Assembly (NCBI GenBank): GCA_965284405.1
Contig: OZ260081.1
Coordinates: 2,209,732 to 2,273,731 of the forward strand
From: Balneola sp.
Lineage (GTDB): Bacteria > Bacteroidota > Rhodothermia > Balneolales > Balneolaceae
Direction of reading: 5' to 3'
DNA: 64,000 nucleotides
The position numbers and the translations under genes were made by a program. Positions 1 to 64,000 of this stretch are shown here, piece after piece. Below the pieces are notes generated by a model. That model was not told where the DNA came from. It saw only the letters and a program-made list of their open reading frames with translations, and ran no database searches. Each line of letters begins with the position of its first letter. Positions within the stretch are counted from its first letter, which is position 1.

Positions 1-1876
1 CGACTCAACCATATATCCTGAATATTTTCAAAGAAATGACAGAGAAGGTCAAAATCTGGAATTTTCGGGCTATGTATTAGCTCCTGTAAATGGTGAATTT
101 CCTAAAGTCGATTCACTGTATAGTTTTGACTTGGACTTCAATACCGTAGATCTTTGGATTGTTCCTTTCCTGATACCAAAAGTATTTACAGAAATGGCCG
201 GAGTAGCAACAGGATCGGGTAAAGTGTGGGGCAACTTAGATGACTATGATTTTAAGGTTGATTATGATATTGGTGCGAACGATGCGGTTTACATGAAGCC
301 AAGGTTTTTAGATACTTATTATTATGGTCAGGGTCCGATTACTTTTACCCGAAAAGATGGCTTAGTTTTTGAAGACATATTTTTGATAGATCCTTCCGGA
401 GGTATGGCAGTTTTAGACGGTTGGTATAATTTTAATGACTTTCAGCCCGTACACAGTATGGATATCAGAATTGATACGGATGAATTTCAATTCCTGAATA
501 ACAACTTTGATCCCAACGCACCTTTCTTTGGGAAAGCATACGGAACGGGAGTTGTTAATATTTCAGGTACCAATCTTAATCCGGTTCTAACTACTCCTGA
601 ACCAATGTTAATTTCAGATTTTTCTCAAATTGAGTTGCCACTGCTTGAGGAAACGGAATTTGATGAAGACAATAAATTTATTCGTTTTGTAGATACTTTT
701 GATGGATACGGAGTAGATTCAACATCACTGAATGATGGGGGTACGTTTTCCATCAATGACCAAATCGACCTTTCAGAACTTACTTTTGCTGAAAGATTCA
801 CTTTAGATCTTCAGTTTATTGCTAACAATCCAATGACGGTCCGCTTAATTTTCGATCAAATTACGGGAGATATTATAACCGCAAATGGTACTGGTCGTTT
901 AAGGATCAGACTAGAAGATGAAGATCTCAGTATTTTTGGCCGGTTTGATATAAGTGATGGAAATTATCAGTTGGTAAGTGGGGATATATTCACAAGACGA
1001 TTTAATCTTGAACCGGGTGGAAATATTGTCTGGGAAGGAGAGCCTGATAACGCACGTATAAATATTAATGCGGTGTATTCTGCAAGGCCGAATATCAGAA
1101 CCTTAACCACTTCAAGATCTGAGCTGGATTTAACTGATCCAAGTAACATTCAACGTACACCTGTTGATCTTGTACTTAATATTAGTGGGTCTCTATCAAG
1201 TATCGAAAACAATTTCTATTTCCGTTTGCCAAATACATTTGAAGCAAGACAAAGTTCTACTTTATCAACTCAGATTGCATCCCTAAATAGAAATGAAGAC
1301 GAAAAATTATTACAAGCCACAAGCTTCCTTTTAATGGGTGATTTTATCCCTGCAACTTCTGTAAATGGAGCTTCTTCATTAACAGAGAACTTTACGGGCA
1401 GCGGCGCTGTTTTAAACCCATTGATATCAAACCAATTAATAAGCCCTTTGCTTTCTAATCAAATTAACTCTTTATTGAGCAGTGATATAAGCAGTTTTGA
1501 TGTAGATTTTAATCTAAATACCTATAATCAGGTTGATTTAGGTCTGGCACTCAGGCTTTATAATGACAGAATTATTATTCGAAGAGACGGACAACTTACT
1601 GGGGCGCAATCTAATATTGGAGATTTGGGAGCTACGTATAAAATAAACCGAACATTTTCAGTTACTGCTTTTCACAGGCAAGACCCCACGTTTAGTAACC
1701 TCTCAAATGGACAAGAAACCCAACAAGGACAAGATATTAACGGAGTTGGCGTAGAAGCGGAAGTTAGTTTTAACACCTGGCAAGATTTTTTCAGGAGATT
1801 GGGTAGCCCATTCAGAAAGCTGTTTGGTAAAAATGAAAACAAAGAAGAAAATAATGGGAATGAAAATCCCAGTTAA
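1..1876 (+). CDS. tamB: Translocation/assembly module TamB (DUF490) protein, 5'-truncated by window edge
   Basis: Frame is open from position 2 to the stop at 1876. Beta-taco-like repeats and a C-terminal DUF490-type region (G.F.I..G.Y...F.L..GG.I.W.G.P.NA.INI.AVY). Confidence 0.8.
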   Translation, partial: DSTIYPEYFQRNDREGQNLEFSGYVLAPVNGEFPKVDSLYSFDLDFNTVDLWIVPFLIPKVFTEMAGVATGSGKVWGNLDDYDFKVDYDIGANDAVYMKPRFLDTYYYGQGPITFTRKDGLVFEDIFLIDPSGGMAVLDGWYNFNDFQPVHSMDIRIDTDEFQFLNNNFDPNAPFFGKAYGTGVVNISGTNLNPVLTTPEPMLISDFSQIELPLLEETEFDEDNKFIRFVDTFDGYGVDSTSLNDGGTFSINDQIDLSELTFAERFTLDLQFIANNPMTVRLIFDQITGDIITANGTGRLRIRLEDEDLSIFGRFDISDGNYQLVSGDIFTRRFNLEPGGNIVWEGEPDNARININAVYSARPNIRTLTTSRSELDLTDPSNIQRTPVDLVLNISGSLSSIENNFYFRLPNTFEARQSSTLSTQIASLNRNEDEKLLQATSFLLMGDFIPATSVNGASSLTENFTGSGAVLNPLISNQLISPLLSNQINSLLSSDISSFDVDFNLNTYNQVDLGLALRLYNDRIIIRRDGQLTGAQSNIGDLGATYKINRTFSVTAFHRQDPTFSNLSNGQETQQGQDINGVGVEAEVSFNTWQDFFRRLGSPFRKLFGKNENKEENNGNENPS

Positions 1877-1888
1877 CAAAAGGATTTA

Positions 1889-4045
1889 ATGAGTAGAAAC
1901 TCACGAGAAAGTAGTTTAGAACAAATAATAATAGATCTTGTAAAAAGCAGTCCTAATAATTCATTACAGAGAGATGTGATTGCGAATGCATTAGCAGTAA
2001 ATAGTAAAAAAGAGCATCGCAAACTGGATAAAGCAATAGACAGGCTTGATAAAAAAGGGATCTTAAGCAAAAATGGACCACAAATTCAGCTAAGAACATC
2101 TCACAAAAAAATAAAGAAACAAGATTCTAATTTAGTTGAAGGATACATTCAGCTGACCCCACGAGGAACCGGTTATGTAATTGTAGAAGGGATGGAAGAA
2201 GATGTAATGATTCCCGGAAATGATACAGGTCTATGTTTGCCAAATGACATAGTCTCAGTTAAAATAACAGGCAAAAGAAACAGCGGCCAACCTAAAGGCA
2301 AAGTTGTTGAGATTCTAAAACGAGGGAAAGAATTTTACGTTGGTACATTCAAAAGAACAGGCGACAGAACTTATTTAATAGAACCCGACCAAAAGTCTGC
2401 TCATGTAAACTTTTTTGTTTTAAAAGACAATGTTAATGGTGCTCATAATGATGACAAAGTCCTGTTCAAGCTGAAAAACTGGACACATCCAAAAGCATTA
2501 CCGGAAGCAGAAGTGACTTCCATATTGGGTAAATCCGGGACCAATGACGCAAATATCCTGTCAATTTTAGCGGAAAATGAGCTCAGGTCAGATTTTGATC
2601 AGGAAGTAGAAACCTTTGCAGAAAGAATTCCGGTAGAAATTCCCGAAGAAGAATTTAAGCGTCGTAAAGATATGCGGGAAGATTTTGTGTTTACCATTGA
2701 TCCTGCGGATGCTAAAGATTTTGATGACGCGTTGAGCATTGAATTACTTGAGAATGGAAACTTTTATTTAGGTGTACATATTGCAGATGTAAGTCATTAT
2801 GTAACTCCTGATACTATTCTTGATAAAGAAGCATATAGCCGTGGAACCAGCGTTTATCTTGTTGACAGAGTAATTCCGATGTTACCTGAAAAACTAAGTA
2901 ATGGTGTATGTAGTCTTCGCCCAAATGAGGACAAACTAACCTATAGTTGCTTTATGGAAATCGATCAAAATGGTAAGTTAATTGATTATTCAGTTGAAGA
3001 AACGGCCATTCATTCAAAGCAAAGATTTACTTATGAACAGGCTCAGGAAGTACTGGATGGAAAAGATCATAAGTACAAAAAAGAATTAAAGATAGCTGAG
3101 AAATTAGCAAAAACTCTTTTAGAAAAAAGGTTCAAAGAAGGTGCTATTGATTTTGATAATCCGGAACCAAAGTTTGTTCTGGATGAGAAGGGTACACCTA
3201 TAGAAGTGATCATTAAAAAGAGAATTTTTGCTCATCGACTTATTGAAGAATGTATGTTGATGGCAAATAAGACGGTTGCATTACATGTCGAAAATCTCAG
3301 AAAGGAGTCGGGAAAGAAGAAATCCAAAAATCTGTTTCCATTTTTCTATCGTATTCATGATAAACCTGATCAGGAAAAATTAGCAGGTGTAGCTGAGCAG
3401 GTGGCCCCTTTAGATATTAAGTTTGAAGTGATAGATAATATGACTCCCAAAAAGATTAATGAGCTTCTGCAAAAAGTAAAAAACACATCTGTAGAATCTA
3501 TAGTTAATGGATTGATGTTGCGCTCAATGGCAAAAGCAGAGTATTCTCCGGCTAATATTGGACACTTCGGATTAGGCTTTCCACATTATGCACACTTTAC
3601 AAGCCCTATCCGTCGTTACCCTGATGTGATAGTTCATAGATTATTGAAAAAATATTCTTCGGGTACAACCGGTTATAACTTTGAGGCTCTCATAAAGCAT
3701 GGCGAACATTGCAGCAGTCGCGAAAGAGTTGCAGTGGACGCAGAAAGAGATTCTATAAAACTTAAGCAAGTGGAATTTTTAAGTACAAAAATAGGTGAAT
3801 CGTTCAACGGTACTATTACCGGGGTTACTGAAAGAGGTATTTTTGTAAATTTAAACGACATTTTTTGTGAAGGTATGGTTAGAGTTTCTGATCTGAAAGG
3901 TGATTATTATGTTTTCAATCCAAAAACACACGCACTGGTAGGGCGGTCATCAGGTAAAGCATATAAACTTGGCGATGATATTAAGGTAAAAGTTGAAAGC
4001 ACTAATACACAAAAGCGACAAATTGATTTTACATTAGCAAAATAA
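1889..4045 (+). CDS. rnr: Ribonuclease R
   Basis: N-terminal HTH/CSD region, RNB motifs IDPADAKDFDDA and HFTSPIRRYPD, C-terminal S1 domain. Confidence 0.95.
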   Translation: MSRNSRESSLEQIIIDLVKSSPNNSLQRDVIANALAVNSKKEHRKLDKAIDRLDKKGILSKNGPQIQLRTSHKKIKKQDSNLVEGYIQLTPRGTGYVIVEGMEEDVMIPGNDTGLCLPNDIVSVKITGKRNSGQPKGKVVEILKRGKEFYVGTFKRTGDRTYLIEPDQKSAHVNFFVLKDNVNGAHNDDKVLFKLKNWTHPKALPEAEVTSILGKSGTNDANILSILAENELRSDFDQEVETFAERIPVEIPEEEFKRRKDMREDFVFTIDPADAKDFDDALSIELLENGNFYLGVHIADVSHYVTPDTILDKEAYSRGTSVYLVDRVIPMLPEKLSNGVCSLRPNEDKLTYSCFMEIDQNGKLIDYSVEETAIHSKQRFTYEQAQEVLDGKDHKYKKELKIAEKLAKTLLEKRFKEGAIDFDNPEPKFVLDEKGTPIEVIIKKRIFAHRLIEECMLMANKTVALHVENLRKESGKKKSKNLFPFFYRIHDKPDQEKLAGVAEQVAPLDIKFEVIDNMTPKKINELLQKVKNTSVESIVNGLMLRSMAKAEYSPANIGHFGLGFPHYAHFTSPIRRYPDVIVHRLLKKYSSGTTGYNFEALIKHGEHCSSRERVAVDAERDSIKLKQVEFLSTKIGESFNGTITGVTERGIFVNLNDIFCEGMVRVSDLKGDYYVFNPKTHALVGRSSGKAYKLGDDIKVKVESTNTQKRQIDFTLAK

Positions 4046-4057
4046 ACTGATATTGAT

Positions 4058-7000
4058 ATGAAGGCACGAATTTTCTTACCCATTCTAATAGGCCTGCTGG
4101 CTTCTAGCTTAAGCTATTCTCAATATTTCTCTTATGGGAAAAACAGAGTTCAATATGAAAATTTTGAGTGGAGATATTTACAGTCGAAGCACTTCGATGT
4201 GTATTACTATGGTGAAAAAAATTATAAGCTCGCAGAATTTGCATCCATGAGTGTGGAAAGTGCCTACAAGCAGCTAAAAGATGATTTTGATCATGAACTA
4301 TCAGATCGTATTTCAGTTATTATATATGATTCTCATAATGATTTTTCTCAAACGAATGTAGTAAACCTTCCCACAAGTGCAGAGGGAATAGGTGGCGTAA
4401 CTGACAAGTATAAAAACAGAATGACTATTCCCTTTGATGGAGAATACAGTGATTTCAGACGTACAATACACCATGAGTTAGTGCACGCAGTGTTCAATGA
4501 TATGTTTTACGGAGGGTCGGTTAATTCTATAATTCAAAACAATATTCAGTTAGTATTTCCACTTTGGTTTGAGGAAGGTTTGGCTGAGTACACTGCTTTA
4601 GGTTGGGATACCAATACCGATATGTTTATCAGAGATGCGGTAATTAATAATTATTTACCTCCGATAAGATACCTGAATGGCTATTACGCATATAGAGGAG
4701 GGCAGTCGTTTTGGAATTATATCGTTGAAGAATACGGAAGAGAGAAGATCGCAGAAATTCTTCAAAGCATTAAGACAAGCAGAAGTGTTGAGTATGGATT
4801 AATTACTTCAGTCGGTATGAATGTCGATGAAATCTCGAAAGCATGGACAGAAGCGTTGAAGAAAAGGTACTATCCGGAAGTTGCAGAGAGAGAAAGAGCT
4901 GATGCATTGGCTACGCTTCTCACTGAAAGAGGAGAGTTTGGTTCATACAATACAAGTGCTGCAATTTCTCCACAAGGGGATAAGGTGGCGTTTATTACCA
5001 ACAGCAGAGGATATTTTGATGTAGTGGTAATTAGTACGATCAATGGTAATAAACTAAAAACACTGATCAGAGGTGAAGATAACCCGGATTTCGAAGAACT
5101 GAATATCCTTAATCCGAACCTTACCTGGTCGCCTGACGGCTCTAAAGTTGCTTTATCTACAAAAACAAAAGGCAGGGATGATATTGCAATAATAGATTAT
5201 AACACCAAGGAAATAGAAAAGATCAAATTCCCGAATATAGATGCAATCGGATCAGTTTCTTGGTCACCTGATGGGGCAAAAATAGCATTTGACGGAAATA
5301 TCGGTCCTTTTCAAGATATATTCGTTTTTAATTTGAATACAAAAGAACTGGAAAATCTTACCAGAGATATTTACTCAGATCGAGAACCGGCTTGGTCATC
5401 AGATTCAGAATCGGTGTATTTTGTATCTGATAGAGGAGAGAGCTTAGCATTGGGAGAAACACTTACCAGTTACAGTTTATTCAAGAACAATGGTATGTAT
5501 CAGACAGATATTTACGAAGTGAAAATAGGCACTGACAGGGCTATTCAAATTACAAATAGTCCGTTGTGGAATGAATTCCAACCTATAACTACTCAAAACG
5601 GGAAACTTCTTTTTATTTCAGATGAAAACGGGATTCAAAATCTTAAAGAACTGAACTTAAAAACAAGGACTGCAGTATCAATTACTGATTTACAGACGGG
5701 TATATCTCAGATATCAATAAGTGCTGATGGAAGTAAATTGGCTTTCAATTCAATTAACAATGGGTACTTAGATATTTTCTTGATCAAATCACCTTTAAAT
5801 AAAGAGATCAAAAAACCTATTACAGAAAACTATTGGGCTAAAAGACGCTCTTCAGAATCAGAAGCTCAGAGAGTTCCCGCTACAAAATTTGCTCAGGAAT
5901 TTTTTAAAGAAGGGGTTGTTTCAATCACGGATATAGAAGAAAAAGAGAAAGTTGAAGCAGATTCTATCTTATCTAATAACGAAGAAGATGGCATAGACTT
6001 CAGAAATTATGTGTTTACAGACGATGTACTTCAGGATTCAACGATCTACCTTCAGGATATCGAAGCCTTTACAGTAAGTGACAATTTAACGGAAGATGGC
6101 AGATACGTTCCGCAAGAGTACAGACTTAAATTTGATGTCGATATTGCATACAGCCCATCCTTTGTAGCTTCAACTTATGGTTCCTATGCTCTTACTCAGT
6201 TTATAATCAGCGACTTGCTTGGTGATTATCAATTGTCGCTAGGTACAAATTTTGTTTTCGATTTAAGAGAAAGTGATTATAGTTTCAGGTTTGGAAATCT
6301 AAAGAACAGAACTAATTACTTTATAAGTTACTTTCATACATCAAGAAAGTATCAAAGCTTTTTTGGAGATTTAATACGCTATAGAACCTATGGTTTGGGT
6401 GGCACAGTTCAATATCCATTCGATAAATTCAGCAGGCTTGATTTTAATGTAACCCTGCTAAATGTAGATTTGGATTTTAACTCTGTGATTGATCGTCCTA
6501 ACGGAACCGGAAACTCTTCCTCCGACAGAAGTCAACAAAGTCAATTTTTATATCCTGAACTGGTTTATACCGATGATAAAACGAAACCCGGTTTTATTAC
6601 TCCAAGTGGAGGTTACCGATATTCTGTTGGTTTAAGTGGTAGTCCTGTAATTGGAAAGACAGCACCCGAATTTGCATCAGTTTTGGGAGACTTTAGAAAG
6701 TATTTTGATATGGGATATCAATACACATTTGCTTTAAGATATTCCGGAGCAGCCTCTATAGGTAAAGATTCACAAAACTATTTCTTGGGTGGTAAACTGG
6801 GTTGGCTAAATCAACAATATTCAAATAATGGTTTCTCCAACGACAGAATAACCGATAACTTTTTTACGGTACCAGCCCTTCCATTGAGAGGCTTTGAATA
6901 CAATTCTATCAATGGTAATAAGTTTAGTCTTGTAAATGCAGAATTCAGATTTCCATTGTTTGCAGCACTTGTACCGGGAGCTGTTCCTATTCTGCCTCTA

Positions 7001-7342
7001 TATAATGTTACCGGTCTTGCATTTGTTGATGCAGGAGCCGCTTGGGGACAGACGATAAATTACGGACTTCTTAAAAACCCTGATTTAAATTCTGAATTCG
7101 CAGTAAATGATAAAAAACTGGATTTTACGGTAGCAAAAGAGACTACAGGGTATATACCAAATGGTGATGGTACATTCTCTGAATTCAAATACTTAGACGG
7201 CGATGTGTTAATTGGCGCAGGATTTGGTTTAAGATCAATACTGTTTGGCTTGCCGTTTGGATATGATATTGGTTGGGCTTACGACAGAACCGGTTTTAAA
7301 TCTGATGCCGTTCATTATTTCTCTATAGGAATTGATTTCTAA
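4058..7342 (+). CDS. Omp85/BamA-TamA-family outer membrane protein with N-terminal gluzincin (MA-like) peptidase and PD40/TolB-like beta-propeller
   Basis: Signal peptide. HELVH...EEGLAEY zinc motif. Repeated (W/I)SPDG/WSSD propeller motifs. Omp85 signatures LRGF and FVDAG, terminal Phe (GIDF). Confidence 0.8.
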   Translation: MKARIFLPILIGLLASSLSYSQYFSYGKNRVQYENFEWRYLQSKHFDVYYYGEKNYKLAEFASMSVESAYKQLKDDFDHELSDRISVIIYDSHNDFSQTNVVNLPTSAEGIGGVTDKYKNRMTIPFDGEYSDFRRTIHHELVHAVFNDMFYGGSVNSIIQNNIQLVFPLWFEEGLAEYTALGWDTNTDMFIRDAVINNYLPPIRYLNGYYAYRGGQSFWNYIVEEYGREKIAEILQSIKTSRSVEYGLITSVGMNVDEISKAWTEALKKRYYPEVAERERADALATLLTERGEFGSYNTSAAISPQGDKVAFITNSRGYFDVVVISTINGNKLKTLIRGEDNPDFEELNILNPNLTWSPDGSKVALSTKTKGRDDIAIIDYNTKEIEKIKFPNIDAIGSVSWSPDGAKIAFDGNIGPFQDIFVFNLNTKELENLTRDIYSDREPAWSSDSESVYFVSDRGESLALGETLTSYSLFKNNGMYQTDIYEVKIGTDRAIQITNSPLWNEFQPITTQNGKLLFISDENGIQNLKELNLKTRTAVSITDLQTGISQISISADGSKLAFNSINNGYLDIFLIKSPLNKEIKKPITENYWAKRRSSESEAQRVPATKFAQEFFKEGVVSITDIEEKEKVEADSILSNNEEDGIDFRNYVFTDDVLQDSTIYLQDIEAFTVSDNLTEDGRYVPQEYRLKFDVDIAYSPSFVASTYGSYALTQFIISDLLGDYQLSLGTNFVFDLRESDYSFRFGNLKNRTNYFISYFHTSRKYQSFFGDLIRYRTYGLGGTVQYPFDKFSRLDFNVTLLNVDLDFNSVIDRPNGTGNSSSDRSQQSQFLYPELVYTDDKTKPGFITPSGGYRYSVGLSGSPVIGKTAPEFASVLGDFRKYFDMGYQYTFALRYSGAASIGKDSQNYFLGGKLGWLNQQYSNNGFSNDRITDNFFTVPALPLRGFEYNSINGNKFSLVNAEFRFPLFAALVPGAVPILPLYNVTGLAFVDAGAAWGQTINYGLLKNPDLNSEFAVNDKKLDFTVAKETTGYIPNGDGTFSEFKYLDGDVLIGAGFGLRSILFGLPFGYDIGWAYDRTGFKSDAVHYFSIGIDF

Positions 7343-7346
7343 TAGA

Positions 7347-8639
7347 TCAATTACCGGAGTTAAAACTACCTATGATTAAAAGTCTTTGGTAGTTTTTTTC
7401 AGGATCCAGGTAATAGACAAAAGAATGGTATGACTGCCTGCGATTTGTAATCGAATCATTGATGGGAATGGCAGTGGAATTCGCTGAATTTTCGTACTTC
7501 TGAAAATATTTATATCGATAATTCCCTTCCTTAATTAATACATCAGCCGACCATAAACCGGTATTGGAGTTATAATTCAATTCTGAATCTTTGTCTAATG
7601 TCCAGGAGTTAAAATCTCCTGCTACATATAATTCTGTATTTTCAGTGTTCAACGTTCCTGATTTGAATCTGAATTGAACCTCTGCATATCTGGAATCTCT
7701 GTTCTTTTCAGGTTTACCAAAGTTGGATGAATAGCTTACAGAAGGAGAGGCCGTAAAATTTAATATGTCTCTCTTTAAAATAACTCTGGGAGGGATAAAC
7801 TCAGGCTGCCAATCTTCTATCTTATCTAAATTGATATTTAGATCCGTGAGATCTAAAGGGATAAAATCAAAACCCGATGTAAATAAATTGCTTCTTGGTG
7901 TATAAAATCGAACTTTACCCGGAGATGTGATGTCAAAGGTTTCCGTAGATTTTGCACTTCCCCAAAACCGGTTTTGTACAAATCTAAAAGCCAGATCAAA
8001 TTGCGGAAACTCCACTTCTTCAGGATATTCGTAAATTGAAAAAAGCTGATCTGAAGCTGAAAAATTATTTCCTGAATTATAAAGTGTTTCAACTCTCGAG
8101 GTTATTTTTCCTGCCTGCTCTGTTACAAAAAAGGGGATACTGAAAAGTTTAGTATTTGATGAATAATCAAAAACATTGAGCAAGTAATTACCACTGGATA
8201 TGAATTTCACATTATTATTAGGAAATTCAGCTTTATAGTGAAAATAGTTGGGTTTTGACAGGGAGTTTATTTCTCCTCCAGTAATAATAAGCTCATTAAA
8301 ACCATCTAAATACCAAGCTTCCGGTATATTACTTGGGTTCCAGTTTTGGTCGAAATGTTCAAAGGTAACTCTGAATTGTCCCGAGAGAGAAGTAAGCTCA
8401 TCAAATTCTAAAACAAGCTTTTCTCTATTGTTAAGAGTTATGATAGGAGGATTATTTTGATTCCCTTTTCTGTAAAGTTGAATGCTTTTAAAAGAAGCGG
8501 GCGCGCTCAGCTGATTAGGCACTAAGAGCAACCCTTGATCCTGGTTTTCATCCCGATTCGAATATCTTGTAGAAATTTCGGACGTTCCTGAACACGATAA
8601 AAGAACTACCAAAAAAGAAATAAAGAAATTTCTAAACAT
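7347..8639 (-). CDS. DUF5103 / type IX secretion plug-like lipoprotein with C-terminal CBM48-like domain
   Basis: Lipobox-like LLSC after ATG 8639. N-terminal PII.L..E.L.LEFDEL...F..T.EH.D.NW pattern typical of DUF5103. LYVAGDFNSW...GNYRYKY is CBM48-like. Confidence 0.65.
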   Translation of the reverse strand: MFRNFFISFLVVLLSCSGTSEISTRYSNRDENQDQGLLLVPNQLSAPASFKSIQLYRKGNQNNPPIITLNNREKLVLEFDELTSLSGQFRVTFEHFDQNWNPSNIPEAWYLDGFNELIITGGEINSLSKPNYFHYKAEFPNNNVKFISSGNYLLNVFDYSSNTKLFSIPFFVTEQAGKITSRVETLYNSGNNFSASDQLFSIYEYPEEVEFPQFDLAFRFVQNRFWGSAKSTETFDITSPGKVRFYTPRSNLFTSGFDFIPLDLTDLNINLDKIEDWQPEFIPPRVILKRDILNFTASPSVSYSSNFGKPEKNRDSRYAEVQFRFKSGTLNTENTELYVAGDFNSWTLDKDSELNYNSNTGLWSADVLIKEGNYRYKYFQKYENSANSTAIPINDSITNRRQSYHSFVYYLDPEKNYQRLLIIGSFNSGN

Positions 8640-9462
8640 TAATTTTCCCTTCAAAAACGAAGTTGGCCGGTCCTGCCAGTCTTATATTTGTATACGTTTT
8701 GTTCTCAGTATCATAATTGAAAGAGACACTAAGCGTTCCTCCCTTTACTGAGATCATGTAATCGAAATTCTTACTCTCTTTTTCATTACTGGAATAATGT
8801 GTTGCAATAGCAGATGCAATAGCTCCGGTACCGCAAGCTAATGTCAAACCTTCCACTCCGCGTTCGTAAGTTTGCAGTTCTATTTTCGTTTCTTCCTTTT
8901 TACAAACAAAATTAACGTTTGAACCCGGTGGATTTAAACTGTCGTGATTTCTAAGCATTGAACCAACAGTAATTAGCTCGGATTCAATTTTAAGCTGATC
9001 ATCATCTACAAAGTCGACAACATGTTCGGTTCCTGTATAAACCTGAATAAGTTGATAGTTCTCAATTTGAATGTTTCCCGGCTCCGATACATCAGGAAAA
9101 CCTACTGAGACTGAATTATTCTGCAGGTTTACTTCAGCATTGTATATAGCTTTGTGAACATTGAAGGTTTGATCTACTCCGAAACCATGATGTGCTGCAA
9201 ACAAAGCCAGACATCGGCTCCCGTTTCCGCACATGCCTGCATCGCTTCCATCTGCATTTCTGTAGATCATGGTATAATCAACTCCATCGACTTGAGGGCT
9301 TTCCAGTGCCATTAATCCGTCTGCTCCAATGCCAAACCGACGATCACATAATTCAGGAGTAAAATCAATGATCTCTTTCATTGTAAACTGAAGGTGCCTG
9401 TTGTCGATAACCACAAAATCATTACCTGCACCTTCCATTTTATAAAACGTAATTTCTCTCAT
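8632..9462 (-). CDS. dapF: Diaminopimelate epimerase
   Basis: FYKMEGAGNDF, MCGNGSRC and TLACGTGA catalytic Cys motifs. Confidence 0.96.
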   Translation of the reverse strand: MREITFYKMEGAGNDFVVIDNRHLQFTMKEIIDFTPELCDRRFGIGADGLMALESPQVDGVDYTMIYRNADGSDAGMCGNGSRCLALFAAHHGFGVDQTFNVHKAIYNAEVNLQNNSVSVGFPDVSEPGNIQIENYQLIQVYTGTEHVVDFVDDDQLKIESELITVGSMLRNHDSLNPPGSNVNFVCKKEETKIELQTYERGVEGLTLACGTGAIASAIATHYSSNEKESKNFDYMISVKGGTLSVSFNYDTENKTYTNIRLAGPANFVFEGKINV

Positions 9463-10646
9463 TATTCTACAAAAGCCGGTAAATGTTTCCAGTTTTCATT
9501 TTCCGAGATATAAGGATCAAGGCCTCTCATTAGTGCAGAAAACCTGAATGAGAGTACAACAAATATCAATTTCGGGGATACATTTTGTCGGAGCATTGGT
9601 CGGCATTCATCAATATGGGAAAGCATATTTTCAAGTTTAGCTTCATTTAAAGCTTTCACGAATTTTTTTATGGAATCTATTTGATCAACGTTAGTAACCA
9701 GTTTTTCATTCTCTGTTTCTTTATAGACGATAAGATCTCGAATATACATTTCCAATAAATTGGTAATAGCGATCAGACCTTCAATATTATTTGAGCTTTG
9801 CCAATCCTGAGAAAGTTTTGAAAGTGCAGAAGCATCCTGGCTGAATGAATGCCTTAAAAATTCTACAATTTCTTCTCGATTCTGCTTTAATTTTTTTACG
9901 TCAAAAAATCGCGTTGCGGCGTAATTGCCGTTTGCTACTCTGGCCAGATACTTGGCATCATCCGGATCAATGTTATCTATGTCAACTAATCCCTGTTCAA
10001 CCTCAGCTTGTGTAAGTGTACCAAGAGGAATATGTTGACAACGGGATGTGATAGTAGGAAGGAGGCTTTCATAACTTTCTGTGGTCAGAATAAACATCAG
10101 TCGATCAGAAGGTTCTTCCAATAATTTTAAAAAAGCATTGGCAGTTTCCTTTCTCATTGTTTCAACTTGTGTCATAATTACTACAACACGATCCCCTTCG
10201 TTAGGACGGAGCTTTGCAACAGGTCTGATCTCATCTCTGAAATAATCGATAGGATAAAATGCCTGTAAGTTTTTGGAGGAGCTTTCATCATGAAGAGAGG
10301 GTCTTTGAGAAAAATTTATGATCTCGTAAGGGTCCTTAGCCAATAATTCCAAACGCTCCCTGAGGTCTTCAGTATTTGCTGATGTCGGCTTTGGAATAAA
10401 AACATGAATATCGGGGTGAGAAAACCATGATGACTTCTTAGAACTGGTTTCTGTGCCCAGATCAGAGATATTGCTGATACCATTCATAGCTTCCGCAAAA
10501 GCAAGAGCAAAAGCCGTTTTACCAACACCTGCTGCGCCTGATATTAAATAAGCATGGCCAATTCTTCCGGAGCCGATCATTCGCTCAATTTGATCCTTCG
10601 CTCTTTTTTGTCCGATCAAGCGGTTATTTCCAAATGAAATATTCAA
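9462..10646 (-). CDS. holB: DNA polymerase III subunit delta'
   Basis: Walker A GAAGVGKT, HPD motif, ANAFLKLLEEP, TITSRCQ. Confidence 0.9.
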   Translation of the reverse strand: MNISFGNNRLIGQKRAKDQIERMIGSGRIGHAYLISGAAGVGKTAFALAFAEAMNGISNISDLGTETSSKKSSWFSHPDIHVFIPKPTSANTEDLRERLELLAKDPYEIINFSQRPSLHDESSSKNLQAFYPIDYFRDEIRPVAKLRPNEGDRVVVIMTQVETMRKETANAFLKLLEEPSDRLMFILTTESYESLLPTITSRCQHIPLGTLTQAEVEQGLVDIDNIDPDDAKYLARVANGNYAATRFFDVKKLKQNREEIVEFLRHSFSQDASALSKLSQDWQSSNNIEGLIAITNLLEMYIRDLIVYKETENEKLVTNVDQIDSIKKFVKALNEAKLENMLSHIDECRPMLRQNVSPKLIFVVLSFRFSALMRGLDPYISENENWKHLPAFVE

Positions 10647-11315
10647 TCATTCCTCCCATATATATTCGAAAAGTAAAATTCCTGCTGTTATAGTAACCCC
10701 GATAAATCCAATTAATGCAGAAAAATCGTTTGTAAAACCTTCTGAAGATCCGTCTATAAATGCACTTTTTGTGATGCTTGTAAGTAACAGAATAAATGGT
10801 ATAAAAAGCGGAATGGTCAGTACTGAAAAAATTGCTCCCTTTCTGTCAGCTTGAGAAACGATGGCAGCGATCATTGTAGAAACACCTGATAAACCAATGG
10901 TGCCAAAAATCAGGATTGTGAAAAAAGAACTCCAGGAGACAATTGTAAGATCAACCAGAAAAATATAAATACCGAATGTGAAGACATTGATAACAAAACT
11001 AAAAGCGATGTTATAAAGTAGTTTTCCTGAAAACACAGATGTTCCTGATCCATAAATTCGCAAAAGGTTGTAGGTATTTTTATCCGTCTCAGAAATAAAA
11101 CTTCTTCCCAACGAAGAAAGAGCAGCAAATAGAACGATGATCCAAATCAAACCGCTTTTTGGAGTTGGGTTAAGTTCCTGGGCTTTTAGGGTAAACATAA
11201 TTAGTAAAAGTGCAGATATTACAAAAGCGATCACCATATTGAATGCAAACCGGGTTCTGAACTCTGTCTTTAGATCCTTTTTAAAAATAGTAATTGTGCC
11301 TTGTAACCAATCCAT
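10647..11315 (-). CDS. ccmB: Heme exporter protein CcmB
   Basis: Six hydrophobic segments, N-terminal IFKKDLKTEFR. Likely start is ATG 11315; the ORF-track extension overlaps the divergent gene. Confidence 0.85.
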   Translation of the reverse strand: MDWLQGTITIFKKDLKTEFRTRFAFNMVIAFVISALLLIMFTLKAQELNPTPKSGLIWIIVLFAALSSLGRSFISETDKNTYNLLRIYGSGTSVFSGKLLYNIAFSFVINVFTFGIYIFLVDLTIVSWSSFFTILIFGTIGLSGVSTMIAAIVSQADRKGAIFSVLTIPLFIPFILLLTSITKSAFIDGSSEGFTNDFSALIGFIGVTITAGILLFEYIWEE

Positions 11316-11434
11316 ACCCAAGTTTAAGGATTTAGTATCGGAGTTGCCCAAAATCAAACAAATAATCTTTGATTGATTCCCGTTCAACTGGCTATATTCC
11401 AAGACTTGAAACCCCAATATTTAACAAGCTACAG

Positions 11435-11905
11435 ATGAACCTATTCTCATTATTGAAACCCGAAACTATTCTTTCTGAGCTTGAAGTAAGTAATAAACAG
11501 GAATTGATTTCAGTTTTGGTAGATTCTTTAAGCGATAAGATAGGCGCTGAGCATTTACAGGAAATTAAAGAAGCTGTGTGGGAGAGAGAGCAGGTGATGT
11601 CAACAGGTGTGGGAAAAGGCTTGGCAATCCCGCATTGTAAGACAGAACTAGTTGATGAAAATCATGGTGCTTTTGCCGTTCTTAAAGAACCATTGGAATT
11701 TAATTCTGTAGACGACACTCCGGTTCGACTGGTATTTCTATTGGTAGGACCGAATGAAAAGAACAGCATTCATATTAAATTATTGAGCAGGATTTCGAGA
11801 TTGATGAATAGTGGAACATTCAGGGAGCAGGTATTTAGTTGCGAAAGCTCTCAACAAATACTCGAGGCTTTTCAGGAAGAAGAAGAAAAATATTTCCCGG
11901 GTTAA
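11435..11905 (+). CDS. PTS EIIA (fructose/nitrogen-regulatory, PtsN-like) domain protein
   Basis: REQVMSTGVGKGLAIPH phospho-His motif and HIKLLSRISRL. Likely start ATG 11435. Confidence 0.88.
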   Translation: MNLFSLLKPETILSELEVSNKQELISVLVDSLSDKIGAEHLQEIKEAVWEREQVMSTGVGKGLAIPHCKTELVDENHGAFAVLKEPLEFNSVDDTPVRLVFLLVGPNEKNSIHIKLLSRISRLMNSGTFREQVFSCESSQQILEAFQEEEEKYFPG

Positions 11906-11906
11906 A

Positions 11907-13346
11907 ATGAGATTTTTAAGAACCTTAGTGCTCATAGTTCTCTCGTTTAGTGTATCTGTTTCATTATCGGCACAGGATATTGAGCAGCTATTGGAAACCC
12001 TGCCCAATCAGGAAGCATTTTGGTCATTAACTGTTTTGGATGAATCCGGTAATAAACTGGAAAACTTCAATTCTGATAAACTTATCATCCCTGCATCCAA
12101 TCAGAAATTATATACACTGGCAGCAGTTTTGGATCGGTTGGGAGGTGATTACACCTATTACACAAATATATATGGAAATGGTCAAATCACGGATTCGGTC
12201 TATTTCGGGGATTTGATTATTAGGGGAGTAGGCGACCCAAGTATTAGTGGGTTTCTTTATGATGACGATCGATATCATGTGTTTAGTGAATTTGAAAGCC
12301 AAATTAATAGCAACGGAATTAAAAATATTGCAGGTGATTTAGTTGCAAATATTGGTTTCTTCGATGAGGACGACTTTCCGATTGGGTGGGACTGGTATGA
12401 TATGTCGTTTTATTACGGAGTTGAGGTCGCACCATTATCGTTCAATAACAATGCGGTTGATTTAGTAGTAAATGCAGATGGAAAAATAGGGAATACCCCC
12501 GAAATAAATTGGTTTCCCGAAAATACAGAATACGTTGAGTTTATTAATGAACAAGAGATCGTAGAGGAAAACAGAAAATACGATGAAGATTACAAAAAAG
12601 GATTAGGATCAAACTTAATCTATCTTGGAAGCAAACTCCCAAAAGGATATTTGGAAAAAGAATCACTGGCTATATCAGAAGCGGAGAATTATTTCCTTCA
12701 TAGTTTTGATGCTTACTTAAACTTGAAAGGAATTGAAACCAATTCGACATTTGAAGTTAATAGAGATAATATTCCTGATCTTTGGATTAATTATAAAGTT
12801 ATTGCTTCCCACTCTTCTAAACCACTTTCCGAATTAATTAAATGGGCGAATAAGGAAAGCGATAACTTTTATACTGAAATGATGCTGAAAACCTTGGCAG
12901 CGGAAGAACAAGGAATTCCGGGTACCTTCGAAAACGGTATTAAAGAAGTACGAAATTTTCTGGCAGAACAAGGAGTGGATACCAATTTGGTGAAAATGAA
13001 CGATGGTTCCGGTTTAGCAATGGGGAATTATACCACAACGGGAAACATCAGCAAGTTGCTGTATTCGATGAAATCCCATAATGAATGGGATGTGTTTTAT
13101 AACAGTTTCCCGGTTGCAGGAATTGATGGTTCCATTGCTCATCGGTTTAAAGGAACCGAATTGTATAATAATATTCGTGCAAAAACAGGGTATGTAAGTG
13201 GAGTGAGGACACTAAGTGGTTACATGACTACCCGATCTGGAAAACAAATCATTTTTAGTTTAGCCACTAATCATTTTGCAGGAAAAGTACGTCCCGTAGA
13301 TAATTCTCATCATCAGATTTTGCAATATCTGTATGAAAAATATTGA
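11907..13346 (+). CDS. dacB: D-alanyl-D-alanine carboxypeptidase/endopeptidase (peptidase S13, PBP4)
   Basis: Signal peptide after ATG 11907. SxxK (PASNQK), SxN (ESDN) and KTG (AKTG) motifs, plus DGSGL. Confidence 0.93.
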   Translation: MRFLRTLVLIVLSFSVSVSLSAQDIEQLLETLPNQEAFWSLTVLDESGNKLENFNSDKLIIPASNQKLYTLAAVLDRLGGDYTYYTNIYGNGQITDSVYFGDLIIRGVGDPSISGFLYDDDRYHVFSEFESQINSNGIKNIAGDLVANIGFFDEDDFPIGWDWYDMSFYYGVEVAPLSFNNNAVDLVVNADGKIGNTPEINWFPENTEYVEFINEQEIVEENRKYDEDYKKGLGSNLIYLGSKLPKGYLEKESLAISEAENYFLHSFDAYLNLKGIETNSTFEVNRDNIPDLWINYKVIASHSSKPLSELIKWANKESDNFYTEMMLKTLAAEEQGIPGTFENGIKEVRNFLAEQGVDTNLVKMNDGSGLAMGNYTTTGNISKLLYSMKSHNEWDVFYNSFPVAGIDGSIAHRFKGTELYNNIRAKTGYVSGVRTLSGYMTTRSGKQIIFSLATNHFAGKVRPVDNSHHQILQYLYEKY

Positions 13347-13358
13347 TTAGATTCAGCC

Positions 13359-14732
13359 ATGCCGAAATCTAAACCACATATCTTAGTTACAGATGATGAA
13401 CGAGGTATTCGTAACACTCTGAAGGAAATTCTTGAATTCGAAGATTATGAAGTTTCTCTGGCGGAAAGTGGTACAGAAACTTTAGAAATGATCTCCAAAA
13501 ATGAATTCGATTTGTTGTTTTTGGATATCAAGATGAAAGGAATCGACGGCATCGAAACGCTCCGACAAATAAGAACAGCCGGTTTTGAATTTCCGGTAAT
13601 TATGATCTCAGGTCATGGCACCATTGATATTGCCGTGGAAGCAACGAAAATGGGAGCCTTCGATTTTCTTGAAAAACCACCTGACCTGAACAGATTACTT
13701 CTCACAGTCAGAAACGCACTTTCTCAACAGGATCTGGCTAAAGAAGTAAAACAGATCAGAAAAAAGCTTCCTAAGATCCAGGAGATAGTTGGAGAAAGCA
13801 AAGCTATTACTAAGATCAAGGAAATGATCGACAAAGTAGCACCGACACAATCCAGAGTTTTGATCACAGGCGAAAACGGAACCGGTAAAGAGTTGGTAGC
13901 TAAATGGATCCATGAGAAAAGCACGAGAAGTGGAGATGTATTTGTAGAAGTAAACTGTGCTGCAATTCCCTCTGAATTATTAGAAAGTGAGCTTTTTGGT
14001 CATGAGAAAGGAGCTTTTACCGGCGCCAATGAGCAAAGAATTGGTAAGTTTGAGCAAGCTGATGGAGGTACACTCTTTCTGGATGAGATCGGGGATATGA
14101 GTTTAGAAGCACAAGCAAAAGTACTTCGTGCTCTTCAGGAAAATACCATTACGCGGGTTGGAGGAAATGAATCTATCAAAGTTGATGTGAGGATTCTGGC
14201 AGCTACCAATAAAGATCTGCAATCAGAAATTAAAGAAGGAAACTTCAGAGAAGATCTTTTTCACAGAATTAGCGTAATACCGATAGAGGTGCCTAGTTTA
14301 AATGAAAGAGCAGGAGATATTCCGTTAATTGCCAGATCCTGTCTCGAAAAATTAAAGGCAACTGATATAAGCTTTTCATCAGTAGAATTTGATGATTCAG
14401 GATTGAAAGCCCTCAAGAAAAGAAACTGGACAGGAAATGTTCGTGAACTATATAACGCTGTAGAAAGATTAGGTATCTTATCAGCTGACGGTTTAATAGA
14501 TAAGGAGTCTGTAGAAAGTGTATTATCGTCGAAAAAAATAGATGGAAAAGATCTTGGCGGACTTGCAGATGAGACAGATAACTTCCAGGATTTTAAAGAG
14601 ACAGCAGAGCGAATATTTTTGGTTAAACAACTCGAAAAGAACGATTGGAATATTTCTCAAACTGCAGATGCGGTGGGCTTACAGCGCAGTCATATCTACA
14701 ACAAAATGAAAAAATATAATATAGAGCGATAG
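13359..14732 (+). CDS. Sigma-54-dependent response regulator, NtrC/NtrX family
   Basis: REC domain (DDE, LDIKM), Walker A GENGTGKE, ESELFGHEKGAFTGA, FLDEIG, Fis-type HTH. Confidence 0.93.
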   Translation: MPKSKPHILVTDDERGIRNTLKEILEFEDYEVSLAESGTETLEMISKNEFDLLFLDIKMKGIDGIETLRQIRTAGFEFPVIMISGHGTIDIAVEATKMGAFDFLEKPPDLNRLLLTVRNALSQQDLAKEVKQIRKKLPKIQEIVGESKAITKIKEMIDKVAPTQSRVLITGENGTGKELVAKWIHEKSTRSGDVFVEVNCAAIPSELLESELFGHEKGAFTGANEQRIGKFEQADGGTLFLDEIGDMSLEAQAKVLRALQENTITRVGGNESIKVDVRILAATNKDLQSEIKEGNFREDLFHRISVIPIEVPSLNERAGDIPLIARSCLEKLKATDISFSSVEFDDSGLKALKKRNWTGNVRELYNAVERLGILSADGLIDKESVESVLSSKKIDGKDLGGLADETDNFQDFKETAERIFLVKQLEKNDWNISQTADAVGLQRSHIYNKMKKYNIER

Positions 14733-14733
14733 C

Positions 14734-15627
14734 ATGAGTGCAGAAATCATTGATGGTAAAAAAGTAGCAGGACTGGTCAGAGATCGTGTGAGAGAAGATG
14801 TTTCTGACTGGAAAGCAAAAGGTAACAGAGCTCCTTTTCTGCAAGTAGTGTTGGTTGGTGATGATCCTGCGTCAAGAGTGTATACCGGTGCTAAAACAAA
14901 AGCCTGTGAAGATGTAGGTATTGAAACCAAAACAGAGATATTACAAGATACCATCTCGGCTAAGGAATTAAAGGCTTTAATACGAGAGTACAATACTGAC
15001 GACTCTATCGATGGGATTTTAGTTCAGCTTCCCTTACCGTCTCATTTAAGTTCTCATGATGTGATCGAAACTATAGATCACCGAAAAGATGTGGACGGTT
15101 TCCATCCTATGAATGTGGGGAGATTATCTCTGGATCAGCCTTGTTTTAAAAGTTGTACTCCCGCAGGTGTGATGGAATTATTCAAACATTACAGCATTGG
15201 AGTGAAAGCAAAACATGCAGTTGTTGTTGGTGCAAGTAATATAGTCGGCTCGCCAATGGCAACGATGCTTTCCAGAGAGAATTCGTCAGGAAAAGCGACT
15301 ACTACTATTTGTCATAAATACACCAAAGATCTTACTCTGCATACCATTAATGCTGATATTTTGATCGTAGCAGCCGGACAACCACATCTGGTAAAGGCTG
15401 AAATGGTAAAAGAAGGAGCTGTTATTGTGGATGTGGGCATCAACAGAGTAGCTGATGAAACTTCCGAAAAAGGGTACAAGTTAGTTGGGGATGTAGACTT
15501 TGAATCCGTAAAGAAAAAAGCCAGCTGGATCACACCTGTTCCTGGTGGGGTTGGCCCAATGACAGTAGCAATGCTGATGAAAAATACTCTCCTTGCTGCC
15601 AAGAAGAGTATTTATCCGGTTGATTAG
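14734..15627 (+). CDS. folD: Bifunctional methylenetetrahydrofolate dehydrogenase/cyclohydrolase
   Basis: [34 protein letters not shown] motifs. Confidence 0.97.
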   Translation: MSAEIIDGKKVAGLVRDRVREDVSDWKAKGNRAPFLQVVLVGDDPASRVYTGAKTKACEDVGIETKTEILQDTISAKELKALIREYNTDDSIDGILVQLPLPSHLSSHDVIETIDHRKDVDGFHPMNVGRLSLDQPCFKSCTPAGVMELFKHYSIGVKAKHAVVVGASNIVGSPMATMLSRENSSGKATTTICHKYTKDLTLHTINADILIVAAGQPHLVKAEMVKEGAVIVDVGINRVADETSEKGYKLVGDVDFESVKKKASWITPVPGGVGPMTVAMLMKNTLLAAKKSIYPVD

Positions 15628-15629
15628 TC
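15453..15629 (+). repeat. Direct repeat copy 1 (177 bp): folD 3' end plus 2 nt
   Basis: Aligns without gaps to 16614-16790 with 6 mismatches. Confidence 0.95.
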
Positions 15630-16559
15630 AATTCTTTTATAAATGATAGAACTGGAAGAAAGGTTACCACTTGTAAATATTTCATATTTTTGTAAACCTT
15701 CATTAGGTATAAATACTACTTCTCCTCCCCAACTGCCTTCGGATGGACAAATTAAACTGTCAACTTTAAAGCCACATCCAGAGTATAATCTTTTTAGCTC
15801 CGAATCTGACCAATTATAGGGTGGAACATCTAAATTCGGAAGGTATAAAAACATACGTTTAAAGAAAGACTGATCTGTAGATTTTAAAATGCCATTTTCT
15901 AGGCTTGTAGTAAATTTTTCAGTAGTTATTGTGTTTGGGAAAGTTTCAGTTACTAAAGTATCATTTCCATTCGCTACTCTTTTATAGTAGTAATGTAAAA
16001 TTTTCTCTTTGGTATACTCAAAACTATATCCATTTTTAGATTCTCTTTCAGTTTTTAACTCTTTGTCAAATTTTAAAGTTATAGTGCTTTCTGAATAAAT
16101 TTCCTCCAAACCATGAGCTGGAGCTAAACTATAATTAAAAATTAAACTAAATTTCCATATTGCACCCTCTTCTATAAGAATTAAAGAGTTGTCAATATTG
16201 TCCATAATGATTGGTTCAATAGCTAAACTGTCAACTTCTCCATCAAACGTTATTTTCTTTATATCTGAGTAAATAACTATGTTGTTTTCAAGAGGGAGTT
16301 TGCTTTGAATTTCGATTGTATCATTTATACTTACTAGATCATCAAATTCGAATTCGTATTTACCGTAACCATATGTTAGGGTTTTGTATTCACTGGTTCC
16401 TATTTTTAAAAATACTTCAGCACTATCTACACCATAATTGGGATAAATCCCTCCATCACCAACGACTATTCCAGAAATAATGTACTTACTAGTACTTTTA
16501 GAATTATTAACCGAACACCCTAGAATAGGTAATAAAAAGAGAAATACAATTTTTTTCAT
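15624..16559 (-). CDS. Hypothetical lipoprotein (cargo between the folD repeats)
   Basis: MKK + hydrophobic stretch + lipobox ILGC. Very AT-rich, no recognised domain. Confidence 0.7.
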   Translation of the reverse strand: MKKIVFLFLLPILGCSVNNSKSTSKYIISGIVVGDGGIYPNYGVDSAEVFLKIGTSEYKTLTYGYGKYEFEFDDLVSINDTIEIQSKLPLENNIVIYSDIKKITFDGEVDSLAIEPIIMDNIDNSLILIEEGAIWKFSLIFNYSLAPAHGLEEIYSESTITLKFDKELKTERESKNGYSFEYTKEKILHYYYKRVANGNDTLVTETFPNTITTEKFTTSLENGILKSTDQSFFKRMFLYLPNLDVPPYNWSDSELKRLYSGCGFKVDSLICPSEGSWGGEVVFIPNEGLQKYEIFTSGNLSSSSIIYKRID

Positions 16560-16613
16560 TGTATAACTTATTATTTAATGATCAGTTAATCAATTTATAA
16601 GAGTGGTTAATAT

Positions 16614-16790
16614 TGATGAAACTTCTGAAAAAGGGTACAAGTTAGTTGGGGATGTAGACTTTGAATCCGTAAAGAAAAAAGCCAGCTGGATCACACCTGT
16701 TCCTGGTGGGGTTGGTCCAATGACAGTAGGTATGCTGATGAAAAATACTCTCCTTGCTGCTAAGAAGAGTATTTATCCTGTTGATTAGTC
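16614..16790 (+). pseudogene. folD: Displaced/duplicated folD 3' fragment (direct repeat copy 2)
   Basis: Encodes [16 protein letters not shown]...SIYPVD*, identical to the FolD C-terminus except one Ala->Gly. No upstream folD sequence. Confidence 0.93.
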
Positions 16791-17201
16791 TAAAGTTCCT
16801 ATTTGAAGTTCCTTTGCTGCTTTTATAAGTGTTTTATCGAAAGTAAATATTTTAAGATTATTTTCAGAAGCAGCTGCTAGATGTAAAGCATCTAAAGTTC
16901 GAAGAGGGGTTGAGGTGGAAGAAAGCAAAATCTCAGCGTTTGAAAATACTAAGCTATCTAAATCCAAAACCTTGAAAATACCAATGCTTATATGATCTTT
17001 AAACAAAGCATATATTTTCTTTACTGAGGAATTAGATAGTTCATTCATTCTGGCTCTCTTTTTTAAGGAAGAAAGCATTTCTATTATGGTGAGTCTGCTT
17101 ATAAAGACATCAGGACTTTTATTGATCAGCTGATCTACATGGTTAGAATTTGTTTCATCAATGTAAAAAGCGAAAAGACAACTTGTATCTATATACATCA
17201 A
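16785..17201 (-). CDS. vapC: Type II TA toxin, VapC/PIN domain
   Basis: PIN acidic residues in [19 protein letters not shown] and TFD. 138 aa, overlaps the antitoxin stop. Confidence 0.9.
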
Positions 17202-17440
17202 TACTTGTCTTCCTTTCTCATGTCAATTACAAACTCTGACATAGGTTTTCCCTTTACTTTAAATTGCTTTCTGAATTCCGTCATATTGGGAAGTTTATTT
17301 TTCCTGGGTTCGTTATAGTTCACCAGCTTGGCAATTGGTTTGTTGTGTTTAGTGATTATGATTTCTTCACCATTTTCAGCTGCCGCCAAATATTTTGCTA
17401 ACTCTTCTCTAACTTGATTTACAGGGACTTTTTTCATCAC
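17198..17440 (-). CDS. Type II TA antitoxin, Phd/YefM family
   Basis: VNQVREELAKYLAAAENGEEIIITKHNKPIAKLV is a classic Phd N-terminal fold. Lies upstream of vapC. Confidence 0.9.
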   Translation of the reverse strand: MMKKVPVNQVREELAKYLAAAENGEEIIITKHNKPIAKLVNYNEPRKNKLPNMTEFRKQFKVKGKPMSEFVIDMRKEDKY

Positions 17441-17446
17441 AATTTA

Positions 17447-17470
17447 TTTATGTACATAAATAATGTACAT
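17447..17470. promoter_or_regulatory. Putative antitoxin operator: two TGTACA palindromes
   Basis: Perfect 14-bp palindrome TTTATGTACATAAA (17447-17460) and ATGTACAT (17463-17470) immediately 5' of the phd/yefM start. TGTACA is the YefM operator core. Confidence 0.7.
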
Positions 17471-17490
17471 AAATCTCATTGATATTCAAA

Positions 17491-18030
17491 TCAGTTCTCA
17501 CTCGATTCAGCAACTGAAATATTTTTGGGATACATCTTTATTATCAGTTGTTTTTGCGAGCTATTGTTTACAAGCGATTTGAATTCAATTCCAAATTCTG
17601 AAATAGAAGCCTCGTTCCTAAGCTGTTTATAGGTTCCCATCACTTCATCAAGCATATCGATATAAACCTTATATGGTGTTTCTCGCTGAGTTTTTAAAGA
17701 TATAATGGCTTTTTGAGGAGAGTCTGATAGTTCAGGATCTTTTCCTCTGTTATTTATGAACTCCCTGAGGATTGGTTTTACTTCTTCGATCAATACAGGT
17801 TTATCATCCATCCTGATCAACCCATCAGCATTGACAAGAATATTCATGAGATTTCTTTCGTGTATTTGAGGTCTGTCGTCTTGAATGGGGGGAGGCAGTA
17901 CTAAAGATATCCCGGTATCTACATTGATGGTTGTAGTAACCAGAAAAAAGATGAGCAGTAAAAAAGCAATATCAGCCATAGAAGAGCCATTTATAGAAGC
18001 TTTTTCACGGATTGGTTTGTTATTGAACAT
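17491..18030 (-). CDS. exbD: Biopolymer transport protein ExbD/TolR family
   Basis: MADIAFLLLIFFLVTT transmembrane motif with conserved Asp. Confidence 0.88.
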   Translation of the reverse strand: MFNNKPIREKASINGSSMADIAFLLLIFFLVTTTINVDTGISLVLPPPIQDDRPQIHERNLMNILVNADGLIRMDDKPVLIEEVKPILREFINNRGKDPELSDSPQKAIISLKTQRETPYKVYIDMLDEVMGTYKQLRNEASISEFGIEFKSLVNNSSQKQLIIKMYPKNISVAESSEN

Positions 18031-18092
18031 AGTAAACTCCTTAATTTATAAAGTTATACTATATATAAGCTCATTATTAACATGGTATTCAG

Positions 18093-18149
18093 TAGCATTT
18101 AAATGCTATTAGAATAATTTTAAAAAAGAGGGTGACACTATGCTGTCAC
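18093..18149. promoter_or_regulatory. Two inverted repeats in the divergent exbD/hypothetical promoter region
   Basis: Perfect 16-bp palindrome TAGCATTTAAATGCTA (18093-18108) and GTGACA-N6-TGTCAC (18132-18149). Confidence 0.45.
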
Positions 18150-18196
18150 TATGTATGATTAAGTTTGGGTAAACAATAAAACAAAACCCAATTATC

Positions 18197-18544
18197 ATGA
18201 CGCTTCATGCACTTACAACTCCGGCAATCTCTAAAAAATCAGAAACTAAACTTTTTGTTGCTCCACTTTTAAATCGTATCAAAAAAGAAAGCAAACAAGA
18301 GTTTGTAGAAATGCAGCAGACCTTTGATTTAATGGGTTGGGGAGAATTACCTGATGAATTGAAGATCGAGATCTATGATGACGTTCGCTTCATGGTTCAG
18401 GAATTAAAAGGCTATTATTCAAGCTGTGACCAGTTTGTTCAGCAAAGAAGAAACACAGTTCACTTTTGGGTAAGTAGCTTTCAGGATGGAATTTGCTCTC
18501 TGGAAGCCGCCATTAAAGCGTTGAAAGTGAAATCTCTTGCATGA
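18197..18544 (+). CDS. Hypothetical protein
   Basis: 115-aa ORF filling the gap with an A-rich leader. No recognised domain. Confidence 0.7.
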   Translation: MTLHALTTPAISKKSETKLFVAPLLNRIKKESKQEFVEMQQTFDLMGWGELPDELKIEIYDDVRFMVQELKGYYSSCDQFVQQRRNTVHFWVSSFQDGICSLEAAIKALKVKSLA

Positions 18545-18552
18545 AGTTTTAA

Positions 18553-18597
18553 ACCGCCGACAATTCAGTGAGTCCTGTTTCCGGATTTGTTGGCGGT
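18553..18597. terminator. Inverted repeat between convergent genes (possible bidirectional terminator)
   Basis: ACCGCCGACAA (18553-18563) pairs with TTGTTGGCGGT (18587-18597). The 23-nt loop includes the stop of the minus-strand gene. Confidence 0.4.
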
Positions 18598-19326
18598 ATT
18601 TTCATTAGAATATACATCTTCGTCTTCTATAGATATCTTCGCATTCCCGGAAGAGCTTATCTTTTTTGAGATAGTTCGGATCATATTCTTAAGCCGTCGT
18701 TTTTCTCTGGAGTAATAGTATTTCATGTACATTAGGCCGCCTGAAAAAGCTACCAAACCACCCAATGGTGCAAACATTACAGCAGTGGATTTAGGAAGTC
18801 CTATTCCTTTTAAAGTAACTAACATAAACACAGAGCCCAAAAATGCAGGGATAAATAGAAGAGGGATCTTCATTGCAGACCAATTATGGACATACTGAAT
18901 TTTAGTTTTTCCATCTTTAGGAGTTAATGAGATATGCTTGTAGCCAAATTCGCCTCTTCTTTGCTCCCATTCAAACGACTTTCCGGTTTTTGCTGACTTA
19001 CCGATTCCTCCGGTCACTTTTCTGATTTCCTGAACAACTTCTTCCCATTGCTCTGAAGACATTTCCTTATCAACATAGGTTACCTCTTGTAATTTAGAGG
19101 TCACCTTACTCCACTTAAATTCCTGATCGAAATCAGGTTTATCATGGATATGTATGGCTTCTAAAAGAGATGCTCTATCAATGCCGACTTCATTGGCAAG
19201 TTCCAGAATTTCCTGCTCTGAGAGTCCATCTTTATCACCGTAAAGATCTTTTTGCGTCTGAATTTCAGAAGCTCTTTTGAGTATTTTACTGATCTCTTTT
19301 TTTGTATAAATATGATCGTTGCCCAT
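18565..19326 (-). CDS. Hypothetical membrane protein (two C-terminal TM helices)
   Basis: N-terminal Y..KEI..IL.RA...LSEQEILELANEVGID helical motif. Two hydrophobic segments near the C-terminus. Confidence 0.75.
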   Translation of the reverse strand: MGNDHIYTKKEISKILKRASEIQTQKDLYGDKDGLSEQEILELANEVGIDRASLLEAIHIHDKPDFDQEFKWSKVTSKLQEVTYVDKEMSSEQWEEVVQEIRKVTGGIGKSAKTGKSFEWEQRRGEFGYKHISLTPKDGKTKIQYVHNWSAMKIPLLFIPAFLGSVFMLVTLKGIGLPKSTAVMFAPLGGLVAFSGGLMYMKYYYSREKRRLKNMIRTISKKISSSGNAKISIEDEDVYSNENTANKSGNRTH

Positions 19327-19406
19327 AAAGTTGTATTAAATTCTATCGAATCTACCGAAAGCTTAAAAAATAGTTTAAACTACAAGCACTTCCATACAGA
19401 TATCCT

Positions 19407-19414
19407 TATCTTTG
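19407..19414 (+). promoter_or_regulatory. Bacteroidota-type -7 promoter element for guaB
   Basis: TATCTTTG matches TAnnTTTG, about 37 nt before ATG 19452. Confidence 0.5.
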
Positions 19415-19451
19415 AAAAACTGCAAGCCAAATTTTTTGTTTCATGTATAAA

Positions 19452-20927
19452 ATGAACGATTCTTCTCCTTTTGAACGCATCACCCGACAAGGGCTTACTT
19501 ATGATGACGTCTTATTAGTACCCAATTATTCAAAAATATTACCAAGAGATGTGGATTTAAGTGTTCAGCTTACGCCAACTCTTAAATTGAACATTCCCAT
19601 TGTTAGTGCAGCCATGGATACAGTTTCTGAATACCGATTAGCAATTGCTCTTGCTCGGGAAGGTGGAATTGCGATGCTTCACAAAAACATGACCATTGAA
19701 GAGCAAGCTGAACAAGTTCGTTTGGTAAAAAGAAGCGAAAGTGGAATGATTGTCGATCCGGTTACTCTGGATGAAAACTCTACGGTAAAGGATGCACGCT
19801 CTTTAATGCGTATGCACAAAATTGGTGGGATACCCATTGTAGATGATAAAGGGATTTTAATCGGTATCGTTACAAATCGTGATCTTCGTTTTGAGTCTGA
19901 TATGACGAAAAAGCTGGGAGAGATCATGACTAAAGAAGATCTTTACACTGCAAAAGAAGGAACTACTCTTAAACAAGCAGAGAAGATCCTTCAACACTTT
20001 AAAGTGGAAAAATTGCCAATCGTAGATTCGAAGAACAAATTGGTTGGATTGATCACTTTCAAGGATATTGAAAAGAAAATGAATTTTCCGAATGCTTGTA
20101 AAGATAATTTGGGCAGACTGAGAGTTGGAGCAGCCGTTGGTGTTACAGCAGATACAATGGAAAGGGTAGAGGCTTTAGTGAATGCCGGAGTGGATGTAAT
20201 TACAGTAGACACAGCACACGGACATTCTGATGGGGTACTTCAAACCGTTTCAAGAATAAAAGCTGAATATCCACATTTAAATGTTATTGGTGGTAACATC
20301 GCCACCAGAGCAGCTGCAGAAGCATTAGTTCAAGCAGGTGCAGATGTTGTAAAAGTTGGTGTTGGTCCAGGGTCTATTTGTACCACCAGAGTGGTTACAG
20401 GAGTTGGAGTTCCACAACTTAGCGCAGTAATGGAAGTGGCAGAATTTTGTAGAGAACAAGGAGTGGGGTTAATTGCTGATGGCGGAATCAAACAAACCGG
20501 AGATATCCCAAAAGCGATAGCCGGGGGAGCTGATGTTGTAATGATGGGTTCTATGTTTGCCGGCGTGGATGAAAGTCCGGGAGAGACTATTATATATGAA
20601 TCCCGTAAGTATAAATCATACCGTGGTATGGGAAGTATCGGAGCAATGAAGAAAGGCTCCAAAGACAGATATTTTCAGGACGTGGAAGATGATATCAATA
20701 AACTAGTTCCTGAAGGGATTGAAGGCCGCGTTCCGTTTAAAGGCTATCTAGGTGAAGTAGTTCACCAAATGACAGGTGGTTTACGAGCTGCAATGGGGTA
20801 TTGCGGTGCAGAAAATATTGAAGGAATGAAAACGGCAGAATTTGTTCAAATTTCAGCGGCTTCATATAAAGAAAGTCATCCTCATTCAGTTCAAATAACA
20901 AAAGAAGCACCGAATTACTCGGTGTAA
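19452..20927 (+). CDS. guaB: Inosine-5'-monophosphate dehydrogenase
   Basis: [10 protein letters not shown], tandem CBS domains, catalytic [14 protein letters not shown]. Confidence 0.98.
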
Positions 20928-20930
20928 TTT

Positions 20931-22232
20931 TTGAGCTTGATGAAAAATGTACTCTTTATTGTCTACTACTTTCCGCCGATGGGAGGTAGTGGAGTTCAGA
21001 GGCCATTAAAATTCGCCAAGTACTTAAAAGAGTTCGGATGGAATCCGATTATTCTGTGCCCTGAGCCTGGTGTTTACCAATTATTTGACCATTCCTTAGA
21101 GCAAGAGCTTGAAAGCTTAGACTTGGAAATTCATAGAGTCAAAGCAAATACACCCTTCCACAAATTCGGTGGTGTTAAGAAACAAACCGGCTTGGTTACC
21201 GGGGTGATTTCTAAAGTCTTAAGGCTTATTTCAAGAAAGATCTATTTCCCCGATAACAAAAAAGCTTGGATCGAACCGGCAGTCCAAAAGGGGAAAGAAT
21301 TAATAGATGATAAAAAGATTGATCTGATCTTTAGTACTGCCCCGCCTTTCAGTAATCATATTATTGCTCAACAATTAAATGAGTTGACAGATATTCCTTA
21401 TGTTTTAGATTATCGGGATCTTTTTACGGGAAATCATTTTGAAGAAAATGAATCTGAATCCAGAAAATTGAAGAAGAAAGCGGCAGAAAGTGAATGGCTG
21501 AGACATTCTTCAGGGATAGTTGCGCTGGATCGATTTGCCGGAGACCGTATACTAGAAGTATTGACCTCCAAAACTCTGAATATGGAGATCGTATCCCACG
21601 GATTTGATCAGGAGGATTTTGATTCCCATAGAAATACTTCACTAGAGTATAAAAAAGGAAAACTCAATTGGTTATACAGCGGGCTTTTTTATGAGGCAAA
21701 CCAACCTGATATATTTTTAAATGGACTGAAAGAACTTTTCACTAAAAAGCCTGAACTAAAAGAGAAGACACATCTTCATTTTCAAGGAGGATTGGATTCC
21801 AGGATCAAAAAGCTAATCAGCAATCTGGAATTTGAAGATATCGTATCAAACTATGGATATCTTTCTCATGATATTTCAGCTGCTAATTTATTAAAAGCAG
21901 ATATTTTGTGGATGGTTTCAAATTTTTCTGAAAATCTGAAACAGATCAAATCCGGAAAACTCTTTGAATATATAGGAACAAAAAAGCCAATTTTAGGTTT
22001 GGTTCATCCCGGTGAAGCTTCAAAGTTACTCGATGATTATAAAGCTGGTTTCCATGCAGCTCCGGATAACATTTATGACGTAACTAATACTTTAGAAGAA
22101 GTGTATGAGTTGTGGGCGAAGGCTAAAATCCCTGAAGCTTCTAAGAAGTTTGCCGAGATGTATGAAAGAAAAAGTTTAACTAATAAATTGTCTTTATTTT
22201 TTGATAAAGTAGTGGAGAATGCGCAAGTTTAA
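20931..22232 (+). CDS. Glycosyltransferase family 4 (GT-B)
   Basis: VLFIVYYFPPMGGSGVQR N-terminus, STAPP, SGKLFEYIG C-terminal motif. Confidence 0.85.
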   Translation: MSLMKNVLFIVYYFPPMGGSGVQRPLKFAKYLKEFGWNPIILCPEPGVYQLFDHSLEQELESLDLEIHRVKANTPFHKFGGVKKQTGLVTGVISKVLRLISRKIYFPDNKKAWIEPAVQKGKELIDDKKIDLIFSTAPPFSNHIIAQQLNELTDIPYVLDYRDLFTGNHFEENESESRKLKKKAAESEWLRHSSGIVALDRFAGDRILEVLTSKTLNMEIVSHGFDQEDFDSHRNTSLEYKKGKLNWLYSGLFYEANQPDIFLNGLKELFTKKPELKEKTHLHFQGGLDSRIKKLISNLEFEDIVSNYGYLSHDISAANLLKADILWMVSNFSENLKQIKSGKLFEYIGTKKPILGLVHPGEASKLLDDYKAGFHAAPDNIYDVTNTLEEVYELWAKAKIPEASKKFAEMYERKSLTNKLSLFFDKVVENAQV

Positions 22233-22235
22233 AAT

Positions 22236-23096
22236 ATGAGAGCATTTATAAAGAGACTTTTTAAAGATCGTCATAAATCCGTTGAAATTATTTTACTTGA
22301 CGACAGTAAACCCGGTCAGGACGATTCTTATAAAATTAAGCCTAATAACCTGTTTATGAGCTTCACGGTGTTATCCGTGATCTTTTCTGTATTAGTTGCT
22401 ATGATATTTATGCTTACTCCACTAGGTGGTTTGTTATATAATACTGATGAAATAGAAATAAGAAGAGAGATTCAAGGTATTTCTGAAAGATTAATATCAC
22501 TTCAGGATTCTTTGGATGTTAGGGATCAGCAGCTCAGAGAGATAAAAGAAGTTATAAGATTAAATAAAGATACTACATTGACCTTGGATGAGAGATTGAG
22601 CTCCATTTCTTCAATTGAAAACTCTAATAATTCATCCTCCTCCATATCTTCATTTTCAAATTTAAGTGTTTCAGATATGTTTGAAAGTGGAAGCTTGGTT
22701 TTAGCAAATGTAATAGAAAATGCTCCTGATTTTCCAACTCAGGCTCCGGCTAAAGGAACTCGTACGAGAGGTTATGAACCACTTGAGGGTCATTTCGGTT
22801 TAGATATTGCTACCAAGGAAAATGATATTTTTATGAATATTGCAGACGGTACGGTAATATCCAGTAGCTGGACAATAGATTTCGGTTATGTGATCTCAGT
22901 TCAACATAAAGACGGACTGGTAAGTACATATAAGCACTGTTCAAAATTATATAAAACAAAAGGAGAGAAAGTTTTCAAGGGAGATGTACTTGGTCTTATA
23001 GGGAATACCGGAATTTCAAGTTCAGGACCACATCTTCATTTTGAGATTTGGAAAAATGGGGTTTCACAAAATCCATTAGCCTATTTAATTTTTTAA
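22236..23096 (+). CDS. M23 family metallopeptidase
   Basis: TM helix and coiled coil, then HFGLD, YKHC and HLHFE zinc motifs. Confidence 0.9.
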   Translation: MRAFIKRLFKDRHKSVEIILLDDSKPGQDDSYKIKPNNLFMSFTVLSVIFSVLVAMIFMLTPLGGLLYNTDEIEIRREIQGISERLISLQDSLDVRDQQLREIKEVIRLNKDTTLTLDERLSSISSIENSNNSSSSISSFSNLSVSDMFESGSLVLANVIENAPDFPTQAPAKGTRTRGYEPLEGHFGLDIATKENDIFMNIADGTVISSSWTIDFGYVISVQHKDGLVSTYKHCSKLYKTKGEKVFKGDVLGLIGNTGISSSGPHLHFEIWKNGVSQNPLAYLIF

Positions 23097-23542
23097 TGAG
23101 TATGTTTAACAAAAATAAAAAGAGTAAAACCGTGAGTAATTCTACAAATCAGTCACCTTCAGTAAATATTATTAATGAGGGTACCAAAATAAAAGGAAAC
23201 CTACAGGCTAACTCGGATATCCGTGTAAGTGGTACTATTGTAGGTGAGGCCATTTCTAAAGGCAAGATCATACTTACTAATAATGGTTTGGTGAAGGGCA
23301 ATGTTTCGTCATCTGATGCAGATATAGCTGGTAAAGTTGAAGGAGATGTGAAAGTAAATAGCCGTCTTATCCTGAGGAAGGAAGCAATTATCGACGGAAA
23401 TATTTTTACAAAAACATTGGTAGTAGAGGAAGGTGCTCAAATAAACGGAACTTGCAAGATGGGTTCTGATGTAAAAAATCTATCTCAAACTAATGATTCT
23501 GAATATGCTGAAGAGACTCAGCTAAAAGGGGTTAAGGCGTAA
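23096..23542 (+). CDS. Bactofilin (polymer-forming cytoskeletal protein)
   Basis: IINEGTKIKGNL...IRVSGTIVG...VKGNV...I.G.V.G beta-helix repeats. TAATG overlap with the M23 stop. Confidence 0.9.
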   Translation: MSMFNKNKKSKTVSNSTNQSPSVNIINEGTKIKGNLQANSDIRVSGTIVGEAISKGKIILTNNGLVKGNVSSSDADIAGKVEGDVKVNSRLILRKEAIIDGNIFTKTLVVEEGAQINGTCKMGSDVKNLSQTNDSEYAEETQLKGVKA

Positions 23543-23545
23543 CGA

Positions 23546-23761
23546 ATGCAGTTGCCTGAAGAATACAGGGAGCACCTGAATCTTGGCGCTGAAATTGCAT
23601 TCACTCTTTTAATACCAATAGGAGTAGGATACGTTCTGGATAAATACCTGGAAACTTCTCCTTATGGTATGTTAATCGGAGCCGGATTGGGGATAATTTT
23701 ATTCTTTAATTTGGTTTTTAAACTCGCAAAAAATGAGGGAGGTAATAATCAGAATAAGTGA
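23546..23761 (+). CDS. AtpZ/AtpI family protein
   Basis: Two TM helices, GYVLDKYLETSPYGMLIG motif, first gene of the atp operon. Confidence 0.85.
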   Translation: MQLPEEYREHLNLGAEIAFTLLIPIGVGYVLDKYLETSPYGMLIGAGLGIILFFNLVFKLAKNEGGNNQNK

Positions 23762-24123
23762 TAAAAAAACTCATAAAATTTAATGTGATCCCGCTCATAC
23801 TCGCGCTGATCTCTCCGTTTTTTTTACCCGTTGATCCCGCTGTAGCGGTAATTTGTGGCTTTGTTTTAAGTCTTATTTTTATTTTAAGCAGTGCCTGGGT
23901 GCTTGATAATTTCTGGAATGCTGACTCTAAGTTATTTATACAGGTTTTTTTCTTCTCTATGGCTATTCGATTCTTGCTAGTTTTGGCAGCTCTGGGAATT
24001 TTACTCGGAATCACAAAAATTGATAATATCTACTTTACAGTTAGTTTCATAATTTCCTATCTTTATCATTCTGTAATGGAAATGATTTTTATCAATCAAA
24101 TACTTCTCAAAAAGAAGCAATAA
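23758..24123 (+). CDS. atpI: ATP synthase protein I-like membrane protein
   Basis: Four TM helices, located between atpZ and atpB. Confidence 0.65.
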   Translation: MIKKLIKFNVIPLILALISPFFLPVDPAVAVICGFVLSLIFILSSAWVLDNFWNADSKLFIQVFFFSMAIRFLLVLAALGILLGITKIDNIYFTVSFIISYLYHSVMEMIFINQILLKKKQ

Positions 24124-24130
24124 TTTAGAA

Positions 24131-25183
24131 ATGATCCAGACTTTTCGTCGTCTATTTTTGACTATCTTGTTTTTATCGGTGAGTACACCAAATCTCTTAG
24201 CTGCTGATGATGCTGAGGAGAAAAGCGAATCCCCAATTGATATAATGGGAACTGTCGCTGACCATGATTATTTTAAATTCTTTGGTAAAAAATTGTATTT
24301 ACCAAGAATTATTTATTGGGCTGATGAAGAAGGTAATTCTCGGTTCGATACTTTTGCAAGCACAGAGAAAGCTATTGAGTCTGGCTTATTTGAAGATGTG
24401 GATCATGCGCTTGTGGCTACAAACGGTGCAATAAAAGTAGACTTCTCAATTACTTCTCATTTGATTTATTTTTGGTTTGGTCTTGGGGCGGTAGCTTTAT
24501 TCACAATGTTTGCAGGAAGTAGGTATAGAAAGGGAGTTGGTAAAGAAGTTGAGCCTAAAGGTGCTCTTCAGAATTTGTTTGAGGTTTTCTTTGTTTTTAT
24601 TCGTGATGAAGTAGCAAGGCCAAATATAGATGATAAAAAAGCTGACAAATATGTTCCTTATTTGTTTACCGTATTTATGGCTATTGCATTTATGAATACC
24701 TTTGGTTTGTTGCCATGGGCTGCAACGGCAACAGCAGATATAACTGTTACAGCTGTATTAGCATTTTTTACTTTTGTGATTACTCAATTTAGTGGAACTA
24801 AAGATCACTGGACGCATGTTTTTTGGTTTCCGGGAGTTCCTTTGGGAGTCAAGTTTTTAATGATCCCGGTTGAGCTGATTGGTTTAATTACAAAACCATT
24901 TGCGCTTGCAATTCGACTTTTTGCAAATATGATGTCCGGTAAAATAATGATCATAGCGATCTTAGGACTTATATTTATTTTCAATGATATGTATGGAAGC
25001 GTTGCGGCTTATGGAGTGAGTGTATTTAGTGTATCCATGACTGCTATACTATACATATTAAAACTCTTTGTATCGCTTTTGCAGGCTTATATTTTCACAT
25101 TACTTTCTGCGGTATTTATCGGAATGGCAGCAGAAAGTCATGATCATGATGAAGAACATTATCATGCTGAACACGCAGCATAA
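24131..25183 (+). CDS. atpB: F0 subunit a
   Basis: KPFALAIRLFANM (conserved Arg) and LQAYIF. N-terminal signal-like extension typical of FCB-group AtpB. Confidence 0.96.
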   Translation: MIQTFRRLFLTILFLSVSTPNLLAADDAEEKSESPIDIMGTVADHDYFKFFGKKLYLPRIIYWADEEGNSRFDTFASTEKAIESGLFEDVDHALVATNGAIKVDFSITSHLIYFWFGLGAVALFTMFAGSRYRKGVGKEVEPKGALQNLFEVFFVFIRDEVARPNIDDKKADKYVPYLFTVFMAIAFMNTFGLLPWAATATADITVTAVLAFFTFVITQFSGTKDHWTHVFWFPGVPLGVKFLMIPVELIGLITKPFALAIRLFANMMSGKIMIIAILGLIFIFNDMYGSVAAYGVSVFSVSMTAILYILKLFVSLLQAYIFTLLSAVFIGMAAESHDHDEEHYHAEHAA

Positions 25184-25210
25184 TTAATTAATAAAACCCC
25201 TAACTAATAA

Positions 25211-25438
<228 letters not shown>

Positions 25439-25447
25439 TAGGAAGCA

Positions 25448-25960
25448 ATGACTTATCTATTAGCGGGCGGAGGACTTTTATCATTTAACACCGGATTTGC
25501 AATTTGGATAGCGATATCTCTGATCGTATTTCTGTTTATAATGATAAAATTTGCTCTTCCTCCTATCATGAAGGCGCTCAATGAGCGTGAAGCAAAGATC
25601 AAAAATTCGTTAGAATCAGCTGAAAAAGCTTTAGCAAAAGCTGAGCAGATTTCTAAGGATAACGATATTGCTCTTCGTGAGGCAGAGGCTAAAGCGCAAA
25701 AAATCCGTAAGGAAGCTTTAGAAGAAGCAGATATTCTTCGTTCAGAGCGAATTTCAAAAGCAAAAGATGAGGCTACTCAAATAATAGAGCAGGCTAAAGC
25801 CGCTATTGAGCAAGAAAAGAAGCAGGCGTTATTGGAACTTCGAAATGAAGTTGCTCAATTAGCTATCAAATCTGCTTCTGTGATCATCGATGCGGAACTA
25901 GATAACGATAAGAACAACAAGCTGGTCGATAATTTTATTACCGACCTGTCAAAAAACTAA
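25448..25960 (+). CDS. atpF: F0 subunit b
   Basis: N-terminal TM, PPIMKALNERE, long Ala/Glu/Lys coiled coil. Confidence 0.95.
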   Translation: MTYLLAGGGLLSFNTGFAIWIAISLIVFLFIMIKFALPPIMKALNEREAKIKNSLESAEKALAKAEQISKDNDIALREAEAKAQKIRKEALEEADILRSERISKAKDEATQIIEQAKAAIEQEKKQALLELRNEVAQLAIKSASVIIDAELDNDKNNKLVDNFITDLSKN

Positions 25961-25969
25961 GCTTAGCTG

Positions 25970-26518
25970 ATGTTGGTATCAAAAGCAGCAAAACGTTACG
26001 CAACAGCACTTCTTGAAAGTGCTGTTGAGCAGAATTCGATTGAGAATACTTTGAAGGATATTCATTTCATCAAAGCAACTATCGAAGGCTCTAAGGAATT
26101 AAGAATGTTTCTTAAAAGCCCTGTTGTAAAACCGGCTGATAAGCGAAATGCTTTATCCTCAATTTTTGATGATAAAGTATCAAAAGAAGTTTCTCGGTTT
26201 ATTGGTTTGCTTACCAATAAGGGTAGAGAAAATATTCTTGATGAAGTAGCTACTGCGTTTATAGATGTTTACAATGTTCATGCTGGAATCATAACAGTTG
26301 AAGTAAAAACTGCAAAAGCATTAGAAGCAGGACAGATTACTGAACTGACAAAAATGCTTGAAAGAACTACTTCAAAAACAGTAAATCTTGATCTTAAAGA
26401 GCAAGAAGAGCTGAGAGGTGGGATTTCAGTTAAAATTGATGACACTGTAATTGATGCTACAGTTAAGCATAAGCTAGAACAGCTTGAAACAAGATTCCTC
26501 GCATCATCGATGGAATAA
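25970..26518 (+). CDS. atpH: F1 subunit delta
   Basis: AAKRYATALL and LRGG...IDDTVIDATV motifs. Confidence 0.95.
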   Translation: MLVSKAAKRYATALLESAVEQNSIENTLKDIHFIKATIEGSKELRMFLKSPVVKPADKRNALSSIFDDKVSKEVSRFIGLLTNKGRENILDEVATAFIDVYNVHAGIITVEVKTAKALEAGQITELTKMLERTTSKTVNLDLKEQEELRGGISVKIDDTVIDATVKHKLEQLETRFLASSME

Positions 26519-26553
26519 CAAGAATTTGAAAAGATTTAGAAATTAATAATACA

Positions 26554-28170
26554 ATGAGCCAAGTCAGACCAGACGAAGTTTCAGCCATATTACGTAAACA
26601 ATTAAGCGGTTTCGACAACGAAGCTGATGTTTATGATGTAGGTACCGTACTTGAAGTAGGTGACGGTATTGCACGTGTTTATGGCCTCTCTAAAGTGCAA
26701 GCGGGTGAGCTTGTGGAATTACCGGATTCTAAAGATGAAAATGGTAATAACATAACAGGAATGGTACTAAACCTTGAAGAAGACAACGTGGGTATTGTGT
26801 TGTTCGGTTCCTCAAGTTCTGTAAAAGAAGGCCATACTGTTAAAAGAACTCAAGACATTGCATCTATTAATGTAGGTGAAGGTGTTTTAGGTCGTGTTAT
26901 TGATCCACTTGGAAACCCAATTGATGGTAAAGGTCCAATAACAGGAGATACTATTAAGTTGCCTCTAGAGCGTAAAGCTCCTGGTGTAATTTACCGTGAG
27001 CCGGTAGCCGAGCCATTACAAACAGGTATCAAAGCAATTGATTCTTTGATCCCAATTGGTAGAGGACAGCGTGAGCTTATTATTGGTGACCGTCAGACAG
27101 GTAAAACTTCTGTTGCAATTGACACTATTCTAAATCAGAAAGCAACTCAGGATTCTGATAAGCCTGTTTTCTGTATTTATGTAGCAATTGGTCAGAAAGG
27201 TTCAACAGTTGCAGGTATTAAGCAAGTTCTTGAAGAAAATGGGGCAATGGATTACACTGTAGTTGTATCTGCTCCTGCAAGTTCATCTGCTCCAATGCAG
27301 TATATCGCGCCATTTGCCGGTGCAGCTGTTGGAGAGTACATTCGTGATACTGGTCGTCACGCATTGGTAATTTATGATGATCTTTCTAAGCAAGCTGTTG
27401 CATACCGTGAGATGTCTCTACTATTGAAAAGACCTCCGGGACGTGAAGCTTATCCGGGTGATGTATTCTATCTTCACAGTCGTTTACTTGAGCGTTCTGC
27501 TAAGATCATTAATGATAATAAAGTAGCTCAGGCAATGAACAACATACCTGAAGGCTTAAGGCCAATGGTAAAAGGTGGTGGATCACTAACAGCACTTCCT
27601 GTTATTGAAACACAAGCGGGTGACGTTTCTGCTTACATCCCGACAAACGTAATTTCTATTACTGATGGTCAGATCTTTTTGGATACTGACTTATTTAACT
27701 CTGGTATTCGTCCTGCAATCGATGTTGGTACTTCAGTATCTCGTGTGGGTGGATCTGCTCAGGTTAAATCGATGAAGAAACTATCAGGTACATTGAAGCT
27801 TGATTTAGCTCAGTATCGTGAATTAGAAGCTTTTGCTAAGTTCGGATCTGATCTTGATGCTGCTACTCAAGCTCAATTGAGAAAAGGTGAAAGAACGGTA
27901 GAGCTATTGAAGCAAGATGTTTATCAACCACTTCAGGTTGAAAGACAGATCGTTCTGCTGAAAGTTAATGATGCAGGACTTCTTGACAAGTTACCTGTTG
28001 ATCTAATTAGCGAATTTGAAACACAATTCCTTGAGACTGTTTTGTCAAAGTACAGCACAGAAATGGAAGATTTAGCGAAATCCGGTATACTAACTGATGA
28101 ATTTGGAACTAAGGTTCTTGATTCAGCAAATACGGTTATCGATCAAATTTTAGCTGGACAAGAAGCTTAA
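26554..28170 (+). CDS. atpA: F1 subunit alpha
   Basis: [31 protein letters not shown]-type motif, and the FCB-type insertion before GGGSLTALP. Confidence 0.99.
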
Positions 28171-28173
28171 TCT

Positions 28174-29064
28174 ATGGCTAATTTACGCGACATAAGAAAC
28201 AGAATTAGTTCTGTAAACAGCACACAGCAAATAACCAAAGCAATGAAAATGGTTGCTGCTGCTAAACTTAGGAAAGCTCAGGAACGGATGACAAAGACCC
28301 GTCCTTATGCTGCTAAGATACAGAATGTTGTTGGTCGTTTAGCTGATAGTGGAAGTATTACCAGCCCTCTTGTTGAGAAATCTGAGACCAACCAAAATCT
28401 GCTATTTATTGTAGTAGGTTCTGACAGAGGACTTTGTGGTGGATTCAACAACAATCTTTTTAAAGAGCTTGAAAAAAGTTTAGTAAAGAACTTTTCTAGT
28501 CAACTAGAAGCAGGAACTGTTTCTCTTATAACGATTGGAAAGAAAGCTACAGCTTACTTTAAGAAGAGAAGTTATAATGTAGTTGAATCTTTTCCGGGTT
28601 TCTTTGATACTATTGAATATGATCCAACTTCAGCGATCATGGAATCTGCTACTAACGATTTTGTTAAAGGTAGCTATGATGAAGTTTATATTGTATTTAA
28701 TGAGTTTAGATCTGTGATAGCTCAGAACAGAAAGATCGATAAAGTATTACCTATCGATCCGGATAGTTTTGAAGTTAAATCAGGGGGTGATTCTAAAACT
28801 TCAATTGACTATATTTACGAGCCAAATTCTGAAGCAATTTTAGATAAGTTATTGCCACTTCATTTGAACACTCAATTGTGGAAAGCGGTACTAGAATCTA
28901 ATGCTTCTGAGCAAGGTGCAAGAATGTCTGCAATGGATAGTGCTACAGAAAACGCAAAAGAATTAGAGCGTAATCTTAAGCTTAAATATAACCAAGCAAG
29001 ACAAAGTGCTATTACAACTGAAATCTCTGAGATCGTTTCCGGTGCACAAGCACTTAGTGAATAA
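28174..29064 (+). CDS. atpG: F1 subunit gamma
   Basis: QITKAMKMVAAAKL, SDRGLCGGFN, RQSAITTEISEIVSGA. Confidence 0.98.
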   Translation: MANLRDIRNRISSVNSTQQITKAMKMVAAAKLRKAQERMTKTRPYAAKIQNVVGRLADSGSITSPLVEKSETNQNLLFIVVGSDRGLCGGFNNNLFKELEKSLVKNFSSQLEAGTVSLITIGKKATAYFKKRSYNVVESFPGFFDTIEYDPTSAIMESATNDFVKGSYDEVYIVFNEFRSVIAQNRKIDKVLPIDPDSFEVKSGGDSKTSIDYIYEPNSEAILDKLLPLHLNTQLWKAVLESNASEQGARMSAMDSATENAKELERNLKLKYNQARQSAITTEISEIVSGAQALSE

Positions 29065-29096
29065 TTAGATTCAGTTTTATTTATTGATATTTCGAC

Positions 29097-29181
29097 GGAG
29101 AGTTGGCAGAGTGGTCGAATGCGGCGGTCTTGAAAACCGTTGTGCCGCAAGGTACCGGGGGTTCGAATCCCTCACTCTCCG
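29097..29181 (+). tRNA. tRNA-Ser (anticodon TGA), CCA not encoded
   Basis: Acceptor stem GGAGAGT/ACTCTCC + G discriminator, anticodon loop CTTGAAA, long variable arm, T-loop GGTTCGAATCC. Confidence 0.97.
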
Positions 29182-29189
29182 CATTTTTT

Positions 29190-29217
29190 AAATAGCCCGT
29201 TAAGGGCTATTTTTGTT
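29190..29217 (+). terminator. Rho-independent terminator after atp operon/tRNA-Ser
   Basis: AAATAGCCC-GTTAA-GGGCTATTT followed by a T tract. Confidence 0.8.
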
Positions 29218-29261
29218 TAAATAATTGATACTTTGTTGCGTTACAAGCACAAAATAATTCT

Positions 29262-30641
29262 ATGAAAAAAATCTTTTCTATTTTCTTCTTTTTCATTTTA
29301 GTATCGGTGCAGGCAGTTTATGCTCAGGATACTTTGGAAATTTCACTCCGCGATTTTATTGATCTTGGTTTAAGCAATTCAGGACAAATAAAATATGACA
29401 AAACAAGTGTCGATCTAGCGGAGAACAGAGTAAGCTCAGCTAAGGATCAGCGATTTTTACCTAGTCTTAATTTCAGATCCGAGCATGCACTAGTTCCAGG
29501 TGTATCATCACCCGGTAATTTTCCGGAAGAAGAGATCTATTTGGATCCAAACGCAAAAAATGACTGGGACAAAGTTGGCGTATTCAATCGCCTTAGAATT
29601 ACGGGAGTTCAGCCGGTATTTACATGGGGCTCAATAAATAAAGCAATATCAGCAGCTGAAGAAGCAGTGAAGGCAACTGAGTTCGAATTTCAGGCCAAGA
29701 AAGAAGATATGGAGGTGCGTTTATTTGAGTTGTACTATAGCTATGTACTCGCTTTGGAAATTGAACGCTTGCTTAAGGATGCAGAAGATAAGATCAATCA
29801 GATTGAAAATTCTTTAGATGATGCTCAGGAAGAAGGAGATGATATTGATGAGACTGATGTCTATAAATTCAAAGTTTTTAAAGCACAATTTGGTATTCAA
29901 AAAGCTGAAGTAGATGAAAGTTTAGTTTTCGTAAAACAAACCTGGGAGTATATTCTGAGGAATGAAAACGGTACTATATATATACCTTCAATAAGATATT
30001 TAGATCCTTTAGCCGTAAAGCTTTCCGGATTAGATCACTACCAAAACAGTGCATTTTTAAATAGAAACGAATTACGTGGTATATCAACAGGAAAAGAAGC
30101 TTTGATGAAATATATTGACTATCAAAAAGCTAGTAATTTACCCGGCCTTTATTTAGGATTTACCACCACATTTGCATCAACACCAATTCGTCCAAGACAG
30201 CCAAATCCCTTTATAAGTACACCTGAGAATACTTTTAATACTGCTTTCGGGATTACAATAAGACAAAATTTAAATTTCTTTCAAGCCAAAACTCAACTAG
30301 ACAGAGTAAAGATAGAATTAAGAAAGATGGATTACTTATCCGAAGCTGCAAAAGATGGTATCCTCCTGGAAGTAAACCAAGCATACCAGAAAGCAGCTGT
30401 AGCTGAAGTTAAGGTTGAGAGAACAGATGAAGCTTTGCTTACCACAAAACAATGGTTGCGAATGGAACAACAGGACTATGATTTTGGTATAGGAGAAGTT
30501 AAAGACCTTATTGACGCCATGAAAATGGAACTTGAATTAAGACTTAAAGAGAAAGAAAGTATATTTGAATTCAATACATCCATGGCCAAACTAAATAATG
30601 CAGCGGGAATTCCGTTAGAATTACTACAAAAGAATAATTAA
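29262..30641 (+). CDS. TolC family outer membrane efflux protein
   Basis: Signal peptide, two OEP helical repeats (ISLRDFIDLGL...; YQKASNLPGLYL...; Y..G....DLIDA). Confidence 0.85.
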   Translation: MKKIFSIFFFFILVSVQAVYAQDTLEISLRDFIDLGLSNSGQIKYDKTSVDLAENRVSSAKDQRFLPSLNFRSEHALVPGVSSPGNFPEEEIYLDPNAKNDWDKVGVFNRLRITGVQPVFTWGSINKAISAAEEAVKATEFEFQAKKEDMEVRLFELYYSYVLALEIERLLKDAEDKINQIENSLDDAQEEGDDIDETDVYKFKVFKAQFGIQKAEVDESLVFVKQTWEYILRNENGTIYIPSIRYLDPLAVKLSGLDHYQNSAFLNRNELRGISTGKEALMKYIDYQKASNLPGLYLGFTTTFASTPIRPRQPNPFISTPENTFNTAFGITIRQNLNFFQAKTQLDRVKIELRKMDYLSEAAKDGILLEVNQAYQKAAVAEVKVERTDEALLTTKQWLRMEQQDYDFGIGEVKDLIDAMKMELELRLKEKESIFEFNTSMAKLNNAAGIPLELLQKNN

Positions 30642-30649
30642 TAGATAGA

Positions 30650-31237
30650 ATGAAAAGAAGAATATTTCCAATGTTGTTGTTTGTTTTTGGACTAGTAACA
30701 ATACTTCAGGCACAAACACCAAAAGAAGAGATCAAAACATTATTAGAACAAAGAGATCAACAAGTGAAGACTTTGCTCGGCCCAAAAGGTTCTGAATATA
30801 GTGACGAACAAAGAGCTGAAATAAAAGATATCATTAACGGAGTTATTGATTTTGAATCTATGGCTAAATACGCTCTTGAAGATACTTATGATACTTTGAG
30901 TACTGAGATTCAAACTGAATTCGTTGAACTATTTGCTACAATAGTAAGAGATCAATCGTTAAATAAATTAGATATATATCGTGCAGAGGTTACCTATAAT
31001 TCTATTACAGTTGATGGAAGTGAGGCGATGGTAAAAACTTTTGCAGAGCTGGATGACATCAGAACACCTGTGGATTATACAATGGTAATGAAAGGGGATG
31101 AGTGGGTAATTACAGACCTTATTCTGGATGAGGTTTCTACGGCCGAATCTTATAATCGTCAGTTCCAGCGTATTATTAAAAGGAAGGGCTTTGAATCATT
31201 ATTAAGTACATTGAGAAAAAGAGCAGCCAGAAGTTAG
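30650..31237 (+). CDS. MlaC/ttg2D/HpnM-like periplasmic lipid-binding protein
   Basis: Signal peptide, IDFESMAKYALE, F.ELF, VDY...W.ITDLILDEVS...SYNRQF..II pattern of the MlaC family. Confidence 0.85.
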   Translation: MKRRIFPMLLFVFGLVTILQAQTPKEEIKTLLEQRDQQVKTLLGPKGSEYSDEQRAEIKDIINGVIDFESMAKYALEDTYDTLSTEIQTEFVELFATIVRDQSLNKLDIYRAEVTYNSITVDGSEAMVKTFAELDDIRTPVDYTMVMKGDEWVITDLILDEVSTAESYNRQFQRIIKRKGFESLLSTLRKRAARS

Positions 31238-32085
31238 TGGATACAAAAGCCTCTTTAATAGTCCGGTCATTTAACAGACTTCCTGCATTACTAGAGTTGC
31301 TTGACGTTTTAAGAACTCAGAAATACAAGAACTTTGAAATTATAATTGTTGAACAATCAACCAATTATGAGGGTAAAGATTGGGAGAAACTCAATGAGAT
31401 CGAAGCTGAAGATCATAGAATAAAGCTCCTAAAATATACACCACTCGGAGGGCCTAAAGCTCGAAATGAAGGGGTAAAAAATGCTACGGGTGAAATTTTA
31501 ATTTTTATTGATGATGACGATCTTCCTTTTTCAGATCAATGGGTTGCAGAGCATGTAGAAGCTTACAAAGACCCTATGCTAATAGGTTTTACCGGTAGAC
31601 ATGTACTAAACGATAAAACCGGAGATCCATATAAGGATTGGGTAAAACCCTTTTTTAAGAAAAAGTGTATGAGATATAGCTATTTAAAATTCCCATATAC
31701 ATATGCACAACTTAAAGTAAATATAAAGGGTGTTGAATGGTTACATGGTACTAATTCATCAGTGCGTAGAAAATGGGCAATCAAAGCCGGGCTTTGGGAC
31801 GAAGATATAAGACACCAGGATGAGCACTCTTTCGCTTTTAAACTAAATCGTATCTTAGATGAAAATCATCATATTGATTTCAGACAAAAACCCGAGTTAA
31901 TCAGGAGGACCGATATAAGCGGTGGAATGAATAAAAGAAACTTTAATATGATCGATGAATTTAAGAATCAACTTAATTTCTGCTTTAAAGTAATTTATAG
32001 ATATCATAAGCATCTGATAATCCTATTCCCATTTCATATTGCATCGGTGGTCATAAAGACGGTTAAGTTTAAAATAATGAATTAG
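31237..32085 (+). CDS. Glycosyltransferase family 2
   Basis: LIVRSFNR...EIIIVEQ, ARNEGVKNATGEILIFIDDDD (DxD). Confidence 0.9.
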   Translation: MDTKASLIVRSFNRLPALLELLDVLRTQKYKNFEIIIVEQSTNYEGKDWEKLNEIEAEDHRIKLLKYTPLGGPKARNEGVKNATGEILIFIDDDDLPFSDQWVAEHVEAYKDPMLIGFTGRHVLNDKTGDPYKDWVKPFFKKKCMRYSYLKFPYTYAQLKVNIKGVEWLHGTNSSVRRKWAIKAGLWDEDIRHQDEHSFAFKLNRILDENHHIDFRQKPELIRRTDISGGMNKRNFNMIDEFKNQLNFCFKVIYRYHKHLIILFPFHIASVVIKTVKFKIMN

Positions 32086-32138
32086 AAATGCTGATAATTT
32101 ATAGTAATTCTTACATAGGTTAATCAGAATACTATTCC

Positions 32139-33275
32139 ATGAAAATAGCATTTGTCTCTGATCAAATATATCCAAGAACATCCGCTGATGCAGAGCAGAT
32201 TGTGTCTTCCTTATCTGCACTAGGTAAGACTTCTGAAGTTACACTTATTAGTTTTTGTTACAGTTATTCAAAGAAAGCCGATAAAACTGATATAGAAAGT
32301 TACTTTGGGAAAGAATGTACTTTCGAGTTAAGGTTTGTATCAACTTTATTTAGAAATATCAGAAGTTTTGAAAAAGTGTATTTCGCGCTAAAATCAGTCT
32401 TTCTCTTTGGGACAAAAGATTTCGACGTATTCTATACTAGAAATATCCCTGTTTTAATTGCATTTATGCTATTTACAAAGAAGCGTTTGGTTTTCGAATC
32501 TTACAGACCATGGCCTGATAGAAATTTCCAATCCAGATTATTATTCAAGAAGCTTTCTAAAAACCAGAGATTACTTGGTATCATAACACATTCAGATTTT
32601 GCAAAGCAGAGTTTTCTTGATGCAGGATTTGGTAATGAAGATCTATTAGTTGCTCACAATGCATTTGATATTGATGAGTACAACCCTGATACAGAAGAGG
32701 AAATAAGAAAGGAGCTACAGATACCTCTGAATAAGTTATTAGTTACTTATTCAGGACGAATTTCAGCAAAAAAAGGATTAGACAGGTTTATAAGATTAGC
32801 GGAAAGGAATCCTGAGGTACAGTTTCTATTGGTAGGATCAGAGAAGAGAGGTTCTATTGAGAAGGCTGCAGAAGAGTTGGAAAATGTAATGGTATTAGGT
32901 TGGTTAAAGAAGGACTATGTATTTTCTTTGTTGAAGGCATCGGATATTCTGTATATACCACCAACTTTAATTGCAAGAGATAAAGTAGGGAATACGGTAC
33001 TCCCGCTTAAGACATTTATTTATAAAGCTTCAGGAACTTCAATTTTTGCTCCTAACTCAGAAGATGTATCTGAAGTATTATCTCATAAGAAAACAGCTTA
33101 TTTAGTTAAGCCGGATGATTGGGAAGAAGAAGAAAAAGGATTCAGAGAATTAATTAGCGACAAGCAATTACGAATTTTGCTTGGGAAAAACGCTAAGGAA
33201 GAAATGCTAAAGAATACCTGGGAAAACAGAGCTAATGAGATTCTGAACTTTATAAAAAGATCTATCTCAGCTTAG
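32139..33275 (+). CDS. Glycosyltransferase family 4
   Basis: GT-B fold, VTYSGRISAKKG and PLKTFIYKASG variant of the ExxxxxxxE motif. Confidence 0.85.
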   Translation: MKIAFVSDQIYPRTSADAEQIVSSLSALGKTSEVTLISFCYSYSKKADKTDIESYFGKECTFELRFVSTLFRNIRSFEKVYFALKSVFLFGTKDFDVFYTRNIPVLIAFMLFTKKRLVFESYRPWPDRNFQSRLLFKKLSKNQRLLGIITHSDFAKQSFLDAGFGNEDLLVAHNAFDIDEYNPDTEEEIRKELQIPLNKLLVTYSGRISAKKGLDRFIRLAERNPEVQFLLVGSEKRGSIEKAAEELENVMVLGWLKKDYVFSLLKASDILYIPPTLIARDKVGNTVLPLKTFIYKASGTSIFAPNSEDVSEVLSHKKTAYLVKPDDWEEEEKGFRELISDKQLRILLGKNAKEEMLKNTWENRANEILNFIKRSISA

Positions 33276-34743
33276 TTCTTAACCGGTTTATCTTTTCGAG
33301 TCCTAAGATCCCACCAACAATTAAGATTATACCAATCGTTTGAACAAACGGATTTTTTATAAACTCGAAGCTGTCATAATTGTTCAGATAGCTGAATAGT
33401 AAAAAAGAAGTAGCTGCAAAGCCGGCTAAATGGGCTCTGAATACTTCTTTAAAATACATTTTAGCTTTAGCTACAAATCTAGCTTCTGCCATTTCAAAGC
33501 AAATGAGTATAAACATTGCCATTGCTGAAGCTGAAGCGGCTCCGATTATTCCAAATTCCGGTATCAAAAGTAAGTTCAATACAATGTTAGAAGAAGCTAC
33601 GATTACGCTGTTCATCAGGTTGAGCTTTGAATGTCCTGTCATAGCAACAATATTTCCTGCCAAGCTAAATGAACAATATAAGTAGGGAATAGGCAGTAGA
33701 TAGAACATAAAAGATGAATCTCCTCCATATTCGGGATGTATAAGGATCAATAAATGATCTTTAAAAACAGTGATTAAAAGAATTATTGGGAATGCAATAG
33801 TTGTGATCCAGGATGCGGTTTTTGAAAAATGATGGGAAAGCTCTTCAAATTTATTTTCTTTGTGTAGCCTAACTATAAATGGGTTAAAGGCTGTTGAAAA
33901 GATCATTTTAACCGAGCGGATCTCTCTGATAAGCATTGAACCCGCTCCATAAAATCCAACAACTGCCGGACCAAATCCAAATGCAGGCAGCATTAAAATA
34001 TCAATTCCGGTAATAAATCGGTTTAACGTCATATTTAAGCTCTGAGGAATTGCAAATTCTACGAGCTCGGAATTGATTTTAAAATTTCTGAATGTTAAAA
34101 GAAGCTTCTTCCAACTAAATAGTTTGCTATAAATAACCAGAGAGATCAAAAACAGTAAAGCCTGACAAGAGAAATAAGCCAATGCCATTCCTGTAACCGT
34201 TGGTGATACGAACCAGAAGAGAATTGAAAATATTAGTAATGCAATAGGACGTATCCATCCATTATTGATAGCATCGTATTTCATAATCTTTAATCCTTGA
34301 GTTGATGCTAAAACAATACGTTCAAATGCCATCAAAGGAATTGACAAGATCATAATTTGGAATATGGTGATCAAAGAGGAAGAGAATTCATCTTGATATA
34401 TCATTTCCAAAAGTTGGACACCAAATAGAATTGAAAATGTGAATACAAGTAGAGAAAGCCCTACGCTCCATAAGAATGCATTTGAAAGCGCAGTATATAA
34501 TTCTTGTTGATCATTTTTGCTATCCGAAAATCGGGAAACAAAAATCAATGCTCCATCTTTAAATCCGGAAGTCAAAAATGCGATGATTATTTCAATGGCT
34601 ATATTTGCAGTTATATAGATTCCGAAAACCTCAGGACCATAAAGCCGATTAACAATTATAAGGAAAGCAGGAGCAGCCATTTTTCCCACCACTCCGAAAA
34701 AGTTAACAAAAGCCCCTTTTTTAAGTTCTTTAGATACGCTCAT
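33262..34743 (-). CDS. Wzx/MOP-family oligosaccharide flippase
   Basis: About 12-14 TM helices, YGPEVFGIY, NIVLNLLLIPEFGIIGAA C-terminal motif. Confidence 0.88.
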   Translation of the reverse strand: MSVSKELKKGAFVNFFGVVGKMAAPAFLIIVNRLYGPEVFGIYITANIAIEIIIAFLTSGFKDGALIFVSRFSDSKNDQQELYTALSNAFLWSVGLSLLVFTFSILFGVQLLEMIYQDEFSSSLITIFQIMILSIPLMAFERIVLASTQGLKIMKYDAINNGWIRPIALLIFSILFWFVSPTVTGMALAYFSCQALLFLISLVIYSKLFSWKKLLLTFRNFKINSELVEFAIPQSLNMTLNRFITGIDILMLPAFGFGPAVVGFYGAGSMLIREIRSVKMIFSTAFNPFIVRLHKENKFEELSHHFSKTASWITTIAFPIILLITVFKDHLLILIHPEYGGDSSFMFYLLPIPYLYCSFSLAGNIVAMTGHSKLNLMNSVIVASSNIVLNLLLIPEFGIIGAASASAMAMFILICFEMAEARFVAKAKMYFKEVFRAHLAGFAATSFLLFSYLNNYDSFEFIKNPFVQTIGIILIVGGILGLEKINRLRTKLR

Positions 34744-35872
34744 GCTCTCTTATGGCTTCTTCGTATAATTCTTCTAGCTTCTTTACCTGATTAAAAAGGT
34801 CGTATTCTTTTTCCATTTTCAAACGTGAAGCTTTACCAAATTTCTTAATCAACTCCGGTTGTTGAATGAATAATTTCATTTTCTGAACAAGCTCAGGGAT
34901 ATTCCTTTCAGGAATTAAAAAACCTGTTTTCCCATTATCTATGATCTCATGAATTCCCCCGTGCCAGGTTCCAATGGCGGGTACACCTACGCTACCTGCT
35001 TCCTTAATTACTATTAATCCGCTTTCTCTGTCTTGATCAAAAGCTACGACGCTTGGTGCAACCAGTACATCCGAAGATTTTAAAACCTCTGAAACTTCTT
35101 CAGGTGTTAGAATTCCTTTAAATGTCACATGTGTTGAGAGATCGTTTTCCTCAACAAATTTCAGAGCTTTGGTTTTTAAATCTCCTGACCCAATAAAAGT
35201 TAAAGAAGCATTCATCCCATCTTTAATAATTTTATTAAAGGCTCTTAAAACATATAAATGAGCTTTTTTAGGGGTGAACCTGCCTATCATTACAAAATTG
35301 ACCTGTTCCGCAGGGTTAGGTTCCTGATAGCCAAATTTTGAGAGATCGATCCCAAGATGATAAACTTTCACTTTAGCCGGATCTGCCCCTAGCTCAATTA
35401 ACAATGCTCGTAATTCTTCGCTTGCTGCTAAAAGTAAAGTTGCATGGTCAAAAATCTGTTTGTGTTTTAAGTAATAACGCCATCTTTCAGATTTGTACTT
35501 CTGTAAACCCATTAATGAAGCAACATCAACTCCATGAAAAGTGACTACGAAGGGTATCTTGAATTTCTTTACATAGGGCAAAGCATAAACGGCTCCGAAT
35601 CCAAAATGAGCATGAACCAGATCAAAGTTACCATTACCTATAATTTTTTTAAATGAAGGCCAATAAGCTATGTTTTGGTATATGATCTCAAATAATTTTC
35701 CTTTGGGTTTATGAAACTGATCGTATGGAAATCGGTCTTCATTCTGCCGGTCTTTGCAAAATACAGTTATATCATAATTTTCTGAATGGGCTCTTATTTC
35801 ATCGTAAAGAAAAGTTTGAGAATAAGGCAGAAACGACGTAGAAAATAAAGCGATCTTCCTCGTTGGAGGCAT
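34730..35872 (-). CDS. Glycosyltransferase family 4 (WcaL-like)
   Basis: HAHFG, TFHGVD, GRFTPKK, ESGLIVIKEAG motifs. Confidence 0.9.
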   Translation of the reverse strand: MPPTRKIALFSTSFLPYSQTFLYDEIRAHSENYDITVFCKDRQNEDRFPYDQFHKPKGKLFEIIYQNIAYWPSFKKIIGNGNFDLVHAHFGFGAVYALPYVKKFKIPFVVTFHGVDVASLMGLQKYKSERWRYYLKHKQIFDHATLLLAASEELRALLIELGADPAKVKVYHLGIDLSKFGYQEPNPAEQVNFVMIGRFTPKKAHLYVLRAFNKIIKDGMNASLTFIGSGDLKTKALKFVEENDLSTHVTFKGILTPEEVSEVLKSSDVLVAPSVVAFDQDRESGLIVIKEAGSVGVPAIGTWHGGIHEIIDNGKTGFLIPERNIPELVQKMKLFIQQPELIKKFGKASRLKMEKEYDLFNQVKKLEELYEEAIREHERI

Positions 35873-36006
35873 GCTTGGATATATAATTCGAAATTGCTAG
35901 AAGATAATAAATTGATACTCTAAAACGATTTATATTTTAACCGTTAAATGATGTATATTTTCGACCGATTAAGCCAAATTAAATTAATTTTTTTGAACGT
36001 CTTTTA

Positions 36007-37176
36007 ATGAAAATTCTCATTTACGCTACTACTTTTGGGGCAGATCTGTTAAGCCTTACACGATACCTTTCCGAAAAGGAGAATGTCGAAATTAAGGTTT
36101 TAATGAAGGAAGTTGAGAAATTTAAAAGTGAAGGTATATATAAGTTATGGGATCTGGATCTAGATATATTTGAGTTTAATAAGATCAATATTATAAAAGG
36201 GATCAGTGGTTTCGATCCCGATGTGACTATTCTGGATAATAATATTCCGCTTAGAGCAGTAAGTCCAAAGGCATTGATTCTGTGGCATGGATACGGATGG
36301 AAAGGGCCGAATGATGAAGAAGAGTTCAAATGGATTCATAGAAACATCCGACTTAGCTGGGGAGATATGAAAATCCCTAACAACAATATTAAGTGGCTTT
36401 GTTTTGGTCCGGTTGATTTTGAACACAGAACTAAGATAAGTGGTTTCCATCCTGAAAACTGTGTAACTCTGGGGTCAGCAAGCCATGACTACCTCAGAGA
36501 AGAAGTGTCTAAAGAGAAGTTACAGCCATACTATCCATTCGATGTTATAAACAGAAAAACGGTGTTGATTGCACCTACATGGCATTATGGAGAAGTATTT
36601 TCACATTGGGGAGATGACGATACTCTTTTTAACAGAGCTTTAAAGGAATTACTAGAAAAAAATGTAAATGTAATTCTGAGACTTCATGATTCATATCGTT
36701 TTGACCATCACTATGTAGAATTTCTTCAAAATTTAGAAGTAAAGTATCCTAATGTGTTGTTGAAATTCAAAGATTCAAATCCTGACAATTTCTTAGACCT
36801 ACAGGTTGCAGATGTTATGGTAACTAATTTCAGCAGCATAGCGAATCTTTTTTACGCTACTAAAAGACCAACGGTTCATATTTATCCGGTAAAGAGCGAG
36901 CATGAATCTTTTATGTGGAGAAATAAAACCCTTTTGGGTATTCGTAAAAAAATGATTGACTCTGTTCGTTTTATCTGGAAATATCCGCCGGAAGATAATG
37001 GTGGTTTATTAGCCAGAAATTATGATGAAATGATGGAGCAGATATTCCAAGGGTTAGATGATCCTGATTGCTGCAAAGAGGCTTCTCAGAACTATTTAGA
37101 TAAACATATGCTAGGTGCAGATGGAAAGAACTGTGAGCGAATTTGGAATACCTTAACTGATCTTGTGAGTAACTAA
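36007..37176 (+). CDS. CDP-glycerol:glycerophosphotransferase (TagF/TagB, PF04464-like) family protein
   Basis: LWHGYGWK (TagF WHG), LIAPTWH (YAPTW/FR), RLHD (second catalytic His), ADVMVTNFSSI (SDxLITDYSS). Confidence 0.85.
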   Translation: MKILIYATTFGADLLSLTRYLSEKENVEIKVLMKEVEKFKSEGIYKLWDLDLDIFEFNKINIIKGISGFDPDVTILDNNIPLRAVSPKALILWHGYGWKGPNDEEEFKWIHRNIRLSWGDMKIPNNNIKWLCFGPVDFEHRTKISGFHPENCVTLGSASHDYLREEVSKEKLQPYYPFDVINRKTVLIAPTWHYGEVFSHWGDDDTLFNRALKELLEKNVNVILRLHDSYRFDHHYVEFLQNLEVKYPNVLLKFKDSNPDNFLDLQVADVMVTNFSSIANLFYATKRPTVHIYPVKSEHESFMWRNKTLLGIRKKMIDSVRFIWKYPPEDNGGLLARNYDEMMEQIFQGLDDPDCCKEASQNYLDKHMLGADGKNCERIWNTLTDLVSN

Positions 37177-37180
37177 AGTA

Positions 37181-38650
37181 CTACTCCGTATCTGACGGTA
37201 ACTTTTTGATCTTTCCTCTTAGTAATGCAATGGTTTCTTTTTCTTTTGTGTATACAATGAACAAACCCAATGCCAGCACAATTGGTACACCCAAAATTGG
37301 GACAAAAATCGACTCGCCTTCAAAAAGAAATTTAAGACCGTATTGAATACCTAATCCCGTTTGCAACAGAACAGGTAATAGCCAGAAACCTGAGAACGCT
37401 CTTCTAATAAAAGTGAAGAGTGAAAGCTCAATTTTCTTACTACCAAAATAAAATAATAAAAGAACAACGACAGGATATCCAATCACCCACGACCAGCCAA
37501 CGCCTAATAATCCGAATTGAGCACCAACTAAGAATGCGAGCGGCATTATAATAGCATTAGACAGAGAGTAGTAGAAGTTTAATTTAGCTTCTCCCACAGC
37601 ATTCAACAATTGTGGAACCAGGGGCGAAACAGTTCTGAGAACAGCAGAGGCTGCTAATAATTGAACCAGAGGTACTGCGTCAAGCCATTCATTATAGCCG
37701 GTGAACAGCAAAATATCATCTACAAAAAGAGCTATTATTATTAGGATAATGCTGTTTAATTGTAAACTTCCTCTGGCTAAAGTAAAGAAGTAAAGCTGTA
37801 AACGTTTAAGGTCATCCTGCAATCTTGAAAAAGCCGGGTATGCAACTTCATTAAGATTTGAAGTAAGAGTTTTTACGGTATCAGTGACAATTCTGTAAGC
37901 TAAAGTGTAAATACCAACTGCTTGTGTACCAAAGATCTTTCCTACAATTAAGTAATCAGCATTTGAATATAAATTATACAAAAGCCTTGAACCTGTAGCA
38001 TATAAACCAAAATAGACTCGATCTTTAACTTCTTCCCAGTTAAACTGGAATCTTGGCCAAAAGGGTTTGTAGGCATGGCTTAGAATAAGTTGACCAAGTC
38101 TGTTTCCAACTTCACCTCCAATAATGGCCCAGGCTCCGTATCCCATGTATCCCAGAGTAACCATGATCACAGTTGAAGCAAGCAGTGCAACATTGTCTAT
38201 TATTGCAAGCTCTTTAAAAAACAGTTCTCGTTTTAATAAATTTCTTGGTACAAAATAGAAAGTAAAAAATACTACAATGATACCGTGTACTCTGACTAAT
38301 GGCGTAATAAGAGGTTCTTCATAAAACTGAGCAGCAAACGGAGCTAAGAGAAAAATGACTCCATAGAGCACTCCTGTCAGCATTAATGATAACCAGAATA
38401 AACTGTCTATTTCACGTTTCTTAAGACTATTAGCCTGAACTATAGCCACGCCAAGCCCCATCTCAGTTACAGCTAATACCACAGCGAAAATGGCAAGTAC
38501 AATACTGGCAATACCAAAAGCTTCAGGGGAAATAAGTTTAAGAACTACAAAAAGCCCTATCACATTTATGATTTTGCTAAATGTGTTGCCTGCTCCCGAG
38601 TATAAAAAAGATTTTATAACCTGGGTTGAAAATGAATTAGCAGAACTCAT
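37181..38650 (-). CDS. WzxC-like polysaccharide flippase
   Basis: KLISPEAFGI, GLGVAIVQ, NADYLIVGKIFG..AVGIYTLAY motifs; multi-TM. Confidence 0.88.
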   Translation of the reverse strand: MSSANSFSTQVIKSFLYSGAGNTFSKIINVIGLFVVLKLISPEAFGIASIVLAIFAVVLAVTEMGLGVAIVQANSLKKREIDSLFWLSLMLTGVLYGVIFLLAPFAAQFYEEPLITPLVRVHGIIVVFFTFYFVPRNLLKRELFFKELAIIDNVALLASTVIMVTLGYMGYGAWAIIGGEVGNRLGQLILSHAYKPFWPRFQFNWEEVKDRVYFGLYATGSRLLYNLYSNADYLIVGKIFGTQAVGIYTLAYRIVTDTVKTLTSNLNEVAYPAFSRLQDDLKRLQLYFFTLARGSLQLNSIILIIIALFVDDILLFTGYNEWLDAVPLVQLLAASAVLRTVSPLVPQLLNAVGEAKLNFYYSLSNAIIMPLAFLVGAQFGLLGVGWSWVIGYPVVVLLLFYFGSKKIELSLFTFIRRAFSGFWLLPVLLQTGLGIQYGLKFLFEGESIFVPILGVPIVLALGLFIVYTKEKETIALLRGKIKKLPSDTE

Positions 38651-38692
38651 AAAATAACTTCTTGTTATAAAGTTTAATAAGCATTCAGTGTA

Positions 38693-40501
38693 TTACTTTT
38701 TGAATAACAGATTTAATACTTCAGTTTGAGATTGTTTTTTTACCAGAAGCCTGTAAGCCACTTCTGCGCTTAAAAAACTCATCAAAGTCCAACCTTGATA
38801 TCCCCCCATTTCATTCAAATGCCAAGATAGCTTTAATCCCATTGAATTAATATGTCCATCATTTACTAATTCACTATTTAGAATAGCGTTATGGTGAATG
38901 GTGTTCAGGTCTTCATTTTTCCGAATCCATGAGTGTTCTGATTCCGGTGCATGATCTTTCTTAAAACCGGATTTTAAAGATTTAAACAGCGATTTCAGAT
39001 TTTTAAGTATAGGCGATTCTATAATTTCTGCCCTAATCTTCATTTCTGAAAATGGGATTCCTTCAACCCCCGGAAAACTCGCTATTTCCGGAAAGTATTT
39101 TTGCAAGGAATGTAAACGAGCTTTTTTATCTCCGGCTACAGAATGGGGAGCTTTAGCGGCATATTGGTAAACAGACAAACTTGCCGCCGGTGAAAATGAG
39201 TACACCTCGTCTTCCAACATGGCATCAATATTTCCGGTGTAATGCAGGCCTCTGTTATGTATATCAAGCATTAACATTTTAAACCATCCTTCACCATTAA
39301 AAGCAGAAACCTGTTCTTTGATCAGTGCTTCGGTAGCTATTTCATGTTTCTTTGAATCTGGAATGAGCAATTTCCTTATGGTGGGGCTGGAATAGGTTCT
39401 GTTCCAGACAGCTTTATATGGATTATCAGATTTGAGCTTGTCAGTTTTAACCGACATCCCCATAAGTAAATCCATGAGATATCCATTAAAACTAATTCTG
39501 CTTTCATCTGAATTGGTATTTTTCAGATTCAGCAAGTAGTATTGATGTATATTGGAAAGCCCGCCGGTTCTGGAAGTCCACCTGCTCAATAAGTTTTTTG
39601 TATCAAGCTGGTTTAATGATTTAAAATTTAATGGAAGATCTAAAGATTCAGCTATTTTCGTAACAGGATCAAAATCTTTTTTTTGAATCAAAATATGCTG
39701 CAGTTGATCTATTTCAGCCTCTTGCTCTAATAGTTCAGCAAGAAGGTGTCTTGAATCAAGGCCTCCGGTAAGTGGAAGCTGAACTTTAAAGTCCTTCAAA
39801 AGCGGGTGATTCAGAACTCCTTTGATAACTTCAGCATTTAGATCTTTTATGTATTCTGAGCACTTATCTAGCGTAAGACTTGAATCCACTTGTTGATCAA
39901 ATGAAAAGATCCTTTCCTTTTTAAGAGGCTGATCCATTTTTATTGTGTATGAAAAACCAGGTAATACTCGCTGAATCTGTTCGATCAATGTTCTGTCGTA
40001 TCCCGTATGTAAAAGTCTTATTTGTTCATAAAGAGCTTGAGCATTAAGAGACATTTCGAGATCAAGTTCCGTAAAGTAAGTAGGAGTGGGGGCAACAGAA
40101 ATCGTATTATTTTGCTGATAAAGATACCAGGGTCTGCTGCAAAGCAGATCACTTAAAAAATGAATAGTTGTACCGTTTTCATTGATCAAGAGTACATTAA
40201 AAAAACCATTCTTGTTCTGAAGAGCTTTAATACCCTTGTCAAGAAACAGGTCTAAGGCACGTTCTGCATCACTTAACTTGTGGTCAAAACTATCAAGATA
40301 TATTCCATCGAAAAATAAAGTCCAGCCATTTTTTGATGCATATGAACTTAATCTGCCTTCGATATGGATGTTATAAGATCCAAAAGTATACCCTTTTTTT
40401 TTGCCGACTAAACTTTGGGAGAGGTAGATGCCCGGAGCAGTAAATATATCGTCAGAAGACTGATCGTTCTCCTTACTTTTTGCTTCGAAGCTATTCTGCA
40501 T
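38693..40501 (-). CDS. Asparagine synthase-like (AsnB/WbpS-type) ATP pyrophosphatase/amidotransferase
   Basis: Degenerate Ntn domain (GFFNV..., SDLLCSRPWY) without an N-terminal catalytic Cys. PP-loop LPLTGGLDSR. Confidence 0.75.
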   Translation of the reverse strand: MQNSFEAKSKENDQSSDDIFTAPGIYLSQSLVGKKKGYTFGSYNIHIEGRLSSYASKNGWTLFFDGIYLDSFDHKLSDAERALDLFLDKGIKALQNKNGFFNVLLINENGTTIHFLSDLLCSRPWYLYQQNNTISVAPTPTYFTELDLEMSLNAQALYEQIRLLHTGYDRTLIEQIQRVLPGFSYTIKMDQPLKKERIFSFDQQVDSSLTLDKCSEYIKDLNAEVIKGVLNHPLLKDFKVQLPLTGGLDSRHLLAELLEQEAEIDQLQHILIQKKDFDPVTKIAESLDLPLNFKSLNQLDTKNLLSRWTSRTGGLSNIHQYYLLNLKNTNSDESRISFNGYLMDLLMGMSVKTDKLKSDNPYKAVWNRTYSSPTIRKLLIPDSKKHEIATEALIKEQVSAFNGEGWFKMLMLDIHNRGLHYTGNIDAMLEDEVYSFSPAASLSVYQYAAKAPHSVAGDKKARLHSLQKYFPEIASFPGVEGIPFSEMKIRAEIIESPILKNLKSLFKSLKSGFKKDHAPESEHSWIRKNEDLNTIHHNAILNSELVNDGHINSMGLKLSWHLNEMGGYQGWTLMSFLSAEVAYRLLVKKQSQTEVLNLLFKK

Positions 40502-40697
40502 TTATATAAAAATTTTATCGTTCAATGAATGTGGAAATATAGGGAATTATCAGTCAAGAGAATCTTTAATATTGATACAGATCCTGCAACAGGAGAGACA
40601 GCTAAGATTATTTTATTTATAAACAGGAAACTTTTAACATCACTTTGTTTAATTGCGTATCTTTCTGAGATTAGATTTTTAAACAAAAAAAGAAATA

Positions 40698-42020
40698 ATG
40701 ACGAAGCCTGATATAGCTCCACACAAAGGAAAACTTTTAGTACTTACACCGGGAATGGGAGCAGTTGCAACTACCTTTATGGCAGGAGTTGCTTCAGCAA
40801 GAAAGAATTTAAGTAAACCATTTGGTTCTCTAACTCAATTACAAACAATCAGGCTTGGTTCACGTTCTGAGAATAGAAACCCGTTAATAAAAGATTTTTT
40901 GGATCTCGCCGGATTAGATGATATTGTTTTTGGCGGGTGGGATGTAAAAGCAGACAATGCTTTTGAAGCAGCTAAAAACGCTGATGTTTTAAAGCCTCAG
41001 GATCTGGATCCGTTAAAGGATGAACTTGAAAAAGTTACTCCAATGAAAGCGGCGTTTAACCAACGTTATGTTAAGAAACTTGACGGACCGAATGTTAAAG
41101 AGCAGACCAATAAAATGGAACTTGCCGAAGCATTAAGAGAGGATATCAGGAATAAACTTAAAGAAACCGGAGCAGACAGAGCAGTAATGGTTTGGTGTGG
41201 TTCAACTGAAGTTCATTTGCATCATTCAGATTGTCATAGATCAATTGAAGCTTTCGAAGAGGGTTTAAGAAATAACGATGATTCAATAGCACCATCTCAG
41301 TTGTATGCTTATGCAGCGATCAAGGAAGGAGTGCCATACGCAAACGGAGCTCCAAATTTATCAGCCGACTTTCCTGCACTTGAGCAATTAGCAGAGCAGG
41401 AAGGTGTACCTATTGCAGGGAAAGATTTTAAAACAGGCCAAACGTTGATGAAAACCATTCTGGCACCGGGTTTTAAAACTCGTATGCTGGGAATCAGAGG
41501 TTGGTTCTCTACAAATATACTTGGTAACAGAGATGGTGAGGTTTTGGATGATCCAGAAAGCTTCAAGTCTAAAGAAGTAAGTAAAACAGGAGTACTGGAC
41601 TCTATTCTTCAGCCTGAAATATATAAAGATCTATATGGTGATCTTTATCACAAAGTAAGAATCAACTATTACCCTCCAAGAGGAGATGAAAAAGAAGGAT
41701 GGGACAATATTGATATCTTTGGCTGGATGGGATATAACATGCAGATCAAAGTAGATTTTCTATGTAGAGATTCAATTCTAGCAGCACCTATCGTTTTGGA
41801 TCTGGCTTTATTCTTAGATTTCGCCAAAAGAGCAGGCAAAGGTGGAATTCAGGAGTGGTTGTCTTTCTACTTCAAGAGCCCTCAGGTTAAAGCAGGTCAT
41901 ATTCCAGAGCACGATATATTTATTCAGCACTTCAGGTTAAAGAATACACTTCGTGTTCTAGCGGGAGAAAAACCCGTTACACACCTCTCCGAAAATTTTG
42001 AAGAAGAGGCGCTAAGCTAA
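40698..42020 (+). CDS. ino1: myo-inositol-1(3)-phosphate synthase
   Basis: GMGAVATT, FGGWD, DFKTGQT, NILGNRDG, SKEVSK, DSILAAP motifs. Confidence 0.96.
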   Translation: MTKPDIAPHKGKLLVLTPGMGAVATTFMAGVASARKNLSKPFGSLTQLQTIRLGSRSENRNPLIKDFLDLAGLDDIVFGGWDVKADNAFEAAKNADVLKPQDLDPLKDELEKVTPMKAAFNQRYVKKLDGPNVKEQTNKMELAEALREDIRNKLKETGADRAVMVWCGSTEVHLHHSDCHRSIEAFEEGLRNNDDSIAPSQLYAYAAIKEGVPYANGAPNLSADFPALEQLAEQEGVPIAGKDFKTGQTLMKTILAPGFKTRMLGIRGWFSTNILGNRDGEVLDDPESFKSKEVSKTGVLDSILQPEIYKDLYGDLYHKVRINYYPPRGDEKEGWDNIDIFGWMGYNMQIKVDFLCRDSILAAPIVLDLALFLDFAKRAGKGGIQEWLSFYFKSPQVKAGHIPEHDIFIQHFRLKNTLRVLAGEKPVTHLSENFEEEALS

Positions 42021-42743
42021 TTGATGTCTGAAAAAGTAGGTCTTATTTTAGCTGCCGGATATGGTTCCAGACTTGAAGGGGTAAGTGCAGTAACTGAGTT
42101 TAAACCACTAACTCCGGTAGCCGGAAAGCCTCTTATATTTAGAACGATTTCCAGTTTAGAGGTCGCAGGTTGTTCAAAGATTGTAATTGTTCTGGGACAT
42201 GGACACAAAGAAATCGAAAAGGCAATTTCAGAATCCTACAAAGGTAATACGCCATTGATATTCGTTTTCAATGAGCGTTTTAACTTGAGCAATGGAGTAT
42301 CTGTATTGTCAGCTTCTGATCATCTGGGTGATTTATTCATTATGACTATGGCCGATCATGTGCTTGGCGATAAATTGATGGAAATTGCAAAGGATTATAA
42401 GCCGAAAGAAGGTGCAGCTGCTCTTCTGGTCGATTATAAGATCGATTCCATTTTTGATATGGACGATGCAACAAAAGTTCTTTCAGAAAACGATAAAATT
42501 ATATCTATCGGAAAAGAGATCGAGAACTTTAACTGTATTGATACAGGTGTATTTGTGTGTACAAGAGGAATTCTGGATTCTCTGAATCGTCATTTTGAGT
42601 CAAACGGTGATACTTCGATTTCAGAAGGAGTACAGGACCTGGCCGAAGAAGGAAACATGTTTACAGTAGATGTAGAAGAAGGATTTTGGCAGGACGTTGA
42701 TACGCCTGAAATGTTAGAGTACGTGGAAAAAATTCTTTCTTAA
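42021..42743 (+). CDS. CTP:inositol-1-phosphate cytidylyltransferase (IPCT)-like nucleotidyltransferase
   Basis: LAAGYGSRL..KPL. SNGVSVL, FIMTMADHV, DDATKV, IGKEIENFNCIDTGVFV and WQDVDT parallel the Archaeoglobus IPCT motifs as recalled. Directly follows ino1. Confidence 0.8.
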   Translation: MMSEKVGLILAAGYGSRLEGVSAVTEFKPLTPVAGKPLIFRTISSLEVAGCSKIVIVLGHGHKEIEKAISESYKGNTPLIFVFNERFNLSNGVSVLSASDHLGDLFIMTMADHVLGDKLMEIAKDYKPKEGAAALLVDYKIDSIFDMDDATKVLSENDKIISIGKEIENFNCIDTGVFVCTRGILDSLNRHFESNGDTSISEGVQDLAEEGNMFTVDVEEGFWQDVDTPEMLEYVEKILS

Positions 42744-42773
42744 GTTGAATTAAGATTCGCTTAGCTTATCTAT

Positions 42774-43820
42774 TTATCTATCAACGGCTAGGAAATTGAA
42801 GAAGGCAGGCTCATTATTTACCAATGCTGTTCCATTCATCTCTATAACCTCTCCTCCGACATATCTTTTTGCAAATATTCTTTTTAATCCGCCGAGTTCA
42901 TCCAGAATAGAATAGGAGCTGAAGTGTTCTTCTATTTTGATATCAAGAGCTTCAGTTTGGTATGTTTTCACGGTAAACTGAGTATCCAGATAAACTCCAT
43001 GAGTTTTTTTAGTTTGATCAGGAGTAATTTTTGAAGGCGTAAGCATTTGTTCAACTCCATTGGTGTATTTAATACCGTATCCGATTGGAAAAAGCAGGCC
43101 ATTTTTTTCCACAGTTACAAAATGCATGAACATACCATTGTAAGAGTCGCCTGTTTTTAAGCGGTAACTTTTTTCCATAAAATCAGTTGCAAGGCTATTC
43201 TGAAAAGTATGGTCCATTACAGCCGTTCCTTTAGCTTCTACTCTTTCACCATTTATAGAGATATAACCTTTAACCTTTGCATGAGGAATGAGAAGTGACA
43301 AGCCAAATTGAGTGTCTTTGTACTTGTAAATACCATTACCCCAAATTTTTCCTTTAGCGATATCATAAAGAACAAGATTTAAATCATAAGCTACCCCATC
43401 TTTGGTTGTTTTGAAATTTAAAACATGTTCGTTTTCAAAACTGCCTTTTGCCCAATAGTTTCGTTCAGGGTGTAATATTATGGAGTTGCTATCTGCTTCA
43501 TTGATAAACTTGTCCATGGGATATTCTTTATTTGCAACATAGTTTTTCCCATTGGTCCAATGTACGCTAAGTTTACCTCCTGTGACTCTGTCTTTAAGTG
43601 AGCCAAAATCATTAATTGAAAATATGTACACAATCTGAACACCATTATCGAGGTTTATTTGATAGGTGTATAACTCACTGTAATACTTAGAAGGGATATT
43701 TTTGGCTAAAAAATCAGTTGGCTCAATATTACGAAAAGCACCTTCGGGTCTCTCAATTCTCTGGCCGTAGGTAGATAAAGTGACTAATGAAATGATGAAT
43801 AATAAAATAGAATTCTTCAA
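42774..43820 (-). CDS. Secreted hypothetical protein, possible AttH/CrtC/Svf1-like lipocalin fold
   Basis: Signal peptide, beta-rich. YSELYTY and GTAVMDHTF resemble the EWWY and G.xDH.W motifs of AttH-like proteins. Confidence 0.5.
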   Translation of the reverse strand: MKNSILLFIISLVTLSTYGQRIERPEGAFRNIEPTDFLAKNIPSKYYSELYTYQINLDNGVQIVYIFSINDFGSLKDRVTGGKLSVHWTNGKNYVANKEYPMDKFINEADSNSIILHPERNYWAKGSFENEHVLNFKTTKDGVAYDLNLVLYDIAKGKIWGNGIYKYKDTQFGLSLLIPHAKVKGYISINGERVEAKGTAVMDHTFQNSLATDFMEKSYRLKTGDSYNGMFMHFVTVEKNGLLFPIGYGIKYTNGVEQMLTPSKITPDQTKKTHGVYLDTQFTVKTYQTEALDIKIEEHFSSYSILDELGGLKRIFAKRYVGGEVIEMNGTALVNNEPAFFNFLAVDR

Positions 43821-44034
43821 GGTCAGAACTGTGTTAGTTAGTTTAGTGGAACTGTAGATGATGATTGCTTTACTCGTAATGCTTTAATCACTTTTTCGTA
43901 AATAAAGTTTCGGGATAAAAGCTTTTATAATATAACTTAGCAATTTAAGTGATAGTATGAATAAACATATTTTTTCTAAAGTTAATTCTTATACTTAAAT
44001 GTGATTGTCAACGATTTGTAATTAAGAAAGATCT

Positions 44035-45606
44035 ATGCATCGATACATAGTAAGGACTGCAGTAGTTTTATTTCTTTTTAGTTTTTTGTGTTCTGAATTA
44101 ATAGCACAAACATCCAGAATATTAGAACTCGAAAATGAAAAAGCTTATCAATTAATTGAGAGATTTGTCAAAAAGGGTAGATTTAATTCTATAAACCCGA
44201 CTAAGCTACCCTACACACATTTTGATATATATAAAGAGCTTCAAAAGCTGGATTACGATCGTTTGTCTAACATTGAAAAAGAATGGTACGATCAGCTTAA
44301 AGAAGAAATTCGCTACTCGGAAAAGCTCGAAGCCAAAGATTATGTTATTGAGCCTTATGTGATTTCAGGAAGTGTATTCAATAATTCCGAGATCAAAAAT
44401 AGCTACCGACCCACATCAGATTCCAAATATGTTTGGCCATTCACGGATCTGGGACTTTTCGCAGATTATAAAAACTTTACGATCAATACGAATATAAGAT
44501 TTGATCTGTATTATGAATTTGGCCCTTTTGAATTAGATCCGACAAACAGATTATATATGCGAAATGAAGATTCGTATGTAGGATATAGCTCAGAATATTT
44601 TCAGGGATACTTAGGCAGGTTTGAGAATAACTGGGGTATTTATGATCAGAAATCAACTTTTATGTCTGATAATGCTCCAACATTTGACCAGTTCAACTAT
44701 ACTATTGGCACCAGAAAATTTTCATTTACAACACTTCACGCTTTTTTAGATAACATTAGCGGGAATGATGAATTTGAAGGTAATACCATTAATGATCCAA
44801 TGTCTAAGAGGAGGTATTTAAGTGTAAAAAGAATAGACTGGAGAGTTTCAGATCATTTAGCATTAAGCATGAAAGAAGGGATCTTATATTCAGGTATGAA
44901 TGTAAATCCTGAGCCTAAATATATGATTCCAGGATTTTTATATTTTTTGCTGGAAGCGTCTAATCCCAGAGATCAGGTTGAAAACCTCTTTATAGGCGGG
45001 AATCTGTGGTTTAATAAGAGTGGGTTTTCCGTAAATCTTGATATGATGATTGACGATCTAATTGGCAACAGAAAGGAACGTGGGATCAGCGAAAAGAATA
45101 ACTTTAGTTTAATTGTGAATTCCAGTTATTCATTTCGGAACAGACCTATAGCTGTAAATTGGGATCTGGAATTCATTACTTATCAAACATATAATACAGA
45201 TCAGGCAGAGGGTAGATACCTTTATTTAGGCAAAGGAATTGCTACAGAATTCAATGATTATGTTTTCAATGAATTAAGTCTGGAATATTATGCTGATTTA
45301 AAGGTTAAAGGATTAACGATTCAACCTTATGTTGGTATATTGAAGCAAGGCGAACAAATTATCAATCAAACATTTCAAAGCAGTTATCCTAATGGCGATG
45401 AATTCGAGATCGTTTTAACTGGAACTGTAGAGTCAACTACAAGATTTGCTTTCAAAACTTATTACAGTCCTGTTAATTATTTTTATGCCAAATTAGATAT
45501 GGGATATAATATGGTTAATAACTTCAGAAATATAGAAGGGATGAAATCGAACAGGTTTGTAGGAATGTTCGAATTTGGCTTCAAGTTCAATTTTAAAAAC
45601 CTATGA
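44035..45606 (+). CDS. Capsule assembly Wzi-family outer membrane beta-barrel
   Basis: Signal peptide, N-terminal helical bundle (I.PTKLPYTH), GRFENNWG, NAPTFDQ and KRIDWR...KEGILYSG patterns; aromatic C-terminus. Confidence 0.65.
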   Translation: MHRYIVRTAVVLFLFSFLCSELIAQTSRILELENEKAYQLIERFVKKGRFNSINPTKLPYTHFDIYKELQKLDYDRLSNIEKEWYDQLKEEIRYSEKLEAKDYVIEPYVISGSVFNNSEIKNSYRPTSDSKYVWPFTDLGLFADYKNFTINTNIRFDLYYEFGPFELDPTNRLYMRNEDSYVGYSSEYFQGYLGRFENNWGIYDQKSTFMSDNAPTFDQFNYTIGTRKFSFTTLHAFLDNISGNDEFEGNTINDPMSKRRYLSVKRIDWRVSDHLALSMKEGILYSGMNVNPEPKYMIPGFLYFLLEASNPRDQVENLFIGGNLWFNKSGFSVNLDMMIDDLIGNRKERGISEKNNFSLIVNSSYSFRNRPIAVNWDLEFITYQTYNTDQAEGRYLYLGKGIATEFNDYVFNELSLEYYADLKVKGLTIQPYVGILKQGEQIINQTFQSSYPNGDEFEIVLTGTVESTTRFAFKTYYSPVNYFYAKLDMGYNMVNNFRNIEGMKSNRFVGMFEFGFKFNFKNL

Positions 45607-45704
45607 TATCATCTTGCTCTATGAACTTGTAATACAATTTCGATTCAATATTGAGCGATCTTTTCGGTAAATTCAATGCTTAAAGAAATTCCGGCTTTTA
45701 CTAA

Positions 45705-48212
45705 ATGAAAAAAATTCTAAGGCTGTTTCAGCCATTGTTAAAATTAAATATTAAACATCCATTTTTAGTTCTGGGTGTTTGCCTGTTATTAGCTGTAGTT
45801 GGCGGATATTACTCTATTCAGCTAAAGATAGACACAGACATTGCAAATCTGTTACCTAAGAACCACCCTAATGTATTGGCTCTTGAGAAGTTAAAGAATA
45901 CGGTTGGTGGTGAAACAGAAATGCAGGTGGCGATCAAATCACCTAGTTTTGAAGCAAATAAGAAGTTCGCTGAAGATCTGATCCCAAAAACTCTGGAACT
46001 ATTTTACCCGCGGTATAACGACAAATATTTCAAAAGAGCCGAGTTTCGAAAAGATACCGATATCATTAAGGATAATGCGCTTTATCTGGCCAGTGATGAA
46101 GAGTTGGAAGAGATCACAGATTGGCTTCAGGAAGAAATTGATAATGCCCGCGAAGAAGCAAATCCATTTTTCATCGATTTTGAAGAAGACGAGGAGGAAA
46201 CTTCTGACAACGAGGAGAACAAAGCAGATAGCTTTAAAGAAAGTTACGATGTGCTGGTTCCTTCTGAGTATCCGATAAATGAAGACAGTACTATAATGGT
46301 ATTGAAGTTCTTTCCAACCGGCTCTAAAAGTGATATCCGGTATCTAGAAGACATGTTCGTAAAGTATGATTCACTTCTTACCGCAATGAACCCGGGTTCT
46401 TATCATCCTGATATGGAAGTTCAGTTTGGAGGTCGGTTAAAAAGGCATCTTGAGGAACTTACATCAATCATGAGCGATGTTCTGGGAAGCTTTGCGACAG
46501 GTATTTCAAGTGTAGTGCTCCTTGTTATGATGTACTTCTTTATAAAGAAATATATTCACTATCGAAGAGGGAGAGATGAAGACCTGAATCACAGCATTTG
46601 GAGCCATGTAATCAGAATGCCGGTTCCGGTGTTGATCATTGGCTTACCTCTTATCATGAGTTTGGTATGGACTTTTGGGATAACTTATTTCTATCTGGGG
46701 ATGCTGAATACAATGACCTCGGTTTTGTTTGTTATCCTTTTTGGCTTGGGTATCGATTACGGTATTCATTATTACGCCAGATATATTGAACTTCGTTCAT
46801 CCGGACTTTCTGTTGAAGAAGCTATTCTTACAACCAATGATAAAACCGGAGAGGCAATTTTTGTAAGCGCATTTACAACGGCTTCTGCACTGTATGTATT
46901 GATGTTTGCGGATTTCAGAGGGTTCTCGGAATTCGGATTTATTTCAGGGACAGGAATTATGCTTGCACTTTTTGCAATGCTTTATGTGCTTCCTTCCTTG
47001 TTGGTAATCTTTGAGAAATTTAACTGGGTTTTATTTTCTAAAAAGGAGTCTACTTCCAATTCAATGGAAAATAAAAAATACCCATATGCAAGAACTACGG
47101 TTGTAGCAGGTTTAGTTCTTTCAGCAGTTGTAATAGGATTTAGCGGAACTCTCAGTTTCCAATACGATTTCGGAAAGCTGGAACCAACCTATCCTTCTTA
47201 TGAAAAATTCAGAGAAGTAGCCGGTCAGGTTGGAAGTTCAGATAAAAGAAATCCGGCTTACATCATTGCGGATTCTGACAGTGAAGTAGAAAATTTGGTT
47301 GAAGTGTTAAACCAAAAAATGCAAGCGGACACAAGTTCTCCAACCATATTAAGTATCGAAGCACTTCAGGATCGTTTTCCTGCCACAGAAGAAGAGGAAG
47401 AAGGAAAACTACAGAAAATTGCCCGAGTCAGGGAATTATTAGACAATACATTCATCAGAAATAAGGAAGATGAAGATCTGGATAAACTACGCAGAGCAGC
47501 TCAGACCAGAGAGCCGTTAACGATCGATCAGATTCCTCCGTACCTCAAGTCAAAATTTATAACCAAAGACGGAGAAGTAGGAAGATTCGTGATCATTTAT
47601 CCGTCGGTTGGACTTTCTGACGGAAAGAAATCCATAGCTTTTAAGGACGACATCGGATCAGTAACTCTGGACAATGGGAAAACTTATTATGCAGCCAGTA
47701 CATCTATAGTTGCAGCTTCCATGCTCGATCTAATGCGAACTGAAAGTCCGTATATGGTTGGAGCGACATTCATTATTATTTACCTGTTCATGATCTTTAC
47801 TTTCCGTTCGTTCAGATGGTCTGTTATCTCCATGTTACCTCTTGTAGTAGGTTTACTTTGGCTATTCGGAATTATGATGATATTCGATCTTCAATTTAAT
47901 TTTTATAATCTGGTGGTTCTCCCCGCCATTTTGGGAATTGGTGAAGACAGCGGAGTTCATCTGGCTCACAGATATCGGGATGAAGGTAAAAATTCCATGT
48001 GGGCAGTCCTTTCCAGTACAGGTCAACATATTTCGATGGGATCTATAACAACTATGCTTGGTTTTGCGGGACTTTTATTTACGAGTCATCCGGGATTGCA
48101 ATCATTGGGCGTAATGGCAGTGATCGGAATTGGAATGACATTATTGACTTCTTTAACTTTCTTGCCGGCTCTCATTCAATGGTTGGAAGATAAAGACTGG
48201 ATCAGATACTGA
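45705..48212 (+). CDS. MMPL/HpnN-type RND family lipid transporter
   Basis: Two RND halves (1+5 TM each) with GLGIDYGIH and GIGEDSGVH proton-relay motifs. Confidence 0.92.
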   Translation: MKKILRLFQPLLKLNIKHPFLVLGVCLLLAVVGGYYSIQLKIDTDIANLLPKNHPNVLALEKLKNTVGGETEMQVAIKSPSFEANKKFAEDLIPKTLELFYPRYNDKYFKRAEFRKDTDIIKDNALYLASDEELEEITDWLQEEIDNAREEANPFFIDFEEDEEETSDNEENKADSFKESYDVLVPSEYPINEDSTIMVLKFFPTGSKSDIRYLEDMFVKYDSLLTAMNPGSYHPDMEVQFGGRLKRHLEELTSIMSDVLGSFATGISSVVLLVMMYFFIKKYIHYRRGRDEDLNHSIWSHVIRMPVPVLIIGLPLIMSLVWTFGITYFYLGMLNTMTSVLFVILFGLGIDYGIHYYARYIELRSSGLSVEEAILTTNDKTGEAIFVSAFTTASALYVLMFADFRGFSEFGFISGTGIMLALFAMLYVLPSLLVIFEKFNWVLFSKKESTSNSMENKKYPYARTTVVAGLVLSAVVIGFSGTLSFQYDFGKLEPTYPSYEKFREVAGQVGSSDKRNPAYIIADSDSEVENLVEVLNQKMQADTSSPTILSIEALQDRFPATEEEEEGKLQKIARVRELLDNTFIRNKEDEDLDKLRRAAQTREPLTIDQIPPYLKSKFITKDGEVGRFVIIYPSVGLSDGKKSIAFKDDIGSVTLDNGKTYYAASTSIVAASMLDLMRTESPYMVGATFIIIYLFMIFTFRSFRWSVISMLPLVVGLLWLFGIMMIFDLQFNFYNLVVLPAILGIGEDSGVHLAHRYRDEGKNSMWAVLSSTGQHISMGSITTMLGFAGLLFTSHPGLQSLGVMAVIGIGMTLLTSLTFLPALIQWLEDKDWIRY

Positions 48213-48230
48213 TTTTGAGAATACTTTGAT

Positions 48231-48572
48231 ATGAAGATCGTCAAAATTAATACTGATGATATTCTTGATTGGAACTCATTTCATGAAGTCTTCTCGAGTA
48301 AGTTTGGATTCCCAAGTTTTTACGGTAGAAATATGGATGCGTGGATAGACTGTATGGAATCATTGGATTCTCCTGAAGATGGAATGACAACAATTCATGT
48401 TAAGCCCGGAGAAACTTTGATACTGGAATTGAATAATGTTACATCATTTGCCAAAAGAAATAAAGAGATTTATGAAGCTATTGTCGAGTGTTCTGCCTTT
48501 GTTAATCACAGAAGAATCGAAGTTGGAGAGCCTCCGGTTCTTACTTTATCTTTTCATAAAAAAAATGTCTAA
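48231..48572 (+). CDS. Barstar family protein
   Basis: I.DWNSFH..F...FGFPSFYGRNMDAWIDCM motif. Confidence 0.85.
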   Translation: MKIVKINTDDILDWNSFHEVFSSKFGFPSFYGRNMDAWIDCMESLDSPEDGMTTIHVKPGETLILELNNVTSFAKRNKEIYEAIVECSAFVNHRRIEVGEPPVLTLSFHKKNV

Positions 48573-48607
48573 AAATCTACTTTGAGTTTTAAATTAGTTT
48601 CAGCAAA

Positions 48608-49372
48608 ATGATCGATACTCATTCACATATCTATTTGAAAGACTTTGATGAGGATAGAGAGGCAGTTTATAAAAGAGCGGTTGAAGCTGGAATTAAAACT
48701 ATTCTGATGCCTGCCATAGATTTCGATTCTTTGAAACAAATGGATTCGCTGAGTTTTGACGGAATCGAATTTCATAAAATGGCCGGACTTCATCCCTGTG
48801 ATGTTGAAGAGCTGGAGGATGGTTTCGAAAAGAAGTTATTAGAGCTTTGCTCCGATGAAGATATAATCGGCGTAGGCGAAACAGGTCTGGATTACTATTG
48901 GAGTAAGGATCATATCACAGAGCAGAAGTTAAGCCTGCATGCTCATTGCAGAGTTGCCAAGAAAGTTAATAAGCCGATCATACTTCACAACCGGGAAAGC
49001 ACAGAAGACCTTTTGCATATCATTGAACAGGAGCAGGATGGTTCTCTAAAAGGAATCTGGCATTGTTTTAACGGAACGGTAGAAGAAGGTAAGCGCGCAA
49101 TCGATATGGGATTTCATCTGGGAATAGGAGGTGTGGTTACCTTTAAAAATGGAGGCGTAGATAAAACAGTAGCAGAACTTCCTTTAGAGAAAATGGTTCT
49201 TGAAACTGATGCTCCCTATTTATCGCCGACTCCGAAAAGGGGAAAACGAAATGAACCTGCTTTTATGAAATACACAGCTGAGAAATTAGCTGATATTTTT
49301 GAGCTCAGCGTTAAAGAAGTTGTTGCTCAGACTTCCCAAACTGCTAAAGCATTATTCAAGCTGGATCAATGA
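48608..49372 (+). CDS. tatD: TatD family hydrolase/DNase
   Basis: IDTHSH, GETGLDY, ILHNR, WHCF, ETDAPY. Confidence 0.95.
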   Translation: MIDTHSHIYLKDFDEDREAVYKRAVEAGIKTILMPAIDFDSLKQMDSLSFDGIEFHKMAGLHPCDVEELEDGFEKKLLELCSDEDIIGVGETGLDYYWSKDHITEQKLSLHAHCRVAKKVNKPIILHNRESTEDLLHIIEQEQDGSLKGIWHCFNGTVEEGKRAIDMGFHLGIGGVVTFKNGGVDKTVAELPLEKMVLETDAPYLSPTPKRGKRNEPAFMKYTAEKLADIFELSVKEVVAQTSQTAKALFKLDQ

Positions 49373-49707
49373 AACCATCCACTAAAGACTTTTATCAGCG
49401 GGTTTATGAGGTTGTAGCAAAAATACCGGAGGGCAGAGTTACTTCTTACGGTGTGATTGCAGGATATCTCGGAGTTGAGTCCGGAGCTAGAATGGTTGGA
49501 TATGCACTTAATAATTATGATCCTGAACAACTTGGCTATCACATTCCTGCACACAGAGTTTTAAACCGTCTCGGACAACTTACCGGCAGAGCTTTTTTTG
49601 AAGATGACTCAATGCGTGAGAGATTGGAACAAGAAGGGGTGGAATTCACTTCAGAATATACCGTTAACTTCAATAAACATTTTTGGAATCCGTTTGATGA
49701 GTTATAA
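49369..49707 (+). CDS. Alkyltransferase-like (ATL, MGMT-family) protein
   Basis: IPEGRVTSYG...ARMVGYAL. PAHRV replaces catalytic PCHRV. Confidence 0.9.
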   Translation: MKPSTKDFYQRVYEVVAKIPEGRVTSYGVIAGYLGVESGARMVGYALNNYDPEQLGYHIPAHRVLNRLGQLTGRAFFEDDSMRERLEQEGVEFTSEYTVNFNKHFWNPFDEL

Positions 49708-49741
49708 CTTGTTGTCATATGATCATGAAATCATTAGAAAA

Positions 49742-50350
49742 ATGAAATCGCTGAAATTTATATCGCTGTTTATACTTTTAGTTGTTGCCTCAATGGAGGT
49801 AAATGCACAAAGATCATTGAGTATTGGAGATGAAGCTCCAATGCTTGATCACAGTGTTGAAGATATAAACGGACGATCAATTACTCTTTCACAAACAGCA
49901 CAACAGAACGGAATATTAGTTGTGTTCTCATGCAATACCTGTCCGATGGTTTCAAGATGGGAAGACAGGATAAAGGCAGCTGCAAATACTGCACGACTCA
50001 ATAATATTGGAATGCTTGTACTCAATCCTAATGAAAGGATCAGAGAGCGTGGTGAATCATTGAGTGACATGAAACGCAGAGCAACCAAACAAACCTATAA
50101 TTTTTTGTATGCATCAGATAAAGACCATGTAATTGCGGATGCATTCGGCGCTACCAGAACTCCCGAGGTATTTTTATTTGATGGATCTTTGAAGTTGGTT
50201 TATAAAGGAAGCATAGATGATAATGCAAACAATGCTTCAGCTGTTAAAAATCAATATCTGGAAGATGCTATTCAGGCTTTAGCCTCAGGTACAGAAATTG
50301 AAGTTAAAAGAAGTGCTCCAAAAGGTTGTCCGATAAAGCGAAACGAGTAA
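49742..50350 (+). CDS. Thioredoxin-fold (AhpC/TSA/redoxin) secreted protein
   Basis: Signal peptide from ATG 49742, IGDEAP, FSCNTCP (CxxC), GATRTPEVF, YKGSIDD, GC.IK. Confidence 0.88.
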   Translation: MKSLKFISLFILLVVASMEVNAQRSLSIGDEAPMLDHSVEDINGRSITLSQTAQQNGILVVFSCNTCPMVSRWEDRIKAAANTARLNNIGMLVLNPNERIRERGESLSDMKRRATKQTYNFLYASDKDHVIADAFGATRTPEVFLFDGSLKLVYKGSIDDNANNASAVKNQYLEDAIQALASGTEIEVKRSAPKGCPIKRNE

Positions 50351-50367
50351 TTCTTATAAAAATCTCT

Positions 50368-50375
50368 TATTTTTG
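50368..50375 (+). promoter_or_regulatory. Possible -7 promoter element upstream of queD
   Basis: TATTTTTG matches TAnnTTTG, about 62 nt before the queD ATG. Confidence 0.3.
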
Positions 50376-50377
50376 AA

Positions 50378-50405
50378 GGGCTCATCTGATGATGAGCTTT
50401 TTTTA
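50378..50405 (+). terminator. Rho-independent terminator-like hairpin
   Basis: GGGCTCATC-TGAT-GATGAGCTT followed by a T run. Confidence 0.7.
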
Positions 50406-50437
50406 TGCTAATATTTTAAAACAGTTGCCGGAATTAC

Positions 50438-50827
50438 ATGCCAACGTGGACACTACATACCGAATTTAAATTTGATGCCGCACACTTCATTGAAGGATAT
50501 GACGGGAAATGCGGAAGAATGCACGGGCATTCCTATAAAGTTAAGATCTCTGCGAAATCCAATAAACTGAATCCATCGGCTTATTTGAACACAGATGATA
50601 TGGTCTGCGATTTTAAAGAACTTAAATGGGCAGCAAAAGATGCGGATAAAGGTGGGCTTGATCATGGTTTCCTTAACGATCTGATCGAAGCGAATACAAC
50701 AGCAGAACGTATTGCAGAGTTTATCCATACAGAAACCACGAAAAGAATTCCGGCAGGAATTGATCTTAAAGTGATCGTGTGGGAAACAGACACCTGCTGG
50801 GTAGAATACACGGATAAAGACGAGTAG
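50438..50827 (+). CDS. queD: 6-carboxy-5,6,7,8-tetrahydropterin synthase
   Basis: FDAAH, CGRMHGHSY, DHGFLND, TAERIA. Confidence 0.92.
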   Translation: MPTWTLHTEFKFDAAHFIEGYDGKCGRMHGHSYKVKISAKSNKLNPSAYLNTDDMVCDFKELKWAAKDADKGGLDHGFLNDLIEANTTAERIAEFIHTETTKRIPAGIDLKVIVWETDTCWVEYTDKDE

Positions 50828-50844
50828 CTCGCATTTTTCTTTCC

Positions 50845-50877
50845 CATCCATCTGACGGATAGCCCGTCTGATGGATG
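50845..50877. repeat. Palindrome family X (CATCTGACGG-N5-CCGTCTGATG), copy 1
   Basis: CATCCATCTGACGG-ATAGC-CCGTCTGATGGATG. Other copies at 51517-51541, 52261-52285 and 62926-62950. Confidence 0.85.
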
Positions 50878-50880
50878 ATA

Positions 50881-50975
50881 ACGACATTCACGAGCGTATG
50901 CGAAATGATCTCCGTAAAAAGCTAAAGCATATCGAATTCAAGAGATTGCGTCGTCACATCCGTTCCTCGCAAATG
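50881..50975. repeat. Degenerate GTCATTGCGAG.../GAGATTGC...CCTCGCAATGAC-type REP doublet
   Basis: ACATTCACGAGCGTATGCGAAATGATCTC ... GAGATTGCGTCGTC...CCTCGCAAATG. Confidence 0.5.
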
Positions 50976-50992
50976 GAATTCCATACAAACAC

Positions 50993-51006
50993 AGGGCTGA
51001 AGCCCT
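50993..51006. repeat. GGGCTGAAGCCC-type REP hairpin
   Basis: AGGGCTGAAGCCCT; related copy at 63455-63473. Confidence 0.6.
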
Positions 51007-51051
51007 TGCTAGCATATGTACGAGCCCATTTCTAAACATTTTTAATCTAGG

Positions 51052-51479
51052 GTCATCCTGAACTTGTTTCAGGATCTTTGCGGGGTTTATTGCTAGTTGT
51101 TCTATCCGAAACACCAATCAATGTTTAATAACCTCCATCACCCCGCTTTCAGCGAAATGATGGATAGCTACTTCTCCGTCTGTCGGGCTTTGCACGGCTG
51201 ACGGATTTTGATTGTAGTGGAAGGAACGGACCTCCCCGGTTCCGAAATACATTCGTGGGTTCTGAGTAGTTCGCCCCTCCTTAGATAAGGAGGGGAATTC
51301 CCGAGTTGATTCTAAATATTATCAACGACTCCTCCTCCTGTTGCAGGAGGAGACAGAGGAGGTCTTTAACTTTAGAAATCACAATCAAAGTCATTCCTGC
51401 GAAGGCAGGAATCTGGATTGTTATCAAAGAGTGTGATCTTCAAAAAGATCCAGATCTCGGGCATACGCCGCGAGATGAC
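51052..51479 (+). repeat. Composite palindromic element, long form, copy A1
   Basis: Starts GTCATC, ends GATGAC. Ordered hairpins; near-identical to 51788-52222. Confidence 0.9.
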
Positions 51480-51576
51480 CCGTTTTATTATTTTTTTAGC
51501 AGAATTTCCAAAAATTCATCTGATATGTAGCCCGTCTGAAGAATCTTCGTAACAATAGGTCTGAGAAATTACTCAC

Positions 51577-51772
51577 TTACTTTTGTCTTGATACAAAAGT
51601 AACAAAAGATCAAGGCGAAGTATTTAAACCGGGCTCGTTTAATTGTCGCTGAATAATTCCAAAGGTCTTCGTTCTTTTAGAGAAAATTTCTACACTTTTC
51701 ACCTGAAGGAATTATTCCCACTTCGCGGACGCTTACAATTCTTGCTCACTAACCGGTTTTAATACTAAGGCC
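51577..51772. repeat. Structured element B: short perfect hairpin plus long imperfect hairpin
   Basis: TTACTTTTGT-CTTGAT-ACAAAAGTAA. GTATTTAAACCGG(51620)/CCGGTTTTAATAC(51753). GAATAATTCC(51651)/GGAATTATTC(51708). Confidence 0.65.
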
Positions 51773-51787
51773 GATAAAAGTATAACC

Positions 51788-52222
51788 GTCATCCAGTCCG
51801 CCAGCTGGCGGATCAGGATCTTTGCGGGGTTTATTGCTAGTTGTTATATCCGAAACACCAATCAATGTTTAATAACCTCCATCACCCCGCTTTCAGCGAA
51901 ATGATGGATAGCTACTTCTCCGTCTGTCGGGCTTTGCACGGCTGACGGATTTTGATTGTAGTGGAAGGAACGGACCTCCCCGGTTCCGAAATACATTCGT
52001 GGGTTCTGAGTAGTTCGCCCCTCCTTAACCAAGGAGGGGAATTCCCGAGTTGATTATAAATTTTATCAACGAGTCCTCCTCCTGTTGCAGGAGGAGACAG
52101 AGGAGGTCTTTAACTTTAGAAATCACAATCAAAGTCATTCCTGCGAAGGCAGGAATCCGGATCGTAATCAAAGAATGAGTTCTTCAAAAAGATCCGGATC
52201 TCGGGCATACGCCGCGAGATGG
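51788..52222 (+). repeat. Composite palindromic element, long form, copy A2
   Basis: Same module order as A1. First hairpin variant is GTCATCCAGTCCGCCAGCTGGCGGATCAGGATCT. Confidence 0.9.
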
Positions 52223-52260
52223 CCTGTTTTATTATTTTCCCTGCAGAACTTCCCTAGATT

Positions 52261-52285
52261 CATCTGACGGATTACCCGTCTGATG
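52261..52285. repeat. Palindrome family X copy
   Basis: CATCTGACGGATTACCCGTCTGATG, the exact reverse complement of 62926-62950. Confidence 0.9.
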
Positions 52286-52400
52286 TATCTTCGTAGAGAC
52301 AACCTCAACAAGTCCCATCCTCAGGTTTCTTCTGGTTAGTATTAGCCGTATTTTGTGAGATCAATAAAATCCCGTTTTTATAAACAGTTCCTCCAATACT

Positions 52401-53045
52401 ATGAACAAGCAACCGGTTGCTTTAATGAACGATGAAAAAGAGATACTCGACGTCGAATATCCGATCGTGGAGCATTTTTACACGATACAGGGCGAAGGTG
52501 CGCATTCGGGAAGAGCTTCCTATTTCATCAGAACGGCGGGTTGTGACGTAAACTGCTGGTGGTGCGATGTAAAGGAAAGCTGGGAAGAAGAAGGTCACCC
52601 GGTGATGAAAGTTTCTGAGCTGGTGGAAGTCGTAAAAGAAAGTGGCGCTCCGTTTGTAGTGATCACCGGTGGGGAACCATTGATGCACGATCTATTCCCG
52701 CTTACAAAAGCATTGCATTCGCTTGGTGTTCAGATCCATATTGAAACCAGTGGCTCATCTCCGTTGACCGGAGAATTAGACTGGATCACACTTTCACCCA
52801 AGAGATTCAAAAAACCAACCGAAGAGATCTTTGAATTTGTGGATGAACTGAAAGTGGTCGTTCTTACCAACAAAGATCTGGTTTGGGCAGAAGAAAACGC
52901 AGCTAAATGTCCCGAAGGAACGACTTTATTACTACAACCGGAATGGGACACTCCGAAATCCATTCCGCTAATTGTGGAATATGTGAAAGAACATCCTGAG
53001 TGGGGAATCAGCCTGCAGACGCACAAGTTTTTGAAGGTTCCGTAA
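52401..53045 (+). CDS. queE: 7-carboxy-7-deazaguanine synthase (radical SAM)
   Basis: EHFYTIQGEG, CxxxCxxC (CDVNCWWC), ITGGEP, ETSG, TLSPK, LQTHK. Confidence 0.95.
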   Translation: MNKQPVALMNDEKEILDVEYPIVEHFYTIQGEGAHSGRASYFIRTAGCDVNCWWCDVKESWEEEGHPVMKVSELVEVVKESGAPFVVITGGEPLMHDLFPLTKALHSLGVQIHIETSGSSPLTGELDWITLSPKRFKKPTEEIFEFVDELKVVVLTNKDLVWAEENAAKCPEGTTLLLQPEWDTPKSIPLIVEYVKEHPEWGISLQTHKFLKVP

Positions 53046-53761
53046 TGAGTTTCAAAAAATCATCTGTTTTGATAACAGGAGGGAGCAAGGGAATCGGTCT
53101 TTCCATAGCAAAGATGTTTGCTGAAAAGACTGATCATCCTTTAGTGCTGATTGCACGCAACACTTCCGATCTGGAAAAAGCGAAACAGCAATGTCTGGAT
53201 TGGGGCGCACCAAAAGTAGAAACCATTTCTGCAGACCTGACCTCAGAAAAAGAAATTGCCGCTATTGATTTCAGATTGTTGAAGCCGGGAATTTTAGTAA
53301 ACAATGCCGGCGTATTTTTATTTAAGCAGTTAGCAGATACGACCGCCGAAGAATTTGACCGACAATATCGACTCAATACATTTTCCACTTTCAATATCAC
53401 AAAACAAGTGCTCCCGGTGTTGAAAGAACAGGAGCGAGGCTTGATAGTGAATATTTGCTCACAGGCTTCCAAAAAAGGCTATAGAGACAGCGGCGCGTAC
53501 ACGATGAGCAAGCATGCGCTTTTGGGTTACACGCGCTCTCTGCGGAAAGAATTAGCCAAAAAGACCAACATTGCGGTTTCGGCTGTTAATCTGGGACAAA
53601 CTTACTCCACTTCCTGGGAAGATGTGGATATTGAAACTGACAAGCTGATCGATCCGGAAGATGTGGGAAGAGTGATCGTTTCCCTTTCTGAACTCAGCCC
53701 CAGAAGCGTGGTGGAAGAAATCGATATTATGCCACAGGGCGGAGAAGTAAAGCCGATGTAG
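53045..53761 (+). CDS. SDR family oxidoreductase
   Basis: TGGSKGIG, NNAG, YTMSK (YxxxK). TAATG coupling to queE. Confidence 0.93.
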   Translation: MSFKKSSVLITGGSKGIGLSIAKMFAEKTDHPLVLIARNTSDLEKAKQQCLDWGAPKVETISADLTSEKEIAAIDFRLLKPGILVNNAGVFLFKQLADTTAEEFDRQYRLNTFSTFNITKQVLPVLKEQERGLIVNICSQASKKGYRDSGAYTMSKHALLGYTRSLRKELAKKTNIAVSAVNLGQTYSTSWEDVDIETDKLIDPEDVGRVIVSLSELSPRSVVEEIDIMPQGGEVKPM

Positions 53762-53765
53762 GCTT
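53716..53765 (+). repeat. Direct repeat copy 1 (50 bp): SDR 3' end plus 4 nt
   Basis: Matches 54354-54403 with a single mismatch (CAG/CAA). Confidence 0.95.
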
Positions 53766-53782
53766 ATATTTATCGAATCCGG

Positions 53783-54070
53783 TTACAAAATGCTTGACAA
53801 ATCCTGCTTTCCAATAACTGCCATTATTTCTACTATCTCATTATTAATTTTGAAATAAATACTATCTGAACCACAAACACATCGTCGGTATCCTGATTTG
53901 ATGTAATCAACAGATTCAAAAGAGAATGGTCTTTCAGAAATATTATCAAAGCAATCAAATAGAGCTTTAAAATACAGATCGGCTTGTTGTACACCGAACT
54001 GTTTGATACCGTACTGATGAATTCTTATTAAATCTATTTTAGCTTCATTGCTTAACCGATAATCAGCCAT
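53783..54070 (-). CDS. parE: Type II TA toxin, ParE/RelE family
   Basis: YRLSNEAKIDL..I..YG...FG..QAD.Y, YRR..CGS..IYF, IMAVI pattern. Confidence 0.9.
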   Translation of the reverse strand: MADYRLSNEAKIDLIRIHQYGIKQFGVQQADLYFKALFDCFDNISERPFSFESVDYIKSGYRRCVCGSDSIYFKINNEIVEIMAVIGKQDLSSIL

Positions 54071-54305
54071 TTTTCAGCTGAGATTTTGATTGGTTTAGTA
54101 TCTCTTCTTTAGTGTCGGTGGTAAAACCACTTTTTTCAGCTCTTTCCAGTTTTGCTCTGATCCAATTTATCTCAGCATTCTGATTTCTTGCCTGCCGCAC
54201 TAGATCGTTAACTAATTCACTCTTACTGGAATATTCTTCGTTCTCAACCTGAGATTTCAACCATTCATCATTTGGTCTTGTAAATGTAATGCTCTGACGC
54301 GCCAT
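54063..54305 (-). CDS. parD: Type II TA antitoxin, ParD/CopG RHH family
   Basis: RQSITFT...WL..QV...EYSSKSELVNDLVR. Overlaps the parE start. Confidence 0.88.
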   Translation of the reverse strand: MARQSITFTRPNDEWLKSQVENEEYSSKSELVNDLVRQARNQNAEINWIRAKLERAEKSGFTTDTKEEILNQSKSQLKNG

Positions 54306-54353
54306 GTTTTTGATGCAAAATTACACCAATACTGTATCTGAAGCAAATCTTGT

Positions 54354-54403
54354 AGAAATCGATATTATGCCACAAGGCGGAGAAGTAAAGCCGATGTAGG
54401 CTT
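54354..54403 (+). repeat. Direct repeat copy 2 (displaced SDR 3' end)
   Basis: AGAAATCGATATTATGCCACAAGGCGGAGAAGTAAAGCCGATGTAGGCTT; abuts the crotonase stop codon. Confidence 0.95.
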
Positions 54404-55215
54404 CAATCCTTAAAATCAGGTTTCCGCTTTTCCTTCATGGCTTCAAATACTTCAGCCATATCATCAGAAAATAACATAGTGGAATTCCAGCCTGCAATAT
54501 ATTCAAGGCCGTCTTCGACGGAATGATCTCTTGAATGTCGTAATACGTTTTTAGTGCCCCGAATGGAAATGGGTGATTTTTCCGCAATAGTTTTGGCAAT
54601 TTTCGTAACCCCTTCGTGCAATAATTCTTCCGTGTCAAAACATTCATTTACTAAATGAATTTCTTTTGCTTCAGGACCGAATACATTCTTTCCGGTGTAG
54701 GCCATTTCTGCCACGATGGAAGGGGAGATGATCTTTGGTAAGCGTTGAAGCGTGCCCAGATCGGCAACCATAGCCAGATCAATTTCTTTGATACAGAAGT
54801 AAGCGTCTTTAGTGCAATATCTCAGATCACAAGCGGCAACAATATCTACTCCACCACCGATACATCCGTTGTGGACGGCAGCGATCACCGGTTTGGAACA
54901 TTTTTCTATGGATGTAACTGCCTGCTGAAGGATTACAATGAATTCTTTGGCTTTCTCCCTTCGTTGATCTTGATCGGAAATAGCTCGCAATTGATCGATC
55001 GACATTAACAACTCCAGATCTATTCCGGCACAGAAATGCTTTCCTTCTCCGGAGAGAACGATGACTCTGACTTCAGCGGTTTCTGACAGCATTTCAAAGA
55101 TGGATCGCATTTCAAGCCAGGCGTCCATGTTAAGTGCATTCGACTTTTCCGGCCGATTGAAAGCAACCCGCGCTATTTTATGTTCTATGTCAACCTTGAA
55201 GTGATCGTATTCCAT
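54403..55215 (-). CDS. Enoyl-CoA hydratase/isomerase (crotonase; dienoyl-CoA isomerase-like)
   Basis: RPEKSNAL, FCAGIDL, CIGGG, DLGTLQRLP, KRKPDFK. Confidence 0.93.
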   Translation of the reverse strand: MEYDHFKVDIEHKIARVAFNRPEKSNALNMDAWLEMRSIFEMLSETAEVRVIVLSGEGKHFCAGIDLELLMSIDQLRAISDQDQRREKAKEFIVILQQAVTSIEKCSKPVIAAVHNGCIGGGVDIVAACDLRYCTKDAYFCIKEIDLAMVADLGTLQRLPKIISPSIVAEMAYTGKNVFGPEAKEIHLVNECFDTEELLHEGVTKIAKTIAEKSPISIRGTKNVLRHSRDHSVEDGLEYIAGWNSTMLFSDDMAEVFEAMKEKRKPDFKD

Positions 55216-55407
55216 TGTATTGAATTTGGTGGATGGCTGAGGGTGGAATGCTCTTTAATATCAATACTCACAAGTTTATATCAAAGTGAGCATCCGTTGA
55301 ATGACTGAACAAAAAGGATAAGATTTTACTGATGGATGAGATGGAATAGTAGTCAATGACTTCCTAAATTAAAACGACGAAGTTACCACTTTGCTTAAGA
55401 CTACAGA

Positions 55408-57287
55408 GTTGTGCTTCCATATTTTTATTCCATTAATTCATTTATCTTTTCAAACCAACCTTTAACTTCTCCAATTGGATCTCTTTCTTCAATCATTTCA
55501 GCATTCATGTTAGGAAATGCTTTTTCCGATAAGAACTTCTTGGCGTTTGAGTCTCTTATCGGATTTGGAAATCCAACTTTCATAGAGTAGGCTTCAGCAA
55601 ATATTCTTGGTGTTGCCTTATTGTCTTGATTAAGTTGATCTGGGATTTCTATTTCTATATCAAAAGCTAGCTTAATTGCATCCTTATGTAAATAGCTTTC
55701 AATTTCGAGTTTCTTTGTTAGCTGACCACAAGAAATATCAGGTCTAGCATTAATTTCATCAATCGACTCTTGATACTTAGCAACATCGCTGTCATATAAA
55801 TGAAATTCTGGTTTACCTAATTCCTTTAAGTAGTTTTGATTAACCCAATGTTTCAAGGTTGAACCACCCATTAATATAAAGGCCACTCGTTCATCATTTG
55901 ATAGGTCTGGTAATTCAGGATACTTCGTTTTCATAGCTCTACTAAGACATCCTAATGCTATAACGTCAGTTGGGCCTTCAACACAAAACAGAACTTTTAC
56001 TCTACTATCAGGAGTAACACCCAATGTCTCTGCAATTTTTGGAAAAACATTGTCTCCAGCCTCAATTGTCAACTTATCGTTTTCATCTGTGTGTACAAAC
56101 CTTAAGCTATCAACAGGTAATTCAGAAGCTAGACCTGGACTGTGAGTAGTTAGAATAATTTGGCAACTACTTTCATTTGCAAGTGATTTAAATGATTCTA
56201 TTAGAACTTTTTGATTGTTAGGGTGTTGGGCAGTTTCAGGTTCTTCAATTGCATATATAATATTTTGTTTAGCAGAAGATTTTAGTCTTCTCTCTGCTTC
56301 TGCTTTGAAGAAGCTCACAAGTATCATTCGTCTGACACCGCTTCCTCTCTTATTTAGTGGAATACCATCGTCTGTGTCTAATTGAATTGAAAATAGACCA
56401 TTCCATCTAGCTGGAGTTGGAGGATTAAATTTTGGTTCGAGTTTACTTGCTAAATTTTCATCTATTTCAGCTAAGGCCTTATGAGTATTAGTTGCTATTT
56501 CCTCAGCCTTTTCCCTAACTTTTTGCTGTATTTCGTTTATCTCCTTCTGAACTTCTGAAATTGCAGTTGCTATAGCAGCTTTCATTGGATTTTGAACTTC
56601 ATTATCGGAATCACTACTGCTCCTATCACTTTGAAATAAAGCGAAAATTGGTAGGAAAGCATCGATTTGTTCCCAAATTCGTTTTGCATCCTCTTTAGGC
56701 TTGGATACAGGAATTTCCACTATATCTAGTTTTAGGTCACTAACTGAATCCCAAATTGCCTTTCGCATAGTAGGATTACCTTTTAGTTTGGAATCTAAAG
56801 ATTTTGATTTGATTATCGATTGCAATTCCTTCTCTTTTAACTCCAAAAGGTTCGATACTTCATTTTCGGTTGGGTGGTGTGCAACAATAAATATGTCAAT
56901 GGAAGGTGTTTTTTTTCCGCAATCAATACATTTCTTAATTACTAAAGTCTTATCTATTGAAAGCAAATACTCTTGTTTCAAACTAGTAGGAGAAGAAGTA
57001 TCTATTGAAATTTCGTCAGGATAATCCGTGAACTCGCATGTAATCTCAACAGTTTTATCTTTTGAATGTACATTAGCATCTGAAGATTCAATCTTGACAG
57101 TGCTATTGTTAAAGAAAATCTCTAATGCTTCCAATATTGTCGATTTACCAACATCATTCTTACCGATAATGGTAGTCAATTGGTCAAAATCAATTCGAGT
57201 TTCTGATTGATAAGCTCGAAAATTCTTTATGGTCAAGGATTTTAAGTTCATTCTTATGTTTTACAGGGAGTACAACTTGGGCATAAC
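55408..57287 (-). mobile_element. Integron gene-cassette-like unit carrying the OLD nuclease
   Basis: On the minus strand, GTTATGC (57287-57281) lies 30 nt before the ATG and GCACAAC (55414-55408) lies 10 nt after the stop. No complete attC or intI seen. Confidence 0.4.
55425..57251 (-). CDS. OLD-family ATP-dependent nuclease (ABC ATPase + TOPRIM), stand-alone
   Basis: IKNFR, Walker A GKNDVGKS, signature GSG, Walker B/D-loop IEEPETAQHP, H-loop LTTHSP, TOPRIM VEGPTD and YDSD. Confidence 0.88.
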   Translation of the reverse strand: MNLKSLTIKNFRAYQSETRIDFDQLTTIIGKNDVGKSTILEALEIFFNNSTVKIESSDANVHSKDKTVEITCEFTDYPDEISIDTSSPTSLKQEYLLSIDKTLVIKKCIDCGKKTPSIDIFIVAHHPTENEVSNLLELKEKELQSIIKSKSLDSKLKGNPTMRKAIWDSVSDLKLDIVEIPVSKPKEDAKRIWEQIDAFLPIFALFQSDRSSSDSDNEVQNPMKAAIATAISEVQKEINEIQQKVREKAEEIATNTHKALAEIDENLASKLEPKFNPPTPARWNGLFSIQLDTDDGIPLNKRGSGVRRMILVSFFKAEAERRLKSSAKQNIIYAIEEPETAQHPNNQKVLIESFKSLANESSCQIILTTHSPGLASELPVDSLRFVHTDENDKLTIEAGDNVFPKIAETLGVTPDSRVKVLFCVEGPTDVIALGCLSRAMKTKYPELPDLSNDERVAFILMGGSTLKHWVNQNYLKELGKPEFHLYDSDVAKYQESIDEINARPDISCGQLTKKLEIESYLHKDAIKLAFDIEIEIPDQLNQDNKATPRIFAEAYSMKVGFPNPIRDSNAKKFLSEKAFPNMNAEMIEERDPIGEVKGWFEKINELME

Positions 57288-57583
57288 ACACATTATTCAT
57301 GTTTTCCCAGTTTGCGGTTAAAGTTTTATTCGTATTATTCTTAAAATAATTTGGATAAAGTGAACAATTCCAGCAAGTAAAGCAAAAACTTATTATTCGG
57401 GTGTTTTTGGTTTGTCGTTCAGGGGATTTGCAATTTCGGAATGGGTTCATTTGCGGTAAAACCAAATGGGGGGGATTGCGATCCGCCCGTACGGAATTTT
57501 GGTTTTTAATTCGCCGTTCCAAATGCGGTTGGACATTTCGCGTACAAAATTCGGTTTGCCAATGTGGGCGGATTTGCTCCGGT

Positions 57584-58165
57584 TCAGCGATCGTTCAGAC
57601 CTTTGCCTTCAAGGATGTCGGGAATACATTTTTCAACTCGTGAGGCCCGGGTTTTGGATTGTTTGGCTCCTGAGAAGTGGAGGAGATAGCCTCTTTGTCG
57701 GCCGGGAGTGAGTGACTCAAAAGCTTCTTTCAGTTCAGGCATGGCATCCAGTTTTTCCCGGAATTCTTCTGCCATTTCAAAGTCAGCAGTCTTCTTCATT
57801 GGGACTTCCAGTCCTGCTTTTTCAACTTCAACCGCTTCAAAGATATAAGATCGTAAGACTGCCATCATATCATTTATTTGTTCCACATCGGTGAAACGAA
57901 TTTGTCGTGCCGACTGTACATTTTTTGTCTGCTGTACTAAAATGTCTTCCGCATCATTCAGCAACACTCCTTTATGGAACAACAGCGCGCAATAGTCTTT
58001 GAATCCGTGTATCAACACCACATTGTTCCCGTTTACGGTGTAGCATGGTTTGCCCCATTTTAATTCTTCGTTCAGTCCGCAATCCAGAATAATGGTTCTC
58101 AATAATTCATATTCGTCCTGCCATTTGCTGTGTTTATTAAAAAAGAAATCAACCTTGGGATTCAT
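57584..58165 (-). CDS. YdeI/OmpD-associated family protein (DUF1801 + OmdA)
   Basis: LNEELKWGKPCY, HGFKDYCALLFHKG, QSARQIRF, AFESLTPGRQRGY. Confidence 0.9.
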   Translation of the reverse strand: MNPKVDFFFNKHSKWQDEYELLRTIILDCGLNEELKWGKPCYTVNGNNVVLIHGFKDYCALLFHKGVLLNDAEDILVQQTKNVQSARQIRFTDVEQINDMMAVLRSYIFEAVEVEKAGLEVPMKKTADFEMAEEFREKLDAMPELKEAFESLTPGRQRGYLLHFSGAKQSKTRASRVEKCIPDILEGKGLNDR

Positions 58166-58278
58166 GGTGTGCATTTACTGATTTTGCATTGGGATTTTAC
58201 GTTCCGCGGGTCTGAGAACCTGTTGTATAGTAAAAATAATCGTTGATCTTTCGAAACGGAAGTGTTTTCAATTTTGGG

Positions 58279-58470
58279 GTCATCCTGAACTCGTTTCAGG
58301 ATCTTCGCGGGGTTCGTTTCTGGTTGTTATACCCGACACTTCGATCAACGTTGTGTGAACCTGCGTTACCTCGATTTACGGTCATTCCTGCGAAGGCAGG
58401 AATCTGGATTGTTATCACAAGCATAATCCTCTAAAACTATCCAGATCTCGGGCATGCGCCGCGAGATGAC
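58279..58470 (+). repeat. Composite palindromic element, short form, copy A3
   Basis: GTCATCCTGAACTCGTTTCAGGATCT ... GTCATTCCTGCGAAGGCAGGAATC ... GATCTCGGGCATGCGCCGCGAGATGAC. Confidence 0.88.
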
Positions 58471-58557
58471 CTATCTGGGGTTTTGGATATAAAAAAGAAA
58501 TCTCAAATAGATATCTACCTTCGAAAATTTAATACCCGCTTCCTCATTAGCTCATAA

Positions 58558-59730
58558 GTGTTATCTTTCATTTATGAGATCGAATTATTTGGTGCAATTT
58601 ACATGAGTGTGATATTTTTTCTGGGAGCTGTTCACGGATTGATGCTTACTTTTCTGCTGTTTTCGAAAAAAGTGAATCAACTTTCGAACCGGATTCTGGC
58701 TGCATTAATGCTGGTTTTTACTGTTGACCTGGCTATGGCGGCTTTGCTGAGTGTTGGTTTGCATCACAACTATCCTCATGTGATCGGTCTGGATTTCTCA
58801 ATTACTTTACTGTACGGCCCGTTGCTCTATCTTTATTCCGAAACATTAATAAAAGGAAATGAGCGACTCACTCTTGCTCAGAAAAAGCATTTCATTCCAT
58901 TTATTCTTTTAACTCTGTATTTCCTTCCCTTTTATTTTAATTCAGGAGAAACCAAACTAAATCTGCTAAGCAAAACCGGTGAATTACAGTACGGGAGTGA
59001 ATGGATTACTCATTTCAAAGTAGTGTTCAGTCTTGCTTACTTACCTTTTATAATCAGGGATCTGTATCAGTACAGAAAAAAGATCAGAGCGAATTATTCC
59101 ACACTGGAAAAGCGGAATCTGGACTGGTTGCAGGGTTTTGTACTGGCAGGTACGCTGCTCGGAATTACTGCCGGAGTTCTATATACGGTAAGCTCATTCA
59201 GTGATATGCTTAGCGAATACACCGATTTTACACTTCTAGCTTCTACCATTTTTGTGTACAGCATCGGTTATATGGGATTGAAACAGGCTGAGTTCTTTAC
59301 TCCGATCGGAAGGGAAGAGAAGCAAGTTCCCAAAGAGGAGAAACCACGACAGGAGAGTTACACTCGCTCCGGATTAAATGAAAAACAAGGCAAAGAATTG
59401 CATCAGCAGCTTTGCGCATTGATGGAAAAGGAGAGACCATATTTGCGCAGCGATCTCAGCTTAGCCGAACTTGCAGGATTGATGAATATTTCCACTCACA
59501 ATTTAACGGAAGTGATCAATACATTTGCTGATGCCAGTTTCTACGATTTCGTAAACAGCTATCGGGTAGAAAACGTAAAACAAGCGATCAAAGATCCTGA
59601 ATTCCAAAATTATACGTTACTGGGAATCGGATTAGAATCGGGTTTTAATTCTAAATCATCGTTTAACTCGGTTTTCAAAAAGCATACAGGATTAACTCCG
59701 TCGCAGTTTAAAAAGTCTCTTGAGGGTTAA
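58558..59730 (+). CDS. AraC family transcriptional regulator with N-terminal membrane sensor domain
   Basis: About 7 TM helices, then YLRSDLSLAELA...FYDFVNSYRVE...GFNSKSSFNSVFKKHTGLTPSQF. Start may be ATG 58603. Confidence 0.92.
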   Translation: MLSFIYEIELFGAIYMSVIFFLGAVHGLMLTFLLFSKKVNQLSNRILAALMLVFTVDLAMAALLSVGLHHNYPHVIGLDFSITLLYGPLLYLYSETLIKGNERLTLAQKKHFIPFILLTLYFLPFYFNSGETKLNLLSKTGELQYGSEWITHFKVVFSLAYLPFIIRDLYQYRKKIRANYSTLEKRNLDWLQGFVLAGTLLGITAGVLYTVSSFSDMLSEYTDFTLLASTIFVYSIGYMGLKQAEFFTPIGREEKQVPKEEKPRQESYTRSGLNEKQGKELHQQLCALMEKERPYLRSDLSLAELAGLMNISTHNLTEVINTFADASFYDFVNSYRVENVKQAIKDPEFQNYTLLGIGLESGFNSKSSFNSVFKKHTGLTPSQFKKSLEG

Positions 59731-59745
59731 GATTCAAGAGGTAGG

Positions 59746-60155
59746 GTAATCCTGTTCGCCAGCTAGTGGATCAGGATCTTTGTGGGGTTTAATTCGGTTG
59801 TTATATCCGGCATTCCGATGAATCCTGACACAATCTCCATCACCCCGCTTTCAGCGAAATGATGGAAAGCTAATTCTCCGTCTGTCGGGCTTTGCACGGC
59901 TGACGGATTTTGGTTGCTGAGATAAGAAACGGACCTCCCCAATTTCGAAACAAATTCTCGGGTTCTGAGTAGTTCACCCCTCCTTGGATAAGGAGGGGAA
60001 TTTGTGAGTTGATTCTAATTTTATCAACGAGTCCTCCTCCTGTTGCAGGAGGAGAAAGAGGAGGTCTTTTCTACTTTGCGATCAAGAATCCGGATCGTTA
60101 TCAAGAGTCTAGTCTTCATATAAATCCGGATCTCGGGCATACGCCGCGAGATGAC
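59746..60155 (+). repeat. Composite palindromic element, long form, copy A4
   Basis: Same module order as A1/A2 with diverged spacers. Confidence 0.88.
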
Positions 60156-60182
60156 GCCCTTTTTTTATTTTGGTTTTTGAGC

Positions 60183-60414
60183 AAGAAACGGACATCCCCA
60201 ATTTCGAAACAAATTCTCGGGTTCTGAGTAGTTCACCCCTCCTTGGATAAGGAGGGGAATTTGTGAGTTGATTCTAATTTTATCAACGAGTCCTCCTCCT
60301 GTTGCAGGAGGAGAAAGAGGAGGTCTTTTCTACTTTGCGATCAAGAATCCGGATCGTTATCAAGAGTGTAGTCTTCATATAAATCCAGATCTCGGGCATA
60401 CGCCGCGAGATGAC
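60183..60414 (+). repeat. Tandem duplication of the 3' part of A4
   Basis: Matches 59924-60155 (offset 259) with 3 mismatches seen. Confidence 0.92.
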
Positions 60415-60477
60415 TTGACTCAAAGGCATCAACCAATTAATTAGCCCTTCAAAGAGAACATAATCCACGAAAAAGAA

Positions 60478-60528
60478 GTCCAGTCCCAACGGTGTGGACG
60501 CTTAAGGCTATATGTGAAGGTATTTTTG
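60478..60528 (+). promoter_or_regulatory. Putative TBDR promoter: GTCCA-N12-TGGAC inverted repeat plus -7 element
   Basis: GTCCA (60478-60482) / TGGAC (60495-60499). TATTTTTG (60521-60528) lies 31 nt before the ATG. Confidence 0.45.
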
Positions 60529-60559
60529 TACGAATCAATTAACCGCATAAAATATATTC

Positions 60560-62902
60560 ATGAAAAACATTTCACTGTTTCTGATCCTGACCGGACTTTC
60601 ATTTTCAGTATTTGCCCGACAATCGACACCACCTCAAACTCAGGAAATCACCGGGGTGGTTATAGACAGGTTGACTCAGGAAACACTTATCGGGGTTAAT
60701 GTTTTAGTTCTGGATCATGAGCCTCTTCTCGGAACATCCACGGATGAAACTGGGAATTTTGTTTTGAAGAATGTCCCGTTGGGGAGGCATGATATTAAGT
60801 TCAGTTATCTTGGATTTGAGACTGTGATATTGCGAAATATTCTGGTCAGCTCGGGTAAACAAACGGTTCTTAATGTTGAAATGGAAGAATCTGTATTTGA
60901 AGGAGAAGCTATTGAAGTCGTTGCCACTATTCAGAAAGACAAACCCATCAACGATTTTGCAAAAGTAAGTGTGAAACAATTCACGGTAGAAGAAACCCAA
61001 CGTTATGCAGGCGGATTAGACGATCCGGGTAGATTAGTGACCGTTTTTCCGGGAGTAAATTCCACCGGAGGTGTTCAGAATAATGCTATTTCGATTCGTG
61101 GAAATGCACCCAAAAGTGTGCAATGGAGATTGGAAGGAATTGAGATCCCAAACCCAAATCATTTTGCAGGACTCTCGGTAGCGGGTGGTGGTGGATTGAC
61201 ATTATTCAGTGCTCAACTACTTTCGAACTCGGACTTTTTTACCGGTGCTTTTCCTTCAGAATATGGGAATGCTCTTTCCGGTGTGTTTGATATTAACTTC
61301 AGATCAGGAAACAGAAACAAAAGAGAGCACGCTGTTCAAATCGGAATAAACGGATTAGAGGCAAGTTCCGGAGGTCCTATAAAAAAGAACGGCTCTGCAA
61401 CCTATTTGTTCAATTACCGGTTTTCAACTTTAACGCTGTTACAACCATTGCTGCCAGTTGAGGGACGAATTCAATATCAGGATCTGTCGTTCAAAATTGA
61501 TGTGCCAACTCAGAATAGTGGTCGTTTCGAGTTTTGGGGAATCGGAGGTTTGGATCTTCAAACGATGGAAGCTAAAACAGATTCAAGCAAATGGGAATAC
61601 GCATTCAGTGATTTCACAGAAAATCGAATTGATCTGGGAGTAGGAGCCGTGGGAGTTTCACATAGCATCACCGTAAACAACAAAGGATATCTGAAAAGCA
61701 CTCTGGCTTTTTCAGGTAATTCCACTCAATATTCAGAAGAACGTTTTGATGATAATTTGAATCTGAATCCTTATCTGAATATTGATGACAATACAAGTCG
61801 ATTGGCTTTTAAAACTTTTCTGAATCAAGGATTTGGTAAAAGAATAACCACACGTACAGGCGTGGAATTACAACAGCTTTATTTCAACTTTGATCTGTCA
61901 GGGAAGCCCGACAACTCATCTCCTTATCAAAGTCTGATCCGGCAAAAAGATCAGGCGCAGCTGTATCAGATATATCATCAATCAGAATTCAATGTGTTAC
62001 CGCGACTTTCGATCTTAGGTGGTTTGCACGGACAGTGGTTTTCTGTAAATGATGAATTTGTACTGGAACCCAGAGCTGCAATCAATTGGCAGGTGTTACC
62101 AGAAACCGCATTAAATATTGGCTACGGATTACACAGTCAGATCGAAGAATTGGATGTTTATTTGGTGCAACCGCAGGCGAATTTTCCGAATAAAGACCTT
62201 AAAACAAGCAAAGCGCATCATTTGGTAGCTTCTGTAGATCAGGGAATCGGAGAGTTGCATCGAATTAAGATCGAGGGATTTTGGCAAAATATGTTTGATG
62301 TTCCCGTAATCGCAGACAGTAGTTTTTCGATGCTGAATTATGTGCATGATTTCACTTTTACGGACGCTCTGGTAAATGAAGGAAAAGGAGAGAACTACGG
62401 AATAGAATTAACGGTAGAGCGATTTATGAGTGAAGGATATTATTACTTACTGACCGGTACTTTTTATTCAAACAGATACAAAGGTGGAGATGAAATTTGG
62501 AGAAATGGTCGCTTTGATCAGAAAATAGCAGCAAATGTTCTTTTCGGGAAAGAATTCAATTTAAGAGAAGGACGAAATTTACTGGGATTGAATGTTCGTG
62601 GAAGCATAACAGGAGGAGAGCGTTACAGTCCGGTGCTTCAAACTGCATCGATGAATGCCAAAGAAGTGGTATTCGATGAGACAAGTGCATTTTCGCGACA
62701 GTTTGATACACATTACATTGTTGATCTTTCAGTTACGTATCGAACGAACAAAGAAAACTACTCGACCTTATGGGCCTTGCAGATAAAAAACTTATTGGGA
62801 GCCAAGGATCCAAGATTCGATTATAACTTCAAAACGGAAAAAGTAGATCTTATTAAAGAAGGATTAGTATTGCCGTTGCTGAGCTGGAAAATTGAGTTTT
62901 GA
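60560..62902 (+). CDS. TonB-dependent receptor with N-terminal carboxypeptidase-regulatory-like domain
   Basis: Signal peptide, ITGVVID..TQETLIGVNV, plug region DPGRLV..FPGV...ISIRGN, terminal Phe (WKIEF). Confidence 0.9.
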   Translation: MKNISLFLILTGLSFSVFARQSTPPQTQEITGVVIDRLTQETLIGVNVLVLDHEPLLGTSTDETGNFVLKNVPLGRHDIKFSYLGFETVILRNILVSSGKQTVLNVEMEESVFEGEAIEVVATIQKDKPINDFAKVSVKQFTVEETQRYAGGLDDPGRLVTVFPGVNSTGGVQNNAISIRGNAPKSVQWRLEGIEIPNPNHFAGLSVAGGGGLTLFSAQLLSNSDFFTGAFPSEYGNALSGVFDINFRSGNRNKREHAVQIGINGLEASSGGPIKKNGSATYLFNYRFSTLTLLQPLLPVEGRIQYQDLSFKIDVPTQNSGRFEFWGIGGLDLQTMEAKTDSSKWEYAFSDFTENRIDLGVGAVGVSHSITVNNKGYLKSTLAFSGNSTQYSEERFDDNLNLNPYLNIDDNTSRLAFKTFLNQGFGKRITTRTGVELQQLYFNFDLSGKPDNSSPYQSLIRQKDQAQLYQIYHQSEFNVLPRLSILGGLHGQWFSVNDEFVLEPRAAINWQVLPETALNIGYGLHSQIEELDVYLVQPQANFPNKDLKTSKAHHLVASVDQGIGELHRIKIEGFWQNMFDVPVIADSSFSMLNYVHDFTFTDALVNEGKGENYGIELTVERFMSEGYYYLLTGTFYSNRYKGGDEIWRNGRFDQKIAANVLFGKEFNLREGRNLLGLNVRGSITGGERYSPVLQTASMNAKEVVFDETSAFSRQFDTHYIVDLSVTYRTNKENYSTLWALQIKNLLGAKDPRFDYNFKTEKVDLIKEGLVLPLLSWKIEF

Positions 62903-62925
62903 AAAGAGGGATTCCTATTCCTATC

Positions 62926-62950
62926 CATCAGACGGGTAATCCGTCAGATG
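62926..62950. repeat. Palindrome family X copy (inverted)
   Basis: CATCAGACGGGTAATCCGTCAGATG. Confidence 0.9.
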
Positions 62951-62971
62951 GATTTTGGTTGCTGAACAGGG

Positions 62972-63185
62972 GCATCCTGAACCATGTACTGAACTTGATT
63001 CAGTATTGCTTCAGGATCTTTGTGAGGTTTATTTCTGGTTGTTATATCCGACACTCCGATCAACGATGTTACAACCTCCATTACCCCGCTTTACGGTCAT
63101 TCCTGCGAAGGCAGGAATCCGGATCGTTATCACAAGCATAATCACCTAAAACTATCCAGATCTCGGGCATACGCCGCGAGATGAC
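62972..63185 (+). repeat. Composite palindromic element, short form, copy A5
   Basis: First hairpin has a nested insert (CATCCTGAACCATGTACTGAACTTGATTCAGTATTGCTTCAGGATCT). Ends GAGATGAC. Confidence 0.88.
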
Positions 63186-63218
63186 CAAGATCGAATGTCA
63201 TCAACCCAGGTTGTAAAT

Positions 63219-63298
63219 AACCGCCGGGCGTGAACGCCCTACTAGCTTAAGTTTTGTTATGTGATTTTTAAACTAGCAGGTCCTTCAGGGCCGGCGGT
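63219..63298. repeat. Branched hairpin (REPIN-like)
   Basis: AACCGCCGG/CCGGCGGTT outer stem, CTAGCTTAA/TTAAACTAG inner stem, side hairpins GGGCGTGAACGCCC and GTCCTTCAGGGC. Confidence 0.6.
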
Positions 63299-63538
63299 TT
63301 ATGTAATTGCCTGCCTTTACTCGCTGCGGGTTAAATCTCTGGCTGGTGTACCTGACTAAATCTGTGGCACTACTAACACTCTCAATCAAGTTTGCCAGTG
63401 AGGACTTCAGTCCGGCCGGCTTTTCTTAGTAATTAAATTCCACGTCCACAAACCGCAGGGCTGAAGCCTTTGCCTTTTTTTGAACGACTATGCTTTTGAG
63501 ATAAGACGCAAATCCTAAAAACAAGTAGGGTAAGTTTA

Positions 63539-63994
63539 TTACTCAACGATAAACTTGCCTTTCATTAAGCCGAAATGTCCGGGTACCGAACACAGAAAAT
63601 TATAGATTCCTTTTGGCGGAGCTTCAAATGTTATGGTAGTTGATTCGCCACCACCAATAACTTCGGTAAAAGCTATAATGTCTTCTTTTGATTCAGGAAC
63701 ATATCCATTTTCTTTCTCATCGAGTACACTCATGGCAAAGGGTCGGATTTCAATCTCTTTATTAAGAAGAACAAAATTGTGCCCCATTTCTTCTTTTGTT
63801 CGTTTTCCAGTATGAATCAAAGTAAGCTCAATTGTACTGCCGGATTTTACTTTTATTTCATCCAGATCAAATCTCATCCCATCATTAGAGTTGATGGTCA
63901 CTTTTTGGATCAGATCCTGCGCATGAACACTTGGTACTAATCCATAGAACAAGAAGGTGAGAACAAAAAAGTATTCGAATTTAATGAGGTTCAA
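63539..63994 (-). CDS. Azurin/plastocyanin-family blue copper protein (frame open to window end; start may lie outside)
   Basis: MGHNFVL and YNFLCSVPGHFGLM supply the His/Cys/His/Met type-1 copper ligands. Confidence 0.9.
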   Translation of the reverse strand: MNLIKFEYFFVLTFLFYGLVPSVHAQDLIQKVTINSNDGMRFDLDEIKVKSGSTIELTLIHTGKRTKEEMGHNFVLLNKEIEIRPFAMSVLDEKENGYVPESKEDIIAFTEVIGGGESTTITFEAPPKGIYNFLCSVPGHFGLMKGKFIVE

Positions 63995-64000
63995 TATTGA

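Follow-up and report, generated by a model that had tools for sequence, protein, structure and literature searches.

The elements e14 and phage 21 supply a replacement 3' end of icd, and integrase-less cis-mobilisable elements bounded by att sites are known from streptococci. The att site of phage 21 is located inside icd of E. coli, with e14 found at the same locus (PMC12803456). Circular, non-replicating DNA entering the E. coli genome by a single crossover produced duplications of the homologous gene end of 109-950 bp (PMC3240628). The 3' ends of Rhs genes and T6SS effectors are the subject of a displacement model of the HFIR (homology-facilitated illegitimate recombination) type (PMC5361080).

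The locus described here is found at folD in a stretch of 64,000 nt from Balneola sp., termed the window. It shares with e14 and phage 21 at icd the duplicated 3' end of a metabolic gene, an intact working gene and a displaced fragment with mostly silent differences. The latter elements, however, are integrase-encoding prophages and have a defined att core. The cargo at folD amounts to only 984 bp, and no integrase was found in it; the flanking copies are identical in sister strains, and the allele difference of the window clone reaches beyond the repeat. A small integrase-less insert with direct repeats at a housekeeping gene 3' end is also typical of the streptococcal cis-mobilisable elements, but these carry short att sites of a known integrative conjugative element family, which is found at the same site in relatives; neither an element of this type nor an integrase was found at folD in the Balneolaceae loci examined. 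As in Campbell-type insertion-duplication (PMC3240628), the duplication length equals the shared homology (109-950 bp there, 177 bp here), a perfect empty site is regained when the repeats recombine and the insert is lost, and a reciprocal allele mosaic is present in one strain (X5). That system is an engineered laboratory plasmid, whereas the folD locus is natural, a circle was not observed and the allele tract of the window clone is longer than the repeat. In HFIR or C-terminal displacement, described for Rhs genes and for T6SS effector-immunity arrays of Vibrio cholerae (PMC5361080), a conserved gene is likewise the homologous anchor with new DNA behind it, the old 3' end becomes a downstream orphan without any recombinase, and the event recurs at one locus (at folD, L002 is the second case). 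The folD locus differs in its anchor (a housekeeping enzyme gene instead of a polymorphic toxin gene), in its 3' ends (near-identical alleles instead of different toxin tips) and in its cargo of one lipoprotein gene, and neither a founding donor nor a microhomology at J2 was observed for it.

Our preferred reading, with a probability of roughly 0.62, is a strain-variable single-gene insertion by folD-anchored homology, formed without a recombinase and later reshuffled by recombination. The folD/lipoprotein locus would represent a clean natural case of an accessory gene added beside an essential gene without dedicated mobile-element machinery, with the duplicate gene end kept 'fresh' by recombination with the functional alleles of the population.

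Layout of the folD locus and its empty site

The features of the locus are given below in window positions. Joint J1 is located between 15629 and 15630, joint J2 between 16613 and 16614.

14734..15627, plus strand: folD, intact, 297 aa (NCBIfam FolD equivalog NF008058, E 5e-111)
15015..15618, plus strand: 'alpha' folD allele tract of the window clone, 17 differences from the 'beta' allele
15453..15629, plus strand: repeat copy 1, working folD 3' end and 2 nt past the stop codon
15624..15629: TTAGTC, candidate junction microhomology at J1
15624..16559, minus strand: predicted cargo lipoprotein gene, 311 aa, lipobox LLPILGC, no known family
15630..16613: insert, 984 bp, GC 29%, missing in empty-site genomes
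16560..16613, minus strand: upstream region of the lipoprotein gene, 54 bp, probable promoter, ending at J2
16614..16790, plus strand: repeat copy 2, displaced folD 3' fragment, contiguous with vapC as in empty-site genomes
16785..17201, minus strand: vapC, PIN-domain toxin (Pfam PIN, E 4e-18), convergent to folD
17198..17440, minus strand: antitoxin of the vapBC pair, phd/yefM-type (Pfam PhdYeFM_antitox, E 9e-12)

A repeat search returned one direct repeat of 177 nt (15453-15629 and 16614-16790; 97% identity, spacing 1161), and a per-site listing confirmed the ungapped alignment with six mismatches given in the preliminary description. Repeat and insertion are real; the insert itself, however, comprises 984 bp, and the 1161 bp first assigned to it are the repeat period. 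The last 175 nt of folD are inside copy 1. Copy 2 contains a remnant ORF (16603..16788, 61 aa), which matches profile positions 236-283 (out of 285) in a PHROGs FolD family. The folD locus is syntenic across 40+ Balneolaceae loci; vapC is the ancestral neighbour of folD, and the folD-vapC arrangement is the same in L003, L007 and L082. The GC content of the insert is 29%, compared to 37% for the window. TTAGTC represents the last Asp codon and the stop codon of both the lipoprotein gene (15624..15629) and vapC (16785-16790). An Rfam scan of 14000-18500 gave no match, and a sigma-70 promoter and terminator scan of the locus did not beat shuffles.

For a MAG-like sequence, an assembly artefact or a tandem duplicate decaying neutrally is an a priori possibility; for this locus, both are refuted. 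Both joints were reproduced in at least eight public runs; runs of three or more studies showed 0 differences, and a single unitig (15525-16656) crosses both joints with 0 differences in X15, X16, X1 and X2. The repeat core was covered 44.8x (collapsed, about 2x) compared to ~20x for the flanks, while the insert was near flank depth. The structure is not an assembly artefact of the kind considered in the preliminary description. All population evidence was obtained from Logan unitigs (k=31), in which rare variants are dropped and which break at the 177-bp repeat, so that the assignment of variants to a copy leans on depth and adjacent markers.

The empty site with one copy, as predicted beforehand, was found in L003 and in five metagenome runs (X10, X11, X12, X13 and X14). 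In L003, folD abuts vapC (folD ...GTTGATTAGTC directly followed by TAAAATTCC vapC); the five runs join folD straight to vapC, with an insert depth of zero. X10 reaches 400x with a 17.8-kb contig at the empty site, and contigs join 15453 to 16615 in X11 and X10. The empty-site allele equals copy 2 except at 16730.

Allele states and shared joints across strains

The six mismatches between the copies (copy 1/copy 2) are 15465 C/T, 15555 C/T, 15569-70 CA/GT, 15600 C/T and 15618 G/T. Codon position 3 is the site of five of these six mismatches, copy 2 having T in each case. The mismatches are exactly those initially described; the codon at 15569-70 reads Ala (GCA) in copy 1 and Gly (GGT) in copy 2. 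Position 16730 is C in X3, X5, X17 and X11 (GCT, Ala), so the original copy difference at this codon was silent (GCA/GCT); judged by these strains, the Gly codon of copy 2 (G at 16730, Ala to Gly) is a later mutation private to the window clone. All original copy differences (5/5) are silent, with P about 5e-4 if mutation is random, and each state is found in other genomes. The earlier view of the copies as two natural functional-type folD alleles, and not as a neutrally decaying duplicate, is therefore upheld. A further point against neutral decay is that copy 2, as far as covered, was free of indels in lineages with up to ~7-10% divergence. Neither indels nor stops were detected in copy 2 of the window, or in those parts of copy 2 that the X3, X5, X17, X25 and X28 contigs cover. 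Copy 2 may also be under selection in its own right, whether as a promoter, a 3' end or a peptide.

The alpha tract of the window clone (15015-15618) is contiguous and shows 17 differences (2.8%) from the beta allele, 16 of them synonymous. It starts 440 bp upstream of the repeat and crosses the left repeat boundary at 15453. The beta allele is carried by the sister strains and the empty-site genomes (shared differences in X3, X5, X17 and X11; X10). X3 and X4 harbor the same insert between identical copies (beta/beta), and the copies flanking this insert in X17 are identical as well, with two additional variants present in both. X5 is a reciprocal mosaic, in which copy 1 (C,C,A,T,T) is alpha on the left and beta on the right, and copy 2 (T,T,T,C,G) is beta on the left and alpha on the right. 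In X25, which has the same joints, T is found in copy 1 and C in copy 2 at 15465 and 15600, the opposite of the window. Given the different arrangement of the same silent polymorphisms in X25 and the reciprocal mosaic of X5, the allele states have been reshuffled after the joints formed. Outgroup polarisation of the alpha/beta sites with L001, L003, L081, L002 and L004 gave no consistent ancestral allele. Alpha-type markers were detected in insert-bearing strains only, the empty sites being beta in 5/5 cases; this would also fit an alpha allele arriving with the insert.

In the earlier reading, an e14/phage-21-like element arrived with a 3' end of its own and left the allele difference as its footprint. 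This interpretation is not supported: X3, X4 and X17 carry the insert with identical copies, the alpha tract is wider than any 1161-bp circle, the silent polymorphisms are rearranged in X25 and X5, and no integrase was found in the scanned window ORFs or the examined folD-downstream ORFs of relatives. For genome scans, silent-only divergence of a gene end from its displaced copy does not, on its own, indicate a phage-like element. Filled, empty, homogenised and mosaic forms of the folD locus are all public, and the locus could therefore be used to measure gene-conversion and recombination tracts in an uncultured marine lineage.

J1 and J2 are crossed without indels in X3, X4, X17, X5, X25 and X28. 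The insert is 3.4% diverged in X25 (flanks 4.4-9.9%) and 6.8% in X28 (flanks 7.8-9.6%). Between the window and X3, 2/1073 differences were counted in the insert compared to 84/4858 in the flanks (P about 2e-6), a contrast that indicates spread by recombination; the nearly identical young segment comprises 15619-16792, about the insert and one repeat copy. Since lineages with as much as ~8-10% divergence share identical joints, a single old event is likely, and the joints likely formed once and then spread via homologous recombination and gene conversion. A rather doubtful alternative treats the 1161-bp unit as an integrase-free mobile cassette, which would loop out via the 177-bp repeats and re-enter by a single RecA crossover. 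Re-entry would be possible into any genome of the species complex, with the essential folD end as a portable homology arm. Such a cassette, if it exists, would explain both the same joints in lineages up to ~8-10% diverged and the lower divergence of the insert compared to its flanks.

The model of the preliminary description, taken literally, is a 1161-bp circle with its own folD 3' allele that was integrated by a Campbell-type crossover, left the alpha/beta difference as its footprint and may still pass from strain to strain as a circle, the 177 bp acting as a portable homology arm. We regard it as unlikely, even though the reciprocal mosaic of X5 is the exact expectation for a single crossover between two alleles, the young segment shared with X3 almost equals the insert plus one repeat copy, alpha markers are confined to filled strains and duplications of this kind were seen experimentally after single crossovers of circles (PMC3240628). 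The alpha tract, beginning at 15015, 440 bp upstream of the repeat, is too wide for the circle, and an all-alpha copy 1 next to an all-beta copy 2 needs a crossover within the last 11 of 177 nt. The identical copies in X3, X4 and X17 and the opposite allele arrangement at two sites of X25, with the same joints, are further points against it. The boundaries of the young segment also fit ordinary recombination limited by heterology, together with a beta copy 2 devoid of internal markers.

The lipoprotein gene and its relatives

As initially described, a convergent lipoprotein gene is the sole cargo; the only ORF of the insert (15624..16559, minus strand) encodes 311 aa with the N-terminus MKKIVFLFLLPILGCS, which includes a lipobox. 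The gene is convergent to folD, and the stop codons of both overlap. No match to the protein was obtained in Pfam, PHROGs or NCBIfam, a word-indexed protein search returned the query alone and an exact-sequence contig look-up gave no match. AlphaFold yielded a poor model (pLDDT 48.5), in which a moderately confident beta-sandwich is limited to residues ~26-123, and a Foldseek search with this model gave no match at E <= 1e-3. An exhaustive HMMER search identified a single true homolog, P0002, which has 27-29% identity to the cargo protein over the full length, carries a lipobox and is aligned stop-to-stop. P0003 was set aside as a weak repeat-protein match.

L161 and L162 are syntenic loci in which P0002 directly adjoins folD in convergent orientation. 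Judged by this gene order, a native donor arrangement, with folD convergent to this lipoprotein family, exists in a distant Balneolaceae lineage. For the window allele, the donor form (lipoprotein gene beside folD without copy 2) was not found; it was seen only for the 27%-identical homolog. In L161, a phd remnant is kept beyond P0002; a folD remnant between the two was looked for and not found.

The same locus bears on the polarity of the event. With reversed polarity, the lipoprotein gene would be the resident, and an incoming 'folD 3' fragment + vapBC' would have entered through an illegitimate joint at J2 and a homologous one further downstream. The homolog in the same slot beside folD in L161, with the phd remnant beyond, would agree with this, as would the identity of copy 2 and vapC to the empty-site genomes. 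This reading is nevertheless improbable, given that folD-vapBC is present without the lipoprotein gene in L003, L007, L082 and abundant near-identical strains, that none of 16 runs contained a genome with the lipoprotein gene but without copy 2 and vapBC, and that the tail of copy 1, VD*-TC, is the one typically seen in folD alleles linked to vapC.

Behind a DUF2911 gene, L002 harbors a displaced folD 3' remnant of its own (82 nt, 92.7%, indels present), and its functional folD ends in a different tail. A start of this remnant at the folD position matching 15453 was considered and dropped, the left extension not being significant (82/500 shuffles reached the score). A metagenome-contig scan with FolD revealed no further filled loci and one close relative, L081, in which folD is directly followed by exbD.

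Recombinase searches and the route of insertion

No Pfam match to recombinase or transposase families was found in 49 of the 51 window ORFs of at least 120 aa (folD was typed via NCBIfam). A recombinase was likewise absent from the Pfam-scanned ORFs downstream of folD in relatives and not apparent among the ORFs listed at 11 Balneolaceae loci, in agreement with the term "integrase-less" used previously; nor did these scanned or listed ORFs reveal an intact, integrase-bearing element at this site. A transposon, IS or MITE is not indicated either, with a duplication of 177 bp and neither a transposase nor a second insert copy found in the window. The sub-terminal inverted repeat of the insert is weak, its score being reached by 34/2000 shuffles and 24/3000 real 40-mer pairs (p about 0.01-0.02). 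In the viral contigs searched, 77/80 FolD matches were full-length folD, and neither the lipoprotein family nor a Balneolaceae-type folD fragment was present. In one unrelated viral contig, L224, phage-side DNA is fused to a C-terminal fragment of FolD.

A decayed site-specific integrative element, either e14/phage-21-like or an integrase-less cis-mobilisable remnant, with its att site in the folD 3' end and an integrase acting in trans, would have the observed layout of a duplicated gene 3' end, cargo between the copies and a displaced fragment left behind. The second, independent displaced fragment with different cargo in L002 and the fusion in L224 could be read in the same way. Such an element is highly improbable in view of the scans of the window, of the folD-downstream ORFs of relatives and of the viral contigs. 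Moreover, the repeat is perfect in some strains, its length is that of the entire shared homology, with no short conserved core, and the left edge of the L002 remnant is not demonstrably at 15453.

In the preferred reading of folD-anchored homology, the founding joints would most likely have formed once, with the folD 3' end as homology, and a site-specific recombinase would not have acted at any step. For the recombination route of this founding event, we infer two candidates. A fragment consisting of the folD 3' end and the lipoprotein gene may have been circularised and integrated by a RecA-type single crossover, which is one of two viable origins of the joints. Alternatively, a one-sided homologous exchange may have been combined with an illegitimate second joint, as in HFIR ('C-terminal displacement'). 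Features expected for the former are an insert between direct duplications that equal the shared homology and a single copy at the empty site, both of which are found here. Reciprocal chimerism of the copies is present in X5 and not in X3, X4 and X17, and can be mimicked by later recombination. As for HFIR, cargo beside the anchor gene in a donor is seen at the family level (P0002 at L161 and L162), and orphan 3' fragments of the anchor gene are represented by copy 2 and by the decayed independent remnant in L002. A candidate microhomology, TTAGTC, is common to the lipoprotein and vapC tails at J1.

The variant would persist as a presence/absence polymorphism in the marine Balneola species complex and move between strains by homologous recombination. 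We also infer the direction of every later exchange. Sequence exchange with functional folD alleles would continue in both repeat copies, in copy 1 through its role as the working gene end and in copy 2 through its colinearity with the 'folD 3' end-vapC' of the common empty-site genomes; copy 2 would be open to gene conversion from copy 1 as well. Ongoing exchange with functional alleles would lead to copies that differ at silent sites only. In the window clone, copy 1 would be part of an imported allele tract of ~600 bp (15015-15618). Whether the founding event is assumed to have occurred with identical or with different copies, each reading costs one extra event.

Structure of the folD locus

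The 3′ end of folD was found twice by a repeat search of the window, as a 177-nt direct repeat (97% identity) at 15453-15629 (copy 1) and 16614-16790 (copy 2), 1161 bp apart. The window is from a Balneola (Balneolaceae), and the nearest genome loci are those of Balneola MAGs (FolD identity 94-99%). The features concerned are as follows.

14734-15627, plus strand: folD, intact (FolD equivalog match), with copy 1 as its end
15630-16613: insert between the copies, 984 bp, GC 29% compared to 37% for the window
15624-16559, minus strand: lipoprotein gene, sole ORF of the insert, 311 aa, with a lipobox
Downstream of the insert: vapC (PIN), a phd-type antitoxin gene and exbD, all convergent to folD

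The stop codons of folD and the lipoprotein gene overlap (15622-15629). The vapC and phd/yefM-type toxin-antitoxin pair (16785-17440) directly abuts folD, the vapC stop overlapping the folD stop. GAC TAA ends the lipoprotein gene as well as vapC, encoded in each case by the final six bases of the respective repeat copy. The same arrangement of vapC next to folD is found in three other loci (L003, L007 and L082) at a vapC identity of only about 34%, which points to an old, fast-evolving neighbour of folD.

The duplication and insert reported in the preliminary description were recovered with 0 differences in Logan contigs of four public sequencing runs (X15, X16, X1 and X2) from at least three studies. 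Both joints lie within one unitig (15525-16656), the depth of the collapsed repeat core is about double that of the flanks (44.8 versus approximately 20), and the insert is near flank depth. Copy-to-copy comparison also reproduced the six mismatches listed there, five of them in third codon positions, where copy 2 has T throughout.

Empty sites and allele states among strains

In L003, a relative with an empty site, folD passes straight into vapC (...GTTGATTAGTC/TAAAATTCC). This shows the junction of copy 2 with vapC to be the ancestral one and leaves J1 (15629/15630) on the left and J2 (16613/16614) on the right as the new joints. Near-identical strains with an empty site were present in five metagenome runs (X10 to X14), all with an insert depth of zero; the contigs of X10 (17.8 kb, 400x) and X11 omit exactly 1161 bp. 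Their single-copy allele is that of copy 2, except for C at 16730. As this C is also found in the other runs examined there (X3, X5, X17 and X11), the Gly codon of the window arose later as a private mutation. This leaves five original differences, every one of them silent (P about 5e-4 if mutation were random). The proposal that two folD alleles are present, rather than a neutrally decaying duplicate, is thus upheld.

Alleles were defined at 15465, 15555, 15570, 15600 and 15618, alpha being the copy-1 states of the window (C,C,A,C,G) and beta T,T,T,T,T.

Site occupancy and allele states of the repeat in sequencing runs
X10-X14: empty; one beta copy
X3, X4: filled; both copies beta, the 176-nt repeat being a single unitig at 2x depth
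X17: filled; copies identical, with two additional variants in common (15534T, 15537G)
X5: filled; copy 1 C,C,A,T,T and copy 2 T,T,T,C,G (reciprocal mosaic)
X7: filled; a further mosaic
X25: filled; at 15465 and 15600, T in copy 1 and C in copy 2, the reverse of the window

In addition, the copy-1 tail of X25 (window 15622-15629) reads GAC TAA for GAT TAG, two changes that are synonymous in each of the overlapping frames.

J1 and J2 are crossed without indels in all filled strains and were intact even in X25 (insert diverged 3.4%, flanks 4.4-9.9%) and X28 (6.8% and 7.8-9.6%, respectively). It is therefore most likely that a single founding event made the joints, and this insert variant now extends over species-level lineages. 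In a comparison of X3 with the window, 2 of 1073 insert sites differ, against 84 of 4858 flank sites (P about 2e-6); the insert has thus moved between strains by recombination. Since the silent-site states are arranged differently between the copies among lineages with the same joints, they were reshuffled after the founding event, and the alpha/beta pattern of the window cannot be read as its footprint. In the common empty-site genomes, the folD 3′ end and vapC are colinear with copy 2 and vapC. A simple cause of the reshuffling would be that imports from such genomes, together with conversion from copy 1, repeatedly replace copy 2 by functional-type sequence.

Origin of the insert

The preliminary description had proposed Campbell-type integration of a small circle in the manner of e14 and phage 21. 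These elements are characterized by an integrase and their own copy of the target's 3′ end; the folD insert fails to match them on both points, and a phage-like integration is not supported. Recombinase and transposase families gave no match in the window ORFs of at least 120 aa, of which 49 out of 51 were scanned, nor in the scanned ORFs downstream of folD in relatives. No relative of the lipoprotein was found in viral contigs, where 77 of 80 FolD matches are full-length genes. One high-GC viral contig (IMGVR_UViG_3300042569_001379, L224:5350-8186) has an ORF in which unrelated sequence leads into a FolD C-terminus (the last approximately 117 aa), with an oligopeptidase A gene behind it; possibly a prophage entered the folD gene of some unrelated bacterium. 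Transposon features are likewise absent, with no second copy of the insert in the window, and an Rfam scan of 14000-18500 gave no match. A weak, imperfect sub-terminal inverted repeat (15634-15654, CTTTTATAAATGATAGAACTG, and 16583-16603, CTCTTATAAATTGATTAACTG) has a score matched by 1.7% of shuffles and 0.8% of real 40-mer pairs. Its left arm is coding, while the right arm, 24-44 nt upstream of the lipoprotein start, is probably within the promoter.

The lipoprotein had no match in Pfam, PHROGs or NCBIfam and none but itself in a word-indexed protein database, and its predicted structure was a poor model with no significant fold match. P0002 was the one true homolog in an exhaustive HMMER search; at E 3e-17, it is 27-29% identical along the full length and likewise has a lipobox. 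It is encoded in two Balneolaceae loci (L161 and L162) approximately 72-76% identical to the window, natively and directly convergent to folD and in the same order (S13 peptidase, sigma-54 regulator, folD, lipoprotein, ... guaB), with no folD remnant beside it. The two C-termini can be aligned codon by codon, stops included (...YKRID* and ...YRIIN*), which shows the lipoprotein ORF to be complete and makes TTAGTC a candidate junction microhomology. In L161 (7560-9887), vapC is absent and a phd antitoxin remnant of 33 aa is located 312 nt past the start of the P0002 gene; in this lineage, too, the lipoprotein gene thus came to lie between folD and what was once a vapBC pair.

The layout is the expected product of a single crossover with circular DNA sharing 177 bp with the chromosome, as in E. 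coli, where such crossovers gave lacZ-end duplications of 109-950 bp (PMC3240628). It is equally expected from homology-facilitated illegitimate recombination displacing the old 3′ end, the mechanism that has been suggested to act at T6SS effector and Rhs loci (PMC5361080). Evidence leaning towards a crossover between alleles is the mosaic in X5 and the restriction of alpha to filled strains; the length of the alpha tract, the identity of the copies in some strains and the differing X25 arrangement lean towards later reshuffling. As to this tract, X3, X17 and X11 show almost no differences to the window from about 13850 to 15014, followed by a difference block at 15015-15417 common to X3, X5, X17, X11 and X10. 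Together with the five repeat sites, the block comprises 17 differences in 604 nt (2.8%), 16 of them synonymous. The copy-1 allele of the window is a contiguous tract crossing the left repeat boundary (15453), hence a 1161-bp circle was not its source. Either an ordinary homologous-recombination tract that stops where heterology begins, or the incoming DNA's homologous arm, would look like this. The locus adds one more case to a known kind of event, and the population data make it unusually easy to read.

The variable slot after folD

The slot following folD is variable across the family.

Genes following folD in the window and related loci
Window, L003, L007, L082: vapBC
L002, L008, L028: DUF2911 proteins
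L004: BNR/sortilin-domain protein
L001: ORF cluster resembling, by ORF sequences, an ECF-sigma/anti-sigma set (one ORF scanned, no Pfam match)
L081: exbD directly, nothing between

L002 is an independent case in another Balneola genome. There (6894-7809), folD is followed by a DUF2911 gene (6944-7624, plus strand), a decayed folD 3′ remnant (about 7700-7809) and exbD. The remnant, 82 nt with 92.7% identity to its own folD and two 1-nt deletions (frameshifts), retains the common YPE* end, whereas the working folD ends in YPEQ*. Displacement of the folD end thus happened at least twice.

A second small variable slot is located nearby (window 18078-18129), where the X25 contig has 522 extra letters between exbD and a 115-aa ORF; in the matching exbD interval, L002 has a MarR-family gene. 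Farther downstream, a polysaccharide biosynthesis cluster (31237-43820) encodes GT1, GT2 and GT4 glycosyltransferases, two flippase-type proteins, inositol-1-phosphate synthase and a nucleotidyltransferase. A 608-aa AAA_15/AAA_21 ATPase (55428-57251, minus strand; E 9e-88, OLD/AbiEii-like), possibly an anti-phage defence protein, is encoded next to a DUF1801/OmdA protein gene (57587-58174).

Follow-up and report, generated by a model that had tools for sequence, protein, structure and literature searches.

Direct repeats of conserved-gene 3′ ends flank small strain-variable insertions in Balneola

In this work, we are describing two small cassettes located in the window, i.e. the whole 64-kb stretch of marine Balneola DNA that was analysed. 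Both of them are true strain-variable insertions, which left the host gene intact. At each site a convergent cargo comes after the conserved housekeeping gene that acts as host; then follow a direct copy of the host gene 3′ end and the original neighbour. We propose that one insertion, anchored through homology to a conserved core gene, left each structure as its scar, and that no dedicated recombinase is needed; we give this reading about an even chance.

Organization of the two sites

Site A is located at folD and site B at a gene of short-chain dehydrogenase (SDR). Their features are as follows (method of assignment in brackets):

14734-15627, + strand: folD, intact host gene of site A (Pfam THF_DHG_CYH and THF_DHG_CYH_C)
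15453-15629, + strand: site A repeat copy 1, functional last 175 nt of folD plus 2 nt (direct-repeat comparison)
15624-16559, − strand: cargo A, orphan, 311-aa predicted lipoprotein (lipoprotein signal peptide)
15630-16790, no strand: net gain at site A, made up of the 984-nt cargo and the 177-nt copy (missing in L003 and L182-L187)
16614-16790, + strand: site A repeat copy 2, displaced, non-functional folD 3′ fragment (direct-repeat comparison)
16785-17440, − strand: vapC (PIN, 16785-17201) and vapB (Phd/YefM, 17198-17440), original convergent neighbours of folD (Pfam; outside the insert)
53000-53761, + strand: SDR, intact host gene of site B (Pfam adh_short)
53716-53765, + strand: site B repeat copy 1, last 46 nt of SDR plus 4 nt (direct-repeat comparison)
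53766-54353, − strand: cargo B, parE toxin (53783-54070) and parD antitoxin (54063-54305) genes (Pfam ParE_toxin and ParD_antitoxin)
54354-54403, + strand: site B repeat copy 2, displaced SDR tail, directly next to the stop of the enoyl-CoA hydratase gene (direct-repeat comparison)
54403-55215, − strand: enoyl-CoA hydratase (ECH), original convergent neighbour of SDR (Pfam ECH_1)

An earlier, sequence-only reading of this DNA had claimed the same geometry at both genes, repeats composed of the terminal coding segment plus 2-4 nt past the stop, and no sequence shared by the two repeats, all of which was borne out. The site A repeat (15453-15629/16614-16790) has 177 nt, 97% identity and ends 2 nt beyond the folD stop, the site B repeat (53716-53765/54354-54403) has 50 nt, 98% identity and ends 4 nt beyond the SDR stop, and the best local alignment between the two scored 9 or less. 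In a 64-kb sequence, chance cannot produce repeats this long and this similar. Toxin-antitoxin (TA) genes had also been assigned to both sites; parDE is indeed cargo B, while vapBC lies outside the repeat and is simply an older neighbour.

The second repeat copy sits 54 nt upstream of the start codon of cargo A and 48 nt upstream of that of cargo B. The parDE pair nearly fills the 588-nt cargo B, with 48 nt upstream and 17 nt downstream to spare, and its nearest relatives (81% or less) were found in unrelated, repeat-free surroundings. Lacking its own stop, the lipoprotein ORF runs on into the target, so that its last codon and stop (GAC TAA) lie inside copy 1; the last codon and stop of vapC (also GAC TAA) are supplied by copy 2. 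Beyond copy 2 the gene order is vapC, vapB, exbD, and ntrC and pbp4 were syntenic with folD in all Balneolaceae loci compared. The GC content of cargo A is 29%, versus 38-42% in the flanks. It gave no Pfam or PADLOC match, its sole match among 5.8 billion proteins was itself in the metagenome-assembled genome (MAG) L094, and its AlphaFold model was unusable (pLDDT 33). A third small insertion in the window, barstar (48217-48583), is devoid of any repeat.

Strain variability of the insertions

Chaining of two strain variants in tandem during assembly might be suspected, as both variants exist in nature and the sample behind the window was probably metagenome-like or mixed. We regard the probability of such an artefact as negligible; it is refuted by three kinds of data. 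An independent MAG, L094 (GCA_018223025.1), 98.6% identical, has the same structure at site A. Logan contigs and unitigs from runs of three studies (two source runs, X1 and X2) span both site A junctions, the junction unitigs being at single-copy depth and the repeat unitig at double depth. Finally, 126 blocks of the collection list the identical ParE protein, which lies at site B in all of the contigs read (23/23).

Empty sites exist in close strains, therefore both structures are insertions, made without disruption of the host gene, as had been suggested. In L003 and L182-L187 vapC directly adjoins folD (folD><vapC), and L102, where vapBC is absent and exbD abuts folD, represents a cargo-less folD site. 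For site B the empty arrangement (SDR><ECH), with ECH 3 nt from the SDR stop, was found in L081, L082, L084, L085 and L087; in 13 or more contigs only two states of the SDR site were observed.

The cargo is much less diverged than its flanks. Between the window and L094 cargo A differs at 1/984 nt and the adjoining folD, copy 1 and vapCB at 34/1546 nt; cargo B shows 0-5 differences per 583-588 nt between strains, its flanks 13-45 per 600 nt. In the window, copy 1 of the site A repeat differs from copy 2 by 5 SNPs, which match folD alleles of other strains: copy 1 retains host-type SNPs up to 12 nt from the cargo, and copy 2 differs at 1/177 positions from the native folD tail of the cargo-less L182-L187. 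At site B two polymorphic positions of copy 2 track the right-flank haplotype, and both copies follow their local flank haplotypes, with no constant element allele. In the least-altered carriers (L094 and runs X1, X2 for site A; L083 and L086 for site B) both copies are identical and equal to the native allele of cargo-less strains. The population is strongly mosaic, one strain pair showing 89-100% identity within 10 kb, which means that homologous recombination is frequent here.

Recurrence in relatives

That the route recurs had been proposed as well, and displaced tails with other cargos were found in three further genomes. In L001 folD is followed by a 7.7-kb ECF sigma/FecR/TonB-receptor operon and then by a displaced folD tail of 121 nt, the repeat stopping 10 nt before the folD stop. 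The working folD of L001 ends in YPE*, while the displaced copy retains YPVD*, fused to vapC, therefore the new folD tail arrived with the cargo; FolD is altered there by 1-2 residues; otherwise the FolD and SDR proteins are unchanged. In L002 a DUF2911 gene precedes a decayed displaced folD tail of about 85-125 nt. In L007, a Gracilimonas MAG, the same geometry occurs at a third gene, hyp115, with a hyp253 paralogue as the cargo. The displaced hyp115 tail is ~80% identical, and the two flanking hyp253-family genes share only 32% aa identity; this mismatch indicates import of a diverged allele together with its anchor, not a recent tandem duplication.

Local tandem duplication of a gene tail and its neighbour, after which one copy diverged or was replaced, would yield the same geometry if it started inside the host 3′ end, and the hyp253 family indeed forms 2-3 tandem paralogues in L007 and L003. 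We consider it very improbable, since in L007 the 32% identity of the paralogues does not fit ~80% for the supposedly co-duplicated, unconstrained tail, and empty sites carry the neighbour gene only. For the window sites it is contradicted, as the cargos bear no resemblance to the neighbours (lipoprotein versus vapC, parDE versus ECH).

The five cargos are the orphan lipoprotein, parDE, the ECF sigma/FecR/TonB-receptor operon, the DUF2911 protein and the hyp253 paralogue. Only one of the five is a TA pair, none matched PADLOC, and two (L001 and L002) run in the same direction as folD. Antisense cargo as a rule and enrichment in TA or defence genes, both expected from the sequence-only reading, thus did not hold, and the convergent orientation and the TA content are incidental.

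Repeat lengths and boundaries vary between events (50, about 85-125, 121 and 177 nt). At folD the left ends lie at −177 (window), −121 (L001) and about −105 to −125 (L002), the right ends at +2 (window) and −10 (L001, L002), and AAGAGTATTTATCC(T/G)G, located at the right end of the repeat, is common to all folD events. Three of about ten distinct configurations downstream of folD bear a repeat, with joints within the last 180 nt. The unrelated exbD, vapC and lipoprotein genes all end on a TAA overlapping the TAG of folD, which hints at a possible preferred joining point at the stop codon. The whole folD-to-exbD/hyp115 interval ranges from 3 nt to 8.5 kb, its gene content differs between nearly all Balneolaceae genomes, and it has no mobile-element genes; in the ECH-to-DUF1801 interval defence genes are swapped between strains. 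In a scan of 0.93 Mb of Balneolales and 1.75 Mb of other loci gene-tail repeats occurred only at these sites.

Search for recombinases, carriers and donors

No Phage_integrase, resolvase or transposase Pfam domain was detected in 20 ORFs from the cargos and folD-downstream regions, and neither integrase nor transposase was found in the five cargos or downstream of folD in 44 Balneolales loci. Larger integrase-bearing elements, of which the sites could be remnants, were therefore not encountered among these relatives. A crude pattern search for the tyrosine-recombinase motif was negative in the window and the Balneolales loci, and no intact integrative element was found at the folD or SDR site. 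Terminal inverted repeats were not significant (best p=0.24 versus shuffles), there was no shared end motif, and the folD, SDR and hyp115 repeats had no mutual similarity or common core. A transposon, IS or MITE was rejected, as no transposase was detected in these ORFs, terminal inverted repeats were not significant, and the duplications are long and variable.

Viral contigs and plasmids contained no external carrier. A donor with cargo already linked to the anchor was absent from 160 folD loci, 5.8 billion proteins, viral contigs and plasmids, a negative result for which sampling may simply be insufficient. None of the genomes or contigs searched had any cargo beside folD or SDR without the repeat, and no free molecule carrying cargo and gene tail was seen. 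Nor did the Logan contigs of the carrier runs report any joints indicative of an excised circular form.

Proposed mechanism of insertion

The structures are best explained by one homologous crossover combined with one illegitimate joint, i.e. by Campbell-type single crossover or homology-facilitated illegitimate recombination (HFIR), an explanation that holds about half of our confidence; within it, we infer the crossover mechanism, the form of donor DNA and the dependence on RecA. In the incoming DNA, the cargo would already be linked to a folD (or SDR) tail. A circular molecule could integrate within that tail by a single Campbell-type crossover; in HFIR, a linear fragment would recombine homologously on the core-gene side, while its far end would be joined illegitimately inside the last 50-180 nt of the resident gene. 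By either route the working 3′ end of the core gene would come from the incoming DNA and the old one, remaining joined to the original neighbour, would end up downstream as a pseudogene fragment, so that both flanking genes would stay intact. The repeat would stop just past the stop codon because donor-recipient synteny ends there, and its other end would be arbitrary (50, 121, 177 nt) because of the illegitimate joint. Later on, the cassette could be lost through RecA-mediated recombination of the direct repeats, and the flanks would be replaced as far as the homology border when carriers recombine with the cargo-less majority. The hallmark of Campbell/HFIR events, an insert flanked by a homologous duplication of arbitrary length (here 50, about 105, 121 and 177 nt) with the right boundary at the shared gene end, is present.

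Some observations were counted against the homology model. No donor was found and the lipoprotein lacks homologues except itself in L094; three repeat-bearing folD configurations in about ten are many for randomly placed joints; the three unrelated genes sharing the TAA at the folD stop hint at a preferred joining point; and the host-type SNPs of copy 1 reach within 12 nt of the cargo, which a site-specific crossover would give as well.

Site-specific recombination would involve cassettes that lack an integrase, either through decay (CIME-like) or because they natively hold cargo only, a recombinase supplied in trans by the genome or by a helper element, and an attachment site including the folD or SDR 3′ end. 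Direct repeats of a target-gene 3′ end with the gene restored are the classic attL/attR layout (PMC5704250). Partial-tRNA repeats in tycheposon islands are alike. The segment common to all folD events, the three different neighbours joined exactly at the folD stop and cargo divergence far below that of the flanks point in the same direction, and the window copies, host-type in copy 1 and population-type in copy 2 up to the last 12 nt, fit a fixed crossover there. We nevertheless find this reading unlikely, since no integrase was found in five cassettes and 44 Balneolales folD loci, nor an intact element at either site, the repeat boundaries vary at both ends between events, and the repeats at folD, SDR and hyp115 lack a common core. 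Because parDE fills its cargo almost completely, a remnant with parDE would need two very precise deletions. Sharp divergence borders are equally expected from homologous flank replacement halting at the homology border, and both site B copies follow flank haplotypes, not a constant element allele.

Another possibility, likewise unlikely in our opinion, is target duplication during break repair or template switching. Foreign DNA would be captured at a break with long staggered ends, or a fork would move to a foreign template and return 50-180 nt upstream, duplicating host sequence in the manner of a very long, variable target-site duplication. The identical, native-type copies in the least-altered carriers at both sites agree with this, as do the foreign look of the cargos (29% GC orphan; parDE with relatives of 81% or less in unrelated, repeat-free contexts) and the lipoprotein ORF reading into the target; moreover, at both window sites two convergent genes end against each other, and collisions there might stall forks. 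On the other hand, the differing tails of L001 (YPE* versus YPVD*) are impossible by pure target duplication, and identical copies are also expected from a donor of the same population, where the folD tail is nearly invariant. To our knowledge, no bacterial mechanism making target duplications of 50-180 nt is established.

A broader form of these ideas would credit Balneolaceae with a somehow specific route of cassette insertion, by a trans-acting chromosomal recombinase or a repair/replication process at abutting gene ends, which would place unrelated small cassettes exactly at conserved-gene stops with 50-180 nt of the tail duplicated, the cassettes then moving between diverged strains as discrete units. 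We find this rather improbable.

Related systems

Integration by HFIR and single crossover was reportedly studied by de Vries and Wackernagel in 2002 and by Prudhomme et al. in 2002. The Balneola events resemble Campbell/HFIR integration in one homologous anchor, one non-homologous joint, lack of dedicated recombinase and foreign inserts of about 1 kb. In E. coli conjugation, a circular molecule carrying part of a gene end gave by single crossover duplications of 109-950 bp of the homologous gene end, a size range as in Balneola; such events were commoner than HFIR, which in its classical form usually deletes, not duplicates, recipient DNA (PMC3240628). Those were laboratory events with engineered donors, whereas the Balneola ones are natural, lineage-fixed and recurrent at one core gene.

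‘C-terminal displacement’ in Rhs/CDI-type loci is said to have been described by Jackson et al. in 2009. In Rhs, CDI and T6SS loci the functional 3′ end is exchanged for that of an incoming module whose upstream part is conserved, and the former 3′ part moves down the array along with the partner gene downstream of it, with no integrase known (PMC5361080). For T6SS and Rhs loci HFIR was proposed as the way in which old 3′ modules are displaced (Kirchberger et al. 2017, PMC5361080). Here, too, a former 3′ fragment of the host gene persists downstream of the new module (copy 2 at both window sites, L001, L002, L007). In those loci, however, the variable part is the host gene's own toxin domain with an immunity gene, while in Balneola the hosts are housekeeping genes with (nearly) unchanged protein, what varies is the sequence downstream of them, and only a short pseudogene tail has been displaced. 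Describing the route as an overlooked mode of acquisition was thus overstated, with end duplication by single crossover shown (PMC3240628) and displacement by HFIR proposed (PMC5361080). Taken as a whole, the sequence-only reading was partly supported: the results agree with it on insertion, recurrence and the failure to find recombinase genes, and do not support it on orientation, TA cargo and the overlooked mode.

Phage 21 and e14 integrate in icd, with about 165 nt of homology. Elements targeting gene 3′ ends, as well as CIMEs, are similar to our cassettes in that direct repeats of the target 3′ end flank the cargo, the target gene is restored and accretion at one site drives older material downstream; CIMEs are integrase-less leftovers of decayed ICEs or IMEs (PMC5704250). 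Integrative elements depend on a site-specific integrase and a fixed core, whereas in the Balneola cassettes none was found, the boundaries vary and the size is only 0.6-1.2 kb (7.7 kb in L001). No recombinase was found in the cassettes or at the same sites in the relatives searched.

Gene turnover between core genes is reportedly known from the ‘minimal mobile elements’ of Neisseria and the integration hotspots of Oliveira, Touchon and Rocha in 2017. The folD-exbD/hyp115 and ECH-DUF1801 intervals likewise swap genes, the former without mobile-element genes. The difference is that double crossover in both flanks leaves no duplication, while the displaced tails of Balneola record one-sided events.

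Conclusions

Most strain-specific genes of free-living marine bacteria lie in small islets without mobile-element genes, and the route of their arrival is rarely visible. The displaced gene tails are a readable scar of several one-sided additions at folD, SDR and hyp115, in which a conserved gene anchors one side and the other side is unanchored, and not of double-crossover exchanges. Genomes can easily be searched for this scar, a coding 3′ end directly repeated within a few kb, and such events could be counted in this way; recombination between the repeats makes each insertion reversible. A site-directed process would amount to a novel type of cassette system; otherwise, it would be a clean natural case of a mechanism known mainly from laboratory crosses and polymorphic-toxin loci.

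Layout of the two insertion sites

The window is part of the core chromosome of a Balneola species (Balneolaceae), and the top matches of its folD gene come from Balneola MAGs (94-99% identity). At two places in it, a duplicated 3' end of a conserved host gene encloses a short cargo; the working end of the host gene is called here copy 1, and the displaced tail beyond the cargo copy 2.

Features of the two sites (window positions)
14734-15627, + strand, folD, host gene of site A
15624-16559, - strand, lipoprotein cargo gene of site A, 311 aa, with a lipoprotein signal peptide and without a Pfam or PADLOC match
16614-16790, folD-tail copy matching 15453-15629, 177 nt, 97% identity, 54 nt beyond the lipoprotein ORF
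after copy 2 of site A, all - strand, vapC, vapB and exbD, in that order
53000-53761, + strand, short-chain dehydrogenase (SDR) gene, host gene of site B
after the SDR gene, - strand, parE then parD, cargo of site B, followed by 48 nt and the SDR-tail copy
54354-54403, SDR-tail copy matching 53716-53765, 50 nt
after copy 2 of site B, - strand, enoyl-CoA hydratase (ECH) gene

As the sequence-only reading had described, both repeats end just past the host stop codon, by 2 nt at site A and 4 nt at site B, and they have no sequence in common. Alignment of filled and empty alleles delimits the inserts exactly to 1161 nt (A) and 638 nt (B), each consisting of its cargo and a single repeat. The site A repeat contains the final codon and stop (GAC TAA) of the lipoprotein gene as well as those of vapC. 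A TAA overlapping the TAG of folD (TTAG) is the stop of three unrelated convergent genes, namely exbD, vapC and the orphan lipoprotein gene (window 15620-15630 and 16781-16791; 2920-2935 and 10885-10895 in the related folD loci L102 and L003, respectively).

Filled and empty alleles in independent data

That gene-end repeats flank inserted cargo is confirmed by filled structures in independent data and by empty sites in other strains. An identical site A structure was present in an independent MAG (L094, GCA_018223025.1), which is 98.6% identical across 13.8 kb. Logan contigs spanned both novel junctions in the two source runs and also in two runs from other studies, and in the latter two a 176-nt repeat formed a single unitig of double depth. 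ParE with exactly this sequence is recorded in 126 blocks of a public collection, and in all contigs that were read (23 of 23) it lies between SDR and ECH. Misassembly, which would make the duplicated tails spurious, is ruled out by the MAG, the junction-spanning contigs and the ParE-bearing contigs, and we give it practically no weight. In the empty folD alleles vapC directly adjoins folD (L003, L182-L187), and in the empty SDR alleles only 3 nt separate the SDR stop from ECH (L081, L082, L084, L085, L087).

Recurrence of gene-end cassettes

Downstream of folD lies a hotspot interval: its gene content differs in almost every genome, and in the 44 Balneolales loci compared the next conserved gene is anywhere from 3 nt to 8.5 kb away.

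Arrangements downstream of folD
L102: folD convergent with exbD
L003, L182-L187: folD convergent with vapCB-exbD
window, L094: lipoprotein gene and 177-nt folD tail added
L001: 7.7-kb block, co-directional with folD, then a 121-nt folD tail, added
L002: DUF2911 gene, co-directional, then a decayed folD tail of about 85-125 nt, added

The block in L001 encodes a lipoprotein, an ECF sigma factor, a DUF5666 protein, FecR and a TonB-dependent receptor. Its working folD copy ends in YPE*, whereas the displaced copy, fused to vapC, still ends in YPVD*; therefore the new gene end came in with the cargo. Past the called repeat ends no significant extension of homology was detected, except for about 20 nt in L002. 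The vapBC pair itself is strain-variable (window 16785-17440 versus L102 2926-2929), being missing from L102, where exbD adjoins a 99% identical folD; no long repeat accompanies that insertion.

A third site was found in a Gracilimonas MAG (L007, 11793-14303), in the order hyp115 (+), a convergent hyp253-family gene, a displaced hyp115 tail (about 135 nt, about 80% identity) and the original hyp253 gene. At the amino-acid level the two hyp253-family genes are only 32% identical, which rules out a recent tandem duplication at this locus. Tandem duplication as the general origin of the cassettes has a probability close to nil. Two to three diverged tandem copies of the hyp253 family occur in L003, L007, L008 and L103.

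Loci around folD or around the regions studied were scanned for repeats, 0.93 Mb from Balneolales and 1.75 Mb from other bacteria. The scan returned no further coding-3'-end repeats in the former and one match in the latter (L145), which proved to be a plain tandem pair of full-length paralogues. Two supposed rules, convergent cargo and toxin-antitoxin content, did not hold among the five cassettes compared (sites A and B, L001, L002, L007), as three run convergently to the host gene and two in its own direction, and a toxin-antitoxin pair is carried by only one. Both traits are incidental.

Searches for an enzyme, element or carrier

Domains of integrases, resolvases or transposases were absent from all 20 ORFs inspected (the cargos and the folD-downstream ORFs of relatives), and a crude tyrosine-recombinase pattern had no match in the window or the Balneolales loci. 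The cassette ends bear no significant terminal inverted repeats, and neither shared end k-mers or motifs nor similarity between repeats of different sites rose above chance. Rfam returned for the whole window a single tRNA-Ser, located away from the sites, and no RNA element at them. Viral contigs and plasmids searched with the cargos and gene tails gave nothing relevant.

Among 5.8 billion proteins the lipoprotein cargo matched solely itself, in L094, and by this search it is a true orphan. Its GC content is 29%, against about 40% in the surroundings, and its predicted structure is unusable (pLDDT 33). The closest outside relatives of ParE (81% and 77% identity) are located in unrelated contexts without repeats; therefore parDE does not itself generate repeats.

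Population pattern

Divergence in the cargo is much lower than in the flanks at both sites. At site A, the window and L094 are separated by one difference in the 984 nt of cargo and one in the 177 nt of copy 2, against 34 in 1546 nt for 5' folD, copy 1 and vapCB taken together. At site B, strains show 0-5 differences per 583-588 nt of cargo and 13-45 per 600 nt of flank. The site B cassette occurs on at least four flank haplotypes, with copy 1 tracking the left-flank and copy 2 the right-flank haplotype, and the filled strain L083 is nearly isogenic with the empty strain L081. Copy 2 of site A matches the folD tail native to the cargo-less majority at all but 1-2 of 177 positions, and copy 1 in the window carries five SNPs known from other folD alleles, up to within 12 nt of the cargo.

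Such low divergence of the cargo looks like that of a discrete mobile unit, without proving one. The population is a strong mosaic. Replacement of flanks by alleles of cargo-less strains would necessarily halt at the homology border, that is, at the cassette junctions, and the cargo, lacking a partner in those strains, would keep only its single recent origin. The SNP patterns are not decisive between a single crossover, homology-facilitated illegitimate recombination (HFIR) and a site-specific crossover, because flank replacement up to the homology border explains the sharp boundaries equally well.

Mosaic identity was seen along window 11435-23096 in comparison with L182, L184, L186 and L094, neighbouring genes of one strain pair ranging from 74-89% to 100%; against L186, vapCB differs at 0 of 650 nt and IMPDH is 89% identical. 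Such mosaicism points to very frequent homologous recombination among these strains.

Other features of the window

A third small strain-variable insertion, a barstar (barnase inhibitor) gene of 113 aa at 48217-48583 between the MMPL transporter gene and tatD, is present in the window and L089 and missing from L081-L083; no duplication flanks it.

Intergenic modules of short GC-rich hairpins, all of one family, are located at 50846-52290, 58277-58472, 59742-60414 and 63004-63186 (examples: GTCATTCCTGCGAAGGCAGGAATC; ATCCTGAAC..GTTTCAGGAT; CCCCTCCTT..AAGGAGGGG), and they had no match in Rfam. The modules are arranged as two tandem units of 744 nt in the queD-queE spacer and as a 259-nt tandem pair beyond 59.9 kb. 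The hairpin immediately past the queD stop occurs three times (50846, 51514, 52258), and the length of the queD-queE spacer is strain-dependent, from about 0.7 to 1.6 kb.

The interval at 55425-57251, equivalent to that from ECH to DUF1801 in L081-L093, is a defence-gene hotspot. It holds in the window a 608-aa OLD/AriA/GajA-like AAA_15 ATPase-nuclease, and in other strains SIR2, HerA-SIR2, a DUF87 ATPase, an NgoBV-type restriction-modification pair, a D12 methylase or a GIY-YIG protein.

Proposed mechanism

The simplest account is homology-anchored and needs a single homologous event in the core gene together with a single illegitimate joint; we put its chances at about even. By one route, a circle carrying cargo and gene tail would integrate by a single crossover, duplicating the tail. 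By the other, a linear fragment from a donor strain with different genes after folD would pair with the recipient folD, and its non-homologous end would be joined to the resident strand while exchange is still short of the gene end, so that the last 50-180 nt, un-exchanged, would persist as the second copy. Either route would account for a right repeat end at the limit of synteny and an arbitrary left one, for the survival of the host gene and its old neighbour, and for the absence of a recombinase gene. Precedents exist for both: among the products of E. coli conjugation, single crossovers that duplicated 109-950 bp of the homologous gene end far outnumbered classical HFIR (PMC3240628), and HFIR is the proposed cause of old 3' modules being displaced in V. 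cholerae T6SS clusters and in Rhs genes (PMC5361080).

This homology-anchored account has three weak points: no donor turned up in the searches, the joints fall rather often inside the last 180 nt, and exbD, vapC and the lipoprotein gene all stop on the TAA overlapping the folD TAG. They keep two rivals alive. A recombinase supplied in trans might use the gene end as an att-like site, in the way of CIMEs (integrase-less derivatives of decayed ICEs or IMEs), which we consider rather unlikely, at somewhat less than one chance in five; break repair or template switching with duplication of the target is improbable to the same degree.

Most probably an already known mechanism underlies these additions. 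Of the sequence-only proposal, the convergent and toxin-antitoxin rules have fallen away, and its core stands: the apparently recombinase-free addition of genes after conserved genes, with a displaced gene tail left behind, is real and recurrent in Balneolaceae.

Follow-up and report, generated by a model that had tools for sequence, protein, structure and literature searches.

In mycobacteria, MmpL exporters (MmpL3 for TMM, MmpL8 for sulfolipid-1) work alongside lipid chaperones such as LprG and LppX. Proteins of the MlaC family usually carry phospholipids, and Wzi-family proteins are associated with capsules. A route for hopanoids through HpnN, HpnM and either an MlaA-like protein or a lipocalin has been proposed independently in a preprint (PMC12324291), and in Caulobacter the IPCT-like protein CpgD supplies a donor, activated with CDP, for the head group of a sphingolipid (PMC12275187).

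Within the window, a 64 kb stretch of DNA from Balneola sp., the locus at positions 29262-48212 carries genes for a TolC-family protein (OEP) and an MlaC-like protein at its head, and at its tail for a double lipocalin of the AttH type, a Wzi-family barrel and an MMPL pump resembling HpnN. Its middle encodes three glycosyltransferases, a TagF-like phosphotransferase, an AsnB-like enzyme, myo-inositol-1-phosphate synthase (MIPS), an inositol-1-phosphate cytidylyltransferase (IPCT) and two MOP flippases. On balance, this arrangement is probably a conserved, chromosomally fixed "export bracket" around a biosynthetic cassette that is interchangeable and makes a surface glycoconjugate with a lipid anchor. 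The features, with strand and the matches on which each assignment rests, are as follows.

29097..29182, + strand: tRNA-Ser(UGA), landmark between atpG and the locus (Rfam and ARAGORN)
29262..30641, + strand: TolC-family outer-membrane factor (OEP), 459 aa (PF02321, 90 bits, two repeats; TIGR01844 weak)
30650..31237, + strand: MlaC/HpnM-like periplasmic lipid-binding protein, 195 aa, with signal peptide (PF05494, 91 bits)
31237..32085, + strand: GT2 glycosyltransferase (PF00535), its GTG start sharing 1 nt with the MlaC TAG stop
32139..33275, + strand: GT4-family (Glycos_transf_1) glycosyltransferase (PF00534)
33262..34743, - strand: MOP-superfamily flippase 1, MOP1 (Polysacc_synt/MatE; PF01943, PF01554)
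34730..35872, - strand: GT4 glycosyltransferase (PF00534, PF13439)
36007..37176, + strand: TagF-like CDP-alcohol phosphotransferase, 389 aa (PF04464, 39.9 bits against a cutoff of 22.1)
37181..38650, - strand: MOP/Wzx-type flippase 2, MOP2 (PF13440, 206 bits; NF007773 MOP flippase, 207 bits)
38693..40501, - strand: AsnB-like ATP-dependent synthetase/amidotransferase (TIGR01536 weak, residues 77-311)
40698..42020, + strand: MIPS (PF07994, 310 bits; PF01658)
42021..42743, + strand: IPCT-like, CDP-inositol-making (NF041135, IPCT half of IPCT/DIPPS, E 3e-37)
42774..43820, - strand: AttH/CrtC-like double lipocalin, secreted, 348 aa, candidate periplasmic lipid carrier (AF2 model and Foldseek)
44035..45606, + strand: Wzi-family outer-membrane protein, accessory, highly divergent (PF14052, 31.6 bits against a cutoff of 30.1)
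45705..48212, + strand: HpnN-like MMPL/HAE3 RND transporter (PF03176, 142 bits; TIGR03480 HpnN, 286 bits)

Pfam and NCBIfam profile searches located every gene named in the original prediction where it had been placed, and added the two MOP flippases, the TagF-like phosphotransferase and the AsnB-like synthetase, which had been missed. The proposed tolC-mlaC head and wzi-mmpL tail were borne out by domain matches, and the overlap of the GT2 gene with the mlaC stop is present as a single shared base (TAGTG); the GTG start is credible because the domain match sets in as early as residue 6. That the locus would lack a periplasmic adaptor (MFP), Wza/Wzc and an ABC exporter also agrees with the searches: across the whole window, ORFs of 100-120 aa or longer gave no match to an HlyD/MFP, Wza, Wzc or ABC-exporter domain. 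Spaces between the locus genes are only 99-215 bp, leaving no room for missed genes, and the locus itself holds no acyltransferase, initiating transferase or lipid-synthesis gene. The GC content of the cassette (0.33-0.35) is below that of its flanks, and the GT2 gene sits in a low-GC module (0.34-0.35) common to loci L004 and L037. A terminator-like hairpin (29190-29212) lies downstream of the tRNA-Ser(UGA), which occupies the junction of atpG and the locus in all 12 relatives covering it; given that this neighbour is as conserved as the bracket, vertical inheritance by itself accounts for part of the synteny.

The order OEP, MlaC, cargo genes, MMPL was observed in 39 of 39 complete loci (the window and 38 others, from Balneolaceae genomes and metagenomes), a count of loci and not of independent lineages, several being near-identical, and no locus with an MMPL at least 55% identical contradicted it. 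Recurrence in 38 other complete loci indicates that the bracket is not due to chance. The cassettes within it are of inositol-phosphate, sulfated and plain glycosyl types, and MIPS and IPCT are absent from 22 of the 39, including relatives with approximately 91% identical MMPL DNA. In such relatives (L034, L063, L097 and L074), the DNA is homologous to that of the window up to 31197-31204, the 3' end of MlaC, and again from 45640-45644, about 60 nt before MMPL, with unrelated genes between. Since these close relatives carry an unrelated, inositol-free cassette with breaks at the edges of the bracket, inositol would be one of several interchangeable head groups. Thus, of the expected linkage of the transport genes with glycan and inositol genes, the glycan part held and the inositol part did not.

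MMPL is 62-99% identical across the Balneolaceae. Its residues D351, T782 and T783 align with D344, T818 and T819 of HpnN, which we take to be the proton-relay residues and which are thus conserved in the window. The score of 286 bits lies below the HpnN equivalog cutoff of 752 bits, and the nearest solved structure is HpnN 5khn (E 4e-25). Among MMPL homologs at a greater distance (42-50% identity), OEP and MlaC are missing from the neighbourhood, yet several adjoin GT4, GT2b, U163, U299 or DUF3047 genes. The OEP has a signal peptide and no lipobox Cys, and its search against PDB sequences returned no match; the only NCBIfam match of the MlaC-like protein is to HpnM (58 of 160 bits, under cutoff), with weak PDB matches to 8dte and Ttg2D 4fcz. 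OEP and MlaC are separated by -4 to 12 bp in 17 of 18 loci, and the next gene is a same-strand cassette gene, 9-158 bp downstream, in 19 of 20 (in the window, the 1-nt overlap). Usually it encodes an enzyme, and in L017, L019 and L021 a Wzi-family barrel. From this spacing and orientation, the pair appears to be coupled to the cargo genes at the level of the operon; in L104, MlaC directly adjoins MMPL.

The Wzi-like barrel and the AttH-like protein occur in 22 and 24 of the 39 complete loci, respectively, and hence are accessory and not core. PF14052 was found in 9 of 9 aligned homologs of the former (best 1.5e-20), and a search against PDB sequences gave no match. The AttH-like protein had neither a Pfam match nor a PDB sequence match; its AlphaFold (AF2) model (pLDDT 87.7, pTM 0.86) best matched AttH (2ich; E 4e-12, TM 0.65-0.70) by Foldseek. 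The modelled fold, together with signal peptides, would be compatible with periplasmic lipid carriers.

Within the cassette, MIPS is 78-99% identical across the family, and the IPCT-like gene begins 1 base after its stop; the second-best NCBIfam family for IPCT scores 8e-20. MIPS, IPCT and the TagF-like gene occur as a set: 33 loci have the three together and the others have none of them, the four exceptions being truncated loci. PF04464 is the sole family match in 11 of 11 TagF-like homologs, the Pfam match is partial, covering 161-291 of the 367 profile positions, and a search with a family profile turned up no TagF or TarL of known structure. The co-occurrence of the three genes, coupled with the finding of no CDP-alcohol phosphatidyltransferase motif in the window or L001-L032, suggests that the TagF-like protein is a putative CDP-inositol:acceptor inositol-phosphate transferase. 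To our knowledge, CDP-inositol has not been described as a donor for this (Glyphos_transf) family, and a literature search returned no TagF-family enzyme using it. The AsnB-like protein has the PP-loop TGGLDS and lacks the N-terminal Cys nucleophile; in Gracilimonas-type loci its place is taken by two sulfotransferases. A homolog of the 32139-33275 GT4, 53-58% identical, follows MlaC in the type-A loci L005-L010. MOP1 is always paired with a GT4 gene upstream (L011, L020, L022, L035, L037, L038, L040, L042 and L043). Each of the 17 complete inositol-type loci has a MOP flippase, and with two in the window, the independence from Wzx implied by the original prediction has to be given up.

A pathway may be proposed from these assignments which, as a whole, is somewhat more likely than not. 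By homology, inositol-phosphate would be produced by MIPS and converted to CDP-inositol by IPCT, following which the TagF-like enzyme would transfer inositol-phosphate to a membrane-bound acceptor, itself assembled and lengthened by the GT2 enzyme and the GT4-family transferases, with modification by the AsnB-like enzyme. The MOP flippases, judged by their family, would bring the lipid-linked head group from the cytoplasmic to the periplasmic leaflet. By analogy with HpnN and HpnM, the proton-driven MMPL would then pull the lipid from the inner membrane and pass it to the MlaC-like and/or AttH-like carriers. Receipt, insertion or retention at the outer membrane by the TolC-family protein, joined by the Wzi-family barrel in loci that have one, would complete the process; this is the weakest step, and we know of no mechanism by which, in the absence of an MFP, a TolC-family channel is coupled to a shuttle of the MlaC type or a pump of the HpnN type. 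Since one bracket serves cassettes of the inositol-phosphate, sulfated and plain glycosyl types alike, the transporters would recognize a feature common to all, presumably the lipid anchor. At equal MMPL identity, the identity of MlaC and OEP is independent of cassette type, which is compatible with anchor recognition and, equally, with functional independence.

An alternative is that the bracket serves general outer-membrane (phospho)lipid trafficking or homeostasis, the glycan cassettes filling a recombination hot spot and using only the MOP flippase and machinery encoded elsewhere. This would fit the conservation of MMPL, which resembles that of ATP synthase gamma (62-83% versus 61-73% between genera) and tracks genus identity instead of cassette type, the presence of the bracket with every cassette type at a fixed position adjoining atpG and tRNA-Ser, and the phospholipid cargo normal for the MlaC family. 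It is nonetheless unlikely, as a hot spot alone leaves unexplained the strictly internal biosynthetic genes in 39 of 39 loci, OEP-MlaC is seemingly co-transcribed with the cargo genes in 19 of 20, distant relatives without the bracket keep the adjacency of MMPL and glycosyltransferase genes, and no MlaD/E/F partner lies nearby.

Quite unlikely, too, is a Wzx-dependent, undecaprenyl-linked glycan (O-antigen-like, exopolysaccharide or protein O-glycan) with its initiating transferase, polymerase and ligase encoded elsewhere and MMPL, MlaC and OEP not acting as exporters. No phosphoglycosyltransferase, Wzy, Wzz/Wzc, Wza or ligase was found in any of approximately 110 loci, which also gives no indication of a capsule; 14 complete loci lack any MOP flippase, and the cassettes of L013, L028, L016 and L032, with no recognizable glycosyltransferase, are hard to square with a repeat-unit polymer. 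This stands against the likeness of MOP2 to Wzx-type flippases (WzxC-like NF007773, TuaB and O-glycosylation Wzx), a low-score likeness of the glycosyltransferases to those of colanic acid and EPS, the link of Wzi-family proteins with capsules, and the strain-level switching of cassettes, as with O-antigen and capsule loci. That MIPS and IPCT make compatible solutes (di-myo-inositol-phosphate-like osmolytes) unconnected to the envelope genes is highly improbable: the best IPCT match is indeed the archaeal/Thermotoga IPCT/DIPPS family, and the Balneolaceae are marine or halophilic, but the window and loci L001-L032 hold no motif of a DIPP synthase or CDP-alcohol phosphatidyltransferase, MIPS-IPCT always accompanies a TagF-like gene and MOP flippase inside the bracket, and close relatives of the same habitat have neither gene.

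Bracket and cassette together most likely serve in the synthesis and export of a variable surface molecule with a lipid anchor, along a route that has yet to be described. Like hopanoid transport (HpnN 5khn, 6wu0; HpnM/HpnS/HpnT, PMC12324291), this route would use an MMPL/HAE3 RND pump without an MFP, with linked MlaC-family and lipocalin-type proteins, in the direction of inner to outer membrane. It differs in that the window has no hopanoid genes, both scores fall under the equivalog cutoffs, the pump has glycosyltransferases, flippases and a TolC-family gene as its linked partners and not an MlaA-like HpnS, and the lipocalin is of the two-domain AttH type and not DUF2147. The mycobacterial MmpL systems likewise place MMPL beside glycolipid head-group enzymes, including sulfotransferases as in the Gracilimonas-type cassettes, and use soluble lipid-binding partners, whereas homology to MmpL4/5/3 is distant (E 1e-9 to 1e-7) and the locus belongs to a true diderm envelope, with MOP flippases and without polyketide or acyl-chain genes. 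With the Mla pathway (MlaA-MlaC-MlaFEDB) is shared the MlaC-fold carrier (PF05494), but MlaD/E/F/B and MlaA are missing from the window, an RND pump being found at the inner membrane and a TolC-family neighbour at the outer. The E. coli group 1 capsule system (Wzx/Wzy-Wza-Wzb-Wzc-Wzi) has a Wzx-type flippase and Wzi-family barrel in common with the locus, and in group 2 kps the export genes (regions 1 and 3) also flank a variable cassette (region 2) swapped between close relatives; unlike either, the present locus has no Wzy, Wza, Wzc, KpsMT/DE or initiating transferase, its Wzi is optional, and its export genes are RND, MlaC and OEP.

Regarding biosynthesis, TagF-like teichoic-acid and capsule polymerases (PMC5974469) also combine a Glyphos_transf enzyme with a CDP-alcohol-making cytidylyltransferase in a Gram-negative surface-polymer locus; here the linked donor pathway leads to CDP-inositol, not CDP-glycerol or CDP-ribitol, and the protein is a short, single-domain one. 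The inositol-lipid clusters of Bacteroides and Prevotella (PMC9246714) include, in the "alternative" B. vulgatus-type, MIPS and an NTP-transferase predicted to make CDP-inositol; in place of their CDP-alcohol phosphatidyltransferase as well as their HAD hydrolase, the window has a TagF-like enzyme, flippase and exporters. Finally, the ceramide diphosphoglycerate pathway of Caulobacter (CpgD, PMC12275187) differs in its donor (CDP-glycerate), its lipid (a sphingolipid) and in that linked RND/MlaC/OEP genes are not reported there, and resembles the locus in its IPCT-fold cytidylyltransferase, its CDP-activated donor and the placing of a phospho-head group on a membrane lipid.

Fourteen genes fill the region at 29262-48212, with no space for more, in a window of GC content near 0.37. 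The original prediction had placed lipid-export genes on both sides of a set of glycan and inositol genes, and its account of the gene content was confirmed by Pfam and NCBIfam, including the lack of any MFP, Wza, Wzc or ABC exporter domain in the scanned open reading frames (ORFs, at least 100-120 aa) of the 64 kb window. While the genes it listed are present, it overlooked two MOP (Wzx-type) flippases (PF13440, 206 bits; PF01943, 44 bits), a TagF-like phosphotransferase and an AsnB-like enzyme; the last of these possesses a TGGLDS PP-loop and lacks the Cys nucleophile.

Genes of the region 29262-48212 in order, each recognized with Pfam and NCBIfam except where stated
Gene 1: TolC-family protein (OEP)
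Gene 2: MlaC/HpnM-like protein (MlaC)
Gene 3: family 2 glycosyltransferase (GT2)
Gene 4: GT4-family glycosyltransferase (GT)
Gene 5, minus strand: MOP flippase 1 (MOP1)
Gene 6, minus strand: GT4
Gene 7: TagF-like phosphotransferase (Glyphos_transf)
Gene 8, minus strand: MOP/Wzx flippase 2 (MOP2)
Gene 9, minus strand: AsnB-like synthetase
Gene 10: myo-inositol-1-phosphate synthase (MIPS)
Gene 11: inositol-1-phosphate cytidylyltransferase-like nucleotidyltransferase (IPCT)
Gene 12, minus strand: 348-aa AttH-like protein, no Pfam or NCBIfam match
Gene 13: Wzi-family protein
Gene 14: HpnN-like pump (MMPL)

The TAG stop codon of MlaC shares one base with the GTG start codon of GT2. Upstream, the locus is bounded by the atpBFHAG genes, a tRNA-Ser(UGA) gene at 29097-29182 between atpG and OEP, and a terminator-like hairpin at 29190-29212. 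Every one of the 12 relatives whose sequence spans this junction has the tRNA gene there, which marks it as a long-standing landmark and not as a recent site of island insertion. The ATP synthase operon (24131-29064) stops at atpG, and the envelope locus follows with no beta or epsilon subunit genes downstream. The other boundary is formed by barstar and tatD-like genes. Immediately 3' of MMPL, the barstar-family gene (PF01337; 48231-48572) is an orphan with no adjoining barnase gene, and it represents an insertion/deletion polymorphism, as the alignments of three related loci (L033, L097 and L004) skip from 48247 to 48584 of the window. A scan for sigma-70 promoters returned fewer matches than the shuffled expectation, and a search of RNA-seq runs found none that contains this sequence. 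Elsewhere, a family of intergenic repeats with no match in Rfam occupies 51039-52225, 58266-58472 and 59771-60414, regions without ORFs of at least 120 aa; with 300-nt copies of 98% identity spaced at 744 nt, and 87-92-nt units that contain the hairpin-forming GTCATTCCTGCGAAGGCAGGAATC, these look like MITE/REP-type elements. The window also encodes an OLD/Gabija-like, defence-type ATPase (AAA_15/AAA_21/DUF2813; 55425-57251, minus strand), a stand-alone PIN-domain protein (16785-17201, minus strand) and a type 9 secretion system (T9SS) plug-domain protein (PF17116; 7347-8654, minus strand), the last confirming a Bacteroidota-like T9SS in the host organism.

Among the matches listed, protein searches with MMPL, the AttH-like protein and MlaC named only Balneolaceae as best matches, the MMPL homologs of 72-97% identity being named Balneola, Gracilimonas or Balneolaceae, and taxonomic breadth was therefore taken from locus scans. 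An AttH-like alignment was used to scan GTDB with one genome per species (29 loci, 27 from Balneolaceae), and an MMPL alignment to scan JGI metagenomes (80 loci, MMPL identity 35-100%); MlaC alignments, obtained from a search of 50% representatives, diverged too much to be used for pattern scanning of the metagenomes. Both sets were annotated by BLAST together with HMMs built from the family. OEP followed by MlaC at one end and MMPL at the other flank biosynthetic genes in 39 of 39 loci with both ends captured, a count that includes the window and is not one of independent lineages. No contradicting locus was found among those with MMPL at least 55% identical, where incomplete loci were ended by the 10 kb flank or by the end of the contig. 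In 17 of 18 loci, OEP and MlaC are separated by -4 to 12 bp; in 19 of 20, MlaC is followed after 9-158 bp by a cargo gene in the same orientation. The interior of the cassette is reshuffled between genera (e.g., L016 and L032 relative to L013) but is confined within this bracket. Part of the bracket synteny reflects simple inheritance, since the neighbouring atpG-tRNA-Ser pair is equally conserved (12/12). Two AttH homologs of 30% identity from outside the Balneolaceae (L030 and L031) were set aside, their context of enolase, Reg_prop and Omp85-like genes being unrelated.

At least three types of cargo were recognized among the annotated loci.

Cargo types within the bracket
Type A, Balneola including the window: GT, TagF-like, MOP2, AsnB-like, MIPS, IPCT, AttH-like, with or without Wzi
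Type B, Gracilimonas: TagF-like, two sulfotransferases, MOP2, MIPS, IPCT, AttH-like; some loci without any recognizable glycosyltransferase
Type C, B. vulgaris (DSM 17893, L001) and many others: U343 (a DxD-motif protein), Wzi, GT4/GT2, DUF3047 and two membrane proteins (U299, U163); sometimes a sulfotransferase or methyltransferase; no inositol genes

The low-GC module of the window comprising GT2, GT, MOP1 and GT4 (GC 0.34-0.35) recurs in L037 and in the locus of Balneola sp. EhC07 (L004), a cultivable strain whose locus has the same cassette and retains approximately 95% DNA identity to the window over 32780-48247. With three other loci (L034, L063 and L097), MMPL is about 91% identical to that of the window in DNA (protein about 99%, best segment), yet the cassette is of type C. 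Their nucleotide homology to the window ends at 31197-31204, near the 3' end of MlaC, and restarts at 45640-45644, some 60 nt upstream of the MMPL start; aligned in this way, the breakpoints are those expected of a serotype-like exchange of cassettes between flanks that stay conserved. Among loci compared at the same MMPL identity, a shared cassette type made no difference to the identities of MlaC and OEP, the closest pairs (94% vs. 87%) excepted. Co-adaptation of MlaC and OEP with the cassette was considered and rejected, given that only these closest pairs differ and that recombination hitch-hiking explains them better. From this independence, the transport proteins are predicted to be head-group-agnostic.

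More distant MMPL homologs are found outside of the bracket. Neither OEP nor MlaC lies within 10 kb of those at 42-50% identity, and the genes upstream of them encode SMC-like, M48 peptidase and MaoC proteins. Two GT4 genes adjoin several (e.g., L076, L079, L083-L085, L087-L092 and L107), often together with GT2b, U163, U299 and DUF3047 and sometimes a methyltransferase; other distant homologs (e.g., L075, L077, L078, L094, L095 and L111) are without such neighbours, and one at 35% identity (L104) has MlaC directly upstream. Given that distant MMPLs still reside beside glycosyltransferases, this association appears to predate the Balneolaceae bracket, which argues that the substrate of the pump is the product of those transferases. 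The main rival explanation, to be weighed against this older association and alongside the share of the synteny owed to inheritance, holds the bracket to be a general lipid-trafficking system and the cassettes its passengers, and we regard it as rather improbable. The multi-pass membrane protein U299, the small membrane protein U163 and the secreted DUF3047 protein accompany MMPL (L001, 7713-9952; L084, 15874-19085; L059, 6248-7656), even in distant relatives, and may be ancestral partners of the pump. These three families have no Pfam or NCBIfam assignment except DUF3047 itself, and NCBIfam provides no subfamily for them, for U343 or for any of the glycosyltransferases.

The pump of the window is of the MMPL/HAE3 type, with no match to PF00873 (ACR_tran; HAE1/HME trimeric RND), and its closest solved structure is HpnN (5khn; E 4e-25). 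The TM4 Asp and TM11 Thr-Thr of the MMPL/RND fold are conserved: D351, T782 and T783 align with D344, T818 and T819 of HpnN (5khn) and are invariant in 14 homologs. In HpnN, the conserved TM4 Asp and TM11 Thr-Thr reportedly constitute the proton relay, and D344, T818 and T819, matched by D351, T782 and T783 of the window, are presumably its positions. MlaC is an MlaC fold protein (PF05494, 91 bits), and OEP had no match among PDB sequences. The 348-aa AttH-like protein carries a signal peptide and has no family match at the sequence level; a model generated from a 31-sequence alignment (pLDDT 87.7, pTM 0.86) adopts a two-barrel AttH/CrtC lipocalin-like fold, for which Foldseek returned 2ich first (E 4e-12), followed by kievitone hydratase and fungal Diels-Alderases. 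Its gene is tandemly duplicated in some Gracilimonas (L017, 9878-12118; L018, 9920-12112; L021, 9911-12103), the second copy sharing approximately 29-30% identity with the protein of the window; in G. mengyeensis (L014), it is instead MOP2 that is present in two copies. In one metagenomic locus (L068, 6150-8696), an 848-aa DUF285-repeat protein with a T9SS C-terminal sorting domain is encoded between IPCT and the AttH-like gene. The Wzi-family protein is a marginal match to PF14052 in the window (31.6 vs. 30.1), while nine of nine homologs match (best 1.5e-20). Its single-sequence AF2 model reached a pLDDT of 31, and its alignment profile found no Wzi among PDB sequences. Members of this family are 15-67% identical to each other; the barrel is fast-evolving and optional.

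MIPS, IPCT and the TagF-like gene occur together in 33 loci. Among the complete loci, 17 of 39 have all three and the remaining 22 lack all of them; nowhere is the TagF-like gene found by itself, and four partial patterns come from truncated loci. By the known activities of their families, MIPS would convert G6P to inositol-phosphate and IPCT would convert this to CDP-inositol. The IPCT-like enzyme, encoded 0 bp from MIPS, matches the N-terminal half of NF041135 (E 3e-37; next family, 8e-20) and is nearest to characterized IPCT among nucleotidyltransferases; it falls below the cutoff of this full-length bifunctional model because the DIPPS half is absent. The TagF-like protein matches PF04464 over profile positions 161-291 of 367 (39.9 bits vs. 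a gathering score of 22.1), and PF04464 is the only family match in 11 of 11 aligned members; their alignment profile found no TagF/TarL among PDB sequences. Enzymes of the TagF family take polyol-phosphate from CDP-polyols and attach it to acceptors bound to the membrane, and do so in Gram-negative capsule loci as well (PMC5974469); the economical inference is that of a putative CDP-inositol:acceptor inositol-phosphotransferase. No TagF enzyme using CDP-inositol was described in the literature searched. A related logic is seen in Caulobacter, where the CDP-activated donor of a sphingolipid head group comes from CpgD, an IPCT-fold protein (PMC12275187). A MOP flippase is present in 17 of 17 complete inositol-type loci vs. 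8 of 22 inositol-free loci, which is consistent with a bulky anionic head group having to be flipped.

It is somewhat probable that the locus serves the dedicated export of a cassette-built surface lipid. A membrane lipid would receive a small glycan from the glycosyltransferases, although no anchor-synthesis or initiating gene was found in any locus; the TagF-like enzyme would add phospho-inositol, the AsnB-like enzyme (or, in other genera, sulfotransferases in its place) would modify the head group, and MOP flippases would translocate it. The HpnN-like pump, driven by the proton motive force, would then take the lipid out of the periplasmic leaflet for carriage across the periplasm by MlaC-like and/or AttH-like proteins. 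The TolC-family protein and an optional Wzi-family barrel may act at the outer membrane, the least supported step; we know of no precedent for a TolC-family channel working with MlaC or an HpnN-type pump when the adaptor is absent. The interpretation in the original prediction is partly supported: comparative genomics gives good support to a dedicated lipid-export role and to its linkage to biosynthetic genes, but Wzx-type flippases belong to the route. Inositol is only one of several exchangeable head groups, MIPS and IPCT being absent from 22 of the 39 complete loci, and the proteins of the Wzi family and the AttH-like type are accessory. More tentatively, the locus may encode both an undescribed MFP-less, envelope-spanning pathway for the display of hypervariable surface glycolipids (a MOP flippase, an HpnN-like RND pump, carriers of the MlaC-like and AttH-like kinds, and a TolC-family protein that acts alone or is joined by a Wzi-family outer-membrane protein) and a TagF-family enzyme that uses CDP-inositol.

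To our knowledge, apart from mycobacteria and hopanoid producers, little has been established about how diderm bacteria carry bulky non-LPS glycolipids across from the inner membrane to the outer one. The locus offers a genetically compact and naturally modular test case, in which one set of pump, shuttle and channel accompanies at least three head-group cassettes that differ in their chemistry (predicted as phospho-inositol with glycosyl and amide, phospho-inositol with sulfate, and inositol-free glycosyl). It renders testable the action of MlaC-fold proteins with RND pumps, so far only proposed for HpnM, a role for TolC-family proteins without an MFP, and the use of CDP-inositol by TagF-type enzymes, and it would extend bacterial inositol-envelope chemistry from Actinobacteria and gut Bacteroidetes to marine Balneolaceae. 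If the more tentative reading is correct, surface glycolipids would have their own equivalent of capsule serotype loci, the TagF family would gain a new donor specificity, and bacteria would have a third way of making inositol-containing envelope lipids.

Each of the component families is known. In the literature searched, no account was found of their combination, including any MMPL-MlaC-OEP cluster, of the modularity of the cassettes or of the CDP-inositol chemistry implied here for TagF. The inositol-lipid clusters of Bacteroidetes, described by Heaver et al. as B. thetaiotaomicron-type and B. vulgatus-type, combine MIPS with a CDP-alcohol phosphatidyltransferase (PIP synthase, or an alternative phosphatidyltransferase with a HAD hydrolase) (PMC9246714). 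The window shares MIPS with these and is of neither type, since the motif DX2DGX2AR...GX3DX3D was absent from all frames of the window and loci L001-L032, and no HAD domain was found in the window. Likewise, the system is not the Mla pathway, a tripartite efflux pump or a group 1 capsule system, because the defining parts of each were absent when tested. The MlaC fold is common to Mla, whose MlaFEDB ABC/MCE complex and MlaA lipoprotein were not found within the window. Tripartite RND-MFP-OMF pumps require an HlyD/MFP adaptor and an HAE1/HME RND; the pump here is not of that type, and HlyD-family domains were absent from the scanned ORFs of the window and from the Pfam-scanned ORFs of L001-L003, L015, L023, L030, L031, L059, L066, L068, L084 and L087. 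With group 1 capsules, the window shares a Wzx (MOP) flippase and a Wzi-family barrel, whereas the Wza translocon, Wzc co-polymerase and Wzy polymerase were absent from it and from every locus examined. The system also lies outside the HpnN/HpnM equivalog families, because the scores are far below cutoff (for MMPL, 286 bits vs. 752 with TIGR03480 and 156 vs. 1100 with NF052374) and no hopanoid genes (shc, hpn) turned up across the 64 kb window or among the labels of any locus. In its working, it nonetheless most resembles HpnN/HpnM hopanoid export, for which a relay from HpnN through HpnM to the MlaA-like HpnS or the lipocalin HpnT was recently proposed from synteny and AF3 models (PMC12324291), and it also resembles the mycobacterial MmpL systems, while the population genetics of these loci is similar to that of capsule and O-antigen loci.
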